The translations under genes and the position numbers were made by a program. A stretch of DNA of 64,000 nt from the human T2T-CHM13v2.0 reference genome, Homo sapiens: NCBI RefSeq assembly GCF_009914755.1, contig NC_060933.1. One strand, written 5' to 3'. Positions 1 to 64,000 of this stretch are shown in pieces (positions within the stretch are counted from its first letter, which is position 1; the number at the start of each line of letters is the position of its first letter). A model generated the notes under the pieces. That model did no database searches. It worked only from the letters and a program-made list of their open reading frames with translations, and had not been told where the DNA came from.

Positions 1-810
1 TGGAACGGAATGGAGTGGAATGGAATGGAATCAACCCGAGTGCAGGAGAATGGAATGGAATGGAATGCAACGGAATGGAATCATCCGGAATGGAATGGAA
101 TGGAATGGAATGCAAAGCAATGGAATCAACTCGATTGCAATGGAATGGAATGGAATGGAAAGGAATACATTGGAATCAACCCGAGTGGAATGGAATGGAA
201 AGGACAGGAATGGAGTGGAATGGAATGGAATGGAATGGAATGGAATCAACTCGATTGGAATGGAATGGAATGGAATGGAATGGAATGGAATTAACCCGAA
301 TAGAATGGAATGGAATGGAATGGAACGGAACGGAACGGAACGGAATGGAATGGAATGGAATGGAATGGAATGGAATGGAATGGAATCAACCCGACTGCAG
401 GGGAATGGAATGGAATGGAATGCAATGGAATGGATTCAACTTGAATGGAATGGAAAGAATGGAATCAACACGAGTGGAATGGCATGGATTGGAATGGAAT
501 GGAATGGAATCAACCCGAGTACAGGGGAATGGAATGGAATGCAATGGAATGGAATCATCCGTAATGGAATGGAAAGGAATGGAATGGAATGGAATGGAAT
601 GGAATGGAATGGAATGGAATGGAATGGAATCAACTCGATTGCAATCGAATGGAATGGAATGGAATTAACCCGAATAGAATGGAATGGAATGGAATGGAAC
701 GGAATGGAATGGAATGGAATGCAATGGAATGGAATGGAACGGAACGGAATGGAATGGAATGGAATCAACGCGAGTGCAGGGGAATGGAATGGAATGGAAT
801 GCAATGGAAT

Positions 811-825
811 GGAATCTTCCGGAAT
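811..825 (+). promoter_or_regulatory. Perfect heat-shock element nGAAnnTTCnnGAAn (GGAATCTTCCGGAAT), first of ~22 copies in the + domain
   Basis: gGAAt-cTTCc-gGAAt matches the canonical three-pentamer HSF site. Other starts: 2534, 2829, 4682, 7177, 8480, 14337, 14965, 17951, 26028, 26941, 29004, 33026, 35244, 35817, 36277, 40142, 40955, 41883 (GGAATATTCC), 42477, 44464 (GGAAACTTCC), 46820. The motif match is direct; binding is inferred. Confidence 0.6.
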
Positions 826-3800
826 GGAATGGAATGGAATGGAATGGAATGGAATGGAGTGGAATCGAATGGAATGAAATGCAATGGATTCAACTCGATT
901 GCAATGGAATGGAATAGAATGGAATGGAATGGAATGGAATGGAATTAATCCGAATAGAATGGAATGGAATGGAATGGAAAGGAATGGAACGGAATGGAAT
1001 GGAATGGAATGGTATGGAATGGAATGGAATGGTACGGAATAGAATGGAATGGAACGAATTGTAATGCAATGGAATTGAATGGAATGGAATGGAATGGAAT
1101 GGAATCAACGCGAGTGCAGGGGAATGTAATGGAACGGAATGCAATGGAATGGAATCATCCGGAATGGAATGGAATGGAATGGAATGGAATGGAATCAACC
1201 CGAGTGCAATGGAATGGAGTGGAATGGAATGGAATGGAATGGAACAACCCGAATGGAATGGAATGTAATGGAGAGTAAGGGAGTTGAATAGAATCAATCC
1301 GAATGTAATGGAATGGAATGCAACGGAATGGAATGGAATGGAATGGAATGGAATGCAATGGAATGGAATCAACCCGAGTACAACGGAATGGAATGGAATG
1401 GAATGGAATGGAATGGAATGGAATGAAATGCAATGATACGGAATAGAATGGAATGGAACGAAATGGAATGGAATGGAATGGAATGGACTGGAATGGAATG
1501 GAATGGAATCGATCCAAGTGGAATATGAGGGAATGTATTCGAGTGGAATGGAAAGGAATGGAATCAACCAGAGTGGAATGGAAGGGAATGGAATGGAATG
1601 GAAACTAATAGAATGGAATCAACCCGAGTGGAATGGAATGGAAAGCACTGGAATGGAATGGAATGGAACGGAATCAACTCGATTGTAATGGAATGGAATG
1701 GAATGGAATGGAATGGAATGGAATGGAGTGGAAAGGAATGGAATCAACACGAGTGCAGGGGAATGGAATGGAATGGAATGAAATGGAATGGAATCATCCG
1801 GAATGGAATGGAATGGAATGGAATGCAAAGCAATGGAATCAACTCGATTGCAATGGAAAGGAATGGAATGGAAAGGAATACATTGGAATCAACCCGACTG
1901 GAATGGAATGGAAAAGACTGGAATGGAGTGGAATGGAATGGAATGGAATGGAATGGAATCAACTCGATTGGAATGGAATGGAATGGAATGGAATGGAAAA
2001 GAATTAACCCGAATAGAATGGAATGGAATGGAATGGAACGGAACGGAATGGAATGGAATAGAATGGAATGGAATGGAATGGAATGGAATAAACCCGACTG
2101 CAGGGGAATGGAATGGAATGGAATGCAATGGAATGGATTCAACTTGAATGGAATGGAAAGAATGGAATCAACACGAGTGGAATGGCATGGATTGGAATGG
2201 AAAGGAATGGAATCAACCCGAGTAAAGGGGAATGGAATGGAATGGAATGCAATGGAATGGAATCATCCGTAATGGAATGGAAAGGAATGGAATGGAATGG
2301 AATGGAATGGAATGGAATGGAATGGAATGGAATCAACTCGATTGCAATCGAATGGAAAGGAATGGAATTAACCCGAATGGAATGGAATGGAATGGAATGG
2401 AACGGAACAGAACGGAATGGAATGGATTGGAATGGAATGGAATGGAATGGAACGGAAAGGAATGGAATGGAATGGAATGGAATGGAATCAACGCGAGTGC
2501 AGGGGAATGGAATGGAATGGAATGCAATGGAATGGAATCTTCCGGAATGGAATGGAATGGAATGGAATGGAATGGAATGGAATGGAATCAACTCGATTGC
2601 AATCGAATGGAATGGAATGGAATTAACCCGAATAGAATGGAATGGAATGGAATGGATCGGAACGGAATGGAATGGAATGGAATGGAATGGAATGGAACGG
2701 AACGGAATGGAATTGAATGGAATGGAATGGAATGGAACGGAACGGAACGGAACGGAATGGAATGGAATGGAATGGAATGGAATCAACGCGAGTGCAGGGG
2801 AATGGAATGGAATGGAATGCAATGGAATGGAATCTTCCGGAATGGAATGGAATGGAATGGAATGAAATGCAATGGATTCAACTCGATTGCAATGGATTGG
2901 AATAGAATGGAATGGAATGGAATGGAATGGAATGGAATGGAATTAACCCGAATAGAATGGAATGGAATGGAATGGAACGGAATGGAACGGAATGGAATGG
3001 AATGGAATGGAATGGAATGGTATGGAATGGAATGGAATGCTACGGAATAGAATGGAATGGAACGAATTGTAATGGAATGGAATGGAATGGAATGGAATGA
3101 AATGGAATGGAATCAACGCGAGTGCAGGGGAATGTAATGGAACGGAATGCAATGGAATGGAATCATCCGGGATGGAATGGAATGGAATGGAATGGAATCA
3201 ACCCGAGTGCAATGGAATGGAGTGGAATGGAATGGAATGGAATGGAACAACCCGAATGGAATGGAATGTAATGGAGAGTAATGGAGTTGAATAGAATCAA
3301 TCCGAATGTAATGGAATGGAATGCAACCGAATGGAATGGAATGCAACCGAATGGAATGGAATGGAATGGAATGGAATGCAATGGAATGGAATCAACCCGA
3401 GTACAATGGAATGGAATGGAATGGAATGGAATGGAATGGAATGGAATGGAATGCCTTCAAACCGAATGGAATGGAAAAGAATGGAATCAACACGAGTGGA
3501 ATGGAATGGAATGGAATGGAATGGAATGGAATGATACGGAATAGAATGGAATGGAACGAAATGGAATGGAATGGAATGGAATGGAATGGAATGGAATGGA
3601 ATCGTTCCGAGTGGAATAGGAGGGAATGTATTCGAGTGGAATGGAAAGGAATGGAATCAACCAGAGTGGAATGGAAGGGAATGGAATGGAATGGAAATTA
3701 ATAGAATGGAATCAACCCGAGTGGAATGGAATGGAAAGGACTGGAATGGAATGGAATGGAATGGAATGGAATGGAATGGAATTAACCCGAATACAATGGA

Positions 3801-4728
3801 ATGGAATGGAATGGAACGGAATGGATTGGAATGGAATGGAATCAACCCGAGTGTAGGGGAATGGAATGGAATGGAATGCAATGGAATGGAATCATCCGGA
3901 ATGGAATGGAATGGAATGGAATGCAAAGCAATGGAATCAACTCGATTGCAATGGAATGGAACGGAAAGGAAAGGAATACATTGGAATCAACCCGAGTGGA
4001 ATGGAATGGAAAGGACTGGAATGGAGTGGAATGGAATGGAATGGAATGGAATGGAATCAACTCGATTGGAATGGAATGGAATGGAATGGAATGGAATGGA
4101 ATGGAATTAACCCGAATAGAATGGAATGGAATGGAATGGAATGGAATGGAACGGAACGGAACGGAATGGAATGGAATGGAATGGAATGGAATCGAATGGA
4201 ATGGAATCAACCCGACTGCAGGGGAATGGAATGGAATGGAATGCAATGGAATGGATTCAACTTGAATGGAATGGAAAGAATGGAATCAACACGAGTGGAA
4301 TGGCATGGATTGGAATGGAATGGAATGGAATCAACCCGAGTACAGGGGAATGCAATGGAATGGAATGCAATGGAATGGAATCATCCGTAATGCAATGGAA
4401 AGGAATGGAATGGAATGGAATGGAATAGAATGGAATGGAATGGAATGGAATCAACTCGATTGCAATCGAATGGAATGGAATGGAATTAACCCGAATAGAA
4501 CGGAATGGAATGGAATGGAACGGAACGCAACGGAATGGAATGGAATGGAATGGAATGGAATGGAATGGAATGGAACGGAAAGGAATGGAATGGAATGGAA
4601 TGGAATGGAATGGAATGGAATGGAATGGAATGGAATCAACGCGAGTGCAGGGGAATGGAATGGAATGGAATGCAATGGAATGGAATCTTCCGGAATGGAA
4701 TGGAATGGAATGGAATGCAATGGAATGG

Positions 4729-4880
4729 AATCAACCCGAGTGCAATCGAATGGAATCGAATGGAATGGAATGCAATGGAATGGACTCAACTTGAATGGAA
4801 TGGAAAGAATGGAATCAACACGAGTGGAAGGGCATGCATTGGAATGCAATGGATTGGAATCAACCCGAGTACAGGGGAAT
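4729..4880 (+). repeat. ~150-bp SatIII module resembling the chr9 pHuR98-type unit (representative copy)
   Basis: AATCAACCCGAGTGCAATCGAATGGAATCG...CAACTTGAATGGAATGGAAAGAATGGAATCAACACGAGTGG...CAACCCGAGTACAGGGG. The leading 30-mer recurs exactly at 6730, 30319, 32849, 40518, 46353 (+) and 50954, 57831, 60363, 63039 (-). The pHuR98/9q12 link is from memory of the commonly used SatIII primer and is not verified. Confidence 0.6.
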
Positions 4881-7800
4881 GGAATGGAATGGAATGCAAT
4901 GGAATGGAATCATCCGTAATGGAATGGAAAGGAATGGAATGGAATGGAATGGAATGGAATCAATACGATTGCAATCGAATGGAATGGAATGGAATGGAAT
5001 GGAATGGAATGATATGGAATAGAATGGAATGGAACAAAATGGAATGGAATGGAATGGAATGGAAGGGAATGGAATGGAATGGAATGGAATGGAATCGTTC
5101 CGAGTGGAATAGGAGGGAATCTATTCGAGTGGAATGGAAAGGAATGGAATCAACCAGAGTGGAATGGAAGGGAAAGGAATGGAGTGGAAACTAATAGAAT
5201 GGAATCAACCCGAGAGGAATGGAATGGAAAGGGCTGGAATGGAAATGAATGGAATGGAATGGAATGCAATGGAATGGAATGGAATGGAATCAACGCGAGT
5301 GCAGGGGAATGGAATGGAACGGAATGCAATGGAATAGAATCATCCGGAATGGAATGGAATGGAATGGAATGGAATGGAATGGTATGGAATCAACCCGAGT
5401 GCAATGGAATGGAGTGGAATGGAATGGAATGGAATGGAACAACCCGAATGGAATGGAATGTAATGGAGAGTAAGGGAGTTGAAAAGAATCAATCCGAATG
5501 TAATGGAATGGAATGGAACGGAATGGAATGGAATGGAATGCAATGGAATGGAATCAACCCGAGTACAATGGAATGAAATGGAATGGAATGGAATGGAATG
5601 GAATGCAATGGAATGGAGTCTTCCGGAATGGAATGGAATGGAATGGAATGGAATGCAATGGATTCAACTCGATTGCAATGGAATGGAATAGAATGGAATG
5701 GAACGGAATGGAATGGAATTAAACCGAATAGAATGGAATGGAATGGAATTAAACCGAATAGAATGGAATGGAATGGAATGGAACGGAACGGAACGGAACG
5801 GAACGGAACGGAGTGGAATGGAATGGAATGGAATTGTATGGAATGGAATGGAATGGTACGGAATAGAATGGAATGGAAAGAATTGGAATGGAATGGAATC
5901 GAATGGAATGGAATGGAATGGAATGGAATCAACCCGAGTGCAGGGGAATGTAATGGAACGGAATGCAATGGAATGAAATCATCCGGAATGGAATGGAATG
6001 GAATGGAATGGAATGGAATGGAATGGAATGGAATCAACCCGAGTGCAATGGAATGGACTCGAATGGAATGGAATGGAATGGAACAACCCGAATGGAATGG
6101 AATGTAATGGACAGTAAGGGAGTTGAATAGAATCAATCCGAATGTAATGGAATGGAACGGAATGGAAAGGAATGGAATGGAATGGAAAGGAATGGAATGC
6201 AATGGAATGGAATCAACGCGAGTACAATGGAACGGAAAGTAATGTAATGTAATGTAATGGAATGGAATGGAATGGAATGGAATGGAATCAACCCGAGTGC
6301 AATGGAATGGAGAGGAATGGAACGGAATGGAATGGAAACTACCCGAATGGAATGGATTGTAATGGAGTGTAAGGGAATTGAATAAAATCAATCCGAATGG
6401 AATGGAATGGAATGGAACGGAATGTAATGGAATGGAATGGAATGGAATCAACCCGAGTGCAGGGGAATGGAATGGAATGGAATCCAATGGAATGGAATCA
6501 TCCGGAATGGAATGGAATGGAATGCAATGGAATGGAAAGAATGGAATCCACCCGAGCACAATGGAATGGAGTGAAATGGAATGGAATGGAATGGAAACAA
6601 CCAGAATGGATTGGAATATAATGGAGTGTAAGGGAATTGAATAGAATCAATCTGAATGTAAAGAAATGGAATGGAACGGAATGGAATGGAATGGAATGGA
6701 ATGGAATGGAATGGAATGCAATGGAATGGAATCAACCCGAGTGCAATCGAATGGAATCGAATGGAATGGAATGCAATGGAATGGATTCAACTTGAATGGA
6801 ATGGAAAGAATGGAATCAAAACGAGTGGAATGGCATGGATTGGAATGGAATGGAATGGAATCAACCCGAGTACAGGGGAATGGAATGGAATGGAATGCAA
6901 TGGAATGGAATCAGCCGTAATGGAAAGGAAAGGAATGGAATGGAATGGAATGGAATGGAATGGAATGGAATCAACTCAATAGCAATCGAATGGAATGGAA
7001 TGGAATTAACCCGAATAGAATGGAATGGAATAGAATGGAACGGAACGGAATGGAATGGAATGTAATGGAATGGAATGGAACGGAACGGAATGGAATGGAA
7101 TGGAATGGAATGGAATGGAATGGAATGGAATCAACGCGAGTGCAGGGGAATGGAATGGAATGGAATGCAATGGAATGGAATCTTCCGGAATGGAATGGAA
7201 TGGAATGGAATGGAATGAAATGCAATGGATTCAACTCGATTGCAATGGAATGGAATAGAATGGAATGGAATGGAATGGAATTAACCCGAATAGAATGCAA
7301 TGGAATGGAATGGAACGGAATGGAACGGAAAGGAATGGAATGGAATGGAATGGAATGGTATGGAATGGAATGGAATGGTACGGAATAGAATGGAATGGAA
7401 TGAATTGTAATGGAATGGAATTGAATGGAATGGAATGGAATGGAATGGAATCAACCCGAGTGCAGGGGAATGTAATGGAACGGAATGCAATGGAATGGAA
7501 TCATCCGGAATGGAATGGAATGGAATGGAATGGAATGGAATCAACCCAATTGCAATGGAATGGACTGGAATGGAATGGAATGGAATGGAACAACCCGAAT
7601 GGAATGGAATGTATTGGAGAGTAAGGGAGTTGAATAGAATCAATCCGAAAGTAATGGAATGGAATGCAACGGAATGGAATGGAATGGAATGGAATGGAAT
7701 GCAATGGAATGGAATCAACCCGAGTACAATGGAATGGAATGGAATGGAATGGAATGGAATGCCTACAAACCGAATGGAATGGAAAGGAATGGAATCAACA

Positions 7801-9030
7801 CGAGTGGAATGGAATGGAATGGAATGGAATGGAATGATACGGAATAGAATGGAATGGAACGAAATGGAATGGAATGGAATGGAATGGAATGGAATCGTTC
7901 CGAGTGGAATAGGAGGGAATGTATTCGAGTGGCATGGAAAGGAATGGAATCAACCAGAGTGGAATGGAAGGGAATGGAATGGAATGGAAACTAATAGAAT
8001 GGAATCAATCCGAGTGGAATGGAATGGAAAGGACTGGAATGGAAAGGAATGGAATGGAATGGAATGAAATGGAATGGAATGGAATGGAATCAACGCGAGT
8101 GAAGGGGAATGGAATGGAATCGAATGGAATGGAATGGAATGGAATGGAAGCAACCCGAGTGCAGGGGAATGTAATGGAATGGAATGCAATGGAATGGAAT
8201 CATCCGGAATGGAATGGAATGGAATGGAATGGAATCAACCCGAGTGCAATGGAATGGAGTGGAATGGAATGGAATGGAATGGAACAACCCGAATGGAATG
8301 GAATGTAATGGAGAGTAAGGGAGTTGAAAAGAATCAACCCGAATGTATTGGAATGGAATGGAACGGAATGGAATGGAATGGAATGGAATGGAATGGAATG
8401 GAATGCAATGTAATGGAATCAAACCGAGTACAATGGAATGGAATGGAATGGGATGGAATGGAATGGAATGCAATGGAATGGAATCTTCCGGAATGGAATA
8501 GAATGGAATGGAATGGAATGGAATGGAATGGAATGCAATGCATTCAACTCGATTGCAATGGAATGGAATAGAATGGAATGGAATGGAATGGAATGGAATG
8601 GAATTAAACCGAATAGAATGGAATGGAATGGAATGGAACGGAACGGAACGGAAAGGAAGGGAATGGAATGGAATAGAATGGAATGGAATGGAATAGAATG
8701 GAATCAACTCGATTCCAATGGAATGGAATGGAATAGAACGGAATGGAATTAACACGAATAGAATGGAATGGAATGGAATGGAACGGAATGGAATGGAATG
8801 GAATGGATTCAACTCTATTGCAATGGAATGAAATAGAATGGAATGGAATGGAATGGAATGGAATTAACCCGAGTAGAATGGAATGGAATGGAATGGAACG
8901 GAATGTAATGGAATAGAATGGAATTGAATCAACCTGAGTGCAGGGGAATGGAATGGAATGGAAAGCAATGGAATGGAATCATCAGGAATGGAATGGAATG
9001 GAATGGTATGGAATGGAATGGAATGGAATG

Positions 9031-9375
9031 GAATCAACTCGATTTCAATGGAATGGAATGGAATAGAATGGAATGGAATTAACACGAATAGAATGGATTG
9101 GAATGCAATGGAATGGATCGGAAAGGAATGGAATGGAATGGAATGGAATCAACTCGATTTCAATGGAATGGAATGGAATAGAATGGAATGGAATTAACAC
9201 GAATAGAATGGATTGGAATGCAATGGAATGGATCGGAAAGGAATGGAATGGAATGGAATGGAATCAACTCGATTTCAATGGAATGGAATGGAATAGAATG
9301 GAATGGAATTAACACGAATAGAATGGATTGGAATGGAATGGAATGGAACGGAAAGGAATGGAATGGAATGGAATG
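9031..9375 (+). repeat. Tandem triplication of a 115-bp sub-unit
   Basis: CAACTCGATTTCAATGG starts at 9035, 9150 and 9265, each followed by TTAACACGAATAGAATGGATTGG. The first two copies also share GCAATGGAATGGATCGGAAAGG. Confidence 0.9.
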
Positions 9376-9849
9376 GAATCAACCCAAGTGCAGGGGAATG
9401 GAATGGAATGGAATTCAGTGGAATGGAATCATCCGGAATGGAATGGAATGGAATGGAATGGAATGGAAAGGAATCAACCCGAGTGCAATGGAATGGAGAG
9501 GAATGGAATGGAATGGAATGGAATGGATTCAACTCGATTGCAATGGAATGGAATGGAATGGAATGGAATGGAATGGAATGGAATTAACCCGAATAGAATG
9601 GAATGGAATGGAATGGAAAGGAAGGTAATGGAATGGAATGGAATGGAATCAACTCGATTCCAATGGAATGGAATGCAATGGAATGGAATGGAATGGAATG
9701 GAATCAACCTGAGTGCAGGGGAATGGAATGGAATGGAATGCAATGGAATGGAATCATCAGGAATGGAATGGAATGGAATGGAATGGAATGGAATGGAATG
9801 GAATGGAATCAACTCGTTTTCAATGGAATGGAATGGAGTGGACTGGAAT

Positions 9850-11510
9850 GGAATGGAATGTAAACAACCGGAATGGAATGGAATGTAATGGAGTGTAAGG
9901 GAATTGAATGGAATCAATCCGAATGCAATGGAATGGAATGGAAAGGAATGGAATTGAATGGAATGGAATGGAATGGAATCAACCCGAGTGTAATGGAATG
10001 GAATCGAAAGGAATGGAAAGGAATGGAATGGATTCAACACCAATGTAATGGAAAGGAATGGAATCAACCCGAGTGGAATGGCATGGAATGGAATGGAAAG
10101 GAATGGAATGGAATGGTACAGAACGGAGTGGATTGGAACGAAATGGAATGGAATGGAATAGAATGGAATCAACTCGATTGCAATGGAATGGAATGGAATG
10201 GAATGGAATAGAATGGAATGGAATTAACCCGAATAGATTGGAATGGAATGGAATGGAATCAACCCGAGTACAGGGGAATGGAATGGAATGGAATGCAATA
10301 GAATGGAATCATCCGTAAAGGAATGGAAAGGAATGGAATGGAATGGAAAGGAATGGAATAGAATGGAATTGAATGGAATGGAATCAACTCGATTGCAATA
10401 GAATGGAATGGAATGGAATTAACCCGAATAGAATGGAATGGAATGGAATGGAACGGAACGGAATGGAATGGAATGGAATGGAACGGAACGGAATGGAATG
10501 GAAAAGAATGGAATGGAATGGAATGGACTGGAATGGAATCAACGCGAGTGCAGTGGAATGGAATGGAATCGAATGCAATGGAATGGTATGTTCCGGAATG
10601 GAATGGAATGGAATGCAATGGAATGGAATGGAATGCAATGGATTCAACTCGATTGCAATGGAATGGAATAGAATGGAATGGAATGGAATGGAATGGAATC
10701 AACCCGAATAGAATGGAATGGAATGGAATGGAACGGAACGGAATGTAACGGAACAGAATGGAATGGAATGCAATGGAATGGAATGGAATGGTATGGAATG
10801 GAATGGAATGGTACGGAATAGAATGGAATGGAATGAATTGGAATGGAATGGAATCGAGTGGAATGCAATGGAATCAACCCGAGTGCAGGGGAATGTATTG
10901 GAACGGAATGCAATGGAATGGAATCATCCGCAATGGAATGGAATGGAATGGAATGGAATGGAATGGAATGAAACCGAGTGCAATGGAATGGAGTGGAATG
11001 GAATGGAATGGAATGTAAACAACCCGAATGGAATGGAATATAATGGAGTGTAAGGGAATTGAATGGAATCAATCCGAATGCAATGGAATGGAATGGAAAG
11101 GAATGGAATTGAATGGAATGGAATGGAATGGAATCAACCCGAGTGCAATGGAATGGAATCGAAAGGAATGGAAAGGAATGGAATGGATTCAACACCAATG
11201 TAATGGAATGGAATGGAATCAACCCGAGTGGAATGGCATGGAATGGAATGGAAACGAATGGAATGGAATGGTACAGAACGGAATGGATTGGAACGAAATG
11301 GAATGGAATGGAATGGAATGGAATGGAATGGAATGGAATGGAATGGAATGGAATCAACTCGATTGCAATCGAATGGAATGGAATGGAATAGAATGGAATG
11401 GAATTAACCCGAATAGATTGGAAAGGAATGGAATGGAATCAACCCGAGTACAGGGGAATGGAATGGAATGGAATGCAATGGAATGGAATCATCCGTAAAG
11501 GAATGGAAAG
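9850..11510 (+). repeat. Direct duplication of a ~0.5-kb block (about 9850-10330 and 11005-11510), offset 1155-1180 bp
   Basis: Shared private markers TAAACAACC (9861/11016), CAACACCAATG (10035/11190), GTACAGAACG (10116/11271), CATCCGTAAAGG (10310/11490). Confidence 0.85.
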
Positions 11511-14500
11511 GAATGGAATGGAATGGAATGGAATGGAATGGAATGGAATCAATGCGAGTGCAGGGGAATGGAATGGAATGGAATGCAATGGAATGGAATC
11601 TTCCGTAATAGAATGGAATGGAATGGAATGGAATGGAATGGAATGGAATGGAATGCATTCAACTCGATTGCAATGGAATGGAATGGAATGGAATAGAATG
11701 GAATGGAATGGAATTAACCCGAATAGAATGGAATGGAATGGAATGGAAAGGAAGATAATGGAATGGAATGGAATGGAATCAACCCGAGTGCAGGGGAATG
11801 GAATGGAATGGAATGCAATGGAATGGAATCGTCCGGAATGGAATGCAATGGAATGGAATGGAATGCAATGGAATGGAATCATCCGGAATGGAATGGAATG
11901 GAATGGAATGGAATGGAATGGAATAAACTCGATTCCAATGGAATGGAATGGAATAGAACGGAATGGAATTAACACGAATAGAATGGAATGGAATGGAATG
12001 GAACGGAATGGAATGGAATGGAATGGATTCAACTCGATTGCAATGGAATGAAATAGAATGGAATTGAATGGAATGGAATGGAATTAACCAGAATAGAATG
12101 GAATGGAATGGAATGGAACGGAATGTAATGGAATAGAATGGAATGGAATCAACCTGAGTGCAGGGGAATGGAATGGAATGGAATGCAATGGAATGGAATC
12201 ATCAGGAATGGAATGGAATGGAATGGAATGGAATGGAATGGAATCAACTCGATTTCAATGGAATGGAATGGAATAGAATGGAATGGAATTAACACGAATA
12301 GAATGGATTGGAATGGAATAGAATGGAACGGAAAGGAATGGAATGGAATGGAATGGAATCAACCCAATTGCAGGGGAATGGAATGGAATGGAATTCAGTG
12401 GAATGGAATGATCCGGAATGGAATGGAATGGAATGGAATGGAATGGAATGGAATGGAATCAACGCGAGTGCAATGGAATGGAGAGGAATGGAATGGAATG
12501 GAATGGAAACTACCCGAATGGAATGGAATGTAATGGAGTGTAAGGGAATTGAATAGAATCAATCCGAATGTAATGGAATGGAATGAAACGGAATGGAATG
12601 AAATGGAATGGAATGGAATGGAATGGAATGCAATGGAATGGAATAAACCCGAGTGCAATCGAATGGAATCGAATGGAATGGAATGCAATGGAATGGATTC
12701 AACTTGAATGGAATGGAAAGAATGGAATCAACATGAGTGGAATGGCATGGATTGGAATGGAATGGAATGGAATCAACCCGAGTACAGGGGAATGGAATGG
12801 AATGGAATGGAATGCAATGGAATGGAATCATCCGTAATGGAATGGAAAGGAATGGAATGGAATGGAATGGAATGGAATGGAATGGAATCAACACGATTGC
12901 AATCGAATGGAATGGAATGGAATTAACCCGAATAGAATGGAATGGAATGGTATGGAACGGAACGGAATGGAATGGAATGGAATGGAATGGAACGGAACGG
13001 AACGAAATGGAATGGAATGGAATGGAATGGAATGGACTGGAATGGAATCAACGTGAGTGCAGGGGAATGGAATGGAATGGAATGCAATGGAATGGTATGT
13101 TCCGGAATGGAATGGAATGGAATGGAATGGAATGGAATGGAATGGAATGGAATCGAACGGTATAGAATGGAATGGAACGAAATGCAATGGAATGGAATGG
13201 AATGGAATGGAATGGAAAGGAATGGAAACGTTCCGAGTGGAATAGGAGGGAATGTATTCGAGTGGAATGGAAAGGAATGGAATCAACCAGCGTGGAATGG
13301 AAGGGAATGGAAAGGAATGGAAACTAATAGAATGGAATCAACCCGAGTGGAATGGAATGGAAAGGACTGAATGGAATGGAATGGAATGGAATGGAATGGA
13401 ATCAACTCGATTGTAATGGAATGGAATGGAATGGAATGGAATGGAATGGAATGGAATTAACCCGAATACAATGGAATGGAATGGAATGGAACTGAATGGA
13501 GTGGAATGGAATGGAATCAACCCGAGAGCAGGGGAATGGAAAGGAATGGAATGCAATGGAAAGGAATCATCCGGAATGGAATGGAAAGGAATAGAATGGA
13601 ATCAACCCGAGTGGAATGGAATGGAAAGGACTGGAATGGAGTGGAAGGAAATGGAATGGAATGGAATGGAATCAACTCAATTGGAATGGAATGGAATGGA
13701 ATGGAATGGAATGGAAAGGAATTAACCCGAATAGAATGGAATGGAATGGAATGGAACGGAATGGAATGGAATGGAATGGAATGGAATGGAATGGAATCAA
13801 CTCGACTGCAGGGGAATGGAATGGAATGGAATGCAATGGAATGGAATCATCCGGAACGGAATGGAATGGAATGGAATGGAATCAACTCGATTGCAATGGA
13901 ATGGAATGGAATGGAATGGAATGGAATGGAATGGAATTAACACGAATAGAATGGAATGGAATGGAATGGAAAGGAATGGAAGGGAATGGAATGGAATGTA
14001 ATCAACCCGAGTGCAGGGGAATGGAATGGAATGGAATGCAATTGAATGCAATCATCCGCAATGGAATGGAATGCAATGGAATGCAATCAACCCGATGCAA
14101 TGGAATGGAGTGGAATGGAATAGAATGGAATGGAATGGAATCAACTCGATTGCAATCGAATGGAATGGAATGGAATTAACCCGAATAGAATGGAATGGAA
14201 TGGAACGGAACGGAACGGAACGGAATGGAATGGAATGGAATGGAATGGAATGGAACGGAACGGAATGGAATGGAATGGAATGGAATGGAATTAACGCGAG
14301 TGCAGGGGAATGGAATGGAATGGAATGCAATGGAATGGAATCTTCCGGAATGGAATGGAATGGAATGGAACAACCCGAATGGAATGGAATGTAATGGAGA
14401 GTAAGGGAGTTGAATAGAATCAATCCGAATGTAATGGAATGGAATGGAACGGAATGCAATGGAATGGAATGGAATGGAATGGAATCAACCCGAGTACAAT

Positions 14501-17500
14501 GGAATGGAATGAAATGGAATGGAACGGAATGGAATGGAATGGAATGGATTCAACTTGAATGGAATGGAAAGAATGGAATCAACACGAGTGGAATGGCATG
14601 GATTGGAATGGAATGGAATGGAATCAACCCATGTACAGGGGAATGGAATGGAATGGAATGTAATGCAATGGAATGGAATCATCCGTAATGGAAAGGCAAG
14701 GAAAGGAATGGAATGGAATGGAATGGAATGGAATGGAATGGAATCAACTCGATTGCAATCGAATGGAATGGAATGGGATTAACCCGAATAGAATGCAATG
14801 CAATGGAGTGGAACGGAACTGAACGGAACGGAATGGAATGGAATGGAATGGAATGAAACGGAACGGATCGGAACGGAATGGAATGGAATGGAATGGAATG
14901 GAATGGAATGGAATGGAATCAACGTGAGTGCAGGGTAATGGAATGGAATGGAATGCAATGGAATGGAATCTTCCGGAATGGAATGGAATGGAATGGAATG
15001 GAATGCAATGGATTCAACTCGATTTCAATGGAATGGAATAGAATGGAATGGAATGGAATGGAATGGAATGGAATTAACCCGAATAGAATGGAATGGAATG
15101 GAATGGAACGGAACGGAACGGAATGGAATGGAATGGAATGGAATGGAATGGAATGGATTTGAATGGAATGGATTGGTACGGAATAGAATGGAATGGAAAG
15201 AATTAGAATGGAATGGAATGGAATGGAATGGAATGGAATCAACCTGAGTACAGGGGAATGTAATGGAACGGAATGCAATGGAATGGAATCATCCGGAATG
15301 GAATGGAATGGAATGGAATGGAATGGAATGGAATGGAATGGAATCAACCCGAGTGCAATGGAATGGAGTGGAATGGAATGGAATGGAATGGAACAACCCG
15401 AATGGAAAGGAATGTAATGGAGAGTAAGGGAGTTGAATAGAATCAATCCGAATGTAATGGAATGGAATGGAATGGAATGGAATGGAATGGAATGGAATGG
15501 AATGCAATGGAATGGAATCAACCCGAGTACAATGGAATGGAATGGAATGGAATGGAATGGAATGGAATGGAATGGAATGGAATGGAATCAACCCGAGTGC
15601 GATGGAATGGAGAGGAATGGAATGGAATGCAATGGAAACTACCCGAATGTAATGGAATGTAATGGAGTGTAAGGGAATTGAATAGAATCAATCCGAATGG
15701 AATGGAATGGAATGGAACGGAATGGAATGGAAGGGAATGGAATGGAATCAACCCGAGTGCAGGGGAATGGAATGGAATGGAATGCAATGGAATGGAATCA
15801 TCCGAAATGGAATGGAATGGAATGGAATGGAATGGAATGGAATGGTACGGAATAGAATGGATTGGAAAGAAATGGAACGGAATGGAATGGAATGGAATGG
15901 AATGGAATGGAATGGAATCGTTCCGAGTGGAATAGGAGGGAATCTATTCGAGTGGAATGGAAAGGAATGGAATCAACCAGAGTGGAATGGAATGGAATGG
16001 AATGGAATGGAATTGAATGGAATGGAATGCAATGGAATGAAATCAACCCGAGTACAATGGAATGGAATGGAATGGAATGGAATGGAATGGAATGGAATGG
16101 AATGGAATGGAATCAACTCGATTGCAATCGAATGGAATGGAATGGAATTAACCCGAATAGAATGGAATGGAACGTAATGGAACGGAACGGAATGGAATGG
16201 AATGGAATGGAATGGAACGGAAAGGAATGGAATGGAATGGAATGGAATGGAAACAACGCGAGTGCAGGGGAATGGAATGGAATCAAACGGAATGGAATGG
16301 AATCAACCCGATTGCAGGGGAATGTAATGGAACGGAATGCAATGGAATGGAATCATCCGGAATGGAATGGAATGGAATGGAATGGAATGGAATGGAATGG
16401 AATCAACGCGAGTGCAGGGGAATGGAATGGAATGGAATGCAATGGAATGCAATCTTCCGGAATGGAATGGAATGGAAAGGAATGGAATACAATGCAATGG
16501 ATTCAACTCGATTACAATGGAATGGAATAGAATGCAATGGAATGGAATGGAATGGAATTAACCCAAATAGAATGGAATGGAATGGAATGGAAAGGAATGG
16601 AATGGAATGGAATGGAATGGAATGGAATGGAATGGAATGGAATAGAATCAACGCGAGTGCAGGGGAATGAAATGGAATGGAATGCAATGGAATGGAATCA
16701 TCCGAAATGGAATGGAATGGAATGGAATGGAATGGAATGGAATGGAATCAACCCGAGTGCAATGGAATGGAGTGGAATGGAATGGAATGGAATGGAACAA
16801 CCCGAATGGAATGGAATGTAATGGAGAGTAAGGGAGTTGAATAGAATCAATCCGAATGTAATGGAATGGAATGCAACGGAATGGAATGGAATGGAATGGA
16901 ATGCAATGGAATGGAATCAACCCGAGTACAATGGAATGGAATGGAATGGAATGGAATGGAATGGAATAGAATGGAATGGAATGTAAAGGAACTGAATGGA
17001 ATGGAATGACTTCAAACCGAATGGAATGGAAAGGAATGGAATCAACACAAGTGGAATGGAATGGAATGGAATGGAATGGAATGGAATGGTACGGAATAGA
17101 ATGGAATGGAACGAAATGGAATGGAATGGAATGGAATGGAATGGAATGGAATGGAATTGAATGGAATGGAATCGTTCCGAGTGGAATAGGAGGGAATGTA
17201 TTCGAGTGGAATAGAAAGGAAAGGAATCAACCAGAGTGGAATGTAAGGGAATGGAATGGAATGGAAACTAATAGAGTGGAATCAACCCGAGTGGAATGGA
17301 ATGGAAAGGACTGAATGGAATGGAATGGAATGGAATGGAATGGAATGGAATCAACTCGATTGTAATGGAATGGAATGGAATGGAATGGAAAGGAATTGAA
17401 TGGAATGGAATGGCTTCAAAACGAATGGAATGGAAAGGAATGGAATCAACACGAGTGGAATGGAATGGAATGTAATGCAATGGAATGGAATGGAATGGAA

Positions 17501-20500
17501 TCGTACAGAATAGAATGGAATGGAACGAAATGAAATGGAATGGAATGGAATGGAATGGAATGGAATGGAATGGAATGGAAAGGAATGGAATCGTTCCGAG
17601 TGGAATAGGAGGGAATGTATTCGAGTGGAATGGAAAGGAATGGAATCAACCAGCGTGGAATGGAAGGGAATGGAATGGAATGGAAACTAATAGAATGGAA
17701 TCAACCCGAGTGGAATGGAATGGAAAGGACTGAATGGAATGGAATGGAATGGAATGGAATGGAATGGAATGGAATGGAATCAACTCGATTGTAATGGAAT
17801 GGAATGGAATGGAAGGGAATGGAATGGAATTAACCCTAATAGAATGGAATGGAATGGAATGGAAAGGAATGGAATGGAATGGAATGGAATGGAATGGAAT
17901 GGAATCAACGCGAGTACAGGGGAATGGAATGGAATGGAATGCAATGGAATGGAATCTTCCGGAATGGAATGGAATGGAATGGAATGGAATGGAATGCAAT
18001 GGATTCAACTCGATAGCAATGGAATGGAATAGAATGGAATGGAATGGAATGGAATGGAAAGGAATAGAATGGAATCAACCCGAGTGGAATGGAATGGAAA
18101 GGACTGGAATGGAGTGGAATGGAATGGAATGGAATGGAATGGAATCAACTCGATTGGATTGGAATGGAATGGAATGGAATGGAATGGAATGGAATGGAAT
18201 GGAATTAACCCGAATAGAATGGAATGGAACGGAATGGAACGGAAAGGAACGGAACGGAACGGAATGGAATGGAATGGAGTGGAGTGGAATGGAATTGAAT
18301 GGAATCAACCCGACTGCAGGGGAATGGAAAAGAATGGAATGCAATGGAATGGAATCATCCGGAACGGAATGGAATGGAATGGAATGGAATCAACTCGATT
18401 GCAATGGAATGGAATGGAATGGAATGGAATGGAATGGAATGGAGTTAACCCGAATAGAATGGAATGGAATGAAATGGAATGGAATGGAATCGGATGGAAT
18501 GCAATGGTACGGAATAGAATGGAATGGAATGAAATGTAATGGAATGGAATGGAATGAAATGGAGTGGAATTGAATGGAATGAACTCGTGTGCAATAGAAT
18601 GGAATGGAATGGAATGGAATGGATTCAACTCGAATGGAATCAACTCGATTGCAATGGAATGGAATGGAATGGAAAGGAATAGAATGGAATCAACCCGAGT
18701 GGAATGGAATGGAAAGGACTGGAATGGAGTGGAATGGAATGGAATGGAATTAACCCGAATAGAATGGAATGGAATGGAATGGAACGGAATGGAATGGAAT
18801 GGAATGGAATGGAATCAACCCGAGTGCAGGGGAATGGAATGAAATGGAATGCAATGGAATGGAATCATCCGAAATGGAATGGAATGGAATGGAAAGGAAT
18901 GGAATGCAATGCAATGGAATGGAATGGAATGGAATTGAATGGAATGGAATGGAATCAACTCGATTGTAATGGAATGGAATGGAATGGAATGGAATGGAGT
19001 GGAATCGAATTAACCCGAATACAATGGAATGGAATGGAATGGAACGGAATGGAATGGAATGGAATGGAATCAACCCGAGTGCAGGGGAATAGAATGGAAT
19101 GGAATGCAATGGAATGGAATCATGCGGAATGGAATGGAATGGAATGGAATGGAATGCAAAGCAATGAAATCAACTCGATTGCAATGGAATGGAATGGGAT
19201 GGAAAGGAATAGAATGGAATCAACCCGAGAGGAATGGAATGGAAAGGAATGGAATGGAGTGGAATGGAATGGAATGGAATGGAATGGAATGGAATCAACT
19301 CGATTGTATTGGAATGGAAAGGAATGGAATGGAATGAAATGGAATGGATTTAACCAGAATAGAATGGAATGGAATGGAATGGAACGGAATGGAATGGAAT
19401 GGAATGGAATGGAATGGAATGGAATCAACCCGACTGAAGGGGAATGGAATGGAATGGAATGCAATGGAATGGAATCATCCGGAACGGAATGGAATGGAAT
19501 GGAATGGAAAGGAATGGAATGGAATGCAATGGATTCAACTCGATTGCAATGGAATGGAATAGAATGGAATGGAATGGAATGGAATGGAATGGAATGGAAT
19601 GGAATGGAATGGAATTAACCTGAATGGAATGGAATGGAATGGAATGGAAAGGAATGGAAGGGAATGGAATGGAATGGAATGGAATGGAATGGTATGGAAT
19701 GGAATGGAATGGAATGGTAAGGAATAGAATGGAATGGAACGAATTGGAATGGAATGGAATCGAATGGAATGGAATGCAATGGAATGAAATCATCCGGAAT
19801 GGAATGGAATGGAATGGAATGGAATGGAATGGAATTGAATGGAATGGAATGGAATCAACTCGAGTGCAATGGAATGGAGTGGAATGGAATGGAATGGAAT
19901 GGAACAACCCGAATGGAATGGAATGTAATGGAGAGTAAGGGAGTTGAATAGAATCAATCCGAATGCAATGGAATGGAATGGAACGGAATGGAATGGAATG
20001 GAATGGAATGGAATGGAATGCAATGGAATGGAATCAACCCGAGTACAATGGAATGGAATGGAATGGAATGGAATGGAATGGAATGGAATAGAATGGAATG
20101 GAAAGGAATTGAATGGAATGGAATGACTTCAAACCGAATGGAATGGAAAGGAATGGAATCAACACGAGTGGAATGGAATGGAATGGAATGCAATGGAATG
20201 CAATGGTACGGAATAGAATGGAATGGAACGAAATGGAATGGAATGGAATGGAATGGAATGGAATGGAATGGAATCGTTCCGAGTGGAATAGGAGGGAATG
20301 TATTCGAGTGGAATGGAAAGGAATGGAATCAACCAGAGTGGAATGGAAGGGAATGGAATGGAATGGAAACTAATAGAATGGAATCAACCCGACTGGAATG
20401 GAATGGAAAGGACTGGAATGGAATGGAATGGAATGGAATGGATTCAACTCGATTGTAATGCAAAGGAATGGAATGGAATGGAATGGAATGCAGTGGAATG

Positions 20501-23500
20501 GAATGGAATCAACCAGAGTGCAGGGGAATGGAATGGAATGGAATGCAATGGAATGGAATCATCCGGAATGGAATGGAATGGAATGGAATGCAAAGCAATG
20601 GAATCAACTCGATTGCAATGGAATGAAATGGAATGGAAAGGAATAGAATGGAATCAACCCGAGTGGAATGGAATGGAAAGGAATGGAATGGAGTGGAATG
20701 GAATGGAATGGAATGGAATGGAATGGAATCAACTCGATTGGAATGGAATGGAATGGAATGGATTGGAATGGAATGGAATGGAATGGAATGCAATGGATTC
20801 AACTCGATTGCAATGGATTGTAATAGAATGGAATGGAATGGAATGGAATGGAATTAACCCGAATAGAAAGGAATGGAATTGAATGGAACGGAACGGAACG
20901 GAACGGAACGGAATGGAATGGAATGGAATGGAATGGAATGCAATTGTATGGAATGGAATGGAATGGTAGGGAATAGAATGGAATGGAAAGAATTGGAATG
21001 GAATGGAATCGAATGGAATGGAATGGAATCAACCCGACTGCAGGGGAATGTAATGGAACGAAATGCAAAGGAATGGAAACATCCGGAATGGAATGGAATG
21101 GAATGGAATGGAATGGAATGGAATGGAATGGAATGGAAATATCCCGAATAGAATGGAATGGAATGGAATGGAACGGAACGGAATGGAATGGAATGGAATG
21201 GAATGGAATTGAATGGAATGGAATGGAATGGAATGGAATCAACCCGACTGCAGGGAAATGGAATGGAATGGAATGCAATGGAATGGAATCATCCGGAACG
21301 GAATGGAATGGAATGGAATGGAATCAACTCGATTGCAATGGAATGGAAAGGAATGGAATGGAATGGAATGGAATGGAATGGAATGGAATGGAATGGAATG
21401 GAATTAAACCGAAAAGAATGGAATGGAATAGAATGGAATGGAATGGAATGGAATGGAATGGAATCAACTCGATTTCAATGGAATGGAATGGAATACAATG
21501 GAATGGAATTAAGACGAATAGAATGGAATGGAATGGAATGGAATGGAAGAGAAAGGAATGGAATGGAATGGAATGGAATCAACCCAAGTGCAGGGGAATG
21601 GAATGGAATGGAATTCAATGGAATGGAATCATCCGGAATGAAATGGAATGGAATGAAATGTAATGTAATGTAATGGAATGGAATGGAATCAACCCGAGTG
21701 CAATGGAATGGAGAGGAATGGAATGGAATGGAATGGAAACTACCCGAATGGAATGGAATGTAATGGAGTGTAAGGGAATTGAATAGAATCAATCCGAATG
21801 TAATGGAATGGAATGGAACGGAATGGAATGGAATGGAATGGAATGGAATGGAATGCAATGGAATGGAATCAACCCGAGTACAATGGAATGGAATGGAATG
21901 GAATGGAATGGAATGGAATGGAATGGAATGGAATCAACTCGATTGCAATCGAATGGAATGGAATGGAATTAACCCGAATAGAATGGAATGGAACGGAATG
22001 GAACGGAACGGAATGGAATGGAATGGAATGGAATGGAACGGAAAGGAATGGAATGGAATGGAATGGAATGGAATGGAATAGAATGGAATGGAATGGAATC
22101 AAAGCGAATGCAGGGGAATGGAATGGAATCAAATGGAATGGAATGGAATCAACCCGAGTGCCGGGGAATGTAATGGAACGGAATGCAAAGGAATGGAATC
22201 ATCCGGAATGGAATGGAATGGAATGGAATGGAATGGAATGGAATGGAATGGAGTGGAATGGAATGGAATGGAATGGAACAACCCGAATGGAATGGAATGT
22301 AATGGAGAGTAAGGGAGTTGAATAGAATCAATCCGAATATAATGGAATGGAATGGAACGGAATGGAATGGAATGGAATGGAATGGAATGGAATGGAATGG
22401 AATGGAATGGAATCAACCCGAGTACAATGGAATGGAATGGAATGGAATGGAATGGAATGGAATGGAATGGAAATGAAATGAATGGAATCAAGCCAAGTGC
22501 AATGGAATGGAGAGGAATGGAATGGAATGGAATGGAATGAAATGGAAAGGAATTGAATGGAATGGAATGACTTCAAACAGAATGGAATGGAAAGGAATGG
22601 AATCAACACGAGTGGAATGGAATGTAATGGAATGGAAGGGAATGGAATGGTACGGAATACAATGGAATAGAACGAAATGGAATGGAATGGAATGGAATGG
22701 AATGGAGTGGAATGGAATCGTTCCGAGTGGAATAGGAGGGAATGGATTCGAGTGGAATGGAAAGGAATGGAATCAACCCGAGTGGAATGGAATGGAAAGG
22801 ACTGGAATGGAATGGAATGGAATGGAATGGAATGGAATCAACTCGATTGTAAAGGAATGGAATGGAATGGAATGGAATGGAATGGAATGGAATGGAATCA
22901 ACCCGAGTGCAGGGGAATGGAATGGAATGGAATGCAATGGAATGGAATCATCCGGAATGGAATGGAATGGAATGGAATGCAAAGCAATGGAATCAACTCG
23001 ATTGCAATGGAATGGAATGGAATGGAAAGGAATAGAATGGAATCAACCTGAGTGGAATGGAATGGAAAGGACTGGAATGGAGTGGAATGGAATGGAATGG
23101 AATGGAATGGAATCAACTCGATTTGATTGGAATGGAATGGAATGGAATGGAATGGAATGGAATGGAATGGAATTAACCCGAATAGAATGGAATGGAATGG
23201 AATGGAACGGAATGGAATGGAATGGAATGGAATGGAATGGAATGGAATGGAATCAACCCGACTGAAGGGGAATAGAATGGAATGGAATGCAATGGAATGG
23301 AATCATCCGGAACGGAATGGAATGGAATGGAATGGAAACGAATGGAATGGAATGCAATGGATTCAACTCGATTGCAATGGAATGGAATAGAATGGAATGG
23401 AATGGAATGGAATGGAATTAACCCGAATGGAATGGAATGGAATGGAATGGAAAGGAATGGAATGGAATGGAATGGAATGGAATGGAATGGAATGGTATGG

Positions 23501-26500
23501 AATGGAATGGAATGGAATGGAATGGTAAGGAATTGAATGGAATGGAACGAATTGGAATGGAATGGAATCGAATGGAATGGAATGCAATGGAATGGAATCA
23601 TCCGGAATGGAATGGAATGGAATGGAATCAACCCGAGTGCAATGGAATGGAGTGGAATGGAATGGAATGGAATGGAACAACCCGAATGGAAAGGAATGTA
23701 ATGGAGGGTAAGGGAGTTGAATAGAATCAATCCGAATGCAATGGAATGGAATGGAACGGAATGGAATGGAATGGAATGGAATGGAATGCAATAGAATGGA
23801 ATCAACCCGAGTACAATGGAATGGAATGGAATGGAATGGAATGGAATAGAATGGAATGGAATAGAATGGAATGGAAAGGAATTGAATGGAATGGAATGAC
23901 TTCAAATCGAATGGAATGGAAAGGAATGGAATCAACACGAGTGGAATGGAATGGAATGGAATGCAATGGAATGCAATGGTACGGAATAGAGTGGAATGGA
24001 ACGAAATTTAATGGAATGGAATGGAATGGAATGGAATGGAATGGAATGGAATGGAATAGAATGGAATGGAATCGTTCCGAGTGGAATAGGAGGGAATGTA
24101 TTCGAGTGGAATGGAAAGGAATGGAATCAACCAGAGTGGAATGGAAGGGAATGGAATGGAATGGAAACTAATAGAATGGAATCAACCCGAGTGGAATGGA
24201 ATGGAAAGGACTGGAATGGAATGGAATGGAATGGAATGGAATCAACTCGATTGTAATGGAATGGAATGGAATGGAGTGGAACTAACCCGAATACAATGGA
24301 ATGGAATGGAATGGAACGGAATGGAGTGGAAAGGAATGGAATCAACCCGAGTGCAGGGGAATGGAATGGAATGGAATGCAATGGAATGGAATCATCCGGA
24401 ATGGAATGGAATGGAATGGAATGCACAGCAATGGAATCAACTCGATTGCAATGGAATGGAATGGAATGGAAAGGAATAGAATGGAATCAACCCGAGTGGA
24501 ATGGAATGGAAAGGACTGGAATGGAGTGGAATGGAATGGAATGCAATGGAATGGAATCAACTCGATTGGATTGGAATGGAATGGAATGGAATGGAATGGA
24601 ATGGAATGGAATTAACCCGATTAGAATGGAATGGAATGGAATGGAACGGAACGGAACGGAACGGAACGGAACGGAATGGAATTGAATGGAATGGAATGGA
24701 ATGGAATGGAATGGAATCAACCCGACTGCAGCGGAATGGAATGGAATGGAATGCAATGGAATGGAATCATCCGGAACGGAATGGAATGGAATGGAATGGA
24801 ATCAACTCGATTGCAATGGAATGGAATGGAATGGAATGGAATGGAATGGAATGGAATGGAATGGAATTAACACGTGTGCAATGGAATGGAATGGAATGGA
24901 TTCAAATCGAATGGAATCAACTCGATTGCAATGGAATGGAATGGAATGGAAAGCAATAGAATGGAATCAACCCGAGTGGAATGAAATGGAAAGGACTGGA
25001 ATGGAGTGGAATGGAATGGAATGGAATTAACCCGAATAGAATGGGATGGAATGGAATGGAACGGAATGTAATGGAATGGAATGGAATGGAATCAACCCGA
25101 GTGCAGGGGAATGGAATGGAATGGAATGCAATGGAATGGAATCATCCGAAATGGAATGGAATGGAATGGAAAGGAATGGAATGCAATGCAATGGAATGGA
25201 ATGGAATGGAATGGAATGGAATGGAATCAATTCGATTTCAATGGAATGGAATGGAATAGAATGGAATGGAATGAACACGAATAGAAAGGAATGGAATGAA
25301 AGGGAATGGAACAGAACGCAATGGAATGGAATGGAATGGAATCAACCCAAGTGCAGGGGAATGGAATGGAATGGAATTCAATGGAATGGAATCATTCGGA
25401 ATGGAATGGAATGGAATGGCATGGAATGGAATGGAATGGAATCAACTCGATTGCAATCGAATGGAATGGAATGGAATTAACCGGAATAGAATGGAATGGA
25501 ATGGAATGGAACGGAACGGAAAGGAATGGAATGGAATGGAATGGAATGGAATGGAATGGAATGGAACGGAACGGAACGGAATGGAATGGAATGGAATGGA
25601 ATGGAATGGAATCAACCCGACTGCAGGGGAATGGAATCGATTGGAATGCAGGGGAATGGAATGGAATGGAATGCAATGGAATGGAATCATCCGGAATGGA
25701 ATGGAATGGAATGGAATGCAAAGCAATCGAATCAACTCGATTGCAATGGAATGGAATGGAATGGAAAGGAATAGAATGGAATCAACCCGAGTGGAATGGA
25801 ATGGAAAGGACTGGAATGGAGTGGAATGGAATGGAATAGAATGGAATGGAATGGAATCAACTCGATTGGAATGGAATGCAATGGAATGGAATGGAATGGA
25901 ATGGAATGGAATTAACCCTAATAGAATGGAATGGAATTGAATGGAAAGGAATGGAATGGAATGGAATGGAATGGAATGGAATCAACGCGAATGCAGGGGA
26001 ACGGAATGGAATGGAATGCAATGGAATGGAATCTTCCGGAATGGAATGGAATGGAATGGAATGGAATGCAATGGTTTCAACTCGATTGCAATGAAATGGA
26101 ATAGAATGGAATGGAATGGAATGGAATGGAATTAACACGAATAGAATGGAATGCAATGGAATGGAACGGAACGGAACGGAACGGAACGGAATGGAATGGA
26201 ATGGAATGGAATGCAATTGTATGGAATGGAATGGAATGGTACGGAATAGAATTGAATGGAAAGAATTGGAATGGAATGGAATTGAATGGAATAGAATGGT
26301 ATGGAATTGAATCAACCCGAGTGCAGGGGAATGTAATGGAAGGGAATGCAATGGAATGGAATCATCCGGAATGGAATGGAATGGAATGGAATCAACCCGA
26401 GTGCAATGGAATGGAGTGGAATGGAATGGAATGGAATGGAACAACCCGAATGGAATGGAATGTAATGGAGAGTAAGGGAGTTGAATAGAAACAATCCGAA

Positions 26501-29500
26501 TATAATGGAATGGAATGGAATGGAATGGAATGCAATGGAATGCAAAGGAATGGAATCAACCCGACTGAAATCGAATAGAATCGAATGGAATGGAATGCAA
26601 TGGAATGGATTCAACATGAATGGAAAGGAAAGAATGGAATCAACAGGAGTGGAATGGCATGGATTGGAATGGAATGGAATGGAATCAACCCGAGTACAGG
26701 GGAATGGAATGGAATGGAATGCAATGGAATGGAAACATCTGTAATGGAATGGAAAGGAATGGAATGGAATGGAATGGAATGGAATGGAACGGAACGGAAC
26801 GGAACGGAACGGAATGGAATGGAATGGAATGGAATGGAACGGAACGGAACGGAACGGAACAGAATGGAATGGAATGGAATGGAATGGAATGGAATCAAAG
26901 CGAGTGCAGGGGAATGGAATGGAATGGAATGCAATGGAATGGAATCTTCCGGAATGGAATGGAATGGAATGGAAAGGAATGGAATGCAATGCAATGGATT
27001 CAGCGCGATTGCAATGGAATGGAATAGAATGGAATGGAATGGAATGGAATGGAATGGAATTAACCCAAATAGAATGGAATGGAATGGAAAGGAATGGAAT
27101 GGAATGGAATGGAATGGAATGGAATGGAATGGAATGGAATGGAATGGTATGGAATGGAATGGAATGGAATGGTACGGAATAGAATGGAATGGAAAGAATT
27201 GGAATGGAATGGAATCGAATGGAATGGAATGCAATGGAATAGAATCAACGCGAGTGCAAGGGAATGAAATGGAATGGAATGCAATGGAATGGAATCATCC
27301 GAAATGGAATGGAATGGAATGGAATGGAATGGAATGGAATGGAATGGAATCAACCCGAGTGCAATGGAATGGAGTGGAATGGAATGGAATGGAATGGAAC
27401 AACCCGAATGGAATGGAATGTAATGGAGAGTAAGGGAGTTGAATAGAATCAATCCGAAGGTAATGGAATGGAATGGAACGGAATGGAATGGAATGGAATG
27501 GAATGCAATGGAATGGAATCAATCCGAGTACAATGGAATGGAATGGAATGGAATGGAATGGAATGGAATGGAATGGAACTGAATGGAATGGAATGACTTC
27601 AAACCAAATGGAATGGAAAGGAATGGAATCAACACCAGTGGAATGGAATGGAATGGAATGGAATGGAATGGAATGGAATGGTACGGAATAGAATGGAATG
27701 GAACGAAATGGAATGGAATGGAATGGAATGGAATGGAATGGAATGGAATGGAATGGAATTAACCCGAATAGAATGGAATGGAATGGAATGGAAAGGAATG
27801 GAAGGGAATGGAATGGAATGTAATCAACCCGAGTGCAGGGGAATGGAATGGAATGGAATGCAATGGAATGGAATCATCCGGAATGGAATGGAATGGAATG
27901 GAATGCAATCAACCCGATGCAATGGAATGGAGCGGAATGGAATGGAATGGAATGGAAACATCCCGAATGGAATGGAATGTAATGGAGTGTAAGGGAATTG
28001 AATAGAATCTATCCGAATGGAATGGAATGGAATGGAATGAAATGGAATGTAATGGAATGGAATGGAATCAACCCGAGTGCAATGGAATGGATTCGAGTGG
28101 AATGGAATGGAATGGAATGGATTCAAGAAGAATGGAATGGAAAGGAATGGAATCAACCCGAGTGTAATGGGATGGAATGGAATGGAATGGAATGGGATGG
28201 AATGGAATGGTACGGAATAGAATGGAATGGAATGAAATGGAATGGAATGGAATGGAATGAAATGGAGTGGAATGGAATGGAATGAACCCGTGTGCAATGG
28301 AATGGAATGGAATGGAATGGAATGGAATGGAATGGATTCAACTCGAATGGAATCAACTCGATTGCAATGGAATGGAATGGAATGGAAAGGAATAGAATGG
28401 AATCAACCCGAATGGAATGGAATGGAAAGGACTGGAATGGAGTGGAATGGAATTGAATGGAATTAACCCGAATAGAATGGAATGGAATGGAATGGAACGG
28501 AATGTAATTGTATGGAATGGAATGGAATCAACCCGAGTGCAGGGGAGTGGAATGGAAGGGAATGCAATGGAATGGAATCATCCGGAATGGAATGGAATGG
28601 AATGGAATGGAATCAACTCGATTTCAATGGAATGGAATGGAATAGACTGGAATGGAATTAACACGAATAGAATGGAATGGAATGGAATGGAACAGAAAGG
28701 AATGGAATGGAATGGAATGGAATCAACCCAAGAGCAGAGGAATGGAATGGAATGGAATGGAATGGAATGGAATGGAATGGAATGGAATGGAATGGAATGG
28801 AATGGAATGGAATCAACCCGAGTGCAATGGAATGGAGAGGAAGGGAATGGAATGGAATGGAAACTACCCGCATGGAATGTAATGTAATGGAGTGTAGGGG
28901 AATTGAATAGAATCAATCCGAATGGAATGGAATGGAATGGAATGGAATGGAATGGAATCAACGCGAGTGCAGGGGAATGGAATGGAATGGAATGCAATGG
29001 AATGGAATCTTCCGGAATGGAATGGAATGGAATGGAATGGAATGGAATGGAATGCAATGGATTCAACTCGATTGCAATGGAATGGAATAGAATGGAATGG
29101 AATGGAATGGAATGGAATTAACCCGAATAGAATGGAATGGAATGGAATGGAACGGAACGGAAAGGAACGGAATGGAACGGAATGGAATGGAATGGAATGG
29201 AATGGAATTTTATGTAACGGAAAGGAATGGTACGGAATTGAATGGAATGGAAAGAATTGGAATGGAATGGAATGGAATGGAATGGAATGGAATGGAATGG
29301 AATCAACCCGAGTGCAGGGGAATGTAATGGAACGGAATGCAATGGAATGGAATCATCCGGAATGGAATGGAATGGAATGGAGTGGAATGGAATGGAATGG
29401 AATCAACCTGAGTGCAATGGAATGGAGTGGAATGGAATGGAATGGAATGGAACACCCCGAATGGAAAGGAATGTAATGGAGAGTAAGGGAGTTGAATAGA

Positions 29501-29880
29501 ATCAATCCGAATGTAATGGAATGGAATGGAATGGAATGGAAAGGAATGGAATGGAATGGAATGCAATGGAATGGAATCAACCCGAGTACAATGGAATGGA
29601 ATGGAATGGAATGGAATGGAATGGAATGGAATGGAATCAACCTGAGTGCAATGGAATGGAGTGGAATGGAATGGAATGGAATGGAACAACCCGAATGGAA
29701 TGGAATGTAATGGAGAGTAAGGGAGTTGAATAGAATCCATCCGAAAGTAAAGGAATGGAATGGAACGGAATGGAATGGAATGGAATGGAATGGAATGGAA
29801 TGCAATGGAATGGAATCAACCCGAGTACAATGGAATAGAATGGAATGGAATGGAATGGAATGGAATGGAATGGAATGGAA

Positions 29881-32800
29881 TCATCCCGAGTGCAATGGAA
29901 TGGAGAGGAATGGAATGGAATGCAATGGAATCTACCCGAATGGAATGGAATGAAATGGAGTGTAAGGGAATTGAATAGAATAAATCCGAATGGAATGGAA
30001 TGGAATGGAACGGAATGTAATGTAATGTAATGGAATGGAATCAACCCGAGTGCAGGGGAATGGAATGGAATGCAATGCAATATAATGGAATCATCCGGAA
30101 TGGAATGGAATGGAATGGAATGGAATGGAATTGAATGGAATGGAATCAACCCGAGTGCAATGCAATGGAGTGAAATGGAATGGAATGGAATGGAAACAAC
30201 CAGAATGGATTGGAATATAATGGAGTGTAAGGGAATTGAATAGAATCAATCTGAATGTAATGAAATGGAATGGAACGGAATGGAATGGAATGGAATGGAA
30301 TGGAATGCAATGGAATGGAATCAACCCGAGTGCAATCGAATGGAATCGAATGGAATCGAATGCAATGGAATGGATTCAACTTGAATGGAATGGAAAGAAT
30401 GGAGTCAACACGAGTGGAATGGCATGGATTGGAATGGAATGGAATGGAATCAACCCGAGTACAGGGGAATGGAATGGAATGGAATGCAATGGAATCGAAT
30501 CATCCGTAATGGAATGGAAAGGAATGGAATGGAATGGAATGGAATGGAATGGAATGGAATCAACTCGATTGCAATCGAATGGAATGCAATGGAATTAACC
30601 CGAATAGAATGGAATGGAACGGAATGGAACGAAACGGAATGGAATGGATTGGAATGGAATGGAACGGAAAGGAATGGAATGGAATGGAATGGAATGGAAT
30701 GGAGTGGAATGGAATGGAATGGAATCAACGAGAGTGCAGGGGAATGGAATGGAATGGAATGGAATGGAATGGAATGGAATGGAATGGAATGGAAAGGAAT
30801 CAAGCCGAGTGCAGGGGAATGTAATGGAACGGAATGCAATGGAATGGAATCATCCGGAATGGAATGGAATGGAAGGGAATGGAATGGAATGGAGTGGAAT
30901 GGAATGGAATGGAATGGAACAACCCGAATGGAATGTAATGTAATGGAGAGTAACGGAGTTGAATAGAATCAATCCAAATGTAATGGAATGGAATGGAACG
31001 GAATGGAATGGAATGGAATGGAATGGAATGCAATGGAATGGAATCAACCCGAGTAGAATAGAATGGAAAGGAATGGAATGGAATGGAATACAATGGAATG
31101 GAATCAACCCGAATGCAATGGAATGGAGAGGAATGGAATGGAATGGAATGGAATGGAAACTACGCGAATGGAATGGAAGGTAACGGAGTGTAAGGGAATT
31201 GAATAGAATCAATCCGAATGTAATGGAATGGAATGGAAAGGAATGGAATGGAATGGAATGGAATGAAATGGAATGCAATGGAATGGAATCAACCCGAGTG
31301 CAATCGAATGGAATAGAACGGAATGGAATGCAATGGAATGGATTCAACTTGAATGCAATGGAAAGAATGGAATCAACACGAGTGGAATGGCATGGATTGG
31401 AATGGAATGGAAGGGAATCAACCCGAGTGCAATGGAACAGAGAGGAATGGAATGGAATGCAATGGAAACTACCCGAATGGAATGGAATGTAATGGAGTGT
31501 AAGGGAATTGAATAGAATCTATCCGAATGGAATGGAATGCAATGGAACGGAATGCAATGTAATGGAATGGAATGGAATCAACCCGAGTGCAGTGGAATGG
31601 TATGGAATGCAATGAAATATAATGGAATCATCCGGAATGGAATGGAATGGAATGGAATGGAATGGAATGGAATGGAATGGAATCAACCCGAGTGCAATGG
31701 AATGGAGAGAAATGGAATGGAATGGAATGGAAACAACCAGAATGGATTGTAATATAATGGAGTGTAAGGGAATTGAATAGAATCAATCTGAATGTAATGA
31801 AATGGAATGGAACGGAATGGAATGGAATGGAATGGAATGGAATGCAATGGAATGGAATAAACCCGAGTGCAATCGAATGGAATCGAATGGAATGGAATGC
31901 AATGGAATGGATTCAACTTGAATGGAATGGAAAGAATGGAATCAACACGAGTGGAATGGCATGGATTGGAATGGAATGGAATGGAATCAACCCGAGTACA
32001 GGGGAATGGAATGGAATGGAATGCAATGGAATGGAATCATCTGTAATGGAATGGAAAGGAATTGAATGGAATGGAATGAAATTGAATGGAATGGAATGGA
32101 ATCAACTCGATTGCAATCGAATGGAATGTAATGGAACTAACCCGAATAGAATGGAATGGAACGGAATGGAACGGAACGGAATGGAATGGATTGGAATGGA
32201 ATGGAACGGAAAGGAATGGAATGGAATGGAATGGAATGGAATGGAGTGGAATGGAATGGAATGGAATCAACGCGAGTACAGGGGAATGGAATGGAATAGA
32301 ATGGAATGGAATGGAATGGAATGGAATCAACCCGAGTGCAGGGGAATGTAATGGAACGGAATTCAATGGAATGGAATCATCCGGAATGGAATGGAATGGA
32401 ATGGAATGGAATGGAATGGAATGGAGTGGAATGGAATGGAATGGAGTGGAATGGAATGGAATGGAATGGAACAACCCGAATGGAATGTAATGTAATGGAG
32501 AGTAAGGGAGTTGAATAGAATCAATCCAAATGTAATGGAATGGAATGGAACGGAATGGAATGGAATGGAATGGAATGGAATGCTATGGAATGGAATCAAC
32601 CCGAGTAGAATGGAATGGAAAGGAATGGAATGGAATGGAATGGAATGGAATGGAATGGAATCAACCCGAATGCAATGGAATGGAGAGGAACGGTATGGAG
32701 TGGAATGGAAACTACCGAAATGGAATGGAATGTAACGGAGTGTAAGGGAATTGAATAGAATCAATCCGAATGTAATGGAATGGAATGGAACGGAATGGAA

Positions 32801-32980
32801 TGGAATGGAATGGAATGGAATGGAATGGAATGGAATGCAATGGAATGGAATCAACCCGAGTGCAATCGAATGGAATCGAATGGAATGGAATGCAATTGAA
32901 TGGATTCAACTTGAATGGAATGGAAAGAATGGAATCAACACGAGTGGAATGGCATGGATTGGAATGGAATGTAATGGAAT
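29881..32980 (+). repeat. Head-to-tail tandem duplication, unit ~1537-1552 bp (29881-31417 and 31418-~32980)
   Basis: Paired markers AATATAATGGAATCATCC, AAACAACCAGAATGGATTG (30194/31731), CAATCCAAATG (30970/32522), CCCGAGTAGAAT, GTAACGGAGTGTAAGGG (31180/32732). Near-identical ORF translations start at 30236/31773, 30959/32511 and 31199/32751. Confidence 0.88.
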
Positions 32981-33649
32981 CAACCCGAGTACAGGGGAAT
33001 GGAATGGAATGGAATGCAATGGAATGGAATCTTCCGGAATGGAATGGAATGGAATGGAATGGAATGGAATGGAATGGAATGAAATGCAATGGATTCAACT
33101 CGATTGCAATGGAATGGAATAGAATGGAATGGAATGGAATGGAATGGAATTAAACCGAATAGAATGGAATGGAACGGAATGGAACGGAATGGAACGGAAC
33201 GGAATGGAATGGAATGGAATGCAATGGAATGGAATGGAATGGTATGGCATGGAATGGAATGGTACGGAATAGAATGGAATGGATCGAATTGTAATGGAAT
33301 GGAATTGAATGGAATGGAATGGAATGGAATGGAATGGAATCAACGCGAGTGCAGGGGAATATAATGGAACGGAATGCAATGGAATGGAATCATCTGTAAT
33401 GGAATGGAATGGAATGGAATGGAATGGAATGGAATCAACCTGAGTGCAATGGAATGGAGTGGAATGGAATGGAATGTAATGGAATGGAACAACCCAAATG
33501 GAATGGAATGTAATGGAGAGTAAGGGAGTTGAATAGAATCAATCCGAATGTAATGGAATGAAATGTAACGGAATGGAATGGAATGGAATGCAATGGAATG
33601 CAATCAACCCGAGTACAATGGAATGGAATGGAATGGAATGGAATGGAAT

Positions 33650-36600
33650 GGAATGGAATGGAATGGAATGGAAAGGAACTGAATGGAATGGAATGACTTC
33701 AAACCGAATGGAATGGAAAGGAATGGAATCAACACCAGTGGCATGGAATGGAATGGAATGGAATGGAATGGAATGGAATGGTACGAAATAGAATGGAATG
33801 GAACGAAATGGAATGGAATGGAATGGAATGGAATGGAATGGAATGGAATGGAATGGAATGGAATCGTTCCAAGTGGAATAGGAGGGAATGTATTCGAGTG
33901 GAATGGAAAGGAATGGAATCAAACAGAGTGGAATGGAAGGGAATGGAATGGAATGGAAACTAATAGAGTGGAATCAACCCGAGTGGAATGGAATGGAATG
34001 GAATGGAATGGAAAGGAATTGAATGGAATGGAATGACTTCAAACCGAATGGAATGGAAAGGAATGGAATCAACACGAGTGGAATGGAATGGAATGGAATG
34101 GAATGGAATGGAATGGAATCGTACGGAATAGAATGGAATGGAACGAAATGCAATGGAATGGAATGGAATGGAATGGAATGGAATGGAATGGAATGGAAAG
34201 GAATGGAATCGTTCCGAGTGGAATAGGAGGGAATGTATTCGAGTGGAATGGAAAGGAATGGAATCAACCAGCGTGGAATGGAAGGGAATGGAATGGAATG
34301 GAAACTAATAGAATGGAATCAACCCGAGAGGAATGGAATGGAAAGGACTGGAATGGAATGGAATGGAATGGAATCAACTCGATTGCAATGGAATGGAATG
34401 GAATGGAAAGGAATAGAATGGAATCAACCTGAGTGGAATGGAATGGAAAGGACTGGAATGGAGTGGAATGAAATGGAATGGAATGGAATGGAATCAACTC
34501 AATTGGAATGGAATGGAATGGAATGGAATGGAATGGAATGGAATGGAATGGAATTAACCCGAATAGAATGGAATGGAATGGAATGGAACGGAATGGAATG
34601 GAATGGAATGGAATGGAATGGAATGGAATGGAATCAACCCGACTGCAGGGGAACGGAATGGAATGGATTGCAATGGAATGGAATCATCCGGAACGGAATG
34701 GAATGGAATGGAATTTAATCAATTCGATTGCAATGGAATGGAATGGAATGGAATGGAATGGAATGGAATTAACCCGAATAGAATGGAATGGAATGGAATG
34801 GAATGGAAACGAATGGAAGGGAATGGAATGGAATGGAATGGAATGGAATCAACCCGAGTGCAGGGGAATGGAATGGAATGGAATGCAATGGAATGGAATC
34901 ATCCGGAATGGAATGGAATGGAATGGAATGCAATCAACCCAATGCAATGGAATGGAGTGGAATGGAATGGAATGGAATGGAATGGAATCAACTCGATTGC
35001 AATCGAATGGAATGGAATGGAATGGAATCAACTCGATTGCAATCGAATAGAATGGAATGGAATTAACCCGAATAGAATGGAATGGAATGTAATGGAACGG
35101 AACAGAACGGAATGGAATGGAATGCAAAGGAATGGAATGGAATGGAATGGAACGGAACGGAATGGAATGGAATGGAATGGAATGGAATGGAATGGAATTA
35201 ACGCGAGTGCAGGGGAATGGAATGGAATGGAATGCAATGGAATGGAATCTTCCGGAATGGAATGCAATGGAATGGAACAACCCGAATGGAATGGAATGTA
35301 ATGGAGAGTAAGGGAGTTGAATAGAATCAATCCGAATGTAATGGAATGGAATGGAACGGAACGGAATGGAATGGAATGGAATGGAATGGAATGGAATGGA
35401 ATGGATTCAACTTGAATGGAATGTATAGAATGGAATCAAGACGAGTGGAATGGCATGGATTGGAATGGAATGGAATGGAATCAACCCAAGTACAGGGGAA
35501 TGGAATGGAATGGAATGTAATGCAATGGAATGGAATCATCCGTAATGGAATGGAATAGAATGGAATGGAATGGAATGGAATGGAATCAACTCGATTGCAA
35601 TCGAATGGAATGGAATGGAATTAACCCGAATAGAATGCAATGGAATGGAGTGGAACGGAACGGAACGGGACGGAATGGAATGGAATGGAATGGAATGGAA
35701 CGGAACGGATCGGAACGGAATGCAATGGAATGGAATGGAATGGAATGGAATGGTATGGAATGGAATGGAATCAACGCGAGTGCAGGGTAATGGAATGGAA
35801 TGGAATGCAATGGACTGGAATCTTCCGGAATGGAATGGAATGGAATGCAATGGATTCAACTCGATTGCAATGGAATGGAATAGAATGGAATGGAATGGAA
35901 TGGAATGGAATGGAATTAACCCGAATAGAATGGAATGGAATGGAATGGAACGGAACGGAACGGAACGGAACGGAATGGAATGGAATGGAATGGAATGGAA
36001 TGGAATTGTATGGAATGGAATGGAATGGTACGGAATAGAATGGAATGCAAAGAATTAGAATGGAATGGAATCGAATGGAATGGAATGGAATGAAATGGAA
36101 TCAACCTGAGTACAGGGGAATGTAATGGAACGGAATGCAATGCAATGGAATCATCCGGAATGGAATGGAATGGAATGGAATGGAACGGAACGCATCGGAA
36201 CGGAATGGAATGGAATGGAATGGAATGGAATCAACGCGAGTGCAGGGTAATGGAATGGAATGGAATGCAATGGAATGGAATCTTCCGGAATGGAATGGAA
36301 TGGAATGGAATGGAATGAAATGGACTCAACTCGATTGCAATGGAATGGAATAGAATGGAATGGAATGGAATGGAATGGAATGGAATTAACCCGAATAGAA
36401 TGGAATAGAATGGAATGGAATGGAACGGAACGGAATGGAATGGAATGGAATGGAATGGAATGGAATGGAATGGAATGGAATGGAAAGGAACTGAATGGAA
36501 TGGAATGACTTCAAACCGAATGGAATGGAAAGGAATGGAATCAACACCAGTGGAATGGAATGGAATGGAATGGAATGGAATGGAATGGAATGGTACGAAA

Positions 36601-37865
36601 TAGAATGGAATGGAACGAAATGGAATGGAATGGAATGGAATGGAATGGAATGGAATGGAATGGAATGGAATGGAATGGAATCGTTCCAAGTGGAATAGGA
36701 GGGAATGTATTCGAGTGGAATGGAAAGGAATGGAATCAAACAGAGTGGAATGGAAGGGAATGGAATGGAATGGAAACTAATAGAGTGGAATCAACCCGAG
36801 TGGAATGGAATGGAATGGAATGGAATGGAAAGGAATTGAATGGAATGGAATGACTTCAAACCGAATGGAATGGAAAGGAATGGAATCAACACGAGTGGAA
36901 TGGAATGGAATGGAATGGAATGGAATGGAATGGAATCGTACGGAATAGAATGGAATGGAACGAAATGCAATGGAATGGAATGGAATGGAATGGAATGGAA
37001 TGGAATGGAAAGGAATGGAATCGTTCCGAGTGGAATAGGAGGGAATGTATTCGAGTGGAATGGAAAGGAATGGAATCAACCAGCGTGGAATGGAAGGGAA
37101 TGGAATGGAATGGAAACTAATAGAATGGAATCAACCCGAGAGGAATGGAATGGAAAGGACTGGAATGGAATGGAATGGAATGGAATTAACTCGATTGCAA
37201 TGGAATGGAATGGAATGGAAAGGAATAGAATGGAATCAACCTGAGTGGAATGGAATGGAAAGGACTGGAATGGAGTGGAATGAAATGGAATGGAATGGAA
37301 TGGAATCAACTCAATTGGAATGGAATGGAATGGAATGGAATGGAATGGAATGGAATGGAATGGAATTAACCCGAATAGAATGGAATGGAATGGAATGGAA
37401 AGGAATGGAATGGAATGGAATGGAATGGAATGGAATGGAATGGAATCAACCCGACTGCAGGGGAACGGAATGGAATGGAATGCAATGGAATGGAATCATC
37501 CGGAACGGAATGGAATGAAATGGAATTTAATCAATTCGATTGCAATGGAATGGAATGGAATGGAATGGAATGGAATGGAATTAACCCGAATAGAATGGAA
37601 TGGAATGGAATGGAATGGAAAGGAATGGAAGGGAATGGAATGGAATGGAATGGAATGGAATCAACCCGAGTGCAGGGGAATGGAATGGAATGGAATGCAA
37701 TGGAATGGAATCATCCGGAATGGAATGGAATGGAATGGAATGCAATCAACCCAATGCAATGGAATGGAGTGGAATGGAATGGAATGGAATGGAATGGAAT
37801 GGAATCAACTCGATTGCAATCGAATGGAATGGAATGGAATGGAATCAACTCGATTGCAATCGAAT
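33650..37865 (+). repeat. Direct duplication of a ~1.4-kb block (about 33650-35045 and 36460-37865), offset 2812-2817 bp
   Basis: Private markers GTACGAAATAG (33781/36593), CGTTCCAAGTGG (33865/36682), TAATAGAGTGG (33961/36778), TTTAATCAATTCG (34714/37526), CAATCAACCCAATGC (34931/37743). The ORFs 34264-34497 and 37076-37309 translate identically. Confidence 0.92.
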
Positions 37866-40800
37866 GGAATGGAATGGAATGGAATCAATCCGAGTGCAAT
37901 GGAATGGAGTGGAATGGAATGGAATGGAATGGAACAACCCGAATGGAATGGAATGTAATGGAGAGTAAGGGAGTTGAATAGAATCAATCCGAATGTAATG
38001 GAATGGAATGCAACGGAATGGAATGGAATGGAATGGAATGGAATGCAATGGAATGGAATCAACCTGAGTACAATGGAATGCAATGGAATGGAATGGAATG
38101 GAATGGAATGGAATGGAATGGAATGGAATGCCTTCACTCCGAATGGAATGGAAAGGAATGAAATCAACACGGGTGGAATGGAATGAAATGGAATGGAATG
38201 GAATGATACGGAATAGAATGGAATGGAACGAAATGGAATGGAATGGAATGGAATGGAATGGAATGGAATGGAATGGAATGGAATGGAATGGAATGGAATG
38301 GAATCGTTCCCAGTGGAATAGGATTGAATGTATTCGAGTGGAATGGAAAGGAATGGAATCAACCAGAGTGGAATGGAAGGGAATGGAATGAAATGGAAAC
38401 TAATAGAATGGAATCAACCCGAGTGGAATGGAATGGAAAGGACTGGAATGGAAAGGAATGGAATGGAATGGAATGGAATGGAATGGAATCAACGCGAGTG
38501 CAGGGGAATGGAATGGAATCGAATGGAATGGAATGGAATGGAATGGAATCAACCCGAGTGCAGGGGAATGTAATGGAACGGAATGCAATGGAATGGAATC
38601 ATCCAGAATGGAATGCAATGCAATGGAATGGAATCAACCCCAGTGCAATGGAATGGAGTGGAATGGAATGGAATGGAATGGAACAATCCGAATGGAATGG
38701 AATGTAATGGAGAGTAAGGGAGTTGAAAAGAATCAATCCGAATGGAATGGAATGGAACCGAATGGAATGGAATGGAATGGAATGGAATGGAATGGAATGG
38801 AATGGAATGCAATGGAATGGAATCAACCCGTGTACAATGGAATGGAATGGAATGGAATGGAATGGAATGGAATGGAATGGAATGATACGGAATAGAATGG
38901 AATGGAACGAAATGGAATGGAATGGAATGGAATGGAATGGAATGGAATGGAATGGAATCGTTCCGAGTGGAATAGGAGGGAATGTATTCGAGTGGAATGG
39001 AAAGGAATGGAATCAACCAGAGTGCAATGGAAGGGAATGGAATGGAATGGAAACTAATAGAATGGAATCAACCAGAGTGGAATGGAATGGAATGGAATGG
39101 AATCAACTCGATTGGAATGGAATGGAATGGAATGGAATGGAATGGAATGGAATTAACCCGAATAGAATGGAATGGAATGGAATGGAATGGAACGAAATGG
39201 AATGCAATGGAATGGAATGGAATGGAATGGAATGGAATGGAATGGAATCAACCCGAGTGCAGGGGAATGGAATGGAATGGAATGGAATGGAATGGAATGG
39301 AATGGAATGGAATGGAATCATCCGGAACGGAATGGAATGGAATGGAATGGAATCAACTGGATGGCAATGGAATGGAATGGAATGGAATGGAATGGAACCG
39401 AATGGAATGGAATGGAATTAACCGGAATAGAATGGAATGGAATGGAATGGAACGGAATGGAATGGAATGGAATGGAATGGAATGGAATGGAATGGAATGG
39501 AATCAACTCTATTGCAATCGAATGGAATGGAATGGAATTAACCAGAATAGAATGGAATGGAATGGAATGCAATGGAACGGAACGGAACGGAACGGAATGG
39601 AATGGAATGGAATGGAATGGAATGGAATGGAATGGCATGCAATGGAATCAACTGATTGCAATGGAATGGAATGGAATGGAATGGAATCAACCCGACTGCA
39701 GGGGAATGGAATGGAATGGAATGCAATGGAATGGATTCAACTTGAATGGAATGGAAAGCATGGAATCAACACGAGTGGAATGGCATGGATTGGAATGGAA
39801 TGGAATGGAATCAACCCGAGTACAGGGGAATGGAATGGAATGGAATGCAATGGAATGGAATCATCCGTAATGGAATGGAAAGGAATGGAATGGAATGGAA
39901 TGGAATGGAATGGAATGGAATGGAATGGAATCAACTCGATTGCAATCGAATGGAATGGAATGGAATTAACCCGAATAGAATGGAATGGAATGGAATGGAA
40001 TGGAACGGAACGGAACGGAATGGAATGGAATGGAATGGAATGGAATGGAAAGGAATGGAATGGAACGGAAGGGAATGGAATGGAATGGAATGGAATCAAC
40101 GCGAGTGCAGGGTAATGGAATGTAATGGAATGCAATGGAATGGAATCTTCCGGAATGGAATGGAATGGAATGGAATGGAATCAATCCGAGTGCAATGGAA
40201 TGGAGTGGAATGGAATGGAATGGAATGGAACAACCCGAATGGAATGGAATGTAATGGAGAGTAAGGGAGTTGAATAGAATCATTCCGAATGTAATGGAAT
40301 GGAATGGAACGGAATGGAATTGAATGGAATGGAATGGAATGCAATGGAATGGAATCAACCCGAGTGCAATGGAATGGAGAGGAATGGAATGGAATGGAAT
40401 GCAAACTACCCTAATAGAATGGAATGTAATGGAGTGTAAGGGAATTGAATAGAATCAATCCGAATATAATGGAATGTAATGGAATGGAATGGAATGGAAT
40501 GGAATGGAATGGAATGGAATCAACCCGAGTGCAATCGAATGGAATCGAATGGAATGCAATGCAATGGAATGGATTCAACTTGAATGGAATGGAAAGAATT
40601 GAATCAACACGAGTGGAATGGCATGGATTGGAATGGAATGGAATGGAATCAACACGAGTACAGGGGAATGGAATGGAATGGAATGCAATGGAATGGAGTC
40701 ATCCGTAATGGAATGGAAAGGAATGGAATGGAATGGAATGGAATGGAATGGAATCAACTCGATTGCAATCGAATGGAATGGAATGGAATTAACCCAAATA

Positions 40801-43800
40801 GAATGGAATGGAATGGAATGGAATGGAACGGAACGGAATGGAATGGAATGGAATGGAATGGAACGGAACGGAACGGAACGGAATGGAATGGAATGGAATG
40901 GAATGGAATCAACGCGAGTGCAGGGGAATGGAATGGAATGGAATGCAATGGAATGGAATCTTCCGGAATGGAATGGAATGGAATGGAATGGAATGGAATG
41001 GAATGGAATGGAATCAACCCGAGTGCAATGGAATGGAGTGGAATGGAATGGAATGGAATGGAACAACCCGAATGGAACAGAATGTAATGTAGAGTAAGGG
41101 AGTTGAATAGAATCAATCCGAATGTAATGGAATGGAATGGAACGGAATGGAATGGAATGGAATCGAATGGAATGCAATGGAATGGAATCAACCCGAGTTC
41201 AATGGAATGGAGGGGAATGGAATGGAATGGAATGAAAACTACCCGAATGGAATGGAATGTAATGGAGTGTAAGGGAATTGAATAGAATCAATCCTAATGT
41301 AATGGAATGGAATATAATGGAGTGTAAGGGAATTGAATAGAATCAATCCTAATGTAATGGAATGGAATGGAACGGAATGGAATGGAATGGAATGGAATGG
41401 AATGGAATGGAATGGAACGCAATGGAATGGAATCAACCCGAGTTCAATCGAATGGAATCGAATGGAATGGAATGCAATGGAATGGATTCAACTTGAATGG
41501 AATGGAAAGAATGGAATCAACACGAGTGGAATGGCATGGATTGGAATGGAATGGATTGGAATCAACCCGAGTACAGGGGAATACATTGGAATCGAATGCA
41601 ATGGAATGGAATCATCCGTAATGGAATGGAAAGGAATGGAATGGAATGGAATGGAATGGAATGGAATGGAATCAACTCGATTGCAATCGAATGGAATGGA
41701 ATGGAATTCACCCGAATAGAATGGAATGGAATGGAATGGAACGGAACGGAATGGAATGGAATGGAATGGAATGGAATGGAATGGAATGGAACGGAAAGGA
41801 AGGGAATGGAATGGAATAGAATGGAATGGAATGGAATCAACGCGAGTGCAGGGGAATGGAATGGAATGGAATGCAATGGAATGGAATATTCCGGAATGGA
41901 ATGGAATGGAATGGAATGGAATGGAATGGAATGGAATCAACCCGAGTGCAATGGAATGGAGTGGAATGGAATGGAATGGAATGGAACAACCCGAATGCAA
42001 TGGAATGTAATGGAGAGTTAGGGAGTTGAATAGAATCAATCCGAATGTAATTGAATGGAATGGAACAGAATGGAATTGAATGGAATGGAATGGAATGCAA
42101 TGGAATGGCATCAACCCGAGTGCAATGGAATGGAGAGGAATGGAATGGAATGGAATGGAAACTACCCGAATGGAATGGAATGGAATCAACCCGAGTACAG
42201 GGGAATGGAATGGAATGGAATGCAATGGAATGGAATCATCCGTAATGGAATGGAAAGGAATGGAATGGAATGGAATGGAATGGAATGGAATGGAATCAAC
42301 TCGATTGCAATCAAATGGAATGGAATGGAATTAACCCGAATAGAATGGAATGGAATGGAATGGAACGGAACGGAATGGAATGGAATGGAATGGAACGGAA
42401 CGGAATGGAATGTAATGGAATGGAATGGAATCAACGCGAGTGCAGGGGAATGGAATGGAATGGAATGCAATGGAATGGAATCTTCCGGAATGGAATGGAA
42501 TGGAATGGAATGGAATGAAATGCAATGGATTCAACTCGATTGCAATGGAATGGAATAGAATGGAATGGAATGGAATGGAATGGAATTAATCCGAATAGAA
42601 TGCAATGGAATGGAATGGAACGGAATGGAACGGAATGGAATGGAATGGAATGGAATGGAATGGAATGGAATGGAATGGTATGGAATGGAATGGAATGGTA
42701 CGGAATAGAATGGAATGGAACGAATTGTAATGCAATGGAATTGAATGGAATGGAATGGAATGGAATGGAATCAACGCGAGTGCAGGGGAATGCAATGGAA
42801 CGGAATGCAATGGAATGGAATCATCCGGAATGGAATGGAATGGAATGGAATCAACCCGAGTACAATGGAATGGAGTGGAATGGAATTGAATGGAATGGAA
42901 CAACCCGAATGGAATGTAATGTAATGGAGAGTAAGGGAGTTGAATAGAATCAATCCGAATGTAATGGAATGGAATGCAACGGAATGGAATGGAATGGAAT
43001 GGAATGCAATGGAATGGAATCAACCCGAGTACAATGGAATGGAATGGAATGGAATGGAATGATACGGAATAGAATGGAATGGAACGAAATGGAATGGAAT
43101 GGAATGGAATGGAATGGAATGGAATGGAATCGTTCCGAGTGGAATAGGAGGGAATGTATTCGAGTGGAATGGAAAGGAATGGAATCAACCAGAGTGGAAT
43201 GGAAGGGAATGGAATGGAATGGAAACTAATAGAATGGAATCAACCCGAGTGGAATGGAATGGAAAGGACTGGAATGGAATGGAATGGAATGGAATCAACT
43301 CGATTGTAATGGAATGGAATGGAATGGAATGGAATGGAATGGAATGGAATGGAATGGAATGGAATGGAATGGAGTGGAATGGAATTAACACGAATACAAT
43401 GGAAGGGAATGGAATGGAATGGAAACTAATAGAATGGAATCAACCCGAGTGGAATGGAATGGAAAGGACTGGAATGGAATGGAATGGAATGGAATCAACT
43501 CGATTGTAATGGAATGGAATGGAATGGAATGGAATGGAAAGGAATGGAATTAACCCCAATACAATGGAATGGAATGGAATGGAATGCAATGGAATGGAGT
43601 GGAATGAAATGGAATCAACCCGAGTGCAGGGGAATGGAATGGAATGGAATGCAATGGAATGGAATCATCCGGAATGGAATGGAATTTAATGGAATGCAAA
43701 GCAATGGAATCAACTCGATTGCAATGGAATGGAATGGAATGGAAAGGAATACATTGGAATCAACCCGAGTGGAATGGAATGGAAAGGACTGGAATGGAGT

Positions 43801-45019
43801 GGAATGGAATGGAATGCAATGGAATGGAATGGAATGGAATCAACTTGATTGGAATGGAATGGAATGGAATGGAATGGAATGGAATCAACCCGACTGCAGG
43901 GGAATGGAATGGAATGGAATGCAATGGAATGGATTCAACTTGAATGGAATGGAAAGAATGGAATCAACACGAGTGGAATGGCATGGATTAGAATGGAATG
44001 GAATGGAATCAACCCTAGTACAGGGGAATGGAATGGAATGGAATGCAATGGAATGGAATCATCCGTAATGGAATGGAAAGGAATGGAATGGAATGGAATG
44101 GAATGGAATGGAATGGAATCAACTCGATTGCAATCGAATGGAATGGAATGGAATTAACCCGAATAGAATGGAATGGAATGGAATGGAACGGAACGGAATG
44201 GAATGGAATGGAATGGAATGGAATGGAACGGAACAGAAAGGAATGGAATGGAATGGAATGGAATGGAATGGAATGGAATGGAATGGAATGGAATCAACCC
44301 GAGTGCAATGGAATGGAGTGGAATGGAATGGAATGGAATGGAACAACCCGAATGGAATGGAATGTAATGGAGACTAAGGGAGTTTAATAGAATCAATCCG
44401 AATGGAATGGAATGGAATGGAACGGAATGGAATTGAATGGAATGGAATGGAATGCAATGGAATGGAAACTTCCGGAATGGAATGGAAGGGAATGGAATGG
44501 AATGGAATGAAATGCAATGGATTCAACTCGATTGCAATGGAATGGAATAGAACGGAATGGAATGGAATGGAATGGAATTAATCCGAATAGAATGGAATGG
44601 AATGGAATGGGATTAACCTGAATAGAATGGAATGGAATGGAATGGAACGGAATGGAATGGAATGGAATGGAATGCAATGGAATGGAATGGAACGGAATGG
44701 AATGGTATGGAATGGAATGGAATGGTACGGAATAGAATGGAATGGAACGAATTGTAATGGAATGGAATTGAATGGAATGGAATGGAATGGAATGGAATCA
44801 ACGCGAGCGCAGGGGAATGTAATGGAACGGAATGCAATGGAATGGAATCATCAGGAATGGAATGGAATGGAATGGAATGGAATGGAATGGAATGGAATGG
44901 AATCAACCCGAGTGCAATGGAATGGAGTGGAATGGAATGGAATGCAATGGAACAACCCGAATGGAATGGAATGTAATGGAGAGTAAGGGAGTTGAATAGA
45001 ATCAATCGGAATGTAATGG

Positions 45020-46330
45020 AATGGAATGCAATGGAATGGAATGGAATGGAATCAACTCGAGTGGAAAGGAATGGAATGGAATGGAAAGGAATGGAATGAA
45101 ATCAACTCGAGTGGAATGGAATTGAATGGAATGGAATGGAATGGAATAGAAGGTAATGGAATCAACACGAGTGCAGGGGAATGGAATGGAATGGAATGCA
45201 ATGGAATGGAATCATCCGGAATGGAATGGAATGGAATGGAATCAACTCCATTGCAATGGAATGGAATTGAATGGAATGGAATAGAATGGAATGGAATTAA
45301 CCCGAATAGAATGGAATGCAATAGAATGGAATGGAACGGAACCGAATGGAGTGGAATGGAATGGAATGGAATCAACCTGAGTGCAGGGGAATGGAATGGA
45401 ATGGAATGCAATGGAATGGAATCATCCGGAATGGAATGGAATGGAATGGAATGGAATCAAACCGAGTGCAATGGAATGGAGTGAAATGGAATGGAATGGA
45501 ATGGAAACAACCAGAATGGATTGGAATATAATGGAGTGTTAGGGAATTGAATAGAATCAATCTGAATGTAATGAAATGGAATGGAACGGAATGGAATGGA
45601 ATGGAATGGAATCGAATGGAATGGAATGGAATGGAATCAACCCGAGTGGAATGGCATGGAATGGAATGCAATGGAATGGAATGGAATGGAATGGAATAGT
45701 TCGGAATAGAATGGATTGAAACAAAATGGAATGGAATGGAATGGAATGGAATGGAATGGAATAGAATGGAATGGAATGGAATCAAGTCGATTGCAGTGGA
45801 ATAGAATGGAATGGAATGGAACGGGTTGGAATGGAATGGAATGGAATGGAATGCAATTAAATGGAATGGAAAGGAATGGAATCAACCCGAGTGCAGGGGA
45901 AAGGAATGGAATGGAATGCAATGGAATGGAATGGAATGGAATGGAATGGAATGGAATGGAATCAACCCGAGTGGAATGGCATGGAATGGAATGCAAAGGA
46001 ATGGAATGGAATGGAATCAACTCGAGTGGAAAGGAATGGAATGGAATGGAAAGGAATGGAATGAAATCAACTCGAGTGGAATGGAATATAATGGAATGGA
46101 TTGGAATGGATTGCAATGGAATGAAATGGAATGGAATGGAATGGAATCAATCATTCCGAGTGGAATGGAAGGGAATGTAATGGAGTGGAAAGAAGGGAAT
46201 GGAATCAACCCGAGTGGCATGCAAGGCAATGGAATGGAATGGAAAGGAATGGAATGGAATCAACTCGATTGCAATCGCATGGAATGGAATGGAATGGAAT
46301 GGAAAGGAATGGAATGGAATGAAATGGGAT
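45020..46330 (+). repeat. Divergent HSat3 block with atypical motifs next to the breakpoint
   Basis: Paired CAACTCGAGTGG (CTCGAG at 45056/45106 and 46021/46071), AGAAGGTAATGG, ATAGTTCGG, CAAGTCGATTGCAGTGG, CAATCATTCCGAG and GGCATGCAAGGC are absent or very rare elsewhere in the window. Confidence 0.7.
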
Positions 46331-47194
46331 GGAATGGAATGCAATGGAATGGAATCAACCCGAGTGCAATCGAATGGAATCGAATGGAATGGAATGCAAT
46401 GGAATGGATTCAACTTGAATGGAATGGAAAGAATGGAATCAACACGAGTGGAATGGCATGGATTGGAATGGAATGGAATGGAATCAACCCGAGTACAGGG
46501 GAATGGAATGGAATGGAATGCAATGGAATGGAATCATCCGTAATGGAAAGGAAAGGAATGGAATGGAATGGAATGGAATGGAATGGAATGGAATCAACTC
46601 GATTGCAATCGAATGGAATGGAATGGAATTAACCCGAATAGAATGGAATGGAATGGAATGGAACGGAACGGAACGGAATGGAATGGAATGGAATGGAATG
46701 GAATGGAATGGAATGGAACGGAAAGGAATGGAATGGAATGGAATGGAATGGAATGGAATGGAATGGAATGGAATCAACGCGAGTGCAGGGGAATGGAATG
46801 TAATGGAATGTAATGGAATGGAATCTTCCGGAATGGAATGGAATGGAATGGAATCAACCCGAGTGCAATGGAATGGAGTGGAATGGAATGGAATGGAATG
46901 GAACAACCTGAATGGAATCGAATGTAATGGAGAGTAAGGGAGTTGAATAGAATCAATCCGAATGTAATGGAATGGAATGGAACGGAATGGAATTGAATGG
47001 AATGGAATGGAATGCAATGGAATGGAATCAACCCGAGTGCAATGGAATGGAGAGGAGGGGAATGGAATGGAGTGGAAACTACCCGAATGGAATGGAATGT
47101 AATGGAGTGTAAGGGAATTGAATAGAATCAATCCGAATGTAATGGAATGGAATGGAACGGAATGGAATGGAATGGAATGGAATGGAAAGAAGGG

Positions 47195-47222
47195 AATGGA
47201 ATCAACCCGAGTTGATTCCATT
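47195..47222. other. Satellite strand-inversion breakpoint: palindrome AATGGAATCAAC-CCGA-GTTGATTCCATT with 5-bp microhomology CGAGT (47208-47212)
   Basis: GGAAT switches abruptly to ATTCC. The left arm ends in CAACCCGAGT and the right arm read on - ends in CAAAGCAATGGAATCAACTCG, so both share CGAGT. Arms 47195-47206 and 47211-47222 are perfect reverse complements around a 4-nt spacer. Confidence 0.95.
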
Positions 47223-50200
47223 GCTTTGTATTCCGTTCCATTCCATTCCTTTTCATTGTATTCGGGGTAATTCCATTGCATTCCATTCCATTCCTTTCCA
47301 TTCCATTCCATTCCATTACAATGGAGTTGATTCCATTCCATTCCATTCCATTCCATTCCATTCCATTCTATTCCAGTCCTTTCCATTCCATTCCACTCGG
47401 GTTGATTCCATTCTATTAGTTTCCATTCCATTCCATTCCCTTCCATTGCACTCTGGTTGATTCCATTCCTTTCCATTTCACTCGAATACATTCCCTCCTA
47501 TTCCACTCGGAACGATTCCATTCCTTTCCATTCCATTCCATTCCATTCCATTCCATTCCATTCCATTCCATTCCATTTCGTTGCATTCCATTCCATTCCG
47601 TACCATTCCATTCCATTCCATTCCATTCCATTCGATTCCATTCCACTCGTGTTGATTACATTCCTTTCCATTCCATTCAGTTTGAAGGCATTCCATTCCA
47701 TTCAATTCCATTCCATTCCATTCCATTCCATTACATTACATTGTAGTCGGGTTGATTCCATTCCATTGCATTCTATTCCATTCCATTCCATTCCATTCCA
47801 TTCCATTCCATTCCATTCCGGATGATTCCATTCCATTGCATTCCATTCCATTCCATTCCCCTGCACTCGGGTTGATTACATTCCATTCCCTTCCCTTCCA
47901 TTCCTTTCCATTCCATTCCATTCCATTCTATTCGGGTGAATTCCATTCCATTCCATTCCATTCCATTCCATTCCATTCCATTGTAATCGAGTTGATTCCA
48001 TTACATTCCATTCCATTCCGTTCCGGATGATTCCATTCCATTGCATTCCATTCCATTCCATTCCCCTGCAGTCGGTTTGATTCCTTTCCATTCCATTCCA
48101 TTCCATTCCATTCTATTCCTTTCCGTTCCATTCCATTCCATTCCATTCTATTCGGGTTAATTCCATTCCATTCCTTTCCATTCCATTCCAATCGAGTTAA
48201 TTCCATTCCATTGCATTCCATTCCTCTCCATTCCAGTCCTTTCCATTCCATTCCACTCGGGTTGATTCCATTCTATTCCTTTCCATTCCATTCCATTGCA
48301 ATCGAGTTGATTCCATTGCATTGCATTCCATTCCATTCCATTCCGGATGATTCCATTCCATTGCATTCCATTCCATTCCATTCCCCTGCACTCGGGTTGA
48401 ATCCATTCCATTCCACTCCATTGCGTTTCATTGCATTCCATTCCATTTTATTCGGGTTAATTCCATTCCATTCTATTCCATTCCATTCCATTCCATTCCA
48501 TTACAATCGAGTTGATTCCATTCCATTCCATTCCATTCCATTCCATTCCATTCCATTCCATTCCATTCCATTCCATTCCATTCCACTCGTGTTGATTCCA
48601 TTCCTTTCTATTCCATTCGGTTTGAAGCCATTCCATCCCATTCAATTCCATTCCATTCCTTTCCATTCCATTTCGGATGATGCCATTCCATTGCTTTCCA
48701 TTCCATTCCATTCCCCTGTACTCAGGTTTATTCCATTCCATTCCATTGCAATCCATGCCATTCCACTCGTGTTGATTCCATTCTTTCCATTCCATTCAAG
48801 TTGAATCCATTCCAATGCATTCCATTCCATTCGATTCCATTGGATTTCACTCGGTTTGATTCCATGGCATTGCATTCCATTCTATTCCATTCCATTCCAT
48901 TCCATTCCATTCCTTTCTATTCCATTCCATTCCATTCGGATTCATTCTAATCAATTCCCTTACACTCCATTACATTACATTCCATTCGGGTAGTTTCCAT
49001 TCCATTCCATTCCATTCCATTCCTCTCCATTCCATTGCACACGGGTTGATTCCATTCCATTCCACTCCATTCCATTCCATTCCATTCCATTCCATTCCAT
49101 TCCGGATGATTCCATTCCATTGAATTCCATTCCATTCCATTCCCCTGCACTTGGGTTGATTCTATTCCATTCCATTCCTTTCTGTTCCATTCCATTCCAT
49201 TCCATTCCATTCTATTCGTGTTAATTCCATTCCATTCTATTCCATTCCATTCCATTGAAATCGAGTTGATTCCATTCCATTCCATTCCATTCCAGATGAT
49301 TCCATTCCATTGCATTCCATTCCATTCCATTCCCCTGCACTCGGGTTGATTCCATTCCATTCCATTCCATTCCATTCCGTTCCATTCTGTTCCATTCCAT
49401 TCTATTCGGGTTAATTCCATTCCATTCCATTCCAGTCCTTTCCATTCCATTCCACTCGGGTTGATTCCATTCTATTCCTTTCCATTCTGTTCCATTCCAT
49501 TGCAATCGAGTTGATTCCATTCGAGTTGAATCCATTCCATTCCATTCCATTCCATTCCATTCCATTGAACACGGGTTCATTCCATTCCATTCCATTCCAT
49601 TCCATTCCATTTCATTGCATTCCATTCTATTCCATACCATTCCATTCCATCCCATTCCATTCCGTTCCATTCCATGCCATTACACTCGGGTTGATTCCAT
49701 TCCTTTCCATTCCATTGTTGTTGAATCCATTCCATTCCATTCCATTCCATTCGAATCCATTCCATTGCACTCGGGTTGATTCCATTCGATTCCATTCCAT
49801 TTCATTTCATTCCATTCCATTCCATTACATTCGGATTGATTCTATTCAATTCCCTTACACTCCATTACATTCCATTCCATTCGGGATGTTTCCATTCCAT
49901 TCCATTCCATTCCACTCCATTCCATTGCATCAGGTTGATTGCATTCCATTCCATTCCATTCCATTCCATTCCATTCCGGATGATTCCATTCCATTGCATT
50001 CCATTCCATTCCATTCCCCTGCACTCGGGTTGATTCCATTCCATTCCATTCCATTCCATTCCATTCCATTCCATTCCGTTCCGTTCCGTTCCGTTCCATT
50101 CCACTCCATTCCAATCCATTCCATTCTATTCGGGTTAATTCCATTCCATTCCATTCGTGTTGATCCATTCCATTCCATTCCATTCCACTCCATTCCATTG

Positions 50201-50546
50201 CACTCGGGTTGATTCCATTCCATTCCATTCCATTCCGGATGATTCCATTCCATTGCATTTCGTTCCATTACATTCCCCTGCACTCGCGTTGATTCCATTC
50301 CATTCCATTCAATTCCATTCCATTACAATTCGTTCCATTCCATTCTATTCCGTACCATTCCATTCCATTCCATACCATTCCATTCCATTCCCTTCCATTC
50401 CATTCCGTTCCATTCCGTTCCATTGCATTCCATTCCATTCTATTCGGGTTAATTCCATTCCATTCCATTCCATTCCATTCTATTCCATGCCATTGCAATC
50501 GAGTTGAATCCATTGCATTTCATTCCATTCCATTCCATTCCATTCC

Positions 50547-50561
50547 ATTCCGGAAGATTCC
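50547..50561 (-). promoter_or_regulatory. Perfect heat-shock element (ATTCCGGAAGATTCC), first of ~12 copies in the inverted domain
   Basis: Reverse complement of the element above. Other starts: 51360, 53223, 55884, 56784, 57099, 57414, 58252, 60140, 60789 (GGAACATTCC variant), 63430, 63860. Confidence 0.6.
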
Positions 50562-53500
50562 ATTCCATTGCATTCCATTCCATTCCATTCCCCTGCACTC
50601 GCGTTGATTCCATTCCATTCCATTCCATTCCATTCCGTTCCGTTCAGTTCCGTTCCATTCCATTCGATTCCATTCCGTTCCGTTCCATTCCATTCCATTC
50701 CATTCCATTCTATTTGGGTTAATTCCATTCCATTCCATTCGATTGCAATCGAGTTGATTCCATTCCGTTCCATTCCATTCCTTTCCATTCCATTACGGAT
50801 GATTCCATTCCATTGCATTCCATTCCATTCCATTCCCCTGTACTCGGGTTGATTCCATTCCATTCCATTCCAATCCATGCCATTCCACTCGTGTTGATTC
50901 CATTCTTTCCATTCCATTCAAGTTGAATCCATTCCATTGCATTCCATTCCATTCGATTCCATTCGATTGCACTCGGGTTGATTCCATTCCATTGCATTCC
51001 ATTCCATTCCATTTCATTCCATTCCATTCCATTCCGTTCCATTCCATTCCATTACATTCGGATTGATTCTATTCAATTCCCTTACACTCCATTACATTCC
51101 ATTCCATTCGGGTAGTTTCCCTTCCATTCCATTCCATTCTTCTCCATTCCATTGCACTCGGGTTGATTCCATTCCATTGCATTCCATTCCATTCCATTCA
51201 ATTCCATTCCGTTCCATTCCATTCCATTACATTCGGATTGATTCTATTCAACTCCCGTACTCTCCATTACATTCGATTCCATTCGGGTTGTTCCATTCCA
51301 TTCCATTCCATTCCACTCCATTCCATTGCACTCGGGTTGATTCCATTCCATTCCATTCCATTCCGGAAGATTCCATTCCATTGCATTCCATTACATTCCA
51401 TTCCCCTGCACTCGCGTTGATTCCATTCCATTCCATTCCATTCCATTCCATTCCATTCCGTTCCGTTCCATTCCATTCCATTCCATTCCATTCCATTCCG
51501 TTCCGTTCCATTCCGTTCCATTCCATTCCATTCCATTCTATTCGGGTTAATTCCATTCCATTCCATTCCATTGAAATCGAGTTGATTCCTTTCCATTCTA
51601 TTCCATTCCATTCCATTCCATTCCATTCCTTTCCATTCCATTACGGATGATTCCATTCCATTGCATTCCATTCCATTCCATTCCCCTGTACTCGGGTTGA
51701 TTCCATTCCATTCCATTGCAATCCATGCTATTCCACTCGTGTTGATTCCATTCTTTCCATTCCATTCAAGTTGAATCCATTCCATTGCATTCCATTCCAT
51801 TCCATTCCCCTTCAGTCGGGGTGATTCCATTCCATTCCATTCCATTCCATTCCATTCCATTCCTTTCCTTTCCATTTAATTCCATTCCATTCTATTCGGG
51901 TTAATTCCATGCCATTGCATTCCATTCCATTCCATTCCATTCCATTCCATTCCAATCGAGTTGATTCCATTCCATTCCATTCCATTCCATTCCACTCCAT
52001 TCCAGTCCTTTCCATTCCATTCCACTCGGGTTGATTCCAATGTATTCCTTTCCATTCCATTCCATTCCATTGCAATCGAGTTGATTCCATTGCTTTGCAT
52101 TCCATTCCATTCCATTCCGGATGATGCCATTCCATTGCATTCCATTCCATTCCATTCCCCTGCACTCGGGTTGATTCCATTCCATTCCACTCCATTCCGT
52201 TCCATTCCATTCCATTCCGTTGTATTCGGGTTAATTCCATTCCATTCCACTCAATTCCATTCCATTCCAATCCATTACAATCGAGTTAATTCCATTCCAT
52301 TCCATTCCATTCCATTCCATTCCATTCCAGTCATTTCCATTCCATTCCACTCGGGTTGATTCCATTCTATTAGTTTCCATTCCATTCCATTCCCTTCCAT
52401 TCCACTCTGGTTGATTCCATTCCTTTCCATTCCACTCGAATACGTTCCCTCCTATTCCACTCTGAACGAATCCATTCTATTCCATTCCATTCCATTCCAT
52501 TTCGTTCCATTCCTTTCTATTCCGTACCATTCCATTCCATTCCATTCCTTTCCATTCCATTCCATTCCACTCGTGTTGATTCCATTCCTTTCCATTCCAT
52601 TCGGTTTGAAGGCATTCCAATCCATTCCATTCCATTCCATTCCATTCCATTCCATTCCATTCCATTCCATTGTACTCGGGTTGATTCCATTCCATTGCAT
52701 TCCATTCCATTCCATTCCATTCCATTCCGTTGCATTCCATTCCATTACATTCGGATTGATTCTATTCAACTCCCTTACTCTCCATTCCATTCCATTCCAT
52801 TCGGGTTGTTCCATTCCATTCCATTCCATTCCACTCCATTCCATTGCACTCGGGTTGATTCCATTCCATTCCATTCCATTCCATTCCGGATGATTCCATT
52901 CCATTGCATTCCGTTCCATTACATTCCCCTGCACTCGCGTTGATTCCATTCCATTCCATTCCATTCCATTCAATTCCATTCCATTACAATTCGTTCCATT
53001 CCATTCTATTCCGTGCTATTCCATTCCATTCCATACCATTCCATTCCATTCCATTCCATTCCATTCCATTCCATTCCATTCCATTCCGTTCCATTCCGTT
53101 CCATTCCATTCCATTCCATTCTATTCGGGTTAATTCCATTCCATTCCATTCCATTCCATTCTATTCCATTCCATTGCAATCGAGTTGAATCCATTGCATT
53201 TCATTCCATTCCATTCCATTCCATTCCGGAAGATTCCATTCCATTGCATTCCATTCCATTCCATTCCCCTACACTCGCGTTGATTCCATTCCATTCCATT
53301 CCATTCCATTCTGTTCCGTTCCGTTCCGTTCCATTCCATTCCATTCCATTCCATTCAATTCCGTTCCGTTCCATTCCATTCCATTCCATTCTATTTGGGT
53401 TAATTCCATTCCATTCCATTCGATTGCAATCGAGTTGATTCCATTCCATTCCATTCCATTCCATTCCTTTCCATTCCATTACGGATGATTCCATTCCATT

Positions 53501-56500
53501 GCATTCCATTCCATTCCATTCCCCTGTACTCGGGTTGATTCCATTCCATTCCATTCCAATCCATGCCATTCCACTCGTGTTGATTCCATTCTTTCCATTC
53601 CATTCAAGTTGAATCCATTCCATTGCATTGCATTCCATTCGATTCCATTCAATTGCACTCTTGTTGATTCCATTCCATTCCATTCCATTCCATTCCATTC
53701 CATTCCATTCCGTTCCATTCCATTCCATTACATTCAGATTGATTCTATTCAATTCCCTTACACTCCATTACATTCCATTCCATTCGGGTAGTTTCCATTC
53801 CATTCCATTCCATTCCTCTCCATTCCATTGCACTCGGGTTGATTCCATTCCATTGCATTCCATTCCATTCCATTCAATTCCATTCCGTTCCATTCCATTC
53901 CATTACATTCGGAATGATTCTATTCAACTCCCTTACTCTCCATTACATTCCATTCCATTCGGGTTGTTCCATTCCATTCCATTCCATTCCACTCCATTCC
54001 ATTGCACTCGGGTTGATTCCATTCCATTCCATTCCATTCCATTTCGGAAGATTCCATTCCATTGCATTCCATTACATTCCATTCCCCTGCACTCGCGTTG
54101 ATTCCATTCCATTCCATTCCATTCCATTCCGTTCCTTTCCGTTCCATTCCATTCCATTCCATTCCATTCCATTCCGTTCCGTTCTTTTCCGTTCCATTCC
54201 ATTCTATTCCATTCTATTCGGGTTAATTCCATTCTATTCCATTTGATTGCAATCGAGTTGATTCCCTTCCATTCTATTCCATTCCATTCCATTCCATTCC
54301 ATTCCTTTCCATTCCATTACGGATGATTCCATTCCATTGCATTCCATTCCATTCCATTCCCCTGTACTCGGGTTCATTCCATTCCATTCCATTCCAATCC
54401 ATGCCATTCCACTCGTGTTGATTCCATTCTTTCCATTCCATTCAAGTTGAATCCATTCCATTGCATTCCATTCCATTCCATTCCCCTGCAGTAGGGTTGA
54501 TTCCATTCCATTCCATTCCATTCCATTCCATTCCATTCCATTCCATTGCATTTCATTCCTTTCCGTTCCATTTAATTCCATTCCATTCTATTCGGGTTAA
54601 TTCCATTCCATTCCATTCCATTCCATTCCATTCCATGCCATTCCAATCGAGTTGATTCCATTCCATTCCATTCCATTCCATTCCAGTCCTTTCCATTCCA
54701 TTCCACTCGGGTTGATTCCAATGAATTCCTTTCCATTCCATTCCATTCCATTGCAATCGAGTTGATTCCATTGCTTTGCATTCCATTCCATTCCATTCCA
54801 TTCCGGATGATTCCATTCCATTGCATTTCATTCCATTCCATTCCATTCCCCTGCACTCGGGTTGATTCCATTCCATTCCACTCCATTCCGTTCCAATCCA
54901 TTCCCTTCCATTGTATTTGGGTTAATTCCATTCCATTCCATTCCATTCCATTCCATTCCATTCCATTCCATTGCATTACAATCGAGTTGATTGCATTCCA
55001 TTCCATTGCATTCCATTCCATTCCATTCCATTCCAGTCCTTTCCATTCCATTCCACTCGGGTTGATTCCATTCTATTAGTTTCCATTCCATTCCATTCCC
55101 TTCCATTCCACTCTGGTTGATTCCATTCCTTTCCAATCCACTCGAATACATTCCCTCCTATTCCACTCGGAACGATTCCATTCCATTCCATTCCATTCCA
55201 TTCCATTCTATTCCATTCCATTTCTTTCCATTCCATTCTATTCCATACCATTCCATTCCATTCGATTGCATTCCATTACATTCCTTCCCATTCCATTCTT
55301 GTTGATTCCATTCCTTTCCATTCCATTCGGTTTGAAGCCATTCCATTCCATTCCATTCCATTCCATTCCATTCCATTCCATTCCATTCCATTGTACTCGG
55401 GTTGATTCCATTCAATTGCATTCCATTCCATTCCATTCCATTCCGTTCCATTCCATTCCATTACATTCGGATTGATTCTATTCAACTCCCTTACTCTCCA
55501 TTACATTCCATTCCATTCTGGTTGTTCCATTCCATTCCATTCCATTCCACTACATTCCATTGCACTCGGGTTGATTCCATTCCATTCCATTCCATTCCAT
55601 TCCATTCCATTCCGCATGATTCCATTCCATTACCTTCTGTTCCATTACATTTCCCTGCACTCGCTTTGATTCCATTCCATTCCATTCCATTCCCCACCAT
55701 TCCATTCCATTCCATTCCATTCCATTCCATTCCATTCCATTCCATTCCGTTCCGTTCCGTTCCATTCCGTTCCATTCCATTCCATTCTATTCGGGTTAAT
55801 TCCATTCCATTCCATTCCATTCCATTCTATTCCATTCCATAGCAATCGAGTTGAATCCATTGCATTCCATTCCATTGAATTCCATTCCGGAAGATTCCAT
55901 TCCATTGCATTCCATTACATTCCATTCCCCTGCACTCGTTTTGATTCCATTCCATTCCATTCCATTCGGATTCATTCTATTCAATTCCCTTACACTCCAT
56001 TACATTCCATTCGATTCGTGTAGTTTCCATTCCATTCCATTCCATTCCTCTCCATTCCATTGCACTCGGGTTGATTCCATTCCATTCCATTCCATTCCGG
56101 GTGATTCCATTCCATTGAATTCCATTCCATTCCATTCCCCTGCACTTGGGTTGATTCCATTCCATTCCATTCCATTCCTTTCTGTTCCATTCAATTCCAT
56201 TCCATTCCATTCTATTCGTGTTAATTCCATTCCATTGTATTCCATTCCATTCCATTGAAATCGAGTTGATTCCATTCCATTTCATTCCATTCCATTCCAT
56301 TCCATTCCGTTCCATTCAGGATGATTCCTTTCCATTGTATTCCATTCCTTTCCATTCCCCTGCACTCGGGTTGATTCCATTCCATTCCATTACATTACAT
56401 TCCATTCCATTCCGATCCATTTCATTCTATTCGGGTTAATTCCATTCCATTCCATTCCACTCCATTCCAGTCCTTTCCATTCCATTCCACTCGGGATGAT

Positions 56501-57180
56501 TCCATTCTATTCCTTTCAATTCCATTCCATTCCATTGCAATCCAGTTGATTCCATTCGAGTTGAATCCATTCCATTCCATTCCATTGCACACGGGTTCAT
56601 TCCATTCCATTCCATTCCATTCCATTCCATTCCATTCCATTTCATTCCATTCCATTCTATTCCGTACCATTCCATTCCATCCCATTCCATTCCGTTCCAT
56701 TCCATACAATTACACTCGGGTTGATTCCATTCCTTTCCATTCAATTCTTGTTGAATCCATTCCATTCCATTCCATTCCATTCCTTTCCGGAAGATTCCAT
56801 TCCATTGCATTCCATTACATTCCATTCCCCTGCACTGGCGTTGATTCCATTCCATTCCATTCAATTCCATTCCATTACAATTCGTTCCATTCCATTCTAT
56901 TCCGTACCATTCCATTCCATTCCATACCATTCCATTCCATTCCATTCCATTCCATTCCGTTCCATTCCGTTCCATTCCATTCCATTCCATTCTATTCGGG
57001 TTAATCCCATTCCATTCCATTCCATAGCATTCTATTCCATTCCATTGCAATCGAGTTGAATCCATTGCATTTCATTCCATTCCATTCCATTGCATTCCAT
57101 TCCGGAAGATTCCATTCCATTGCATTCCATTACATTCCAATCCCCTGCACTCGCGTTGATTCCATTCCATTCCATTCCAT

Positions 57181-57305
57181 TCCGTTCCGTTCCGTTCCGT
57201 TCCGTTCCGTTCCATTCCATTCCATTCCGTTCCGTTCCGTTCCGTTCCGTTCCGTTCCATTCCATTCCATTCCATTCCATTCCGTTCCGTTCCGTTCCGT
57301 TCCGT
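57181..57305 (-). repeat. (GGAAC)n / (CCGTT)n CpG-rich variant cluster
   Basis: Three runs of 6, 6 and 5 TCCGT units give 17 CpGs in 125 bp. Confidence 0.85.
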
Positions 57306-60300
57306 TCCATTCCATTCCATTCCATTCTATTCGGGTTAATTCCATTCCATTCCACTCGATTGCAATCGAGTTGATTCCATTCCATTCCATTCCATTCCAT
57401 TCCATTCCATTTCATTCCGGAAGATTCCATTCCATTGCATTCCATTCCTTTCCATTCCCCTGCACTCACGTTGTTTCCATTCCATTCCATTCCATTCCGT
57501 TCCGTTCCGTTCCATTCCATTCCATTCCCTTCCATTCCGTTCCGTTCCGTTCCATTCCATTCCATTCCATTCTATTCGGGTTAATTCCATTCCATTCCAT
57601 TCGATTGCAATCGTGTTGATTCCATTCCATTCCATTCCATTCCATTCCATTCCATTCCTTTCCATTCCATTACGGATGATTCCATTCCATTGCATTCCAT
57701 TCCATTCCATTCCCCTGTACTCGGGTTGATTCTATTCCATTGCATTCCAATCCATGGCCTTCCAATTGTGTTGATTCCATTCTTTCCATTCCATTCAAGT
57801 TGAATCCATTCCATTGCATTCCATTCCATTCGATTCCATTCGATTGCACTCGGGTTGATTCCATTCCATTGCATTCCATTCCATTCCATTCCATTCCGTT
57901 CCATTCCATTCCATTACATTCGGATTGATTCTATTCAATTCCCTTACTCTCCATTACATTCCATTCCATTCGGGTAGTTTCCATTCCATTCTATTCCATT
58001 CCTCTCCATTCCATTGCACTCGGGTTGATTCCATTCCATTGCATTCCATTCCATTCCATTCCATTCCATTCCGTTCCATTCCATTCCATTACATTCGGAT
58101 TGATTCTATTCAACTCCCTTACTCTCTATTACATTCCATTCCATTCGGGCTGTTCCATTCCATTCCATTCCATTCCACTCCAATCCATTGCATTCGGGTT
58201 TATTCCATTCCATTCCATTCCATTCCATTCCATTCCATTCCATTCCATTCCATTCCGGAAGATTCCATTCCATTGCATTCCATTCCATTCCATTCCCCTG
58301 CACTCGCGTTGATTCCATTCGATTCCATTCCATTCCATTCCATTCCATTCCATTCCTTTCCGTTCCATTCCATTCCATTCCATTCCATTCCGTTCCGTTC
58401 CGTTCCACTCCATTCCATTCCATTCTATTCGGGTTAATTCCATTCCATTCCATTCGATTGCAATCGAGTTGATTCCATTCCATTCCATTCCATTCCATTC
58501 CATTCCTTTCCATTCCATTACGGATGATTCCATTCCATTGCATTCCATTCCATTCCATTCCCCTGTACTCGGGTTCATTCCATTCCATTCCATTCCAATC
58601 CATGCCATTCCACTCGTGTTGATTCCATTCTTTCCATTCCATTCAAGTTGAATCCATTCCATTGCATTCCATTCCATACCATTCCCCTGCAGTCGGGTTG
58701 ATTCCATTCCATTCCATTCCATTCCATTCCATTCCATTCCATTCCGTTCCGTTCCGTTCCGTTCCATTCCATTCCATTCCATTCTATTCGGGTTAATTCC
58801 ATTCCATTCCATTGCATTCCATTCCATTCCAATCGAGTTGATTCCATTCCATTCCATTCCATTCCATTCCATTCCATTCCACTCCATTCCAGTCCTTTCC
58901 ATTGCATTCCACTAGGGTTGATTCCAATGTATTCCTTTCCATTCCATTCCATTCCATTGCAATCGAGTTGATTCCATTGCTTTGCATTCCATTCCATTCC
59001 ATTCCATTTCAATCGAGTTGATTCCATTGCTTTGCATTCCATTCCATTCCATTCCATTCCGGATGATTCCATTCCATTGCATTCCATTCCATTCCATTCC
59101 CCTGCACTCGGGTTGATTCCATTCCATTAAACTCCATTACGTTCCATTCCATTCCATTCCGTTGTATTCGGGTTAATTCCATTCCATTCCACTCCATTCC
59201 ATTCCATTCCATTCCAATCGAGTTGATTCCATTCCATTCCATTCCATTCCATTCCATTCCATTCCAGTCCTTTCCATTCCATTCCACTCGGGTTGATTCC
59301 ATTCTATTAGTTTCCATTCCATTCCATTCCCTTCCATTCCACTCTGGTTGATTCCATTCCTTTCCATTCCACTCGAATACATTCCCTCCTATTCCACTCG
59401 GAACGATTCCATTCCATTCCATTCCATTCCATTCCATTCCATTCCATTCCATTTCGTTCCATTCCATTCTATTCCGTATCATTCCATTCCATTCCATTCC
59501 ATTCCATTCCATTCCATTCCATTCCACTCGTGTTGATTCCATTCCTTTCCATTCCATTCGGTTTGAAGACATTCCATTCCATTCCATTCCATTCCATTCC
59601 ATTGTACACGGGTTGATTGCATTCCATTGCATTCCATTCCATTCAATTCCGTTGCATTCCATTCCATTACATTCGGATTGATTCTGTTCAACTCCCTTAC
59701 TCTCCATTACATTCCATTCCATTCGGGTTGTTCCATTCCATTCCATTCCATTCCACTCCATTCCATTGCACTCGGGTTGATTCCATTCTATTCCATTCCA
59801 TTCCATTCCATTCCATTCCATTCCGGATGATTCCATTCCATTGCATTCCGTTCCATTACATTCCCCTGCACTCGCGTTGATTCCATTCCATTCCATTCAA
59901 TTCCATTCCATTACAATTCGTTACATTCCATTCTATTCCGTACCATTCCATTCCATTCCATACCATTCCATTCCATTCCATTCCATTCCATTCCGTTCCA
60001 TTCCGTTCCATTGCATTCCATTCCATTGTATTCGGGTTAATTCCATTCCATTCCATTCCATTCCATTCTATTCCATTCCATTGCAATCGAGTTGAGTCCA
60101 TTGCATTCCATTCCATTCCATTCCATTCCATTCCATTCCATTCCGGAAGATTCCATTCCATTGCATTCCATTCCATTCCATTCCCCTGCACTCGCGTTGA
60201 TTCCATTCCATTCCATTCCGTTCCGTTCCATTCCATTCCATTCCATTCCATTCCATTCCGTTCCTTTCCATTCCATTCCATTCCATTCTATTCGGGTTAA

Positions 60301-63300
60301 TTCTATTCCATTCCATTCGATTGCAATCGAGTTGATTCCATTCCATTCCATTCCATTCCATTCGATTCCATTCGATTGCACTCGGGTTGATTCCTTTCCA
60401 TTGCATTCCATTCCATTCCATTCCATTCCATTCCATTCCATTCCGTTCCATTCCTTTCCATTATATTCGGATTGATTCTATTCAATTCCCTTACACTCCA
60501 TTACATTCCATTCCATTCGGGTAGTTTCCATTCCATTCCATTCCATTCCTCTCCATTCCATTGCACTCGGGTTGATTCCATTCCATTGCATTCCATTCCA
60601 TTCCATTCAATTACATTCCGTTCCATTCCATTCCATTACATTCGGATTGATTCTATTCAACTCCCTTACTCTCCATTACATTCCATTCCATTCGGGTTGT
60701 TCCATTCCATTCCATTCTATTCCACTCCATTCCATTGCACTCGGGTTTATTCCATTCCATTCCATTCCATTCCATTCCATTCCATTCCATTCCGGAACAT
60801 TCCATTCCATTGTATTCCATTCCATTCCATTCCCCTGCACTCGCGTTCATTCCATTCCATTCCATTCCATTCCATTCCATTCCATTCCTTTCCGTTCCAT
60901 TCCATTCCATTCCATTCCATTCCATTCCGTTCCGTTCCGTTCCGTTCCGTTCCGTTGCATTCCATTCCATTCCATTCTATTCGGGTTAATTCCATTCCAT
61001 TCCATTCGATTGCAATCGAGTTGATTCCATTCCATTCCATTCCATTCCATTCCATTCCATTCCATTCCATTCCTTTCCATTCCATTACGGATGATTCCAT
61101 TCCATTGCATTCCATTCCATTCCATTCCCCTGTACTCGGGTTGATTCCATTCCATTCCATTCCAATCCATGCCATTCCACTCGTGTTGATTCCATTCTTT
61201 CCATTCCATTCAAGTTGAATCCATTCCATTGCATTCCATTCCATTCCATTCCCCTGCAGTCGGGTTGATTCCATTCCATTCCATTCCATTCCATTCCATT
61301 CCATTCCATTCCGTTCCTTTCCGTTCCATTCCATTCCATTCCACTCTATTCGGGTTATTTCCATTCCATTCCATTCCATTCCATTCCATTCCAATCGAGT
61401 TGATTCCATTCCATTCCATTCCACTCCATTCCAGTCCTTTCCATTCCATTCCACTCGGGTTGATTCCAATGTATTCCTTTCCATTCCATTCCATTCCATT
61501 GCAATCGAGTTGATTCCATTGCTTTGCATTCCATTCCATTCCATTCCATTCCGGATGATTCCATTCCATTGCATTCCATTCCATTCCATTCCCCTGCACT
61601 CGGGTTGATTCCATTCCATTCCACTCCATTCCGTTCCATTCCATTCAACTCCATTGTATTCAGGTTAATTCCATTCCATTCCATTCCATTCCATTCCATT
61701 CCATTCCATTCCATTACAATCGAGTTGATTCCATTCCATTCCATTCCATTCCATTCCATTCCAGTCCTTTTCATTCCATTCCACTCGGGTTGATTCCATT
61801 CTATTAGTTTCCATTCCATTCCATTCCCTTCCATTCCACTCTGGTTGATTCCATTCCTTTCCATTCCACTCGAATACATTCCTTCCTATTCCACTCGGAA
61901 CGATTCCATTCCATTCCATTCCATTCCATTCCATTCCATTCCATTTCGTTCCATTCCATTCTATTCCGTATCATTCCATTCCATTCCATTCCATTCCATT
62001 CCATTCCATTCCATTCCACTCATTTTGATTCCACTCCTTTCCATTCCATTCGGTTTGAAGGCATTCCATTCCATTCCATTCCATTCCATTCCATTCCATT
62101 CCATTCCATTCCATTGTACTCGTGTTGATTCCATTCCATTGCATTCCATTCCATTCCATTCCATTCCATTCCGTTGCATTCCATTCCATTACATTCAGAT
62201 TGATTCTATTCAACTCCCTTACGCTCCATTACATTCCATTCCATTCGGGTTGTTCCATTCCATTCCATTCCATTCCACTCCATTCCATTGCACTCGGGTT
62301 GTTTCCATTCCATTCCATTCCATTCCATTCCATTCCATTCCGGATGATTCCATTCCATTGCATTCCGTTCCATTACATTCCCCTGCACTCGCGTTGATTC
62401 CATTCCATTCCATTCAATTCCATTCCATTACAATTCGTTCCATTCCATTCTATTCCGTATCATTTCATTCCATTCCATACCATTCCATTCCATTCCATTC
62501 CATTCCATTCCATTCCGTTCCATTCCGTTCCATTGCATTCCATTCCATTCTATTCGGGTTAATTCCATTCCATTCCATTCTATTCCATTCCATTGCAATC
62601 GAGTTGAATCCATTGCATTTCATTCCATTCCATTCCATTCCATTCCATTCCATTCCGGAGGATTCCATTCCATTGCATTCCATTCCATTCCATTCCCCTG
62701 CACTCGCGTTGAATCCATTCCATTCCATTCCATTCCATTCCATTCCGTTCCGTTCCATTCCATTCTATTCGGGTTAATTCCATTCCATTCCATTCGATTG
62801 CAATAGAGTTGATTCCATTCCATTCCATTCCATTCCATTCCATTCCATTCCATTCCATTCCATTCCTTTCCATTCCATTACGGATGATTCCATTCCATTG
62901 CATTCCATTCCATTCCATTCCCCTGTACTCGGGTTGATTCCATTCCATTCCATTCCAATCCATGCCATTCCACTCGTGTTGATTCCATTCTTTCCATTCC
63001 ATTCAAGTTGAATCCATTCCATTGCATTCAATTCCATTCGATTCCATTCGATTGCACTCGGGTTGATTCCATTCCATTCCATTCCATTCCATTCCATTCC
63101 ATTCCGTTCCATTCCATTCCATTACATTCGGATTGATTCTATTCAATTCCCTTACACTCCATTACATTCCATTCCATTCGGGTAGTTTCCACTCCATTCC
63201 ATTCCATTCCTCTCCATTCCATTGCACTCGGGTTGATTCCATTCCATTGCATTCCATTCCATTCCATTCAATTCCATTCCGTTCCATTCCATTCCATTAC

Positions 63301-64000
63301 ATTCGGATTGATTCTATTCAACTCCCTTACTCTCCATTACATTCGATTCCATTCGGGTTGTTCCATTCCATTCCATTCCATTCTACTCCATTCCATTGCA
63401 CTCGGGTTGATTCCTTTCCATTCCATTCCATTCCGGAAGATTCCATTCCATTACATTCCATTACATTCCATTCCCCTGCACTCGCGTTGATTCCATTCCA
63501 TTCCATTCCATTCCATTCCATTCCATTCCTTTCCGTTCCATTCCATTCCATTCCATTCCATTCCATTCCATTCCATTCCGTTCCGTTCTGTTCCATTCCA
63601 TTCCATTCCATTCTATTCGGGTTAATTGCATTCCATTCCATTCGATTGCAATCGAGTTGATTCCAATCCATTCCATTCCATACCATTCCATTCCATTCCA
63701 TTCCATTCCATTCCATTCCATTCCGTTCCATTCCGTTCCATTCCATTCCATTCCATTCTATTCGGGTTAATTCCATTCCATTCCATTGCATTCCATTCTA
63801 TTCCATTCCATTGCAATCGAGTTGAATCCATTGCATTTCATTCCATTCCATTCCATTCCATTCCGGAAGATTCCATTCCATTGCATTCCATTCCATTCCA
63901 TTCCCTTGCACTCGCGTTGATTCCATTCCGTTCCATTCCATTCCATTCCATTCCATTCCGTCCCTTTCCGTTCCATTCCATTCCATTCTATTCGGGTTAA

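What the first reader, a model, noticed from the sequence alone, without database searches (positions are those of the whole stretch)
811..63874. About 34 perfect heat-shock elements made by one inverted pentamer at a fixed module position, each with a central CpG
Seen: plain GGAAT gives only head-to-tail nGAAn units, but GGAAT-CTTCC-GGAAT is an exact nGAAnnTTCnnGAAn. I count 22 copies on + and 12 on -, about one per 1.9 kb. Most follow CAACGCGAGTGCAGGGG...GCAATGG. The more abundant sister word GGAAT-CATCC-GGAAT differs by one base, breaks the TTC, and usually follows CAACCCGAGTGCAGGGG. Three variants change only 'n' positions (41883, 44464, 60789). Each element contains TCCGGA (CpG; HpaII/BspEI site). 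Density is uneven, with none seen between about 18.0 and 26.0 kb. Established: HSF1 binds 9q12 SatIII and drives its transcription under stress. Inference: this 15-mer is the high-affinity nucleation site, flanked by step-type GAA repeats, and the CTTCC:CATCC ratio could tune array responsiveness.
Basis: partly seen in the sequence, partly recalled or inferred. Interest (0 to 1): 0.7.

Follow-up and report, generated by a model that had tools for sequence, protein, structure and literature searches.

The report
Heat-shock element of chromosome 9 satellite
One 15-letter word, present 12,700 times in the genome and likely almost all in the giant chromosome 9 satellite, matches the textbook docking site of the heat-stress factor HSF1 exactly and likely explains why heat-stressed cells gather HSF1 on this chromosome first.

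Summary
The word is not an inversion. It is a one-base variant (CATCC to CTTCC) of a fixed module slot, carried by one amplified lineage, with no sign of selection on the core. The genome holds 12,700 exact copies, one sixth of all 76,189 perfect HSEs. None lie on chr1-8, and the sampled chr9 density accounts for essentially all of them. Yq12, the other known primary HSF1 target, has about 14,700 perfect HSEs from different words. The 8-Mb chr15 array showed none. The word therefore likely supplies the high-affinity sites that make 9q12 a primary HSF1 target (0.65). It is not required for stress bodies (chr15-only hybrids form them), and the one-mismatch CATCC sister is not excluded. The CpG is predicted to be tolerated when methylated, not to act as a switch. 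The 18-26 kb gap is not significant alone. HSF1 motifs in HSat3 are already in print; I did not find the exact word or this census.

The parts
811..46834 (+). 22 perfect HSE 15-mers on the + strand, starting at 811, 2534, 2829, 4682, 7177, 8480, 14337, 14965, 17951, 26028, 26941, 29004, 33026, 35244, 35817, 36277, 40142, 40955, 41883 (variant), 42477, 44464 (variant), 46820
50547..63874 (-). 12 perfect HSE 15-mers on the - strand, lowest coordinates 50547, 51360, 53223, 55884, 56784 (variant), 57099, 57414, 58252, 60140, 60789 (variant), 63430, 63860
766..825 (+). Example module: CAACGCGAGTGCAGG head at 766, GGAAT run with one GCAAT, slot CTTCC at 816-820 exactly 50 nt after the head start, HSE at 811-825
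77..62351 (.). 45 exact CATCC sister words (34 +, 11 -): the same slot with A, a one-mismatch HSE (GAA-ATC-GAA)
41883..41897 (+). Variant GGAATATTCCGGAAT; its first ten bases also occur in the HSP70 HSE probe printed by Jolly 2002
17966..26027 (+). Block without the HSE lineage: no CTTCCGG, CAACGCGAG or CATCCGT in 18,001-26,000; 14 CATCCGG
1..47202 (+). HSat3 array arm with GGAAT on + (period 5, 74% matches)
47215..63993 (-). HSat3 array arm with GGAAT on - (inverted block); the HSEs flip with it
47195..47222 (.). Inversion junction: 12-bp perfect inverted arms around a 4-nt loop, inside a CAAC-CCGAG module head
4729..4887 (+). Example of the 159-bp stretch bounded by published HSat3 qPCR primer sites (likely the pHuR98-type segment); holds no perfect HSE, the nearest starts 46 bp upstream

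Best explanation
A single one-base variant of a repeat module (CATCC to CTTCC), amplified to 12,700 copies that likely lie almost all in the chromosome 9 satellite 3 array, spells a perfect three-unit heat-shock element and is likely the main high-affinity site that makes 9q12 a primary HSF1 target. Shown here: the word, its fixed slot, its single lineage, its genome count, its absence from chr1-8, and a purine 5' of all three GAA units. Inferred: one HSF1 trimer binds each word (one site per about 2 kb over about 28 Mb, some 30 times the genome background); the local density then favours condensation and Pol II recruitment (established for 9q12 as a whole, not for this word); plain GGAAT runs and CATCC sisters add weaker binding. 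Predicted: methylation of the central CpG is tolerated, because 5mC would place a methyl where T stands in the favoured TTC-TA-GAA or TTC-TG-GAA step, which would let HSF1 dock on methylated heterochromatin. The variant likely spread by ordinary satellite amplification rather than by selection on the element.
For: Exact match to the definition of three alternating nGAAn units. Pyrimidine-purine step at TTC-GAA and a purine before each GAA, the preferences described from HSF1 structures, in 34 of 34 window sites and 95 of 98 sites in 20 other chr9 stretches. 12,700 exact copies against 3 for the reversed control, 16.7% of 76,189 perfect HSEs. None listed on chr1-8 on either strand. 91 copies in 200 kb of chr9 extrapolate to 12,558 (95% 9,978-15,138). 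29 of 29 copies tagged by a rare flanking base are on chr9. The other known primary target, Yq12, has about 14,700 perfect HSEs from different words. The large chr15 array showed 0 in 8 kb and at most edge hits in three class searches, although TEAD, which reads plain GGAATG, binds both chr9 and chr15. Published HSF1 ChIP reads follow HSF1 motif density in HSat3. The classic 158-bp probe, described as non-canonical, needed more HSF1 than an HSE probe, and the matching 159-bp stretch lacks the word in 9 of 9 full-length cases. Heat induction needs no bulk demethylation.
Against: No binding data at word level could be examined. HSF1 binds pHuR98 in vitro although its nGAAn layout is non-canonical, and HSF1 was crystallised on head-to-tail SatIII repeats (stated; original paper not held). 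chr15-only hybrids form heat-induced bodies in about 90% of cells. The CATCC sister (20,563 copies; one listed on chr1-8) shares the chr9 bias, and one-mismatch sites rank Y 2.5, chr9 1.1-1.4, chr15 0.5 per kb, so the chromosome comparison cannot separate the two words. No four-unit element exists in 264 kb. HT1080 and H460 cells use Y and not chr9, although only 1 of 5 sampled Y sites has all-purine flanks. No selection signal: core GAA mismatches 10 of 768 against 6 of 768 in control GAA, p=0.45. The published ChIP figure speaks of 'sub-regions', while I find the word in 19 of 20 chr9 stretches; I could not see the figure.
Confidence: 0.65

Rival explanations
1. The whole slot family is the target: perfect CTTCC and the more numerous one-mismatch CATCC words both hold HSF1, so the module, not the perfect word, makes chr9 special.
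For: CATCC words are 1.6 times as numerous (20,563 against 12,700) and similarly biased to chr9. Substitutions other than at G are tolerated in active HSEs. The HSP70 probe that HSF1 binds well has an imperfect third unit (sequence). One-mismatch density also ranks Y and chr9 above chr15.
Against: The mismatch falls in the central unit, which takes part in both dimer contacts (inference). HSF1 is reported to prefer canonical HSEs.
Confidence: 0.17
2. HSF1 gathers on 9q12 through avidity for megabases of head-to-tail GGAAT (or an unusual DNA or chromatin structure), and the perfect word is a passenger of satellite amplification.
For: pHuR98 binds HSF1, with slower-migrating forms shifted preferentially. 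A crystal of HSF1 on head-to-tail SatIII exists. chr15-only hybrids form bodies. chr9 and Y also hold the largest arrays, so size confounds the comparison. No selection signal; the variant is one of 8 common variants in the module.
Against: HSF1 ChIP signal in HSat3 is uneven and follows motif density, unlike TEAD4. chr15 has an 8-Mb array yet is not reported as a primary target in human cells.
Confidence: 0.14
3. The biologically relevant reader is an ETS-family factor: the word holds CCGGAAG and the sister CCGGATG, which would be bound when the CpG is unmethylated.
For: 34 CCGGAAG and 61 CCGGATG cores in the window. That these are ETS cores and that ETS binding is methyl-sensitive is recalled, not tested.
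Against: The fuller CCGGAAGT occurs once. Only one ETS-family motif was strongly enriched in HSat3 in a motif screen. It would not explain HSF1 targeting.
Confidence: 0.04

Closest known systems
Canonical (perfect three-unit) heat-shock element bound by an HSF1 trimer (Feng 2021, PMC8379338)
   Same: Three alternating nGAAn units; pyrimidine-purine step between TTC and GAA; purine before each GAA.
   Different: One invariant word in thousands of tandem-repeat modules inside heterochromatin, not at a gene promoter; never extended to four units; the step is CG rather than TA, CA or TG.
Perfect HSEs in Yq12 satellite III (Penin 2021, PMC7889540)
   Same: Perfect HSEs scattered in a GGAAT array that is a primary HSF1 target; four per 3,564-bp unit reported, about three seen here.
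   Different: Different words, so likely separate origins; Y has several words per unit, most with a less favoured base before a GAA (1 of 5 all-purine against 34 of 34); the best Y word has no CpG.
HSF1 motif blocks in HSat3 (Franklin et al., bioRxiv 10.1101/2024.10.22.616524) and the unpublished note of putative HSEs in 9q12 (Vourc'h 2022, PMC9032817)
   Same: HSF1 motifs exist in HSat3 and ChIP reads follow them; putative HSEs at 9q12 mentioned. This is very probably the same phenomenon.
   Different: In the text I read neither gives the word, its module slot, its lineage or a count; the 2022 review says the number of sites is unknown. Figures and supplements were not visible and may hold this.
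pHuR98 / D9Z3, the 158-bp chr9 satellite III probe (Jolly 2002, PMC2173303)
   Same: Same array and module vocabulary; bound by HSF1 in vitro.
   Different: Described as non-canonical; the 159-bp stretch that likely corresponds to it holds no perfect HSE. I did not see the pHuR98 sequence, so the match is inferred from primer sites and length.

Membership tests
Canonical three-unit HSE | At least three contiguous alternating nGAAn units | tested here: met
   34 sites in the window; definition
Canonical three-unit HSE | Favoured flanks: pyrimidine-purine step at TTC-GAA, purine 5' of GAA | tested here: met
   34 of 34 in the window, 95 of 98 in 20 other chr9 stretches; preference
Canonical three-unit HSE | Bound by HSF1 at this word in cells or in vitro | not testable with these tools
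   Only array-level evidence from papers
Canonical three-unit HSE | Confers heat-inducible transcription from a nearby start | not testable with these tools
   Array-wide induction on chr9 is published; no start-site data seen
Extended HSE (four or more units) | Four alternating units | tested here: not met
   0 in the window and 0 in 200 kb of other chr9 stretches
Step-type HSE (flanks) | Same-strand nGAAn units 5 bp apart | tested here: inconclusive
   True of every GGAAT run, also on chr15, so not distinguishing; reported to give low activation
Human satellite 3, chr9 array (hsat3_9_3, B5) | GGAAT runs broken by CAAC(C/A)CGAGT terminators, at 9q12 | tested here: met
   formula; array name
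Human satellite 3, chr9 array (hsat3_9_3, B5) | Published subfamily-diagnostic k-mers | not tested
   The k-mer lists were not consulted; assignment rests on position
ETS binding site | CCGGAAGT-type consensus (recalled) | tested here: inconclusive
   7-base core 34 times, 8-base form once

The most novel reading that the evidence does not exclude
9q12 and Yq12 independently gained amplified perfect HSEs and together hold over a third of the genome's perfect elements, forming an HSF1 sink whose size differs between sexes and individuals with array length and CTTCC share; methylation of the CpG at the centre of the chr9 word, absent from the best Y word, decides whether the primary stress body forms on chr9 or on Y, as in HT1080 and H460 cells.
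Probability: 0.1. Interest if true: 0.85.

Novelty: new member of a known kind. Interest (0 to 1): 0.52.

Why it matters
Why HSF1 picks 9q12 among many GGAAT arrays has been open since 2002, when the tested probe looked non-canonical; a 2022 review calls the number of sites unknown. One chr9-restricted 15-mer with a built-in one-base control (CATCC) makes the question testable from existing ChIP reads without mapping, and gives a target for blocking stress-body formation on chr9 alone. About 28,000 of 76,189 perfect HSEs lying in two satellites would also make array size a possible modifier of the heat-shock response.

Tried and rejected
Origin by a true pentamer inversion: rejected; the slot has A 388, T 128, G 3, C 3 in 522 modules, and 124 of 128 T copies share one head type. 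Selection on the core: no signal (10 of 768 against 6 of 768, p=0.45); the T lineage is more homogeneous at control positions too (0.78% against 1.98%, p=0.034); 119 A-slot modules of the GTAAT sub-variant were left out of that comparison; power is low and copies are related. One of 225 single-base changes of the module makes a perfect HSE and 8 columns carry common variants, so a neutral hit has roughly 4% odds per module; this is after the fact and not evidence of selection. Special protection of the CpG: none (124 of 128 intact against 253 of 269 in sisters and 120 of 128 in the head). The 18-26 kb gap as a significant depletion: p=0.31. CpG as an off-switch: not favoured; methyl-SELEX data were not seen. 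Fold-back origin of the inversion: rejected, the 1.5 kb on either side align no better than controls (score 1053, controls 931-1628). Comparator sampling was thin: of 10 stretches of 4 kb, 5 fell in GGAAT satellite (2 Y, 2 chr15, 1 chr14) and 5 missed, so the chr9 word and its single-n variants are not directly excluded from arrays on chr10-22. A text search for 10-mers of the word gave 937 papers; none of the 40 listed concerned satellites by title.

Full report
Observation. The window is HSat3: GGAAT on + to 47,202 and on - from 47,215. GAAnnTTCnnGAA occurs 22 times on + and 12 on -; 30 are the exact GGAATCTTCCGGAAT and four differ at n positions (41883, 44464, 56784, 60789). All 34 contain TCCGGA, and 32 of 34 sit with the slot exactly 50 nt after a module head, 30 with the CAACG head. 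A position-wise substitution null gives 0.45 sites and a 2nd-order Markov null 0.8, but shuffling the existing pentamers gives 20.4: the signal is the abundance of one pentamer. The 8.1-kb gap has p=0.31 under uniform placement; the block also lacks the CAACG head (0 of 44) and is a different sub-variant.

Origin. In the window plus 20 stretches of 10 kb across chr9, 522 modules were collected. The slot base is A in 388, T in 128, G in 3, C in 3; 124 of 128 T copies have the CAACG head against 57 of 388 A copies (p=2e-68). The element is thus a point variant on one amplified lineage, one of 8 common variants in the module and the only one of 225 possible single changes that makes a perfect HSE. 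Core GAA positions are not better kept than neighbouring GAA (10 of 768 against 6 of 768, p=0.45), and the lineage is more homogeneous at control positions as well (119 modules of the GTAAT sub-variant left out of the comparison group). I read this as ordinary amplification; the test is weak.

Genome census. The exact word has 12,700 copies (6,460 + 6,240; reversed control 3), 16.7% of the 76,189 perfect GAAnnTTCnnGAA sites. Listings run in contig order; the first match on either strand is on chr9 at 49.76 and 49.16 Mb, so chr1-8 have none. The 20 chr9 stretches hold 91 copies (19 of 20 stretches have 2-9; the one at the array edge has 0), which over 27.6 Mb (size) gives 12,558 (9,978-15,138). 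Copies tagged by a rare flanking base are on chr9 in 29 of 29 cases; an n-variant is on chr9 in 28 of 33 and on chr5 in 5. Near-confinement to chr9 is therefore inferred, not listed in full. The CATCC sister has 20,563 copies, one listed on chr1-8.

Other arrays. Perfect HSEs preceded by GAATG number 24,393, with only 69 listed on chr1-8. Of 10 comparator stretches of 4 kb, 5 fell in GGAAT satellite: two on Y with 5 perfect HSEs from other words, two on chr15 and one on chr14 with none, not even two-unit sites. One Y word has 4,895 copies, spaced about 3.55 kb, one listed off Y. A class search gave 9,869 sites of which 74 are listed before Yq12, leaving about 9,795 on the last contig (that C24 is Y rests on its length and order, recalled). 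Y thus has about 14,700, which fits the forward-strand excess of 14,055. Two further classes gave 54 and 20 sites. Across these three classes chr15 p-arm hits were five single sites at 1.6, 5.3, 14.0 and 15.4 Mb, none between 5.4 and 13.9 Mb where both chr15 samples lie. By my arithmetic chr9 (about 13,500) and Y hold about 28,000 of 76,189 perfect HSEs (37%), and chr9 density (0.49-0.53 per kb) is some 30 times the rest of the genome. These are the two primary HSF1 targets named by Penin 2021. Not covered: the chr9 word and its single-n variants on chr10-22, and sites with other upstream bases.

Mechanism. HSF1 structures show a preference for a pyrimidine-purine step between TTC and GAA and for a purine before GAA; C is less favoured and T was modelled as intolerable. 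The chr9 word meets this in 34 of 34 and 95 of 98 sites; Y in 1 of 5. No four-unit element was found in 264 kb, so each site would hold one trimer (inference). The CpG cytosine lies two bases before GAA, where T is allowed by the step preference, so 5mC is predicted to be tolerated (inference, untested); bulk pericentric methylation does not change on heat shock in HeLa. The stretch between two published HSat3 primer sites is 159 bp in 9 of 11 forward-primer hits (reverse site matched by its first 10 bases only; the full reverse primer has no exact match) and never holds the word, the nearest being 46-1,314 bp away. If this is the 158-bp pHuR98, it explains why Jolly 2002 saw a non-canonical layout and needed over 12.5 ng HSF1 against over 3 ng for an HSE.

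Against. pHuR98 does bind HSF1, a structure on head-to-tail SatIII exists (mentioned), and chr15-only hybrids form heat-induced bodies in about 90% of cells while a hybrid with chr13 and 21 does not: the perfect word sets priority at most and is not required. One-mismatch sites rank Y 2.5, chr9 1.1-1.4, chr15 0.5, chr14 0 per kb, so CATCC is not excluded, and array size is a confounder. HT1080 and H460 prefer Y, which site quality does not explain.

What is known, and what I saw. Franklin et al., bioRxiv 10.1101/2024.10.22.616524 (section 5 and passages; figures and supplements not seen): HSF1 motifs in HSat3 sub-regions, with ChIP enrichment. Penin 2021, PMC7889540 (Discussion and passages; supplements unreadable): four perfect HSEs in the Y unit. 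Vourc'h 2022, PMC9032817 (passages): putative 9q12 HSEs, unpublished. Jolly 2002, PMC2173303 (section 8 and passages). Feng 2021, PMC8379338 (section 11 and passages). Valgardsdottir 2008, PMC2241877 (section 14 and passages; supplement not searchable). Passages only: PMC2770647, PMC11622622, PMC10505914, PMC4552642, PMC13340490, PMC13634412, PMC13705371. Neudegger 2016, Yin 2017 and Denegri 2002 were not read. The exact word and census were not found in searches; the library lacks most subscription papers, and the unseen figures and supplements may hold them. The names DYZ1, D15Z1 and the ETS consensus are recalled.

Verdict. A real, canonical HSE in a known HSF1 target: a new member of a known kind. 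The new part is its identity, single origin and census, which make the old question of chr9 specificity testable from public reads. Confidence 0.65 that it is the main high-affinity site; interest 0.52.

Noticed in passing
window 47195-47222: The strand switch of the array falls inside a module head and forms 12-bp perfect inverted arms around a 4-nt loop; the flanks are not mirror copies. G-rich transcripts from the two arms would converge here.
   Followed up: partly
G000:C9: Rare tagged words recur with the same spacing about 10.6 Mb apart (for example 57.28-57.67 Mb and 67.90-68.29 Mb) and about 8.8 Mb apart (54.07-54.48 and 62.83-63.31 Mb), pointing to multi-megabase duplications inside the array.
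   Followed up: no
L001 (chr9 49.10 Mb) and listing: The proximal edge of the array nearly lacks the HSE lineage: 0 in 10 kb at 49.10 Mb, one copy at 49.16 Mb, dense only from 49.29 Mb.
   Followed up: partly
G000:C5:49.72-49.91 Mb: Six perfect HSEs with CTTCC but other downstream bases in a chr5 stretch: a small related or independent set.
   Followed up: no
G000 chr13, 14, 15, 21, 22 short arms: Single perfect HSEs with the same word recur once on each acrocentric short arm, consistent with shared blocks.
   Followed up: no
window 21467-28767 and 48995-56266; 2971-14850 and 50616-62534: Long inverted homology between blocks of the two arms; a direct repeat distance of about 2.8 kb dominates the + arm.
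   Followed up: no
window and L001-L020: A second one-mismatch HSE, GGAAACTACCCGAAT, occurs 13 times in the window and 47 times in 200 kb.
   Followed up: no

What the first reader, a model, noticed from the sequence alone, without database searches (positions are those of the whole stretch)
39700..54500. Convergent G-strand domains: read-through RNA could fold into a multi-kb dsRNA hairpin
Seen: both G-rich strands point toward 47.2 kb. Module order is roughly mirrored: 39.7-40.8 kb pairs with 53.4-54.5 kb and shares the rare variant AATCATTCCGAATG (about 40280 and 53910); 42.2-44.2 kb pairs with 51.5-53.5 kb. Established: stress-induced SatIII transcripts are mainly G-rich (GGAAU) Pol II RNAs that scaffold nuclear stress bodies. 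Inference: this is a convergent-transcription point. A transcript crossing it changes from GGAAU to AUUCC and can self-pair in almost any 5-nt register. It could be a defined source of C-rich SatIII RNA and of dsRNA (ADAR, Dicer, MDA5/PKR substrate), and the DNA could extrude a cruciform.
Basis: partly seen in the sequence, partly recalled or inferred. Interest (0 to 1): 0.72.

Follow-up and report, generated by a model that had tools for sequence, protein, structure and literature searches.

The report
Repeated inversion junction in chr9 satellite
This is a real head-to-head strand flip inside the giant chromosome 9 satellite III array, but it is one of about 53 near-identical copies of an old inversion junction, and nothing yet shows that it makes double-stranded RNA.

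Summary
The strand switch is real. GC skew goes from +0.6 to -0.6 at window 47.2 kb, so the G-rich strands converge. The break lies at 47211-47212, inside the CAACCCGAGT decamer, within a 12-bp inverted repeat with a 4-nt loop.

The "mirrored modules" are not special. Mirror-position identity averages 83.8% against an 83.5% background. The 1.33-kb block at 39.7-41.0 kb matches its near-mirror partner at 95.8%, but also three other right-arm sites at 92-95%.

A 1-kb or 3-kb read-through RNA is predicted to fold into a long imperfect hairpin. Random left+right chimeras fold at least as well.

The proposed "junction k-mer" is not unique. It has 38 exact and 53 near-exact copies, all on chr9 between 51.1 and 75.7 Mb, in both orientations. 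The 19 copies examined share a ~2.5-kb conserved core.

The chr9 HSat3B5 array is already reported to hold over 200 inversion breakpoints. Published strand-specific qRT-PCR puts C-rich SatIII RNA below 1e-4 of G-rich RNA after heat shock.

Verdict: an inherited, amplified inversion junction. The dsRNA role is untested and probably minor.

The parts
1..47212 (+). Left arm. HSat3 (B5-type) with the G-rich (GGAAT)n strand on +. It runs beyond the window start.
   Evidence: GC skew about +0.6. GGAAT 5368 vs ATTCC 6, and CAACCCGA 186 vs 0. The HSat3B5 marker 24-mer is found 23 times on the - strand.
47211..64000 (-). Right arm. The same satellite inverted, with the G-rich strand on -. It runs beyond the window end. 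The next listed tail-to-tail junction is about 212 kb further on, at C9:52339082.
   Evidence: GC skew about -0.6. ATTCC 1860 vs GGAAT 1. Marker 24-mer found 10 times on +. Junction map.
47195..47222 (.). Junction proper. A 12-bp perfect inverted repeat (47195-47206 and 47211-47222) surrounds the 4-nt loop CCGA (47207-47210). The left arm keeps the whole CAACCCGAGT decamer (47203-47212). The right arm starts at GTTGATTCC (47211). The two overlap by GT.
   Evidence: Sequence read. The central 12-bp stem appears in the DNA fold.
47192..47228 (+). It is unique in the window but multi-copy in the genome.
   Evidence: 1 hit in the window. 38 exact copies (25 forward, 13 reverse). 53 copies with up to 3 mismatches (34 forward, 19 reverse), all on C9 between 51.07 and 75.68 Mb.
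45960..48460 (.). Conserved junction core of about 2.5 kb, shared by the junction copies. Outside it the copies fall to array background.
   Evidence: Per 250-bp tile within -1.0 to +1.25 kb, median identity is 94-98% and 10-17 of 19 copies reach at least 93% (8 of 19 in the -1.25 kb tile). Outside, medians are 81-94%. The control allowing any shift within the arm gave the same extent (18 copies).
39660..40990 (+). Left copy of a 1.33-kb unit that recurs in the right arm. It contains the rare 14-mer at 40278-40291.
   Evidence: 95.8% to the reverse complement of 53202-54527, 94.3% to 50521-51851, 94.8% to 60410-61295 and 92.3% to 57374-58728. 14-mer.
53202..54527 (-). Right-arm copy closest to 39660-40990, 230 bp off mirror. 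It contains the rare 14-mer at 53906-53919.
42518..43061 (+). Second inverted similarity block. It pairs with 52643-53201 at 95.5%, 1292 bp off mirror.
   Evidence: In one search, tile 52711-53210 has its best hit at 42509 (96.0%).

Best explanation
Window 47.2 kb is one copy of a recurrent head-to-head inversion junction, here called C1, inside the chr9 HSat3B5 array.

Origin (inferred). An ancestral inversion broke the array within the common motif GGAATCAACCCGAGTGCAATGG, leaving a 2-nt GT overlap. It was a two-break inversion, not a fold-back duplication, because the arms are not mirror copies.

Spread (partly shown, partly inferred). The junction and about 2.5 kb around it were carried across some 25 Mb of the array by very large segmental duplications. 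Copies were flipped by further recombination between oppositely oriented blocks. That would explain why the same junction sequence occurs in both orientations.

Mirrored modules. Both arms are built from the same loose 2.5-2.8-kb repeat units, so the mirror pattern is ordinary array periodicity.

Consequences. The junction is most likely a neutral structural scar. A G-strand transcript that ran across it would carry complementary GGAAU and AUUCC halves and would be predicted to form an imperfect hairpin. That holds for any convergent HSat3 junction. Published strand measurements suggest that little such RNA accumulates.
For: Shown:
- Abrupt strand switch.
- The break sits in the decamer, with a 12-bp palindrome.
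- 38 exact and 53 near-exact copies of the 37-mer, all on C9, 34 forward and 19 reverse, against 0 for the reversed control.
- All 19 fetched copies are true switches, with skew about +0.6 then -0.6.
- About 2.5 kb of core is shared at 94-100% identity.
- One copy 8.7 Mb away is about 100% identical over the full 10 kb (L022).
- Each of the seven 1-mismatch variants occurs exactly twice, with partners 8.7-8.8 Mb or 10.6 Mb apart. That indicates inheritance by multi-Mb duplication.
- Mirror identity equals background.
- Best identity between arms (91.4%) equals best identity within arms (90.8% and 90.7%).
- Rare 20-mer spacing peaks at about 2.8 kb in the left arm and 2.5-2.7 kb in the right.
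- The tail-to-tail junction type D1 has 85 copies. Its C-rich arm ends at the reverse complement of GTGCAATGG. That is exactly where C1's left arm leaves the intact 22-mer, which has 39 copies in the window.

Literature:
- The chr9 HSat3B5 array 'contains over 200 inversion breakpoints' (bioRxiv 10.1101/2021.07.12.452052, section 7 read).
- The HSat3B5 marker 24-mer from Table 1 of PMC4022460 occurs 33 times in the window.
Against: - I fetched flanks for only 19 of the 37 other exact copies. The core and flank picture therefore rests on about half the copies, several of which are duplicates of one another.
- I found no intact version of the second break site (0 hits in the window). The single reciprocal inversion model is only half supported.
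- C1 (53 copies) and D1 (85 copies) differ in number, and other convergent junction types remain unlisted.
- I do not know why homology among copies stops after about 2.5 kb. Preservation of the core by selection is not excluded.
- Neutrality is an inference. No RNA, chromatin or population data were examined.
Confidence: 0.8

Rival explanations
1. Under heat shock, G-strand transcription reads through C1-type junctions. It yields RNAs with a GGAAU 5' half and an AUUCC 3' half that fold in cis into kb-scale imperfect dsRNA. These would be the source of C-rich SatIII RNA and substrates for ADAR, Dicer, PKR or MDA5.
For: - Convergent geometry.
- Strong predicted hairpins: -578.6 kcal/mol for 1 kb with z = -32. 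For 3 kb, -1860 kcal/mol, 96% of pairs inter-arm and 7 helices of 30 bp or more.
- No AATAAA or ATTAAA on the + strand for 11.9 kb after the junction.
- C-rich SatIII RNA exists at a low level, rises with stress and 'parallels' G-rich RNA, and its origin is unexplained (PMC2241877 passages; PMC9032817 passages).
- 53 identical junctions would pool the signal.
- No paper linking HSat3 inversions to antisense RNA or dsRNA turned up in searches.
Against: - No RNA evidence was examined.
- The C-rich to G-rich ratio after heat shock is below 1e-4 (derived from the passages). Free read-through would give about 0.7-1.8e-2. That is my estimate of N*l/A, with about 100 convergent junctions, 2-5 kb transcripts and a 27.6 Mb array (figures).
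- No C-rich FISH signal was seen at stress bodies.
- Helices average 9.6 bp, so the duplex is heavily interrupted.
- Hairpin potential is generic and not specific to this site.
- Polymerases converging from both arms may collide (inference).
Confidence: 0.1
2. Assembly artefact. The junction would be a mis-join or a palindromic chimeric read built into T2T-CHM13.
For: Zero-spacer head-to-head joins in satellite DNA are a typical shape for long-read chimeras (my knowledge; nothing in the calls supports this).
Against: - A missed-adapter chimera gives mirror-identical arms. Here mirror identity next to the junction is 78-82%.
- The junction recurs 53 times, with paired private variants and diverged flanks.
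- The published annotation reports over 200 such breakpoints in this array.
Confidence: 0.02
3. Recent fold-back (palindromic) inverted duplication, with arms that began as mirror copies and with the 39.7-41.0 and 53.2-54.5 kb blocks as remnants.
For: - Both arms end in the same motif (GGAATCAAC), giving a 12-bp palindrome with a 4-nt spacer.
- The best inter-arm block is only 230 bp off mirror and carries a private 14-mer.
Against: - Mirror identity is at background everywhere else, including the 2.5-kb core that is 94-100% conserved among copies.
- The same left block matches three other right-arm sites at 92-95%.
- With 4-5 copies of that unit in a 16.8-kb arm, one falling near mirror has roughly a 0.4 chance (my estimate).
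Confidence: 0.03

Closest known systems
Inversion breakpoints (strand switches) of the chr9 HSat3B5 array in T2T-CHM13 (Altemose et al., bioRxiv 10.1101/2021.07.12.452052)
   Same: Same array, same phenomenon. It is an abrupt switch of satellite strand within HSat3B5 on chr9. The preprint counts over 200 of them (section 7 read).
   Different: The text I read gives only the count. Three results come from my calls and do not appear in that text:
- One head-to-head junction sequence accounts for 53 of the breakpoints and one tail-to-tail sequence for 85.
- The head-to-head copies examined share a 2.5-kb core.
- Their copies pair up across 8.7-Mb and 10.6-Mb duplications.
The preprint's supplementary tables S6 and S7 could not be seen and may already list this.
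DUX4-induced bidirectional HSATII transcription forming nuclear dsRNA foci (Shadle et al. 2019; seen only as a citation and one sentence in PMC10505914)
   Same: A pericentromeric pentamer-derived satellite whose two strands, when both are transcribed, give dsRNA that binds ADAR1.
   Different: In that case the dsRNA comes from transcription of both DNA strands and was demonstrated experimentally. Here dsRNA would arise in cis from one transcript crossing an inversion, and it is only predicted.
Inverted-repeat (hairpin) RNA sources such as inverted Alu pairs in transcripts (my knowledge, not from a call)
   Same: Two oppositely oriented copies of a repeat within one transcript fold into an imperfect duplex.
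   Different: The arms here are a 5-nt-periodic satellite that can pair in many registers, at roughly 80-84% complementarity. No transcript has been shown.

Membership tests
Human satellite 3, subfamily B5 (chr9 array) | Dominant (GGAAT)n / (ATTCC)n pentamer | tested here: met
   About 111-114 copies per kb on the G-rich strand of each arm.
Human satellite 3, subfamily B5 (chr9 array) | Interspersed CAACCCGA(G/A)T-type decamer. Its status as an HSat3 hallmark is recalled. PMC2241877 calls it the 'terminator sequence' without giving the letters in the passages read. | tested here: met
   CAACCCGA occurs 186 times in the left arm (+) and its reverse complement 58 times in the right arm.
Human satellite 3, subfamily B5 (chr9 array) | Subfamily-enriched 24-mer listed for HSat3B5 in Table 1 of PMC4022460 | tested here: met
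   33 exact hits against 0 expected, with strand following the arm.
Human satellite 3, subfamily B5 (chr9 array) | Location in the chr9 pericentromeric block | tested here: met
   The window is G000:C9:52080001-52144000 (and the hub's annotation).
Satellite-array inversion breakpoint (strand switch) | Abrupt change of repeat polarity with the same satellite on both sides | tested here: met
   Best identity between arms (91.4%) equals that within arms (90.7-90.8%).
Long palindrome or cruciform-forming inverted repeat | Near-perfect arm complementarity in mirror register with a short spacer | tested here: not met
   Only 12 bp are perfect. Mirror identity is 78-82% in the first 2.5 kb. The DNA fold needs loops of up to about 20 nt.
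Fold-back inverted duplication | Arms are mirror copies of one another | tested here: not met
   Mean mirror identity of 83.8% equals the background of 83.5%.
dsRNA-producing satellite locus (as for HSATII in DUX4-expressing cells) | RNA from both polarities detected, with dsRNA shown by antibody, editing or Dicer products | not testable with these tools
   No RNA data are available here. The literature passages report very low C-rich SatIII RNA.

The most novel reading that the evidence does not exclude
The 53-copy C1 junction family, together with the other convergent junctions of the chr9 array, would be the physical origin of the unexplained low-level, stress-induced C-rich SatIII RNA. That RNA would be made only as the 3' part of G-strand read-through transcripts. 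It would snap back in cis into imperfect dsRNA and be quickly edited, diced or degraded, which would explain why its steady-state level is so low. The chr9 heterochromatin block would then be a stress-gated, copy-number-variable source of endogenous dsRNA.
Probability: 0.1. Interest if true: 0.7.

Novelty: new member of a known kind. Interest (0 to 1): 0.33.

Why it matters
Strand switches in the chr9 HSat3 array are already on record, so the structure alone is ordinary.

Two points may be useful:
- The breakpoints are not independent events. One head-to-head junction (53 copies) and one tail-to-tail junction (85 copies) dominate. Their variants trace multi-Mb duplications, which gives markers for reconstructing how the largest human satellite array grew and flipped.
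- The C1 37-mer is chr9-specific and multi-copy. It is therefore a sensitive pooled probe, not a single-locus tag, for asking whether SatIII transcription ever crosses an inversion. That would settle where antisense SatIII RNA comes from.

Oppositely oriented blocks of near-identical satellite, hundreds of kb long, are also natural substrates for recurrent inversions in 9qh (inference).

Tried and rejected
- BLAST of the left arm against the right arm timed out on the satellite DNA. I replaced it with rare-k-mer and tile alignments.
- The first tile alignment used the wrong end-gap setting and gave meaningless identities. It was redone.
- A lenient local alignment chained 4.9 kb at 83.5%, which is just background. 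It was redone with stringent scoring.
- My scan for the palindrome centre could not handle the 4-nt loop. Its centre table should be ignored.
- Rare 20-mer anti-diagonals: the near-mirror diagonal (sum 94150, 36 pairs) ranks 4th, behind three non-mirror diagonals with 61, 55 and 39 pairs.
- An Rfam scan of 39700-54500 found 0 families.
- Canonical three-unit HSE motifs occur 22 times in the left arm and 12 times in the right arm (as the reverse complement). HSEs work in either orientation, so this does not set transcription direction.
- The hypothetical intact second break site was not found.
- The Science version, PMC9233505, is not held.
- One search returned no answer. A lighter version ran.
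- Flanks of 18 further junction copies could not be fetched.
Full report

Yes for the strand switch.
- In 1-kb bins, GC skew is +0.56 to +0.69 from 1 to 47000 and -0.56 to -0.67 from 48001 to 64000. The 47001-48000 bin is intermediate.
- At 200-bp resolution no other window in either arm approaches a flip.
- GGAAT/ATTCC counts are 5368/6 on the left and 1/1860 on the right.
- The 14-mer AATCATTCCGAATG occurs only at 40278 (+) and 53906 (-).

The sequence shows the left arm keeping a complete CAACCCGAGT decamer at 47203-47212. The right arm begins with GTTGATTCC at 47211, so the two overlap by GT. Around this lies a 12-bp perfect inverted repeat (47195-47206 and 47211-47222) with the 4-nt loop CCGA. 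It forms the central stem of the DNA fold. The G-rich strands therefore do point at each other.

**2. Are the arms mirrored?**

Not beyond what a periodic array gives.
- I cut the right arm into 33 tiles of 500 bp, reverse-complemented them and fitted them to the left arm.
- Mean identity to the mirror position (+-1 kb) was 83.8%. The median-scoring left-arm block gave 83.5% and the best place anywhere gave 91.4%.
- Next to the junction (47.2-49.7 kb) mirror identity is 78-82%.
- Only 3 of 33 tiles have their best hit in the mirror zone.
- Best identity within an arm is the same as between arms: 90.8% for the right arm and 90.7% for the left. The two arms are the same sequence population.
- Rare 20-mers recur at about 2.8 kb on the left and 2.5-2.7 kb on the right. 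A k-mer similarity matrix shows the same unit order in both arms when both are read G-strand forward. Any tandem array cut by an inversion would look like this.

Stringent local alignment listed 13 inverted blocks.
- The same left block also matches 50521-51851 (94.3%), 60410-61295 (94.8%) and 57374-58728 (92.3%).
- The second pair holds for 544 bp only: 42518-43061 against 52643-53201, 95.5%, 1292 bp off mirror.
- Other blocks lie far from mirror. For example, 46555-47187 pairs with 63077-63699 at 97.0%.

It is essentially met, apart from one pair that leads by 1-1.5 percentage points.

**3. Hairpin and cruciform potential**

- A 1000-nt RNA centred on the junction folds to -578.6 kcal/mol, against -314.8 +-8.3 for 20 shuffles. 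The opposite-strand transcript gives -557.9.
- A 3000-nt RNA gives -1860 kcal/mol with 1186 of 1236 pairs inter-arm. The duplex is broken into 129 helices averaging 9.6 bp. Nineteen are 16 bp or longer, seven are 30 bp or longer, and the longest is 45 bp.
- Twelve in-memory chimeras of a random left-arm 500-mer with a random right-arm 500-mer folded to -558 to -688 kcal/mol (mean -616, sd 32). Single-polarity controls gave -88 to -108.
- The 'pairs in any register' claim is therefore right. The hairpin owes nothing to this junction's particular arrangement.
- For DNA, 200 nt around the centre fold to -59.2 kcal/mol, but only through bulges and an internal loop of about 20 nt beyond the 12-bp stem. 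I infer that cruciform extrusion is improbable.

**4. What the junction really is**

The window's own genome could be searched.
- The 37-mer has 38 exact copies, 25 forward and 13 reverse. All lie on contig C9 between 51.07 and 75.68 Mb, and the reversed control gives 0.
- With up to 3 mismatches there are 53 copies: 34 forward and 19 reverse, made up of 38 exact, 14 with one mismatch and 1 with two.
- I fetched +-5 kb around 19 of the 37 other exact copies.
- All 19 are true strand switches.
- Compared with the window, they share a core from about -1.25 kb to +1.25 kb. Median tile identity from -1.0 kb on is 94-98%, and 10-17 of 19 copies reach at least 93%; the -1.25 kb tile reaches that in 8 of 19.
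- Outside the core, identity is 81-94%. It is no better than random 5-kb pieces of the window even when any shift within the arm is allowed (18 copies).
- One copy, L022 at C9:60.83 Mb, is about 100% identical across all 10 kb.

The seven 1-mismatch variants each occur exactly twice.
- Partners are 8.72-8.83 Mb apart: 53.02/61.74, 53.78/62.54, 53.81/62.57 and 54.51/63.34 Mb.
- Or they are 10.59-10.62 Mb apart: 55.78/66.37, 56.58/67.19 and 58.70/69.32 Mb.

The junction is therefore inherited and has been copied with multi-Mb blocks.

**5. The partner junctions**

- A generic tail-to-tail pattern gave 371 nested matches per strand, dominated by one sequence.
- That type, D1 (..CCATTGCAC|ACGGAATGG..), has 85 copies with up to 1 mismatch, 49 forward and 36 reverse, all on C9.
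- A second type, D2, has 11 copies.
- A generic head-to-head pattern that cannot catch C1 found only about ten further C9 sites.
- Near the window the listed junctions alternate correctly. C1 at 52,127,210 is followed by D1 at +211.9 kb, C1 at +12.7 kb, D1 at +112.9 kb and C1 at +84.6 kb. Elsewhere, same-class neighbours show that some types remain unlisted.
- D1's C-rich arm ends at the reverse complement of GTGCAATGG. That is exactly where C1's left arm departs from the intact 22-mer GGAATCAACCCGAGTGCAATGG, which occurs 39 times in the window.
- I read this as C1 and D1 being reciprocal products of one break. That is an inference. The intact form of the second break was not found.

The same junction sequences occur in both orientations. 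This is what recombination between oppositely oriented blocks would produce, because it flips the segments between them without creating new junctions (inference).

**6. Comparison with what is known**

- The window is HSat3B5 by four tests: pentamer, decamer, the subfamily 24-mer of PMC4022460 Table 1 (33 hits; passage read) and chr9 location.
- The centromere-maps preprint states that the chr9 HSat3B5 array 'contain[s] over 200 inversion breakpoints' (10.1101/2021.07.12.452052, section 7 read in full; other passages). The kind of feature is therefore already known.
- The text I could read does not say that the breakpoints fall into a few recurrent junction sequences. Its supplementary tables were not visible to me.
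- Reviews confirm G-strand-biased, HSF1-driven Pol II transcription, a 'slight' antisense increase of unexplained origin, and transcript sizes of 2-5 kb or more (PMC9032817 passages; PMC10505914 passages).
- No paper linking HSat3 inversions to antisense RNA or dsRNA appeared in searches. Passages of PMC11526998 and PMC11622622 hold no mention of inversions.

**7. How likely is the dsRNA idea?**

- Valgardsdottir et al. (PMC2241877, passages read) measured both strands by tagged qRT-PCR. G-rich RNA rises about 1e4-fold on heat shock and C-rich RNA about 10-fold.
[quoted passage not shown] They saw no C-rich FISH signal.
- Suppose G-strand transcripts of length l started uniformly and ran freely over N convergent junctions in an array of length A. 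The C-rich share of transcribed bases would then be N*l/A. With about 100 junctions, 2-5 kb and 27.6 Mb, that is roughly 0.7-1.8e-2 (my estimate, from figures).
- The observed level is about 100-fold lower. Several explanations are possible: read-through is rare, polymerases collide, or the fold-back product is quickly destroyed or escapes RT-PCR. The data cannot separate these.
- C-rich levels 'parallel' G-rich ones, which is compatible with a by-product.
- I give the functional-dsRNA reading about 0.1.

**8. Verdict**

- The finding is a true structural feature of a known kind, with a sound but generic in-silico consequence and no evidence of function.

Noticed in passing
G000:C9 52.1-54.5 Mb vs 60.8-63.3 Mb, and 55.8-58.7 Mb vs 66.4-69.3 Mb; window 42210-52210 vs locus L022: There are two multi-megabase segmental duplications inside the chr9 HSat3 array. 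Each 1-mismatch variant of the junction 37-mer occurs exactly twice, 8.7-8.8 Mb or 10.6 Mb apart. The window's junction +-5 kb is about 100% identical to C9:60.83 Mb.
   Followed up: partly
G000:C9 52.34-76.36 Mb (nearest to the window: C9:52339071-52339093, about 212 kb right of the junction): A single tail-to-tail junction sequence (..CCATTGCAC|ACGGAATGG..) has 85 copies, 49 forward and 36 reverse. Its break falls at the same position of the 22-mer GGAATCAACCCGAGTGCAATGG as the head-to-head junction. This suggests the two are reciprocal ends of one ancestral inversion. A second type (..CCATTAC|GGAATGG..) has 11 copies.
   Followed up: partly
window about 45960-48460, and the same span in L009-L027: Homology among the junction copies stops after about 1.25 kb on each side, even when any shift within the arm is allowed. 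I do not know why a junction spread by very large duplications keeps only a 2.5-kb recognisable core. Turnover of the array interior is my guess.
   Followed up: partly
window 33711-34710 vs 36523-37522: A local direct duplication at 97.8-99.2% identity with a 2.8-kb offset. It is far above the roughly 91% typical best match within the arm and looks like a recent tandem unit duplication.
   Followed up: no
window 46555-47187 vs 63077-63699; 47350-47732 vs 33992-34374: The sequences immediately flanking the junction have their best inverted relatives 13-16 kb away in the other arm (97.0% and 96.3%), not at mirror positions.
   Followed up: no
whole window: Poly(A) hexamers are strand-biased. 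AATAAA occurs only on the G-rich strand (6 in the left arm, 4 in the right). On the + strand the first AATAAA or ATTAAA after the junction is at 59126. Three-unit HSE-like motifs occur 22 times in the left arm and 12 times in the right.
   Followed up: no
G000:C7 58.7-59.0 Mb; also C1, C2, C10, C14, C17: The generic head-to-head and tail-to-tail pentamer patterns also hit a few sites on other chromosomes, for example a cluster on C7 at 58.73-59.04 Mb. Small HSat strand switches therefore exist outside chr9.
   Followed up: no

What the first reader, a model, noticed from the sequence alone, without database searches (positions are those of the whole stretch)
47195..47222. Inversion breakpoint formed by fusing two satellite words that are partly each other's reverse complement
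Seen: the array flips strand inside CAACCCGAGTTG. The left arm supplies CAACCCGAGT and the right arm supplies the reverse complement of CAACTCG (CGAGTTG). They overlap by exactly 5 bp (CGAGT), with no inserted foreign DNA. The product is a 12-bp-arm palindrome with a 4-nt loop, one base from the perfect palindrome CAACTCGAGTTG. Established: pure GGAAT and ATTCC share almost no same-strand homology, and short junction microhomology is typical of MMEJ or replication template switching. Inference: two of the commonest interrupting words act as built-in inversion joints, so independent HSat3 inversions should reuse this junction. That could help explain the many strand switches reported in the chr9 HSat3 array.
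Basis: partly seen in the sequence, partly recalled or inferred. Interest (0 to 1): 0.8.

Follow-up and report, generated by a model that had tools for sequence, protein, structure and literature searches.

The report
One satellite inversion joint, copied 47 times
The strand flip in this chromosome 9 satellite is a real joint made at five shared bases, but it formed once and was then copied about 47 times as the array grew, so it is not a joint that separate inversions keep reusing.

Summary
At 47203-47214 the HSat3 array flips from GGAAT to ATTCC inside CAACCCGAGTTG. There is a 5-bp overlap (CGAGT), no inserted DNA, and a palindrome with 12-bp arms and a 4-nt loop.

Intact paralogs confirm both parent words. 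A 5-bp overlap is rare for random head-to-head joins in this array (P about 0.0015).

The inference of independent reuse fails. The 22-mer junction occurs 44 times in the assembly, plus 3 one-base variants, all on chr9 between 51.07 and 75.68 Mb. All 46 copies I fetched share the same left and right unit types.

Seventeen copies have a near-identical twin (0-1 mismatch) 8.7-10.6 Mb away, inside the published 9qh+ duplication of CHM13. No other junction of this design exists on any chromosome.

I placed 195 strand switches on chr9. Five junction families account for 188 of them (96%). So the "over 200 inversion breakpoints" look like about a dozen founder events carried along by duplication.

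Four founder families break inside CAACCCG-type words (post hoc P about 0.016), and pure GGAAT repeats offer no inverted 3-mers.

The parts
1..47202 (+). GGAAT-orientation (G-rich) arm of the HSat3 array, left of the junction word
   Evidence: GC skew is +0.56 to +0.69 in all 1-kb bins. GGAAT occurs 5368 times and ATTCC 6 times.
47195..47206 (+). Left arm of the 12-bp palindrome (AATGGAATCAAC)
   Evidence: Read directly. It pairs with 47211-47222 in the DNA fold.
47203..47212 (+). Left parent word CAACCCGAGT, the last bases contributed by the G-rich arm
   Evidence: Intact paralogs continue GCAAT after CAACCCGAGT. The 834 intact copies of the longer left word on chr9 continue with a base other than T.
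47207..47210 (.). 4-nt loop CCGA of the palindrome. It holds a CpG that has decayed to TG in two twin copies elsewhere.
   Evidence: The variants are at chr9 58,699,701 and 69,324,481.
47208..47212 (.). 5-bp microhomology CGAGT, assignable to either parent
   Evidence: The left parent matches through T47212. The right parent matches back to C47208 and then has T where the junction has C. The chance of 5 bp or more is 0.0015.
47208..47214 (-). Right parent word: the reverse complement of CAACTCG, the first bases contributed by the C-rich arm
   Evidence: 11 of 11 local paralogs and 17 of 17 genome-wide intact copies read TCGAGTTG here.
47211..47222 (+). Right arm of the 12-bp palindrome (GTTGATTCCATT)
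47215..64000 (-). ATTCC-orientation (C-rich) arm of the array. It continues for at least a further 10 kb beyond the window.
   Evidence: GC skew is -0.56 to -0.67. In locus L070, every 1-kb chunk of the extended right arm finds its best match on the minus strand of the left arm.

Best explanation
This is one copy of a single old head-to-head junction, which I call family J, in the chromosome 9 HSat3 array.

How it formed (inferred). A DNA end or nascent strand ended in ...GGAATCAACCCGAGT. It was joined to, or primed on, the reverse complement of a ...GGAATCAACTCG... unit through the five shared bases CGAGT. This points to microhomology-mediated end joining or a replicative template switch. The sequence cannot tell these two apart.

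The palindrome. It is a by-product of joining two related words, each preceded by GGAAT units, in the same phase.

How it spread (shown). The junction then travelled as a passenger when blocks of tens to hundreds of kb were duplicated, directly and inside later inversions. Finally it was copied by the multi-megabase 9qh+ duplication of CHM13. There are now at least 47 copies, 28 in one orientation and 19 in the other.

The same holds for the other strand switches. About a dozen founder junctions, amplified, give the more than 200 switches of this array.
For: Anatomy and parents:
- The overlap is 5 bp with no filler.
- It is rare by chance: P(5 bp or more) = 0.0015 in 200000 random joins.

Copies:
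- There are 44 exact 22-mers, all on chr9, with 0 control hits.
- Two more are CpG-to-TpG variants and one is a G-to-C variant.
- 46 of 46 fetched copies show the same flanks on both sides.
- The 47th shows the same roughly 30 nt on each side in the search row.

Why the shared flanks matter:
- Only about 6 of 178 CAACCCGAGT words in the window share the left flank over 600 bp at 90% identity or more.
- Only 11 of the 138 CAACTCG words outside the junction share the right-flank context.
- Repeated independent choice of the same pair is therefore very unlikely.

Duplication:
- 17 copies at 52.13-59.66 Mb each have a twin 8.69-10.63 Mb away. Fifteen pairs match at 800 of 800 bases, one at 799 of 800 and one at 795 of 795.
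- The order and spacing of junction families repeats between the two blocks.

Other families, each found on chr9 only:
- T1 has 82 copies.
- K has 27 exact copies plus one variant.
- M has 20.
- T2 has 11.
- 188 of the 195 placed switches belong to five families.

Population data: the number of strand switches scales with chr9 HSat3 array length, r = 0.90 (APG preprint, passages). That is what passenger copying predicts.
Against: - Flank divergence alone does not set J copies apart from intact parent units. The closest intact right parents (L043, L044) differ from J right flanks by a median of 2.9-3.1%, against 1.8% among J copies. One intact left paralog differs by a median of 2.3%, against 2.8% among J copies. 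Single origin therefore rests on the shared pair of unit types, the identical breakpoint and the twin pattern. It does not rest on a resolved tree.
- Twin identity is partly built into the assembly. The published graph walk uses the same nodes twice.
- I could not look at reads.
- The pattern tool states that its counts for repeats are lower bounds.
- At least 24 further switches are needed for strict alternation and were not placed in a family. One of them was later sequenced as T3.
- The joining mechanism is inferred from the junction sequence only.
Confidence: 0.85

Rival explanations
1. Recurrent built-in joint. The two words act as a preferred inversion joint, and the 47 copies include many independent events that hit the same 5-bp overlap.
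For: - CGAGT and ACTCG both occur often on one strand, 335 and 144 times in the window, so many partner pairs exist.
- Intact parents of both types are still present in the array.
Against: - 46 of 46 fetched copies use the same left and the same right unit type, although each type is only a small share of the eligible words.
- No junction of this design was found on any other chromosome or with any other spacer.
- CGAGT/ACTCG is only fifth among inverted 5-mer pairs, with a 7% share. Longer inverted words exist, such as the 8-bp palindrome ATTGCAAT, present 100 times.
Confidence: 0.03
2. Local fold-back inverted duplication. A broken or stalled strand folded back nearby, so that the right arm began as a reverse-complement copy of the adjoining left arm, as in breakage-fusion-bridge cycles.
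For: - The junction is head-to-head with a short palindrome and microhomology, as fold-back junctions are.
- The best match of the last 600 bp of the left arm lies inverted on the right arm, 16 kb away, at 96.3% identity.
Against: - No collinear anti-diagonal was found. I compared 1-kb chunks of 26.8 kb of right arm (window plus L070) with 47 kb of left arm. The sum of matched coordinates stays constant for at most about 1.5 kb, and identity is at most 95.8%.
- Beyond the 12-bp arms the two sides diverge at once.
- The right flank's best inverted match in the left arm is 89.8%.
Confidence: 0.07
3. Blunt end joining, with the 5-bp overlap arising by coincidence.
For: Other founder junctions in the same array are blunt or nearly so: H3 and T3 have 0 bp, H2 and H6 have 1 bp, and M has a 4-6 nt filler.
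Against: - P(5 bp or more) is 0.0015 per join.
- Two further large families also show 4 bp: K with TGCA and T1 with CCGT. The chance of 4 bp or more is 0.0069 per join.
Confidence: 0.04
4. Assembly artefact or chimeric fold-back read built into the assembly.
For: - The region needed a manual two-pass graph walk.
- I could not inspect reads.
Against: - The same junction recurs 47 times in both orientations. Copies differ by a median of 1.8-2.8% in their flanks and carry their own point variants.
- Switch types alternate along 27 Mb, apart from 24 adjacent pairs that imply unplaced junctions.
- Other assemblies also show about 129 to hundreds of switches in this array.
Confidence: 0.01

Closest known systems
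Strand switches ('inversion breakpoints') of the chr9 HSat3B5 array. Sources: Altemose et al. preprint 10.1101/2021.07.12.452052; HPRC 2026 preprint 10.64898/2026.09.03.749043; APG 2026 preprint 10.64898/2026.07.22.740206. I saw passages only.
   Same: This junction is one of those switches. My minimum count of 219 for CHM13 agrees with the published 'over 200'.
   Different: The passages I saw count switches. They describe them as randomly distributed, stochastic by-products of array expansion. They do not give junction sequences. Here the switches resolve into a few junction families, each with a fixed breakpoint. Their supplements, which may hold coordinates or junction analyses, were not open to me.
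[quoted passage not shown] Source: Nurk et al. preprint 10.1101/2021.05.26.445798, passages only.
   Same: It explains the 17 twin pairs of J copies, the 8.7-10.6 Mb offsets, and the repeated order of junction families.
   Different: That duplication is only the last step. J was already present in at least about 29 copies, in both orientations, before it.
Microhomology-mediated end joining, and replicative template switching (FoSTeS/MMBIR). These are named from my own knowledge, not from a call.
   Same: There is a short overlap shared by both parents, no long homology and no filler. The overlap is longer than chance allows.
   Different: Nothing here shows the enzymes or a replication context. 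There is no templated insertion or multi-step complexity at this junction. The event is old and is seen only as its product.
Fold-back inversions of breakage-fusion-bridge type. Named from my own knowledge.
   Same: The joint is head-to-head, with a short palindrome at the centre.
   Different: The arms are not reverse-complement copies of each other beyond 12 bp.

Membership tests
HSat3 strand switch on chr9 | An abrupt flip from GGAAT-rich to ATTCC-rich sequence inside the array, with no foreign DNA | tested here: met
Microhomology-mediated junction (MMEJ or template switch) | A short overlap at the breakpoint that is present in both parental sequences | tested here: met
   CGAGT, 5 bp. The parents were inferred from intact paralogs.
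Microhomology-mediated junction (MMEJ or template switch) | An overlap longer than expected for random joins in the same sequence | tested here: met
   P(5 bp or more) = 0.0015 in 200000 simulated joins.
Microhomology-mediated junction (MMEJ or template switch) | No extended homology between the partners at the breakpoint, which excludes homologous recombination between inverted repeats | tested here: met
   The parents differ immediately outside the overlap, and the arms diverge beyond 12 bp.
Microhomology-mediated junction (MMEJ or template switch) | Dependence on the relevant repair or replication machinery | not testable with these tools
   Only the sequence product is available.
Fold-back inverted duplication | The two arms are reverse complements of each other over kilobases, with at most a short spacer | tested here: not met
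   No collinear inverted match was found over 26.8 kb against 47 kb.
Recurrent inversion hotspot | The same breakpoint found with different flanking unit types, or on other arrays | tested here: not met
   46 of 46 fetched copies share both flanks. All 46 sites matching the generic pattern are on chr9 and are this family.
Junction propagated by segmental duplication | Copies share the breakpoint and both flanks, and sit in repeated larger blocks | tested here: met
   There are 17 twin pairs with 0-1 mismatch in about 800 bases. The order and spacing of junction families repeats.
Assembly artefact | No reads span the junction | not testable with these tools
   No read data were available.

The most novel reading that the evidence does not exclude

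Pure (GGAAT)n has no inverted 3-mers. Microhomology-driven strand flips can therefore start only in the interrupting words. The commonest word, CAACCCGAGTGCAATGG, would then be the preferred site.

Four founder families have a breakpoint in its first 13 bases:
- J, after CGAGT
- K, after TGCA
- H4, after CCGA
- T1, in a CCGTGTGC variant

That is 4 of 20 breakpoint sides in 5% of the array. The binomial P is 0.016, but the test is post hoc and the census is incomplete.

There is a corollary. The mosaic of more than 200 switches at 9q12 would descend from about a dozen such events. Junction families could then serve as lineage markers for reconstructing how the 9qh block grew and varies among people.
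Probability: 0.3. Interest if true: 0.6.

Novelty: new member of a known kind. Interest (0 to 1): 0.42.

Why it matters
The chr9 HSat3 block is the largest satellite array in the human genome. It varies greatly in size among people and is known to be riddled with strand switches. If nearly all those switches are inherited copies of about a dozen founder junctions, three things follow.

- The number of actual inversion events is an order of magnitude lower than the breakpoint count suggests.
- The reported correlation of switch number with array length has a simple cause.
- Each junction family becomes a ready-made marker of 20-30 nt. Such markers could trace duplication history, compare haplotypes and check assemblies of this region.

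For the finding as given, the main message is a correction. A striking microhomology junction seen many times is not evidence of a hotspot until copies by descent are excluded.

Tried and rejected
1. J and T1 as the two ends of one inversion that split the same word copy. The retained parts of the word overlap (J keeps it up to ..CCGAGT; T1 keeps it from CCGTGT..). However, the T1 word-bearing arm matches the window at only about 83%, and not next to the paralogs of the J left flank. I dropped this as unsupported.

2. Fold-back origin. It was tested and not supported.

3. Symmetric palindrome between J(+) at 54,611,550 and J(-) at 54,779,508. The intervening switch lies at about 54,755,090, not at the midpoint. 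It is a blunt CATTC|GGAAT join, which I call T3.

4. Monophyly of J copies by flank divergence. It could not be resolved, because intact parents are as close to J copies as J copies are to each other.

5. An unbiased census by tiling 600 kb next to the window was not possible. I used targeted small stretches instead. The family census therefore depends on patterns that need clean pentamers within 60 nt of the switch, and its listings were cut at about 100 rows.

I replaced it with anchored pairwise alignment.

7. Earlier findings of this scan were not open.

8. Literature. Five searches and passages of six papers showed no junction-level family analysis of chr9 HSat3. These include Altemose Tables S6 and S7, HPRC Supplementary Fig. 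10 and APG Supplementary Fig. 10, and they may hold such data. I did not read the journal version of Altemose et al.

Full report
**The observation**

The window is a chr9 HSat3 array with a single strand switch. GC skew is +0.56 to +0.69 in every 1-kb bin up to 47000 and -0.56 to -0.67 from 48001 onward. GGAAT occurs 5368 times to the left of 47203 and once to the right; ATTCC occurs 6 and 1860 times.

The switch lies inside CAACCCGAGTTG at 47203-47214. The finding's coordinates, 47195-47222, are exactly AATGGAATCAAC / CCGA / GTTGATTCCATT. That is a palindrome with 12-bp arms and a 4-nt loop. As single-stranded DNA, 47185-47232 folds at -12.7 kcal/mol, z = -6.4, and 0 of 200 shuffles fold as well.

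CAACCCGAGT (130) and CAACTCG (102) are the two commonest classes among the 444 CAAC words of the left arm.

**The parents and the overlap**

The closest long paralogs of the left flank run through CAACCCGAGT and continue GCAAT. Long paralogs of the right flank first suggested a CAACCCGAGT parent. The local context decides otherwise:
- Of 12 matches to the first 24 bases of the right flank (at most 1 mismatch), 1 is the junction itself. The other 11 read ...TCGA before GTTG.
- Genome-wide, the intact form of the right flank occurs 17 times, always with T before CGAGTTG.
- The intact form of the left word occurs 834 times and continues with a base other than T.

The left parent therefore matches through T47212, and the right parent matches back to C47208. 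The overlap is CGAGT, with no filler.

In 200000 simulated head-to-head joins of this array, the overlap was 0 bp in 64%, 1 bp in 22% and 2 bp in 11%. It was 3 bp or more in 2.5%, 4 bp or more in 0.69%, and 5 bp or more in 0.15%.

**Is the junction reused?**

The 22-mer GGAATCAACCCGAGTTGATTCC occurs 44 times in the assembly. All copies are on chr9 between 51,074,572 and 75,682,206, 27 on one strand and 17 on the other, with 0 control hits.

The generic design GGAATCAAC, 0-14 nt of any sequence, GTTGATTCC has 46 sites. These are the 44 above plus two CpG-to-TpG variants, and none lies on another chromosome. One further G-to-C variant lies at about 53,784,330.

I fetched +/-1.5 kb around 46 copies. 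All 46 show the same left flank (...GGAAAGAAGGGAATGGAATCAACCCGAGT) and the same right flank (TGATTCCATTGCTTTG.ATTCCGTTCC...TTTTCATTGTATTCGGGTTAATTCC), with scattered private substitutions.

Both unit types are small minorities of the eligible words. About 6 of 178 CAACCCGAGT words in the window share the left flank over 600 bp at 90% identity or more. Eleven of the 138 CAACTCG words outside the junction share the right context. Independent events would therefore have produced different flanks. None did.

**How the copies arose**

Within +/-400 bp, the 46 copies differ by a median of 2.8% (left) and 1.8% (right) in aligned columns.

Seventeen copies at 52.13-59.66 Mb each have a twin 8.69-8.80 Mb or 10.57-10.63 Mb downstream. 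Fifteen pairs match at 800 of 800 bases, one at 799 of 800 and one at 795 of 795. The copy in this window pairs with 60,833,054.

[quoted passage not shown] That duplication was assembled by walking a graph loop twice (passages). Part of the twin identity is therefore built into the assembly.

Spacings between junctions differ between the two blocks: 112.9 against 114.1 kb, 264.0 against 244.0 kb, an extra 51.6-kb repeat, and an extra stretch of about 1.8 Mb. The blocks are thus not simple duplicates of each other.

Before that last step the junction already existed in about 29 copies, in both orientations.

**The other strand switches**

Gapped pentamer patterns and targeted fetches revealed further junction families. 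Each has a fixed breakpoint, and each occurs on chr9 only.

| Family | Direction | Junction | Overlap | Copies |
|---|---|---|---|---|
| K | G to C | CAACCCGAGTGCA\|TTCCATTGCATTCTGG | TGCA, 4 bp | 27 exact + 1 variant |
| M | G to C | GGAAT-AAAC-CCATTCCGTTCC | none; 4-6 nt filler | 20 |
| T1 | C to G | CCATTGCACACGG\|AATGG | CCGT, 4 bp, taking the CAACCCGTGTGCAATGG variant seen in the window as parent | 82 |
| T2 | C to G | CCATTAC\|GGAATGG | 3-5 bp | 11 |

Small families are H2 (2 copies), H3 (2 copies; blunt, a perfect palindrome), H4 (1 copy; CAACCCGA|TTCCGTTCC), H6 (1), T4 (1) and T3 (a blunt CATTC|GGAAT join, copy number unknown).

I placed 195 switches. Five families (J, K, M, T1, T2) hold 188 of them, or 96%. 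Alternation of G-to-C and C-to-G switches holds along the array except at 24 adjacent pairs. At least 219 switches must therefore exist. That agrees with 'over 200 inversion breakpoints' (Altemose et al. preprint, passages).

Other assemblies carry about 129 switches per chr9 haplotype (HPRC preprint, passages). Switch number correlates with array length at r = 0.90 (APG preprint, passages). Passenger copying predicts exactly that. The APG passage reads the switches as randomly placed by-products of expansion. The junction sequences say they are mostly inherited copies.

**Mechanism**

What is shown: the overlap, the absence of filler, the absence of long homology, and the copying.

What is inferred: the founder join was microhomology-mediated, either by end joining or by a replicative template switch.

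A local fold-back is not supported. I compared 26.8 kb of right arm (window plus L070) with 47 kb of left arm. No collinear inverted match longer than about 1.5 kb or better than 95.8% appeared. J copies, by contrast, are 97-98% alike.

The founder spectrum is mixed. Overlaps are 5, 4, 4 and 3-5 bp in the four large families J, K, T1 and T2. They are 0-1 bp, or filler, in M, H2, H3, H6 and T3. More than one joining route has therefore acted.

None of the five 3-mers of GGAAT has its reverse complement among them. Any overlap of 3 bp or more must therefore use variant words.

Four founder families (J, K, H4, T1) have a breakpoint within the first 13 bases of a CAACCCG-type word. Such words cover 5.0% of the array, and 4 of 20 sides gives a binomial P of 0.016. 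This test is post hoc and rests on an incomplete, pattern-biased census, so I treat it as a lead.

Against a specific CGAGT joint: that pair ranks fifth among inverted 5-mers, with a 7% share. Longer inverted words are not used by any family seen, such as ATTGCAAT, which occurs 100 times.

**Limits**

- No reads were available, and no other human or ape assemblies.
- The pattern tool states that its counts are lower bounds, and its listings are cut at about 100 rows.
- A contiguous tile of the array could not be fetched.
- Flank divergence does not by itself separate J copies from intact parents.
- Supplements of the preprints were closed. I saw only passages of the papers cited.

**Verdict**

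The main added value is the founder-and-amplification picture.

Noticed in passing
chr9 52.13-59.66 Mb against 60.83-70.29 Mb (loci L002-L017 and L059 against L018-L049 and L060): Seventeen junction copies have twins with 0-1 mismatch in about 800 bases, at offsets of 8.69-8.80 Mb and then 10.57-10.63 Mb. The order of junction families repeats between the blocks. This is the published 9qh+ duplication of CHM13. The jump in offset implies an extra stretch of about 1.8 Mb in the second copy, near 63.4-65.2 Mb.
   Followed up: partly
chr9 52,936,692-52,975,696 and its twin at 61,676,469-61,715,463: A two-junction block (K, then T1 17.8 kb later, then K 3.4 kb later, then T1 17.8 kb later) looks like a local tandem duplication with a 21.2-kb period that carries two strand switches.
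   Followed up: no
chr9 56,042,128 and 66,645,596 (locus L065): Head-to-head junction H3 is a blunt join that forms a perfect palindrome, GAATGG|CCATTC, with no spacer. This differs from the microhomology junctions.
   Followed up: partly
chr7 58,746,840; 58,757,542; 58,995,521; 59,010,660: The chr7 HSat3 region has its own head-to-head junction family, GGAAT|TGATTCC, in four copies as two inverted pairs. Its right breakpoint lies inside the reverse complement of a GGAATCAAC word.
   Followed up: no
window, both arms read in the G-rich orientation: The 8-bp palindrome ATTGCAAT occurs 100 times, within CAACTCGATTGCAAT.. words. It is the longest frequent inverted homology in the array, yet none of the junction families seen uses it.
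   Followed up: no
chr9 58,699,701 and 69,324,481 (L059, L060); chr9 about 53,784,330: The CpG in the 4-nt loop of the junction has decayed to TpG in one twin pair. Another copy carries CGACT instead of CGAGT. These point variants mark sub-lineages of the junction family.
   Followed up: partly
window 63056-63641, minus strand: The closest intact paralog of the last 600 bp of the left arm (96.3% identity) lies inverted on the right arm, 16 kb from the junction. It is better than any paralog on the left arm itself, where the best is 91.9%. The reason is not explained.
   Followed up: partly
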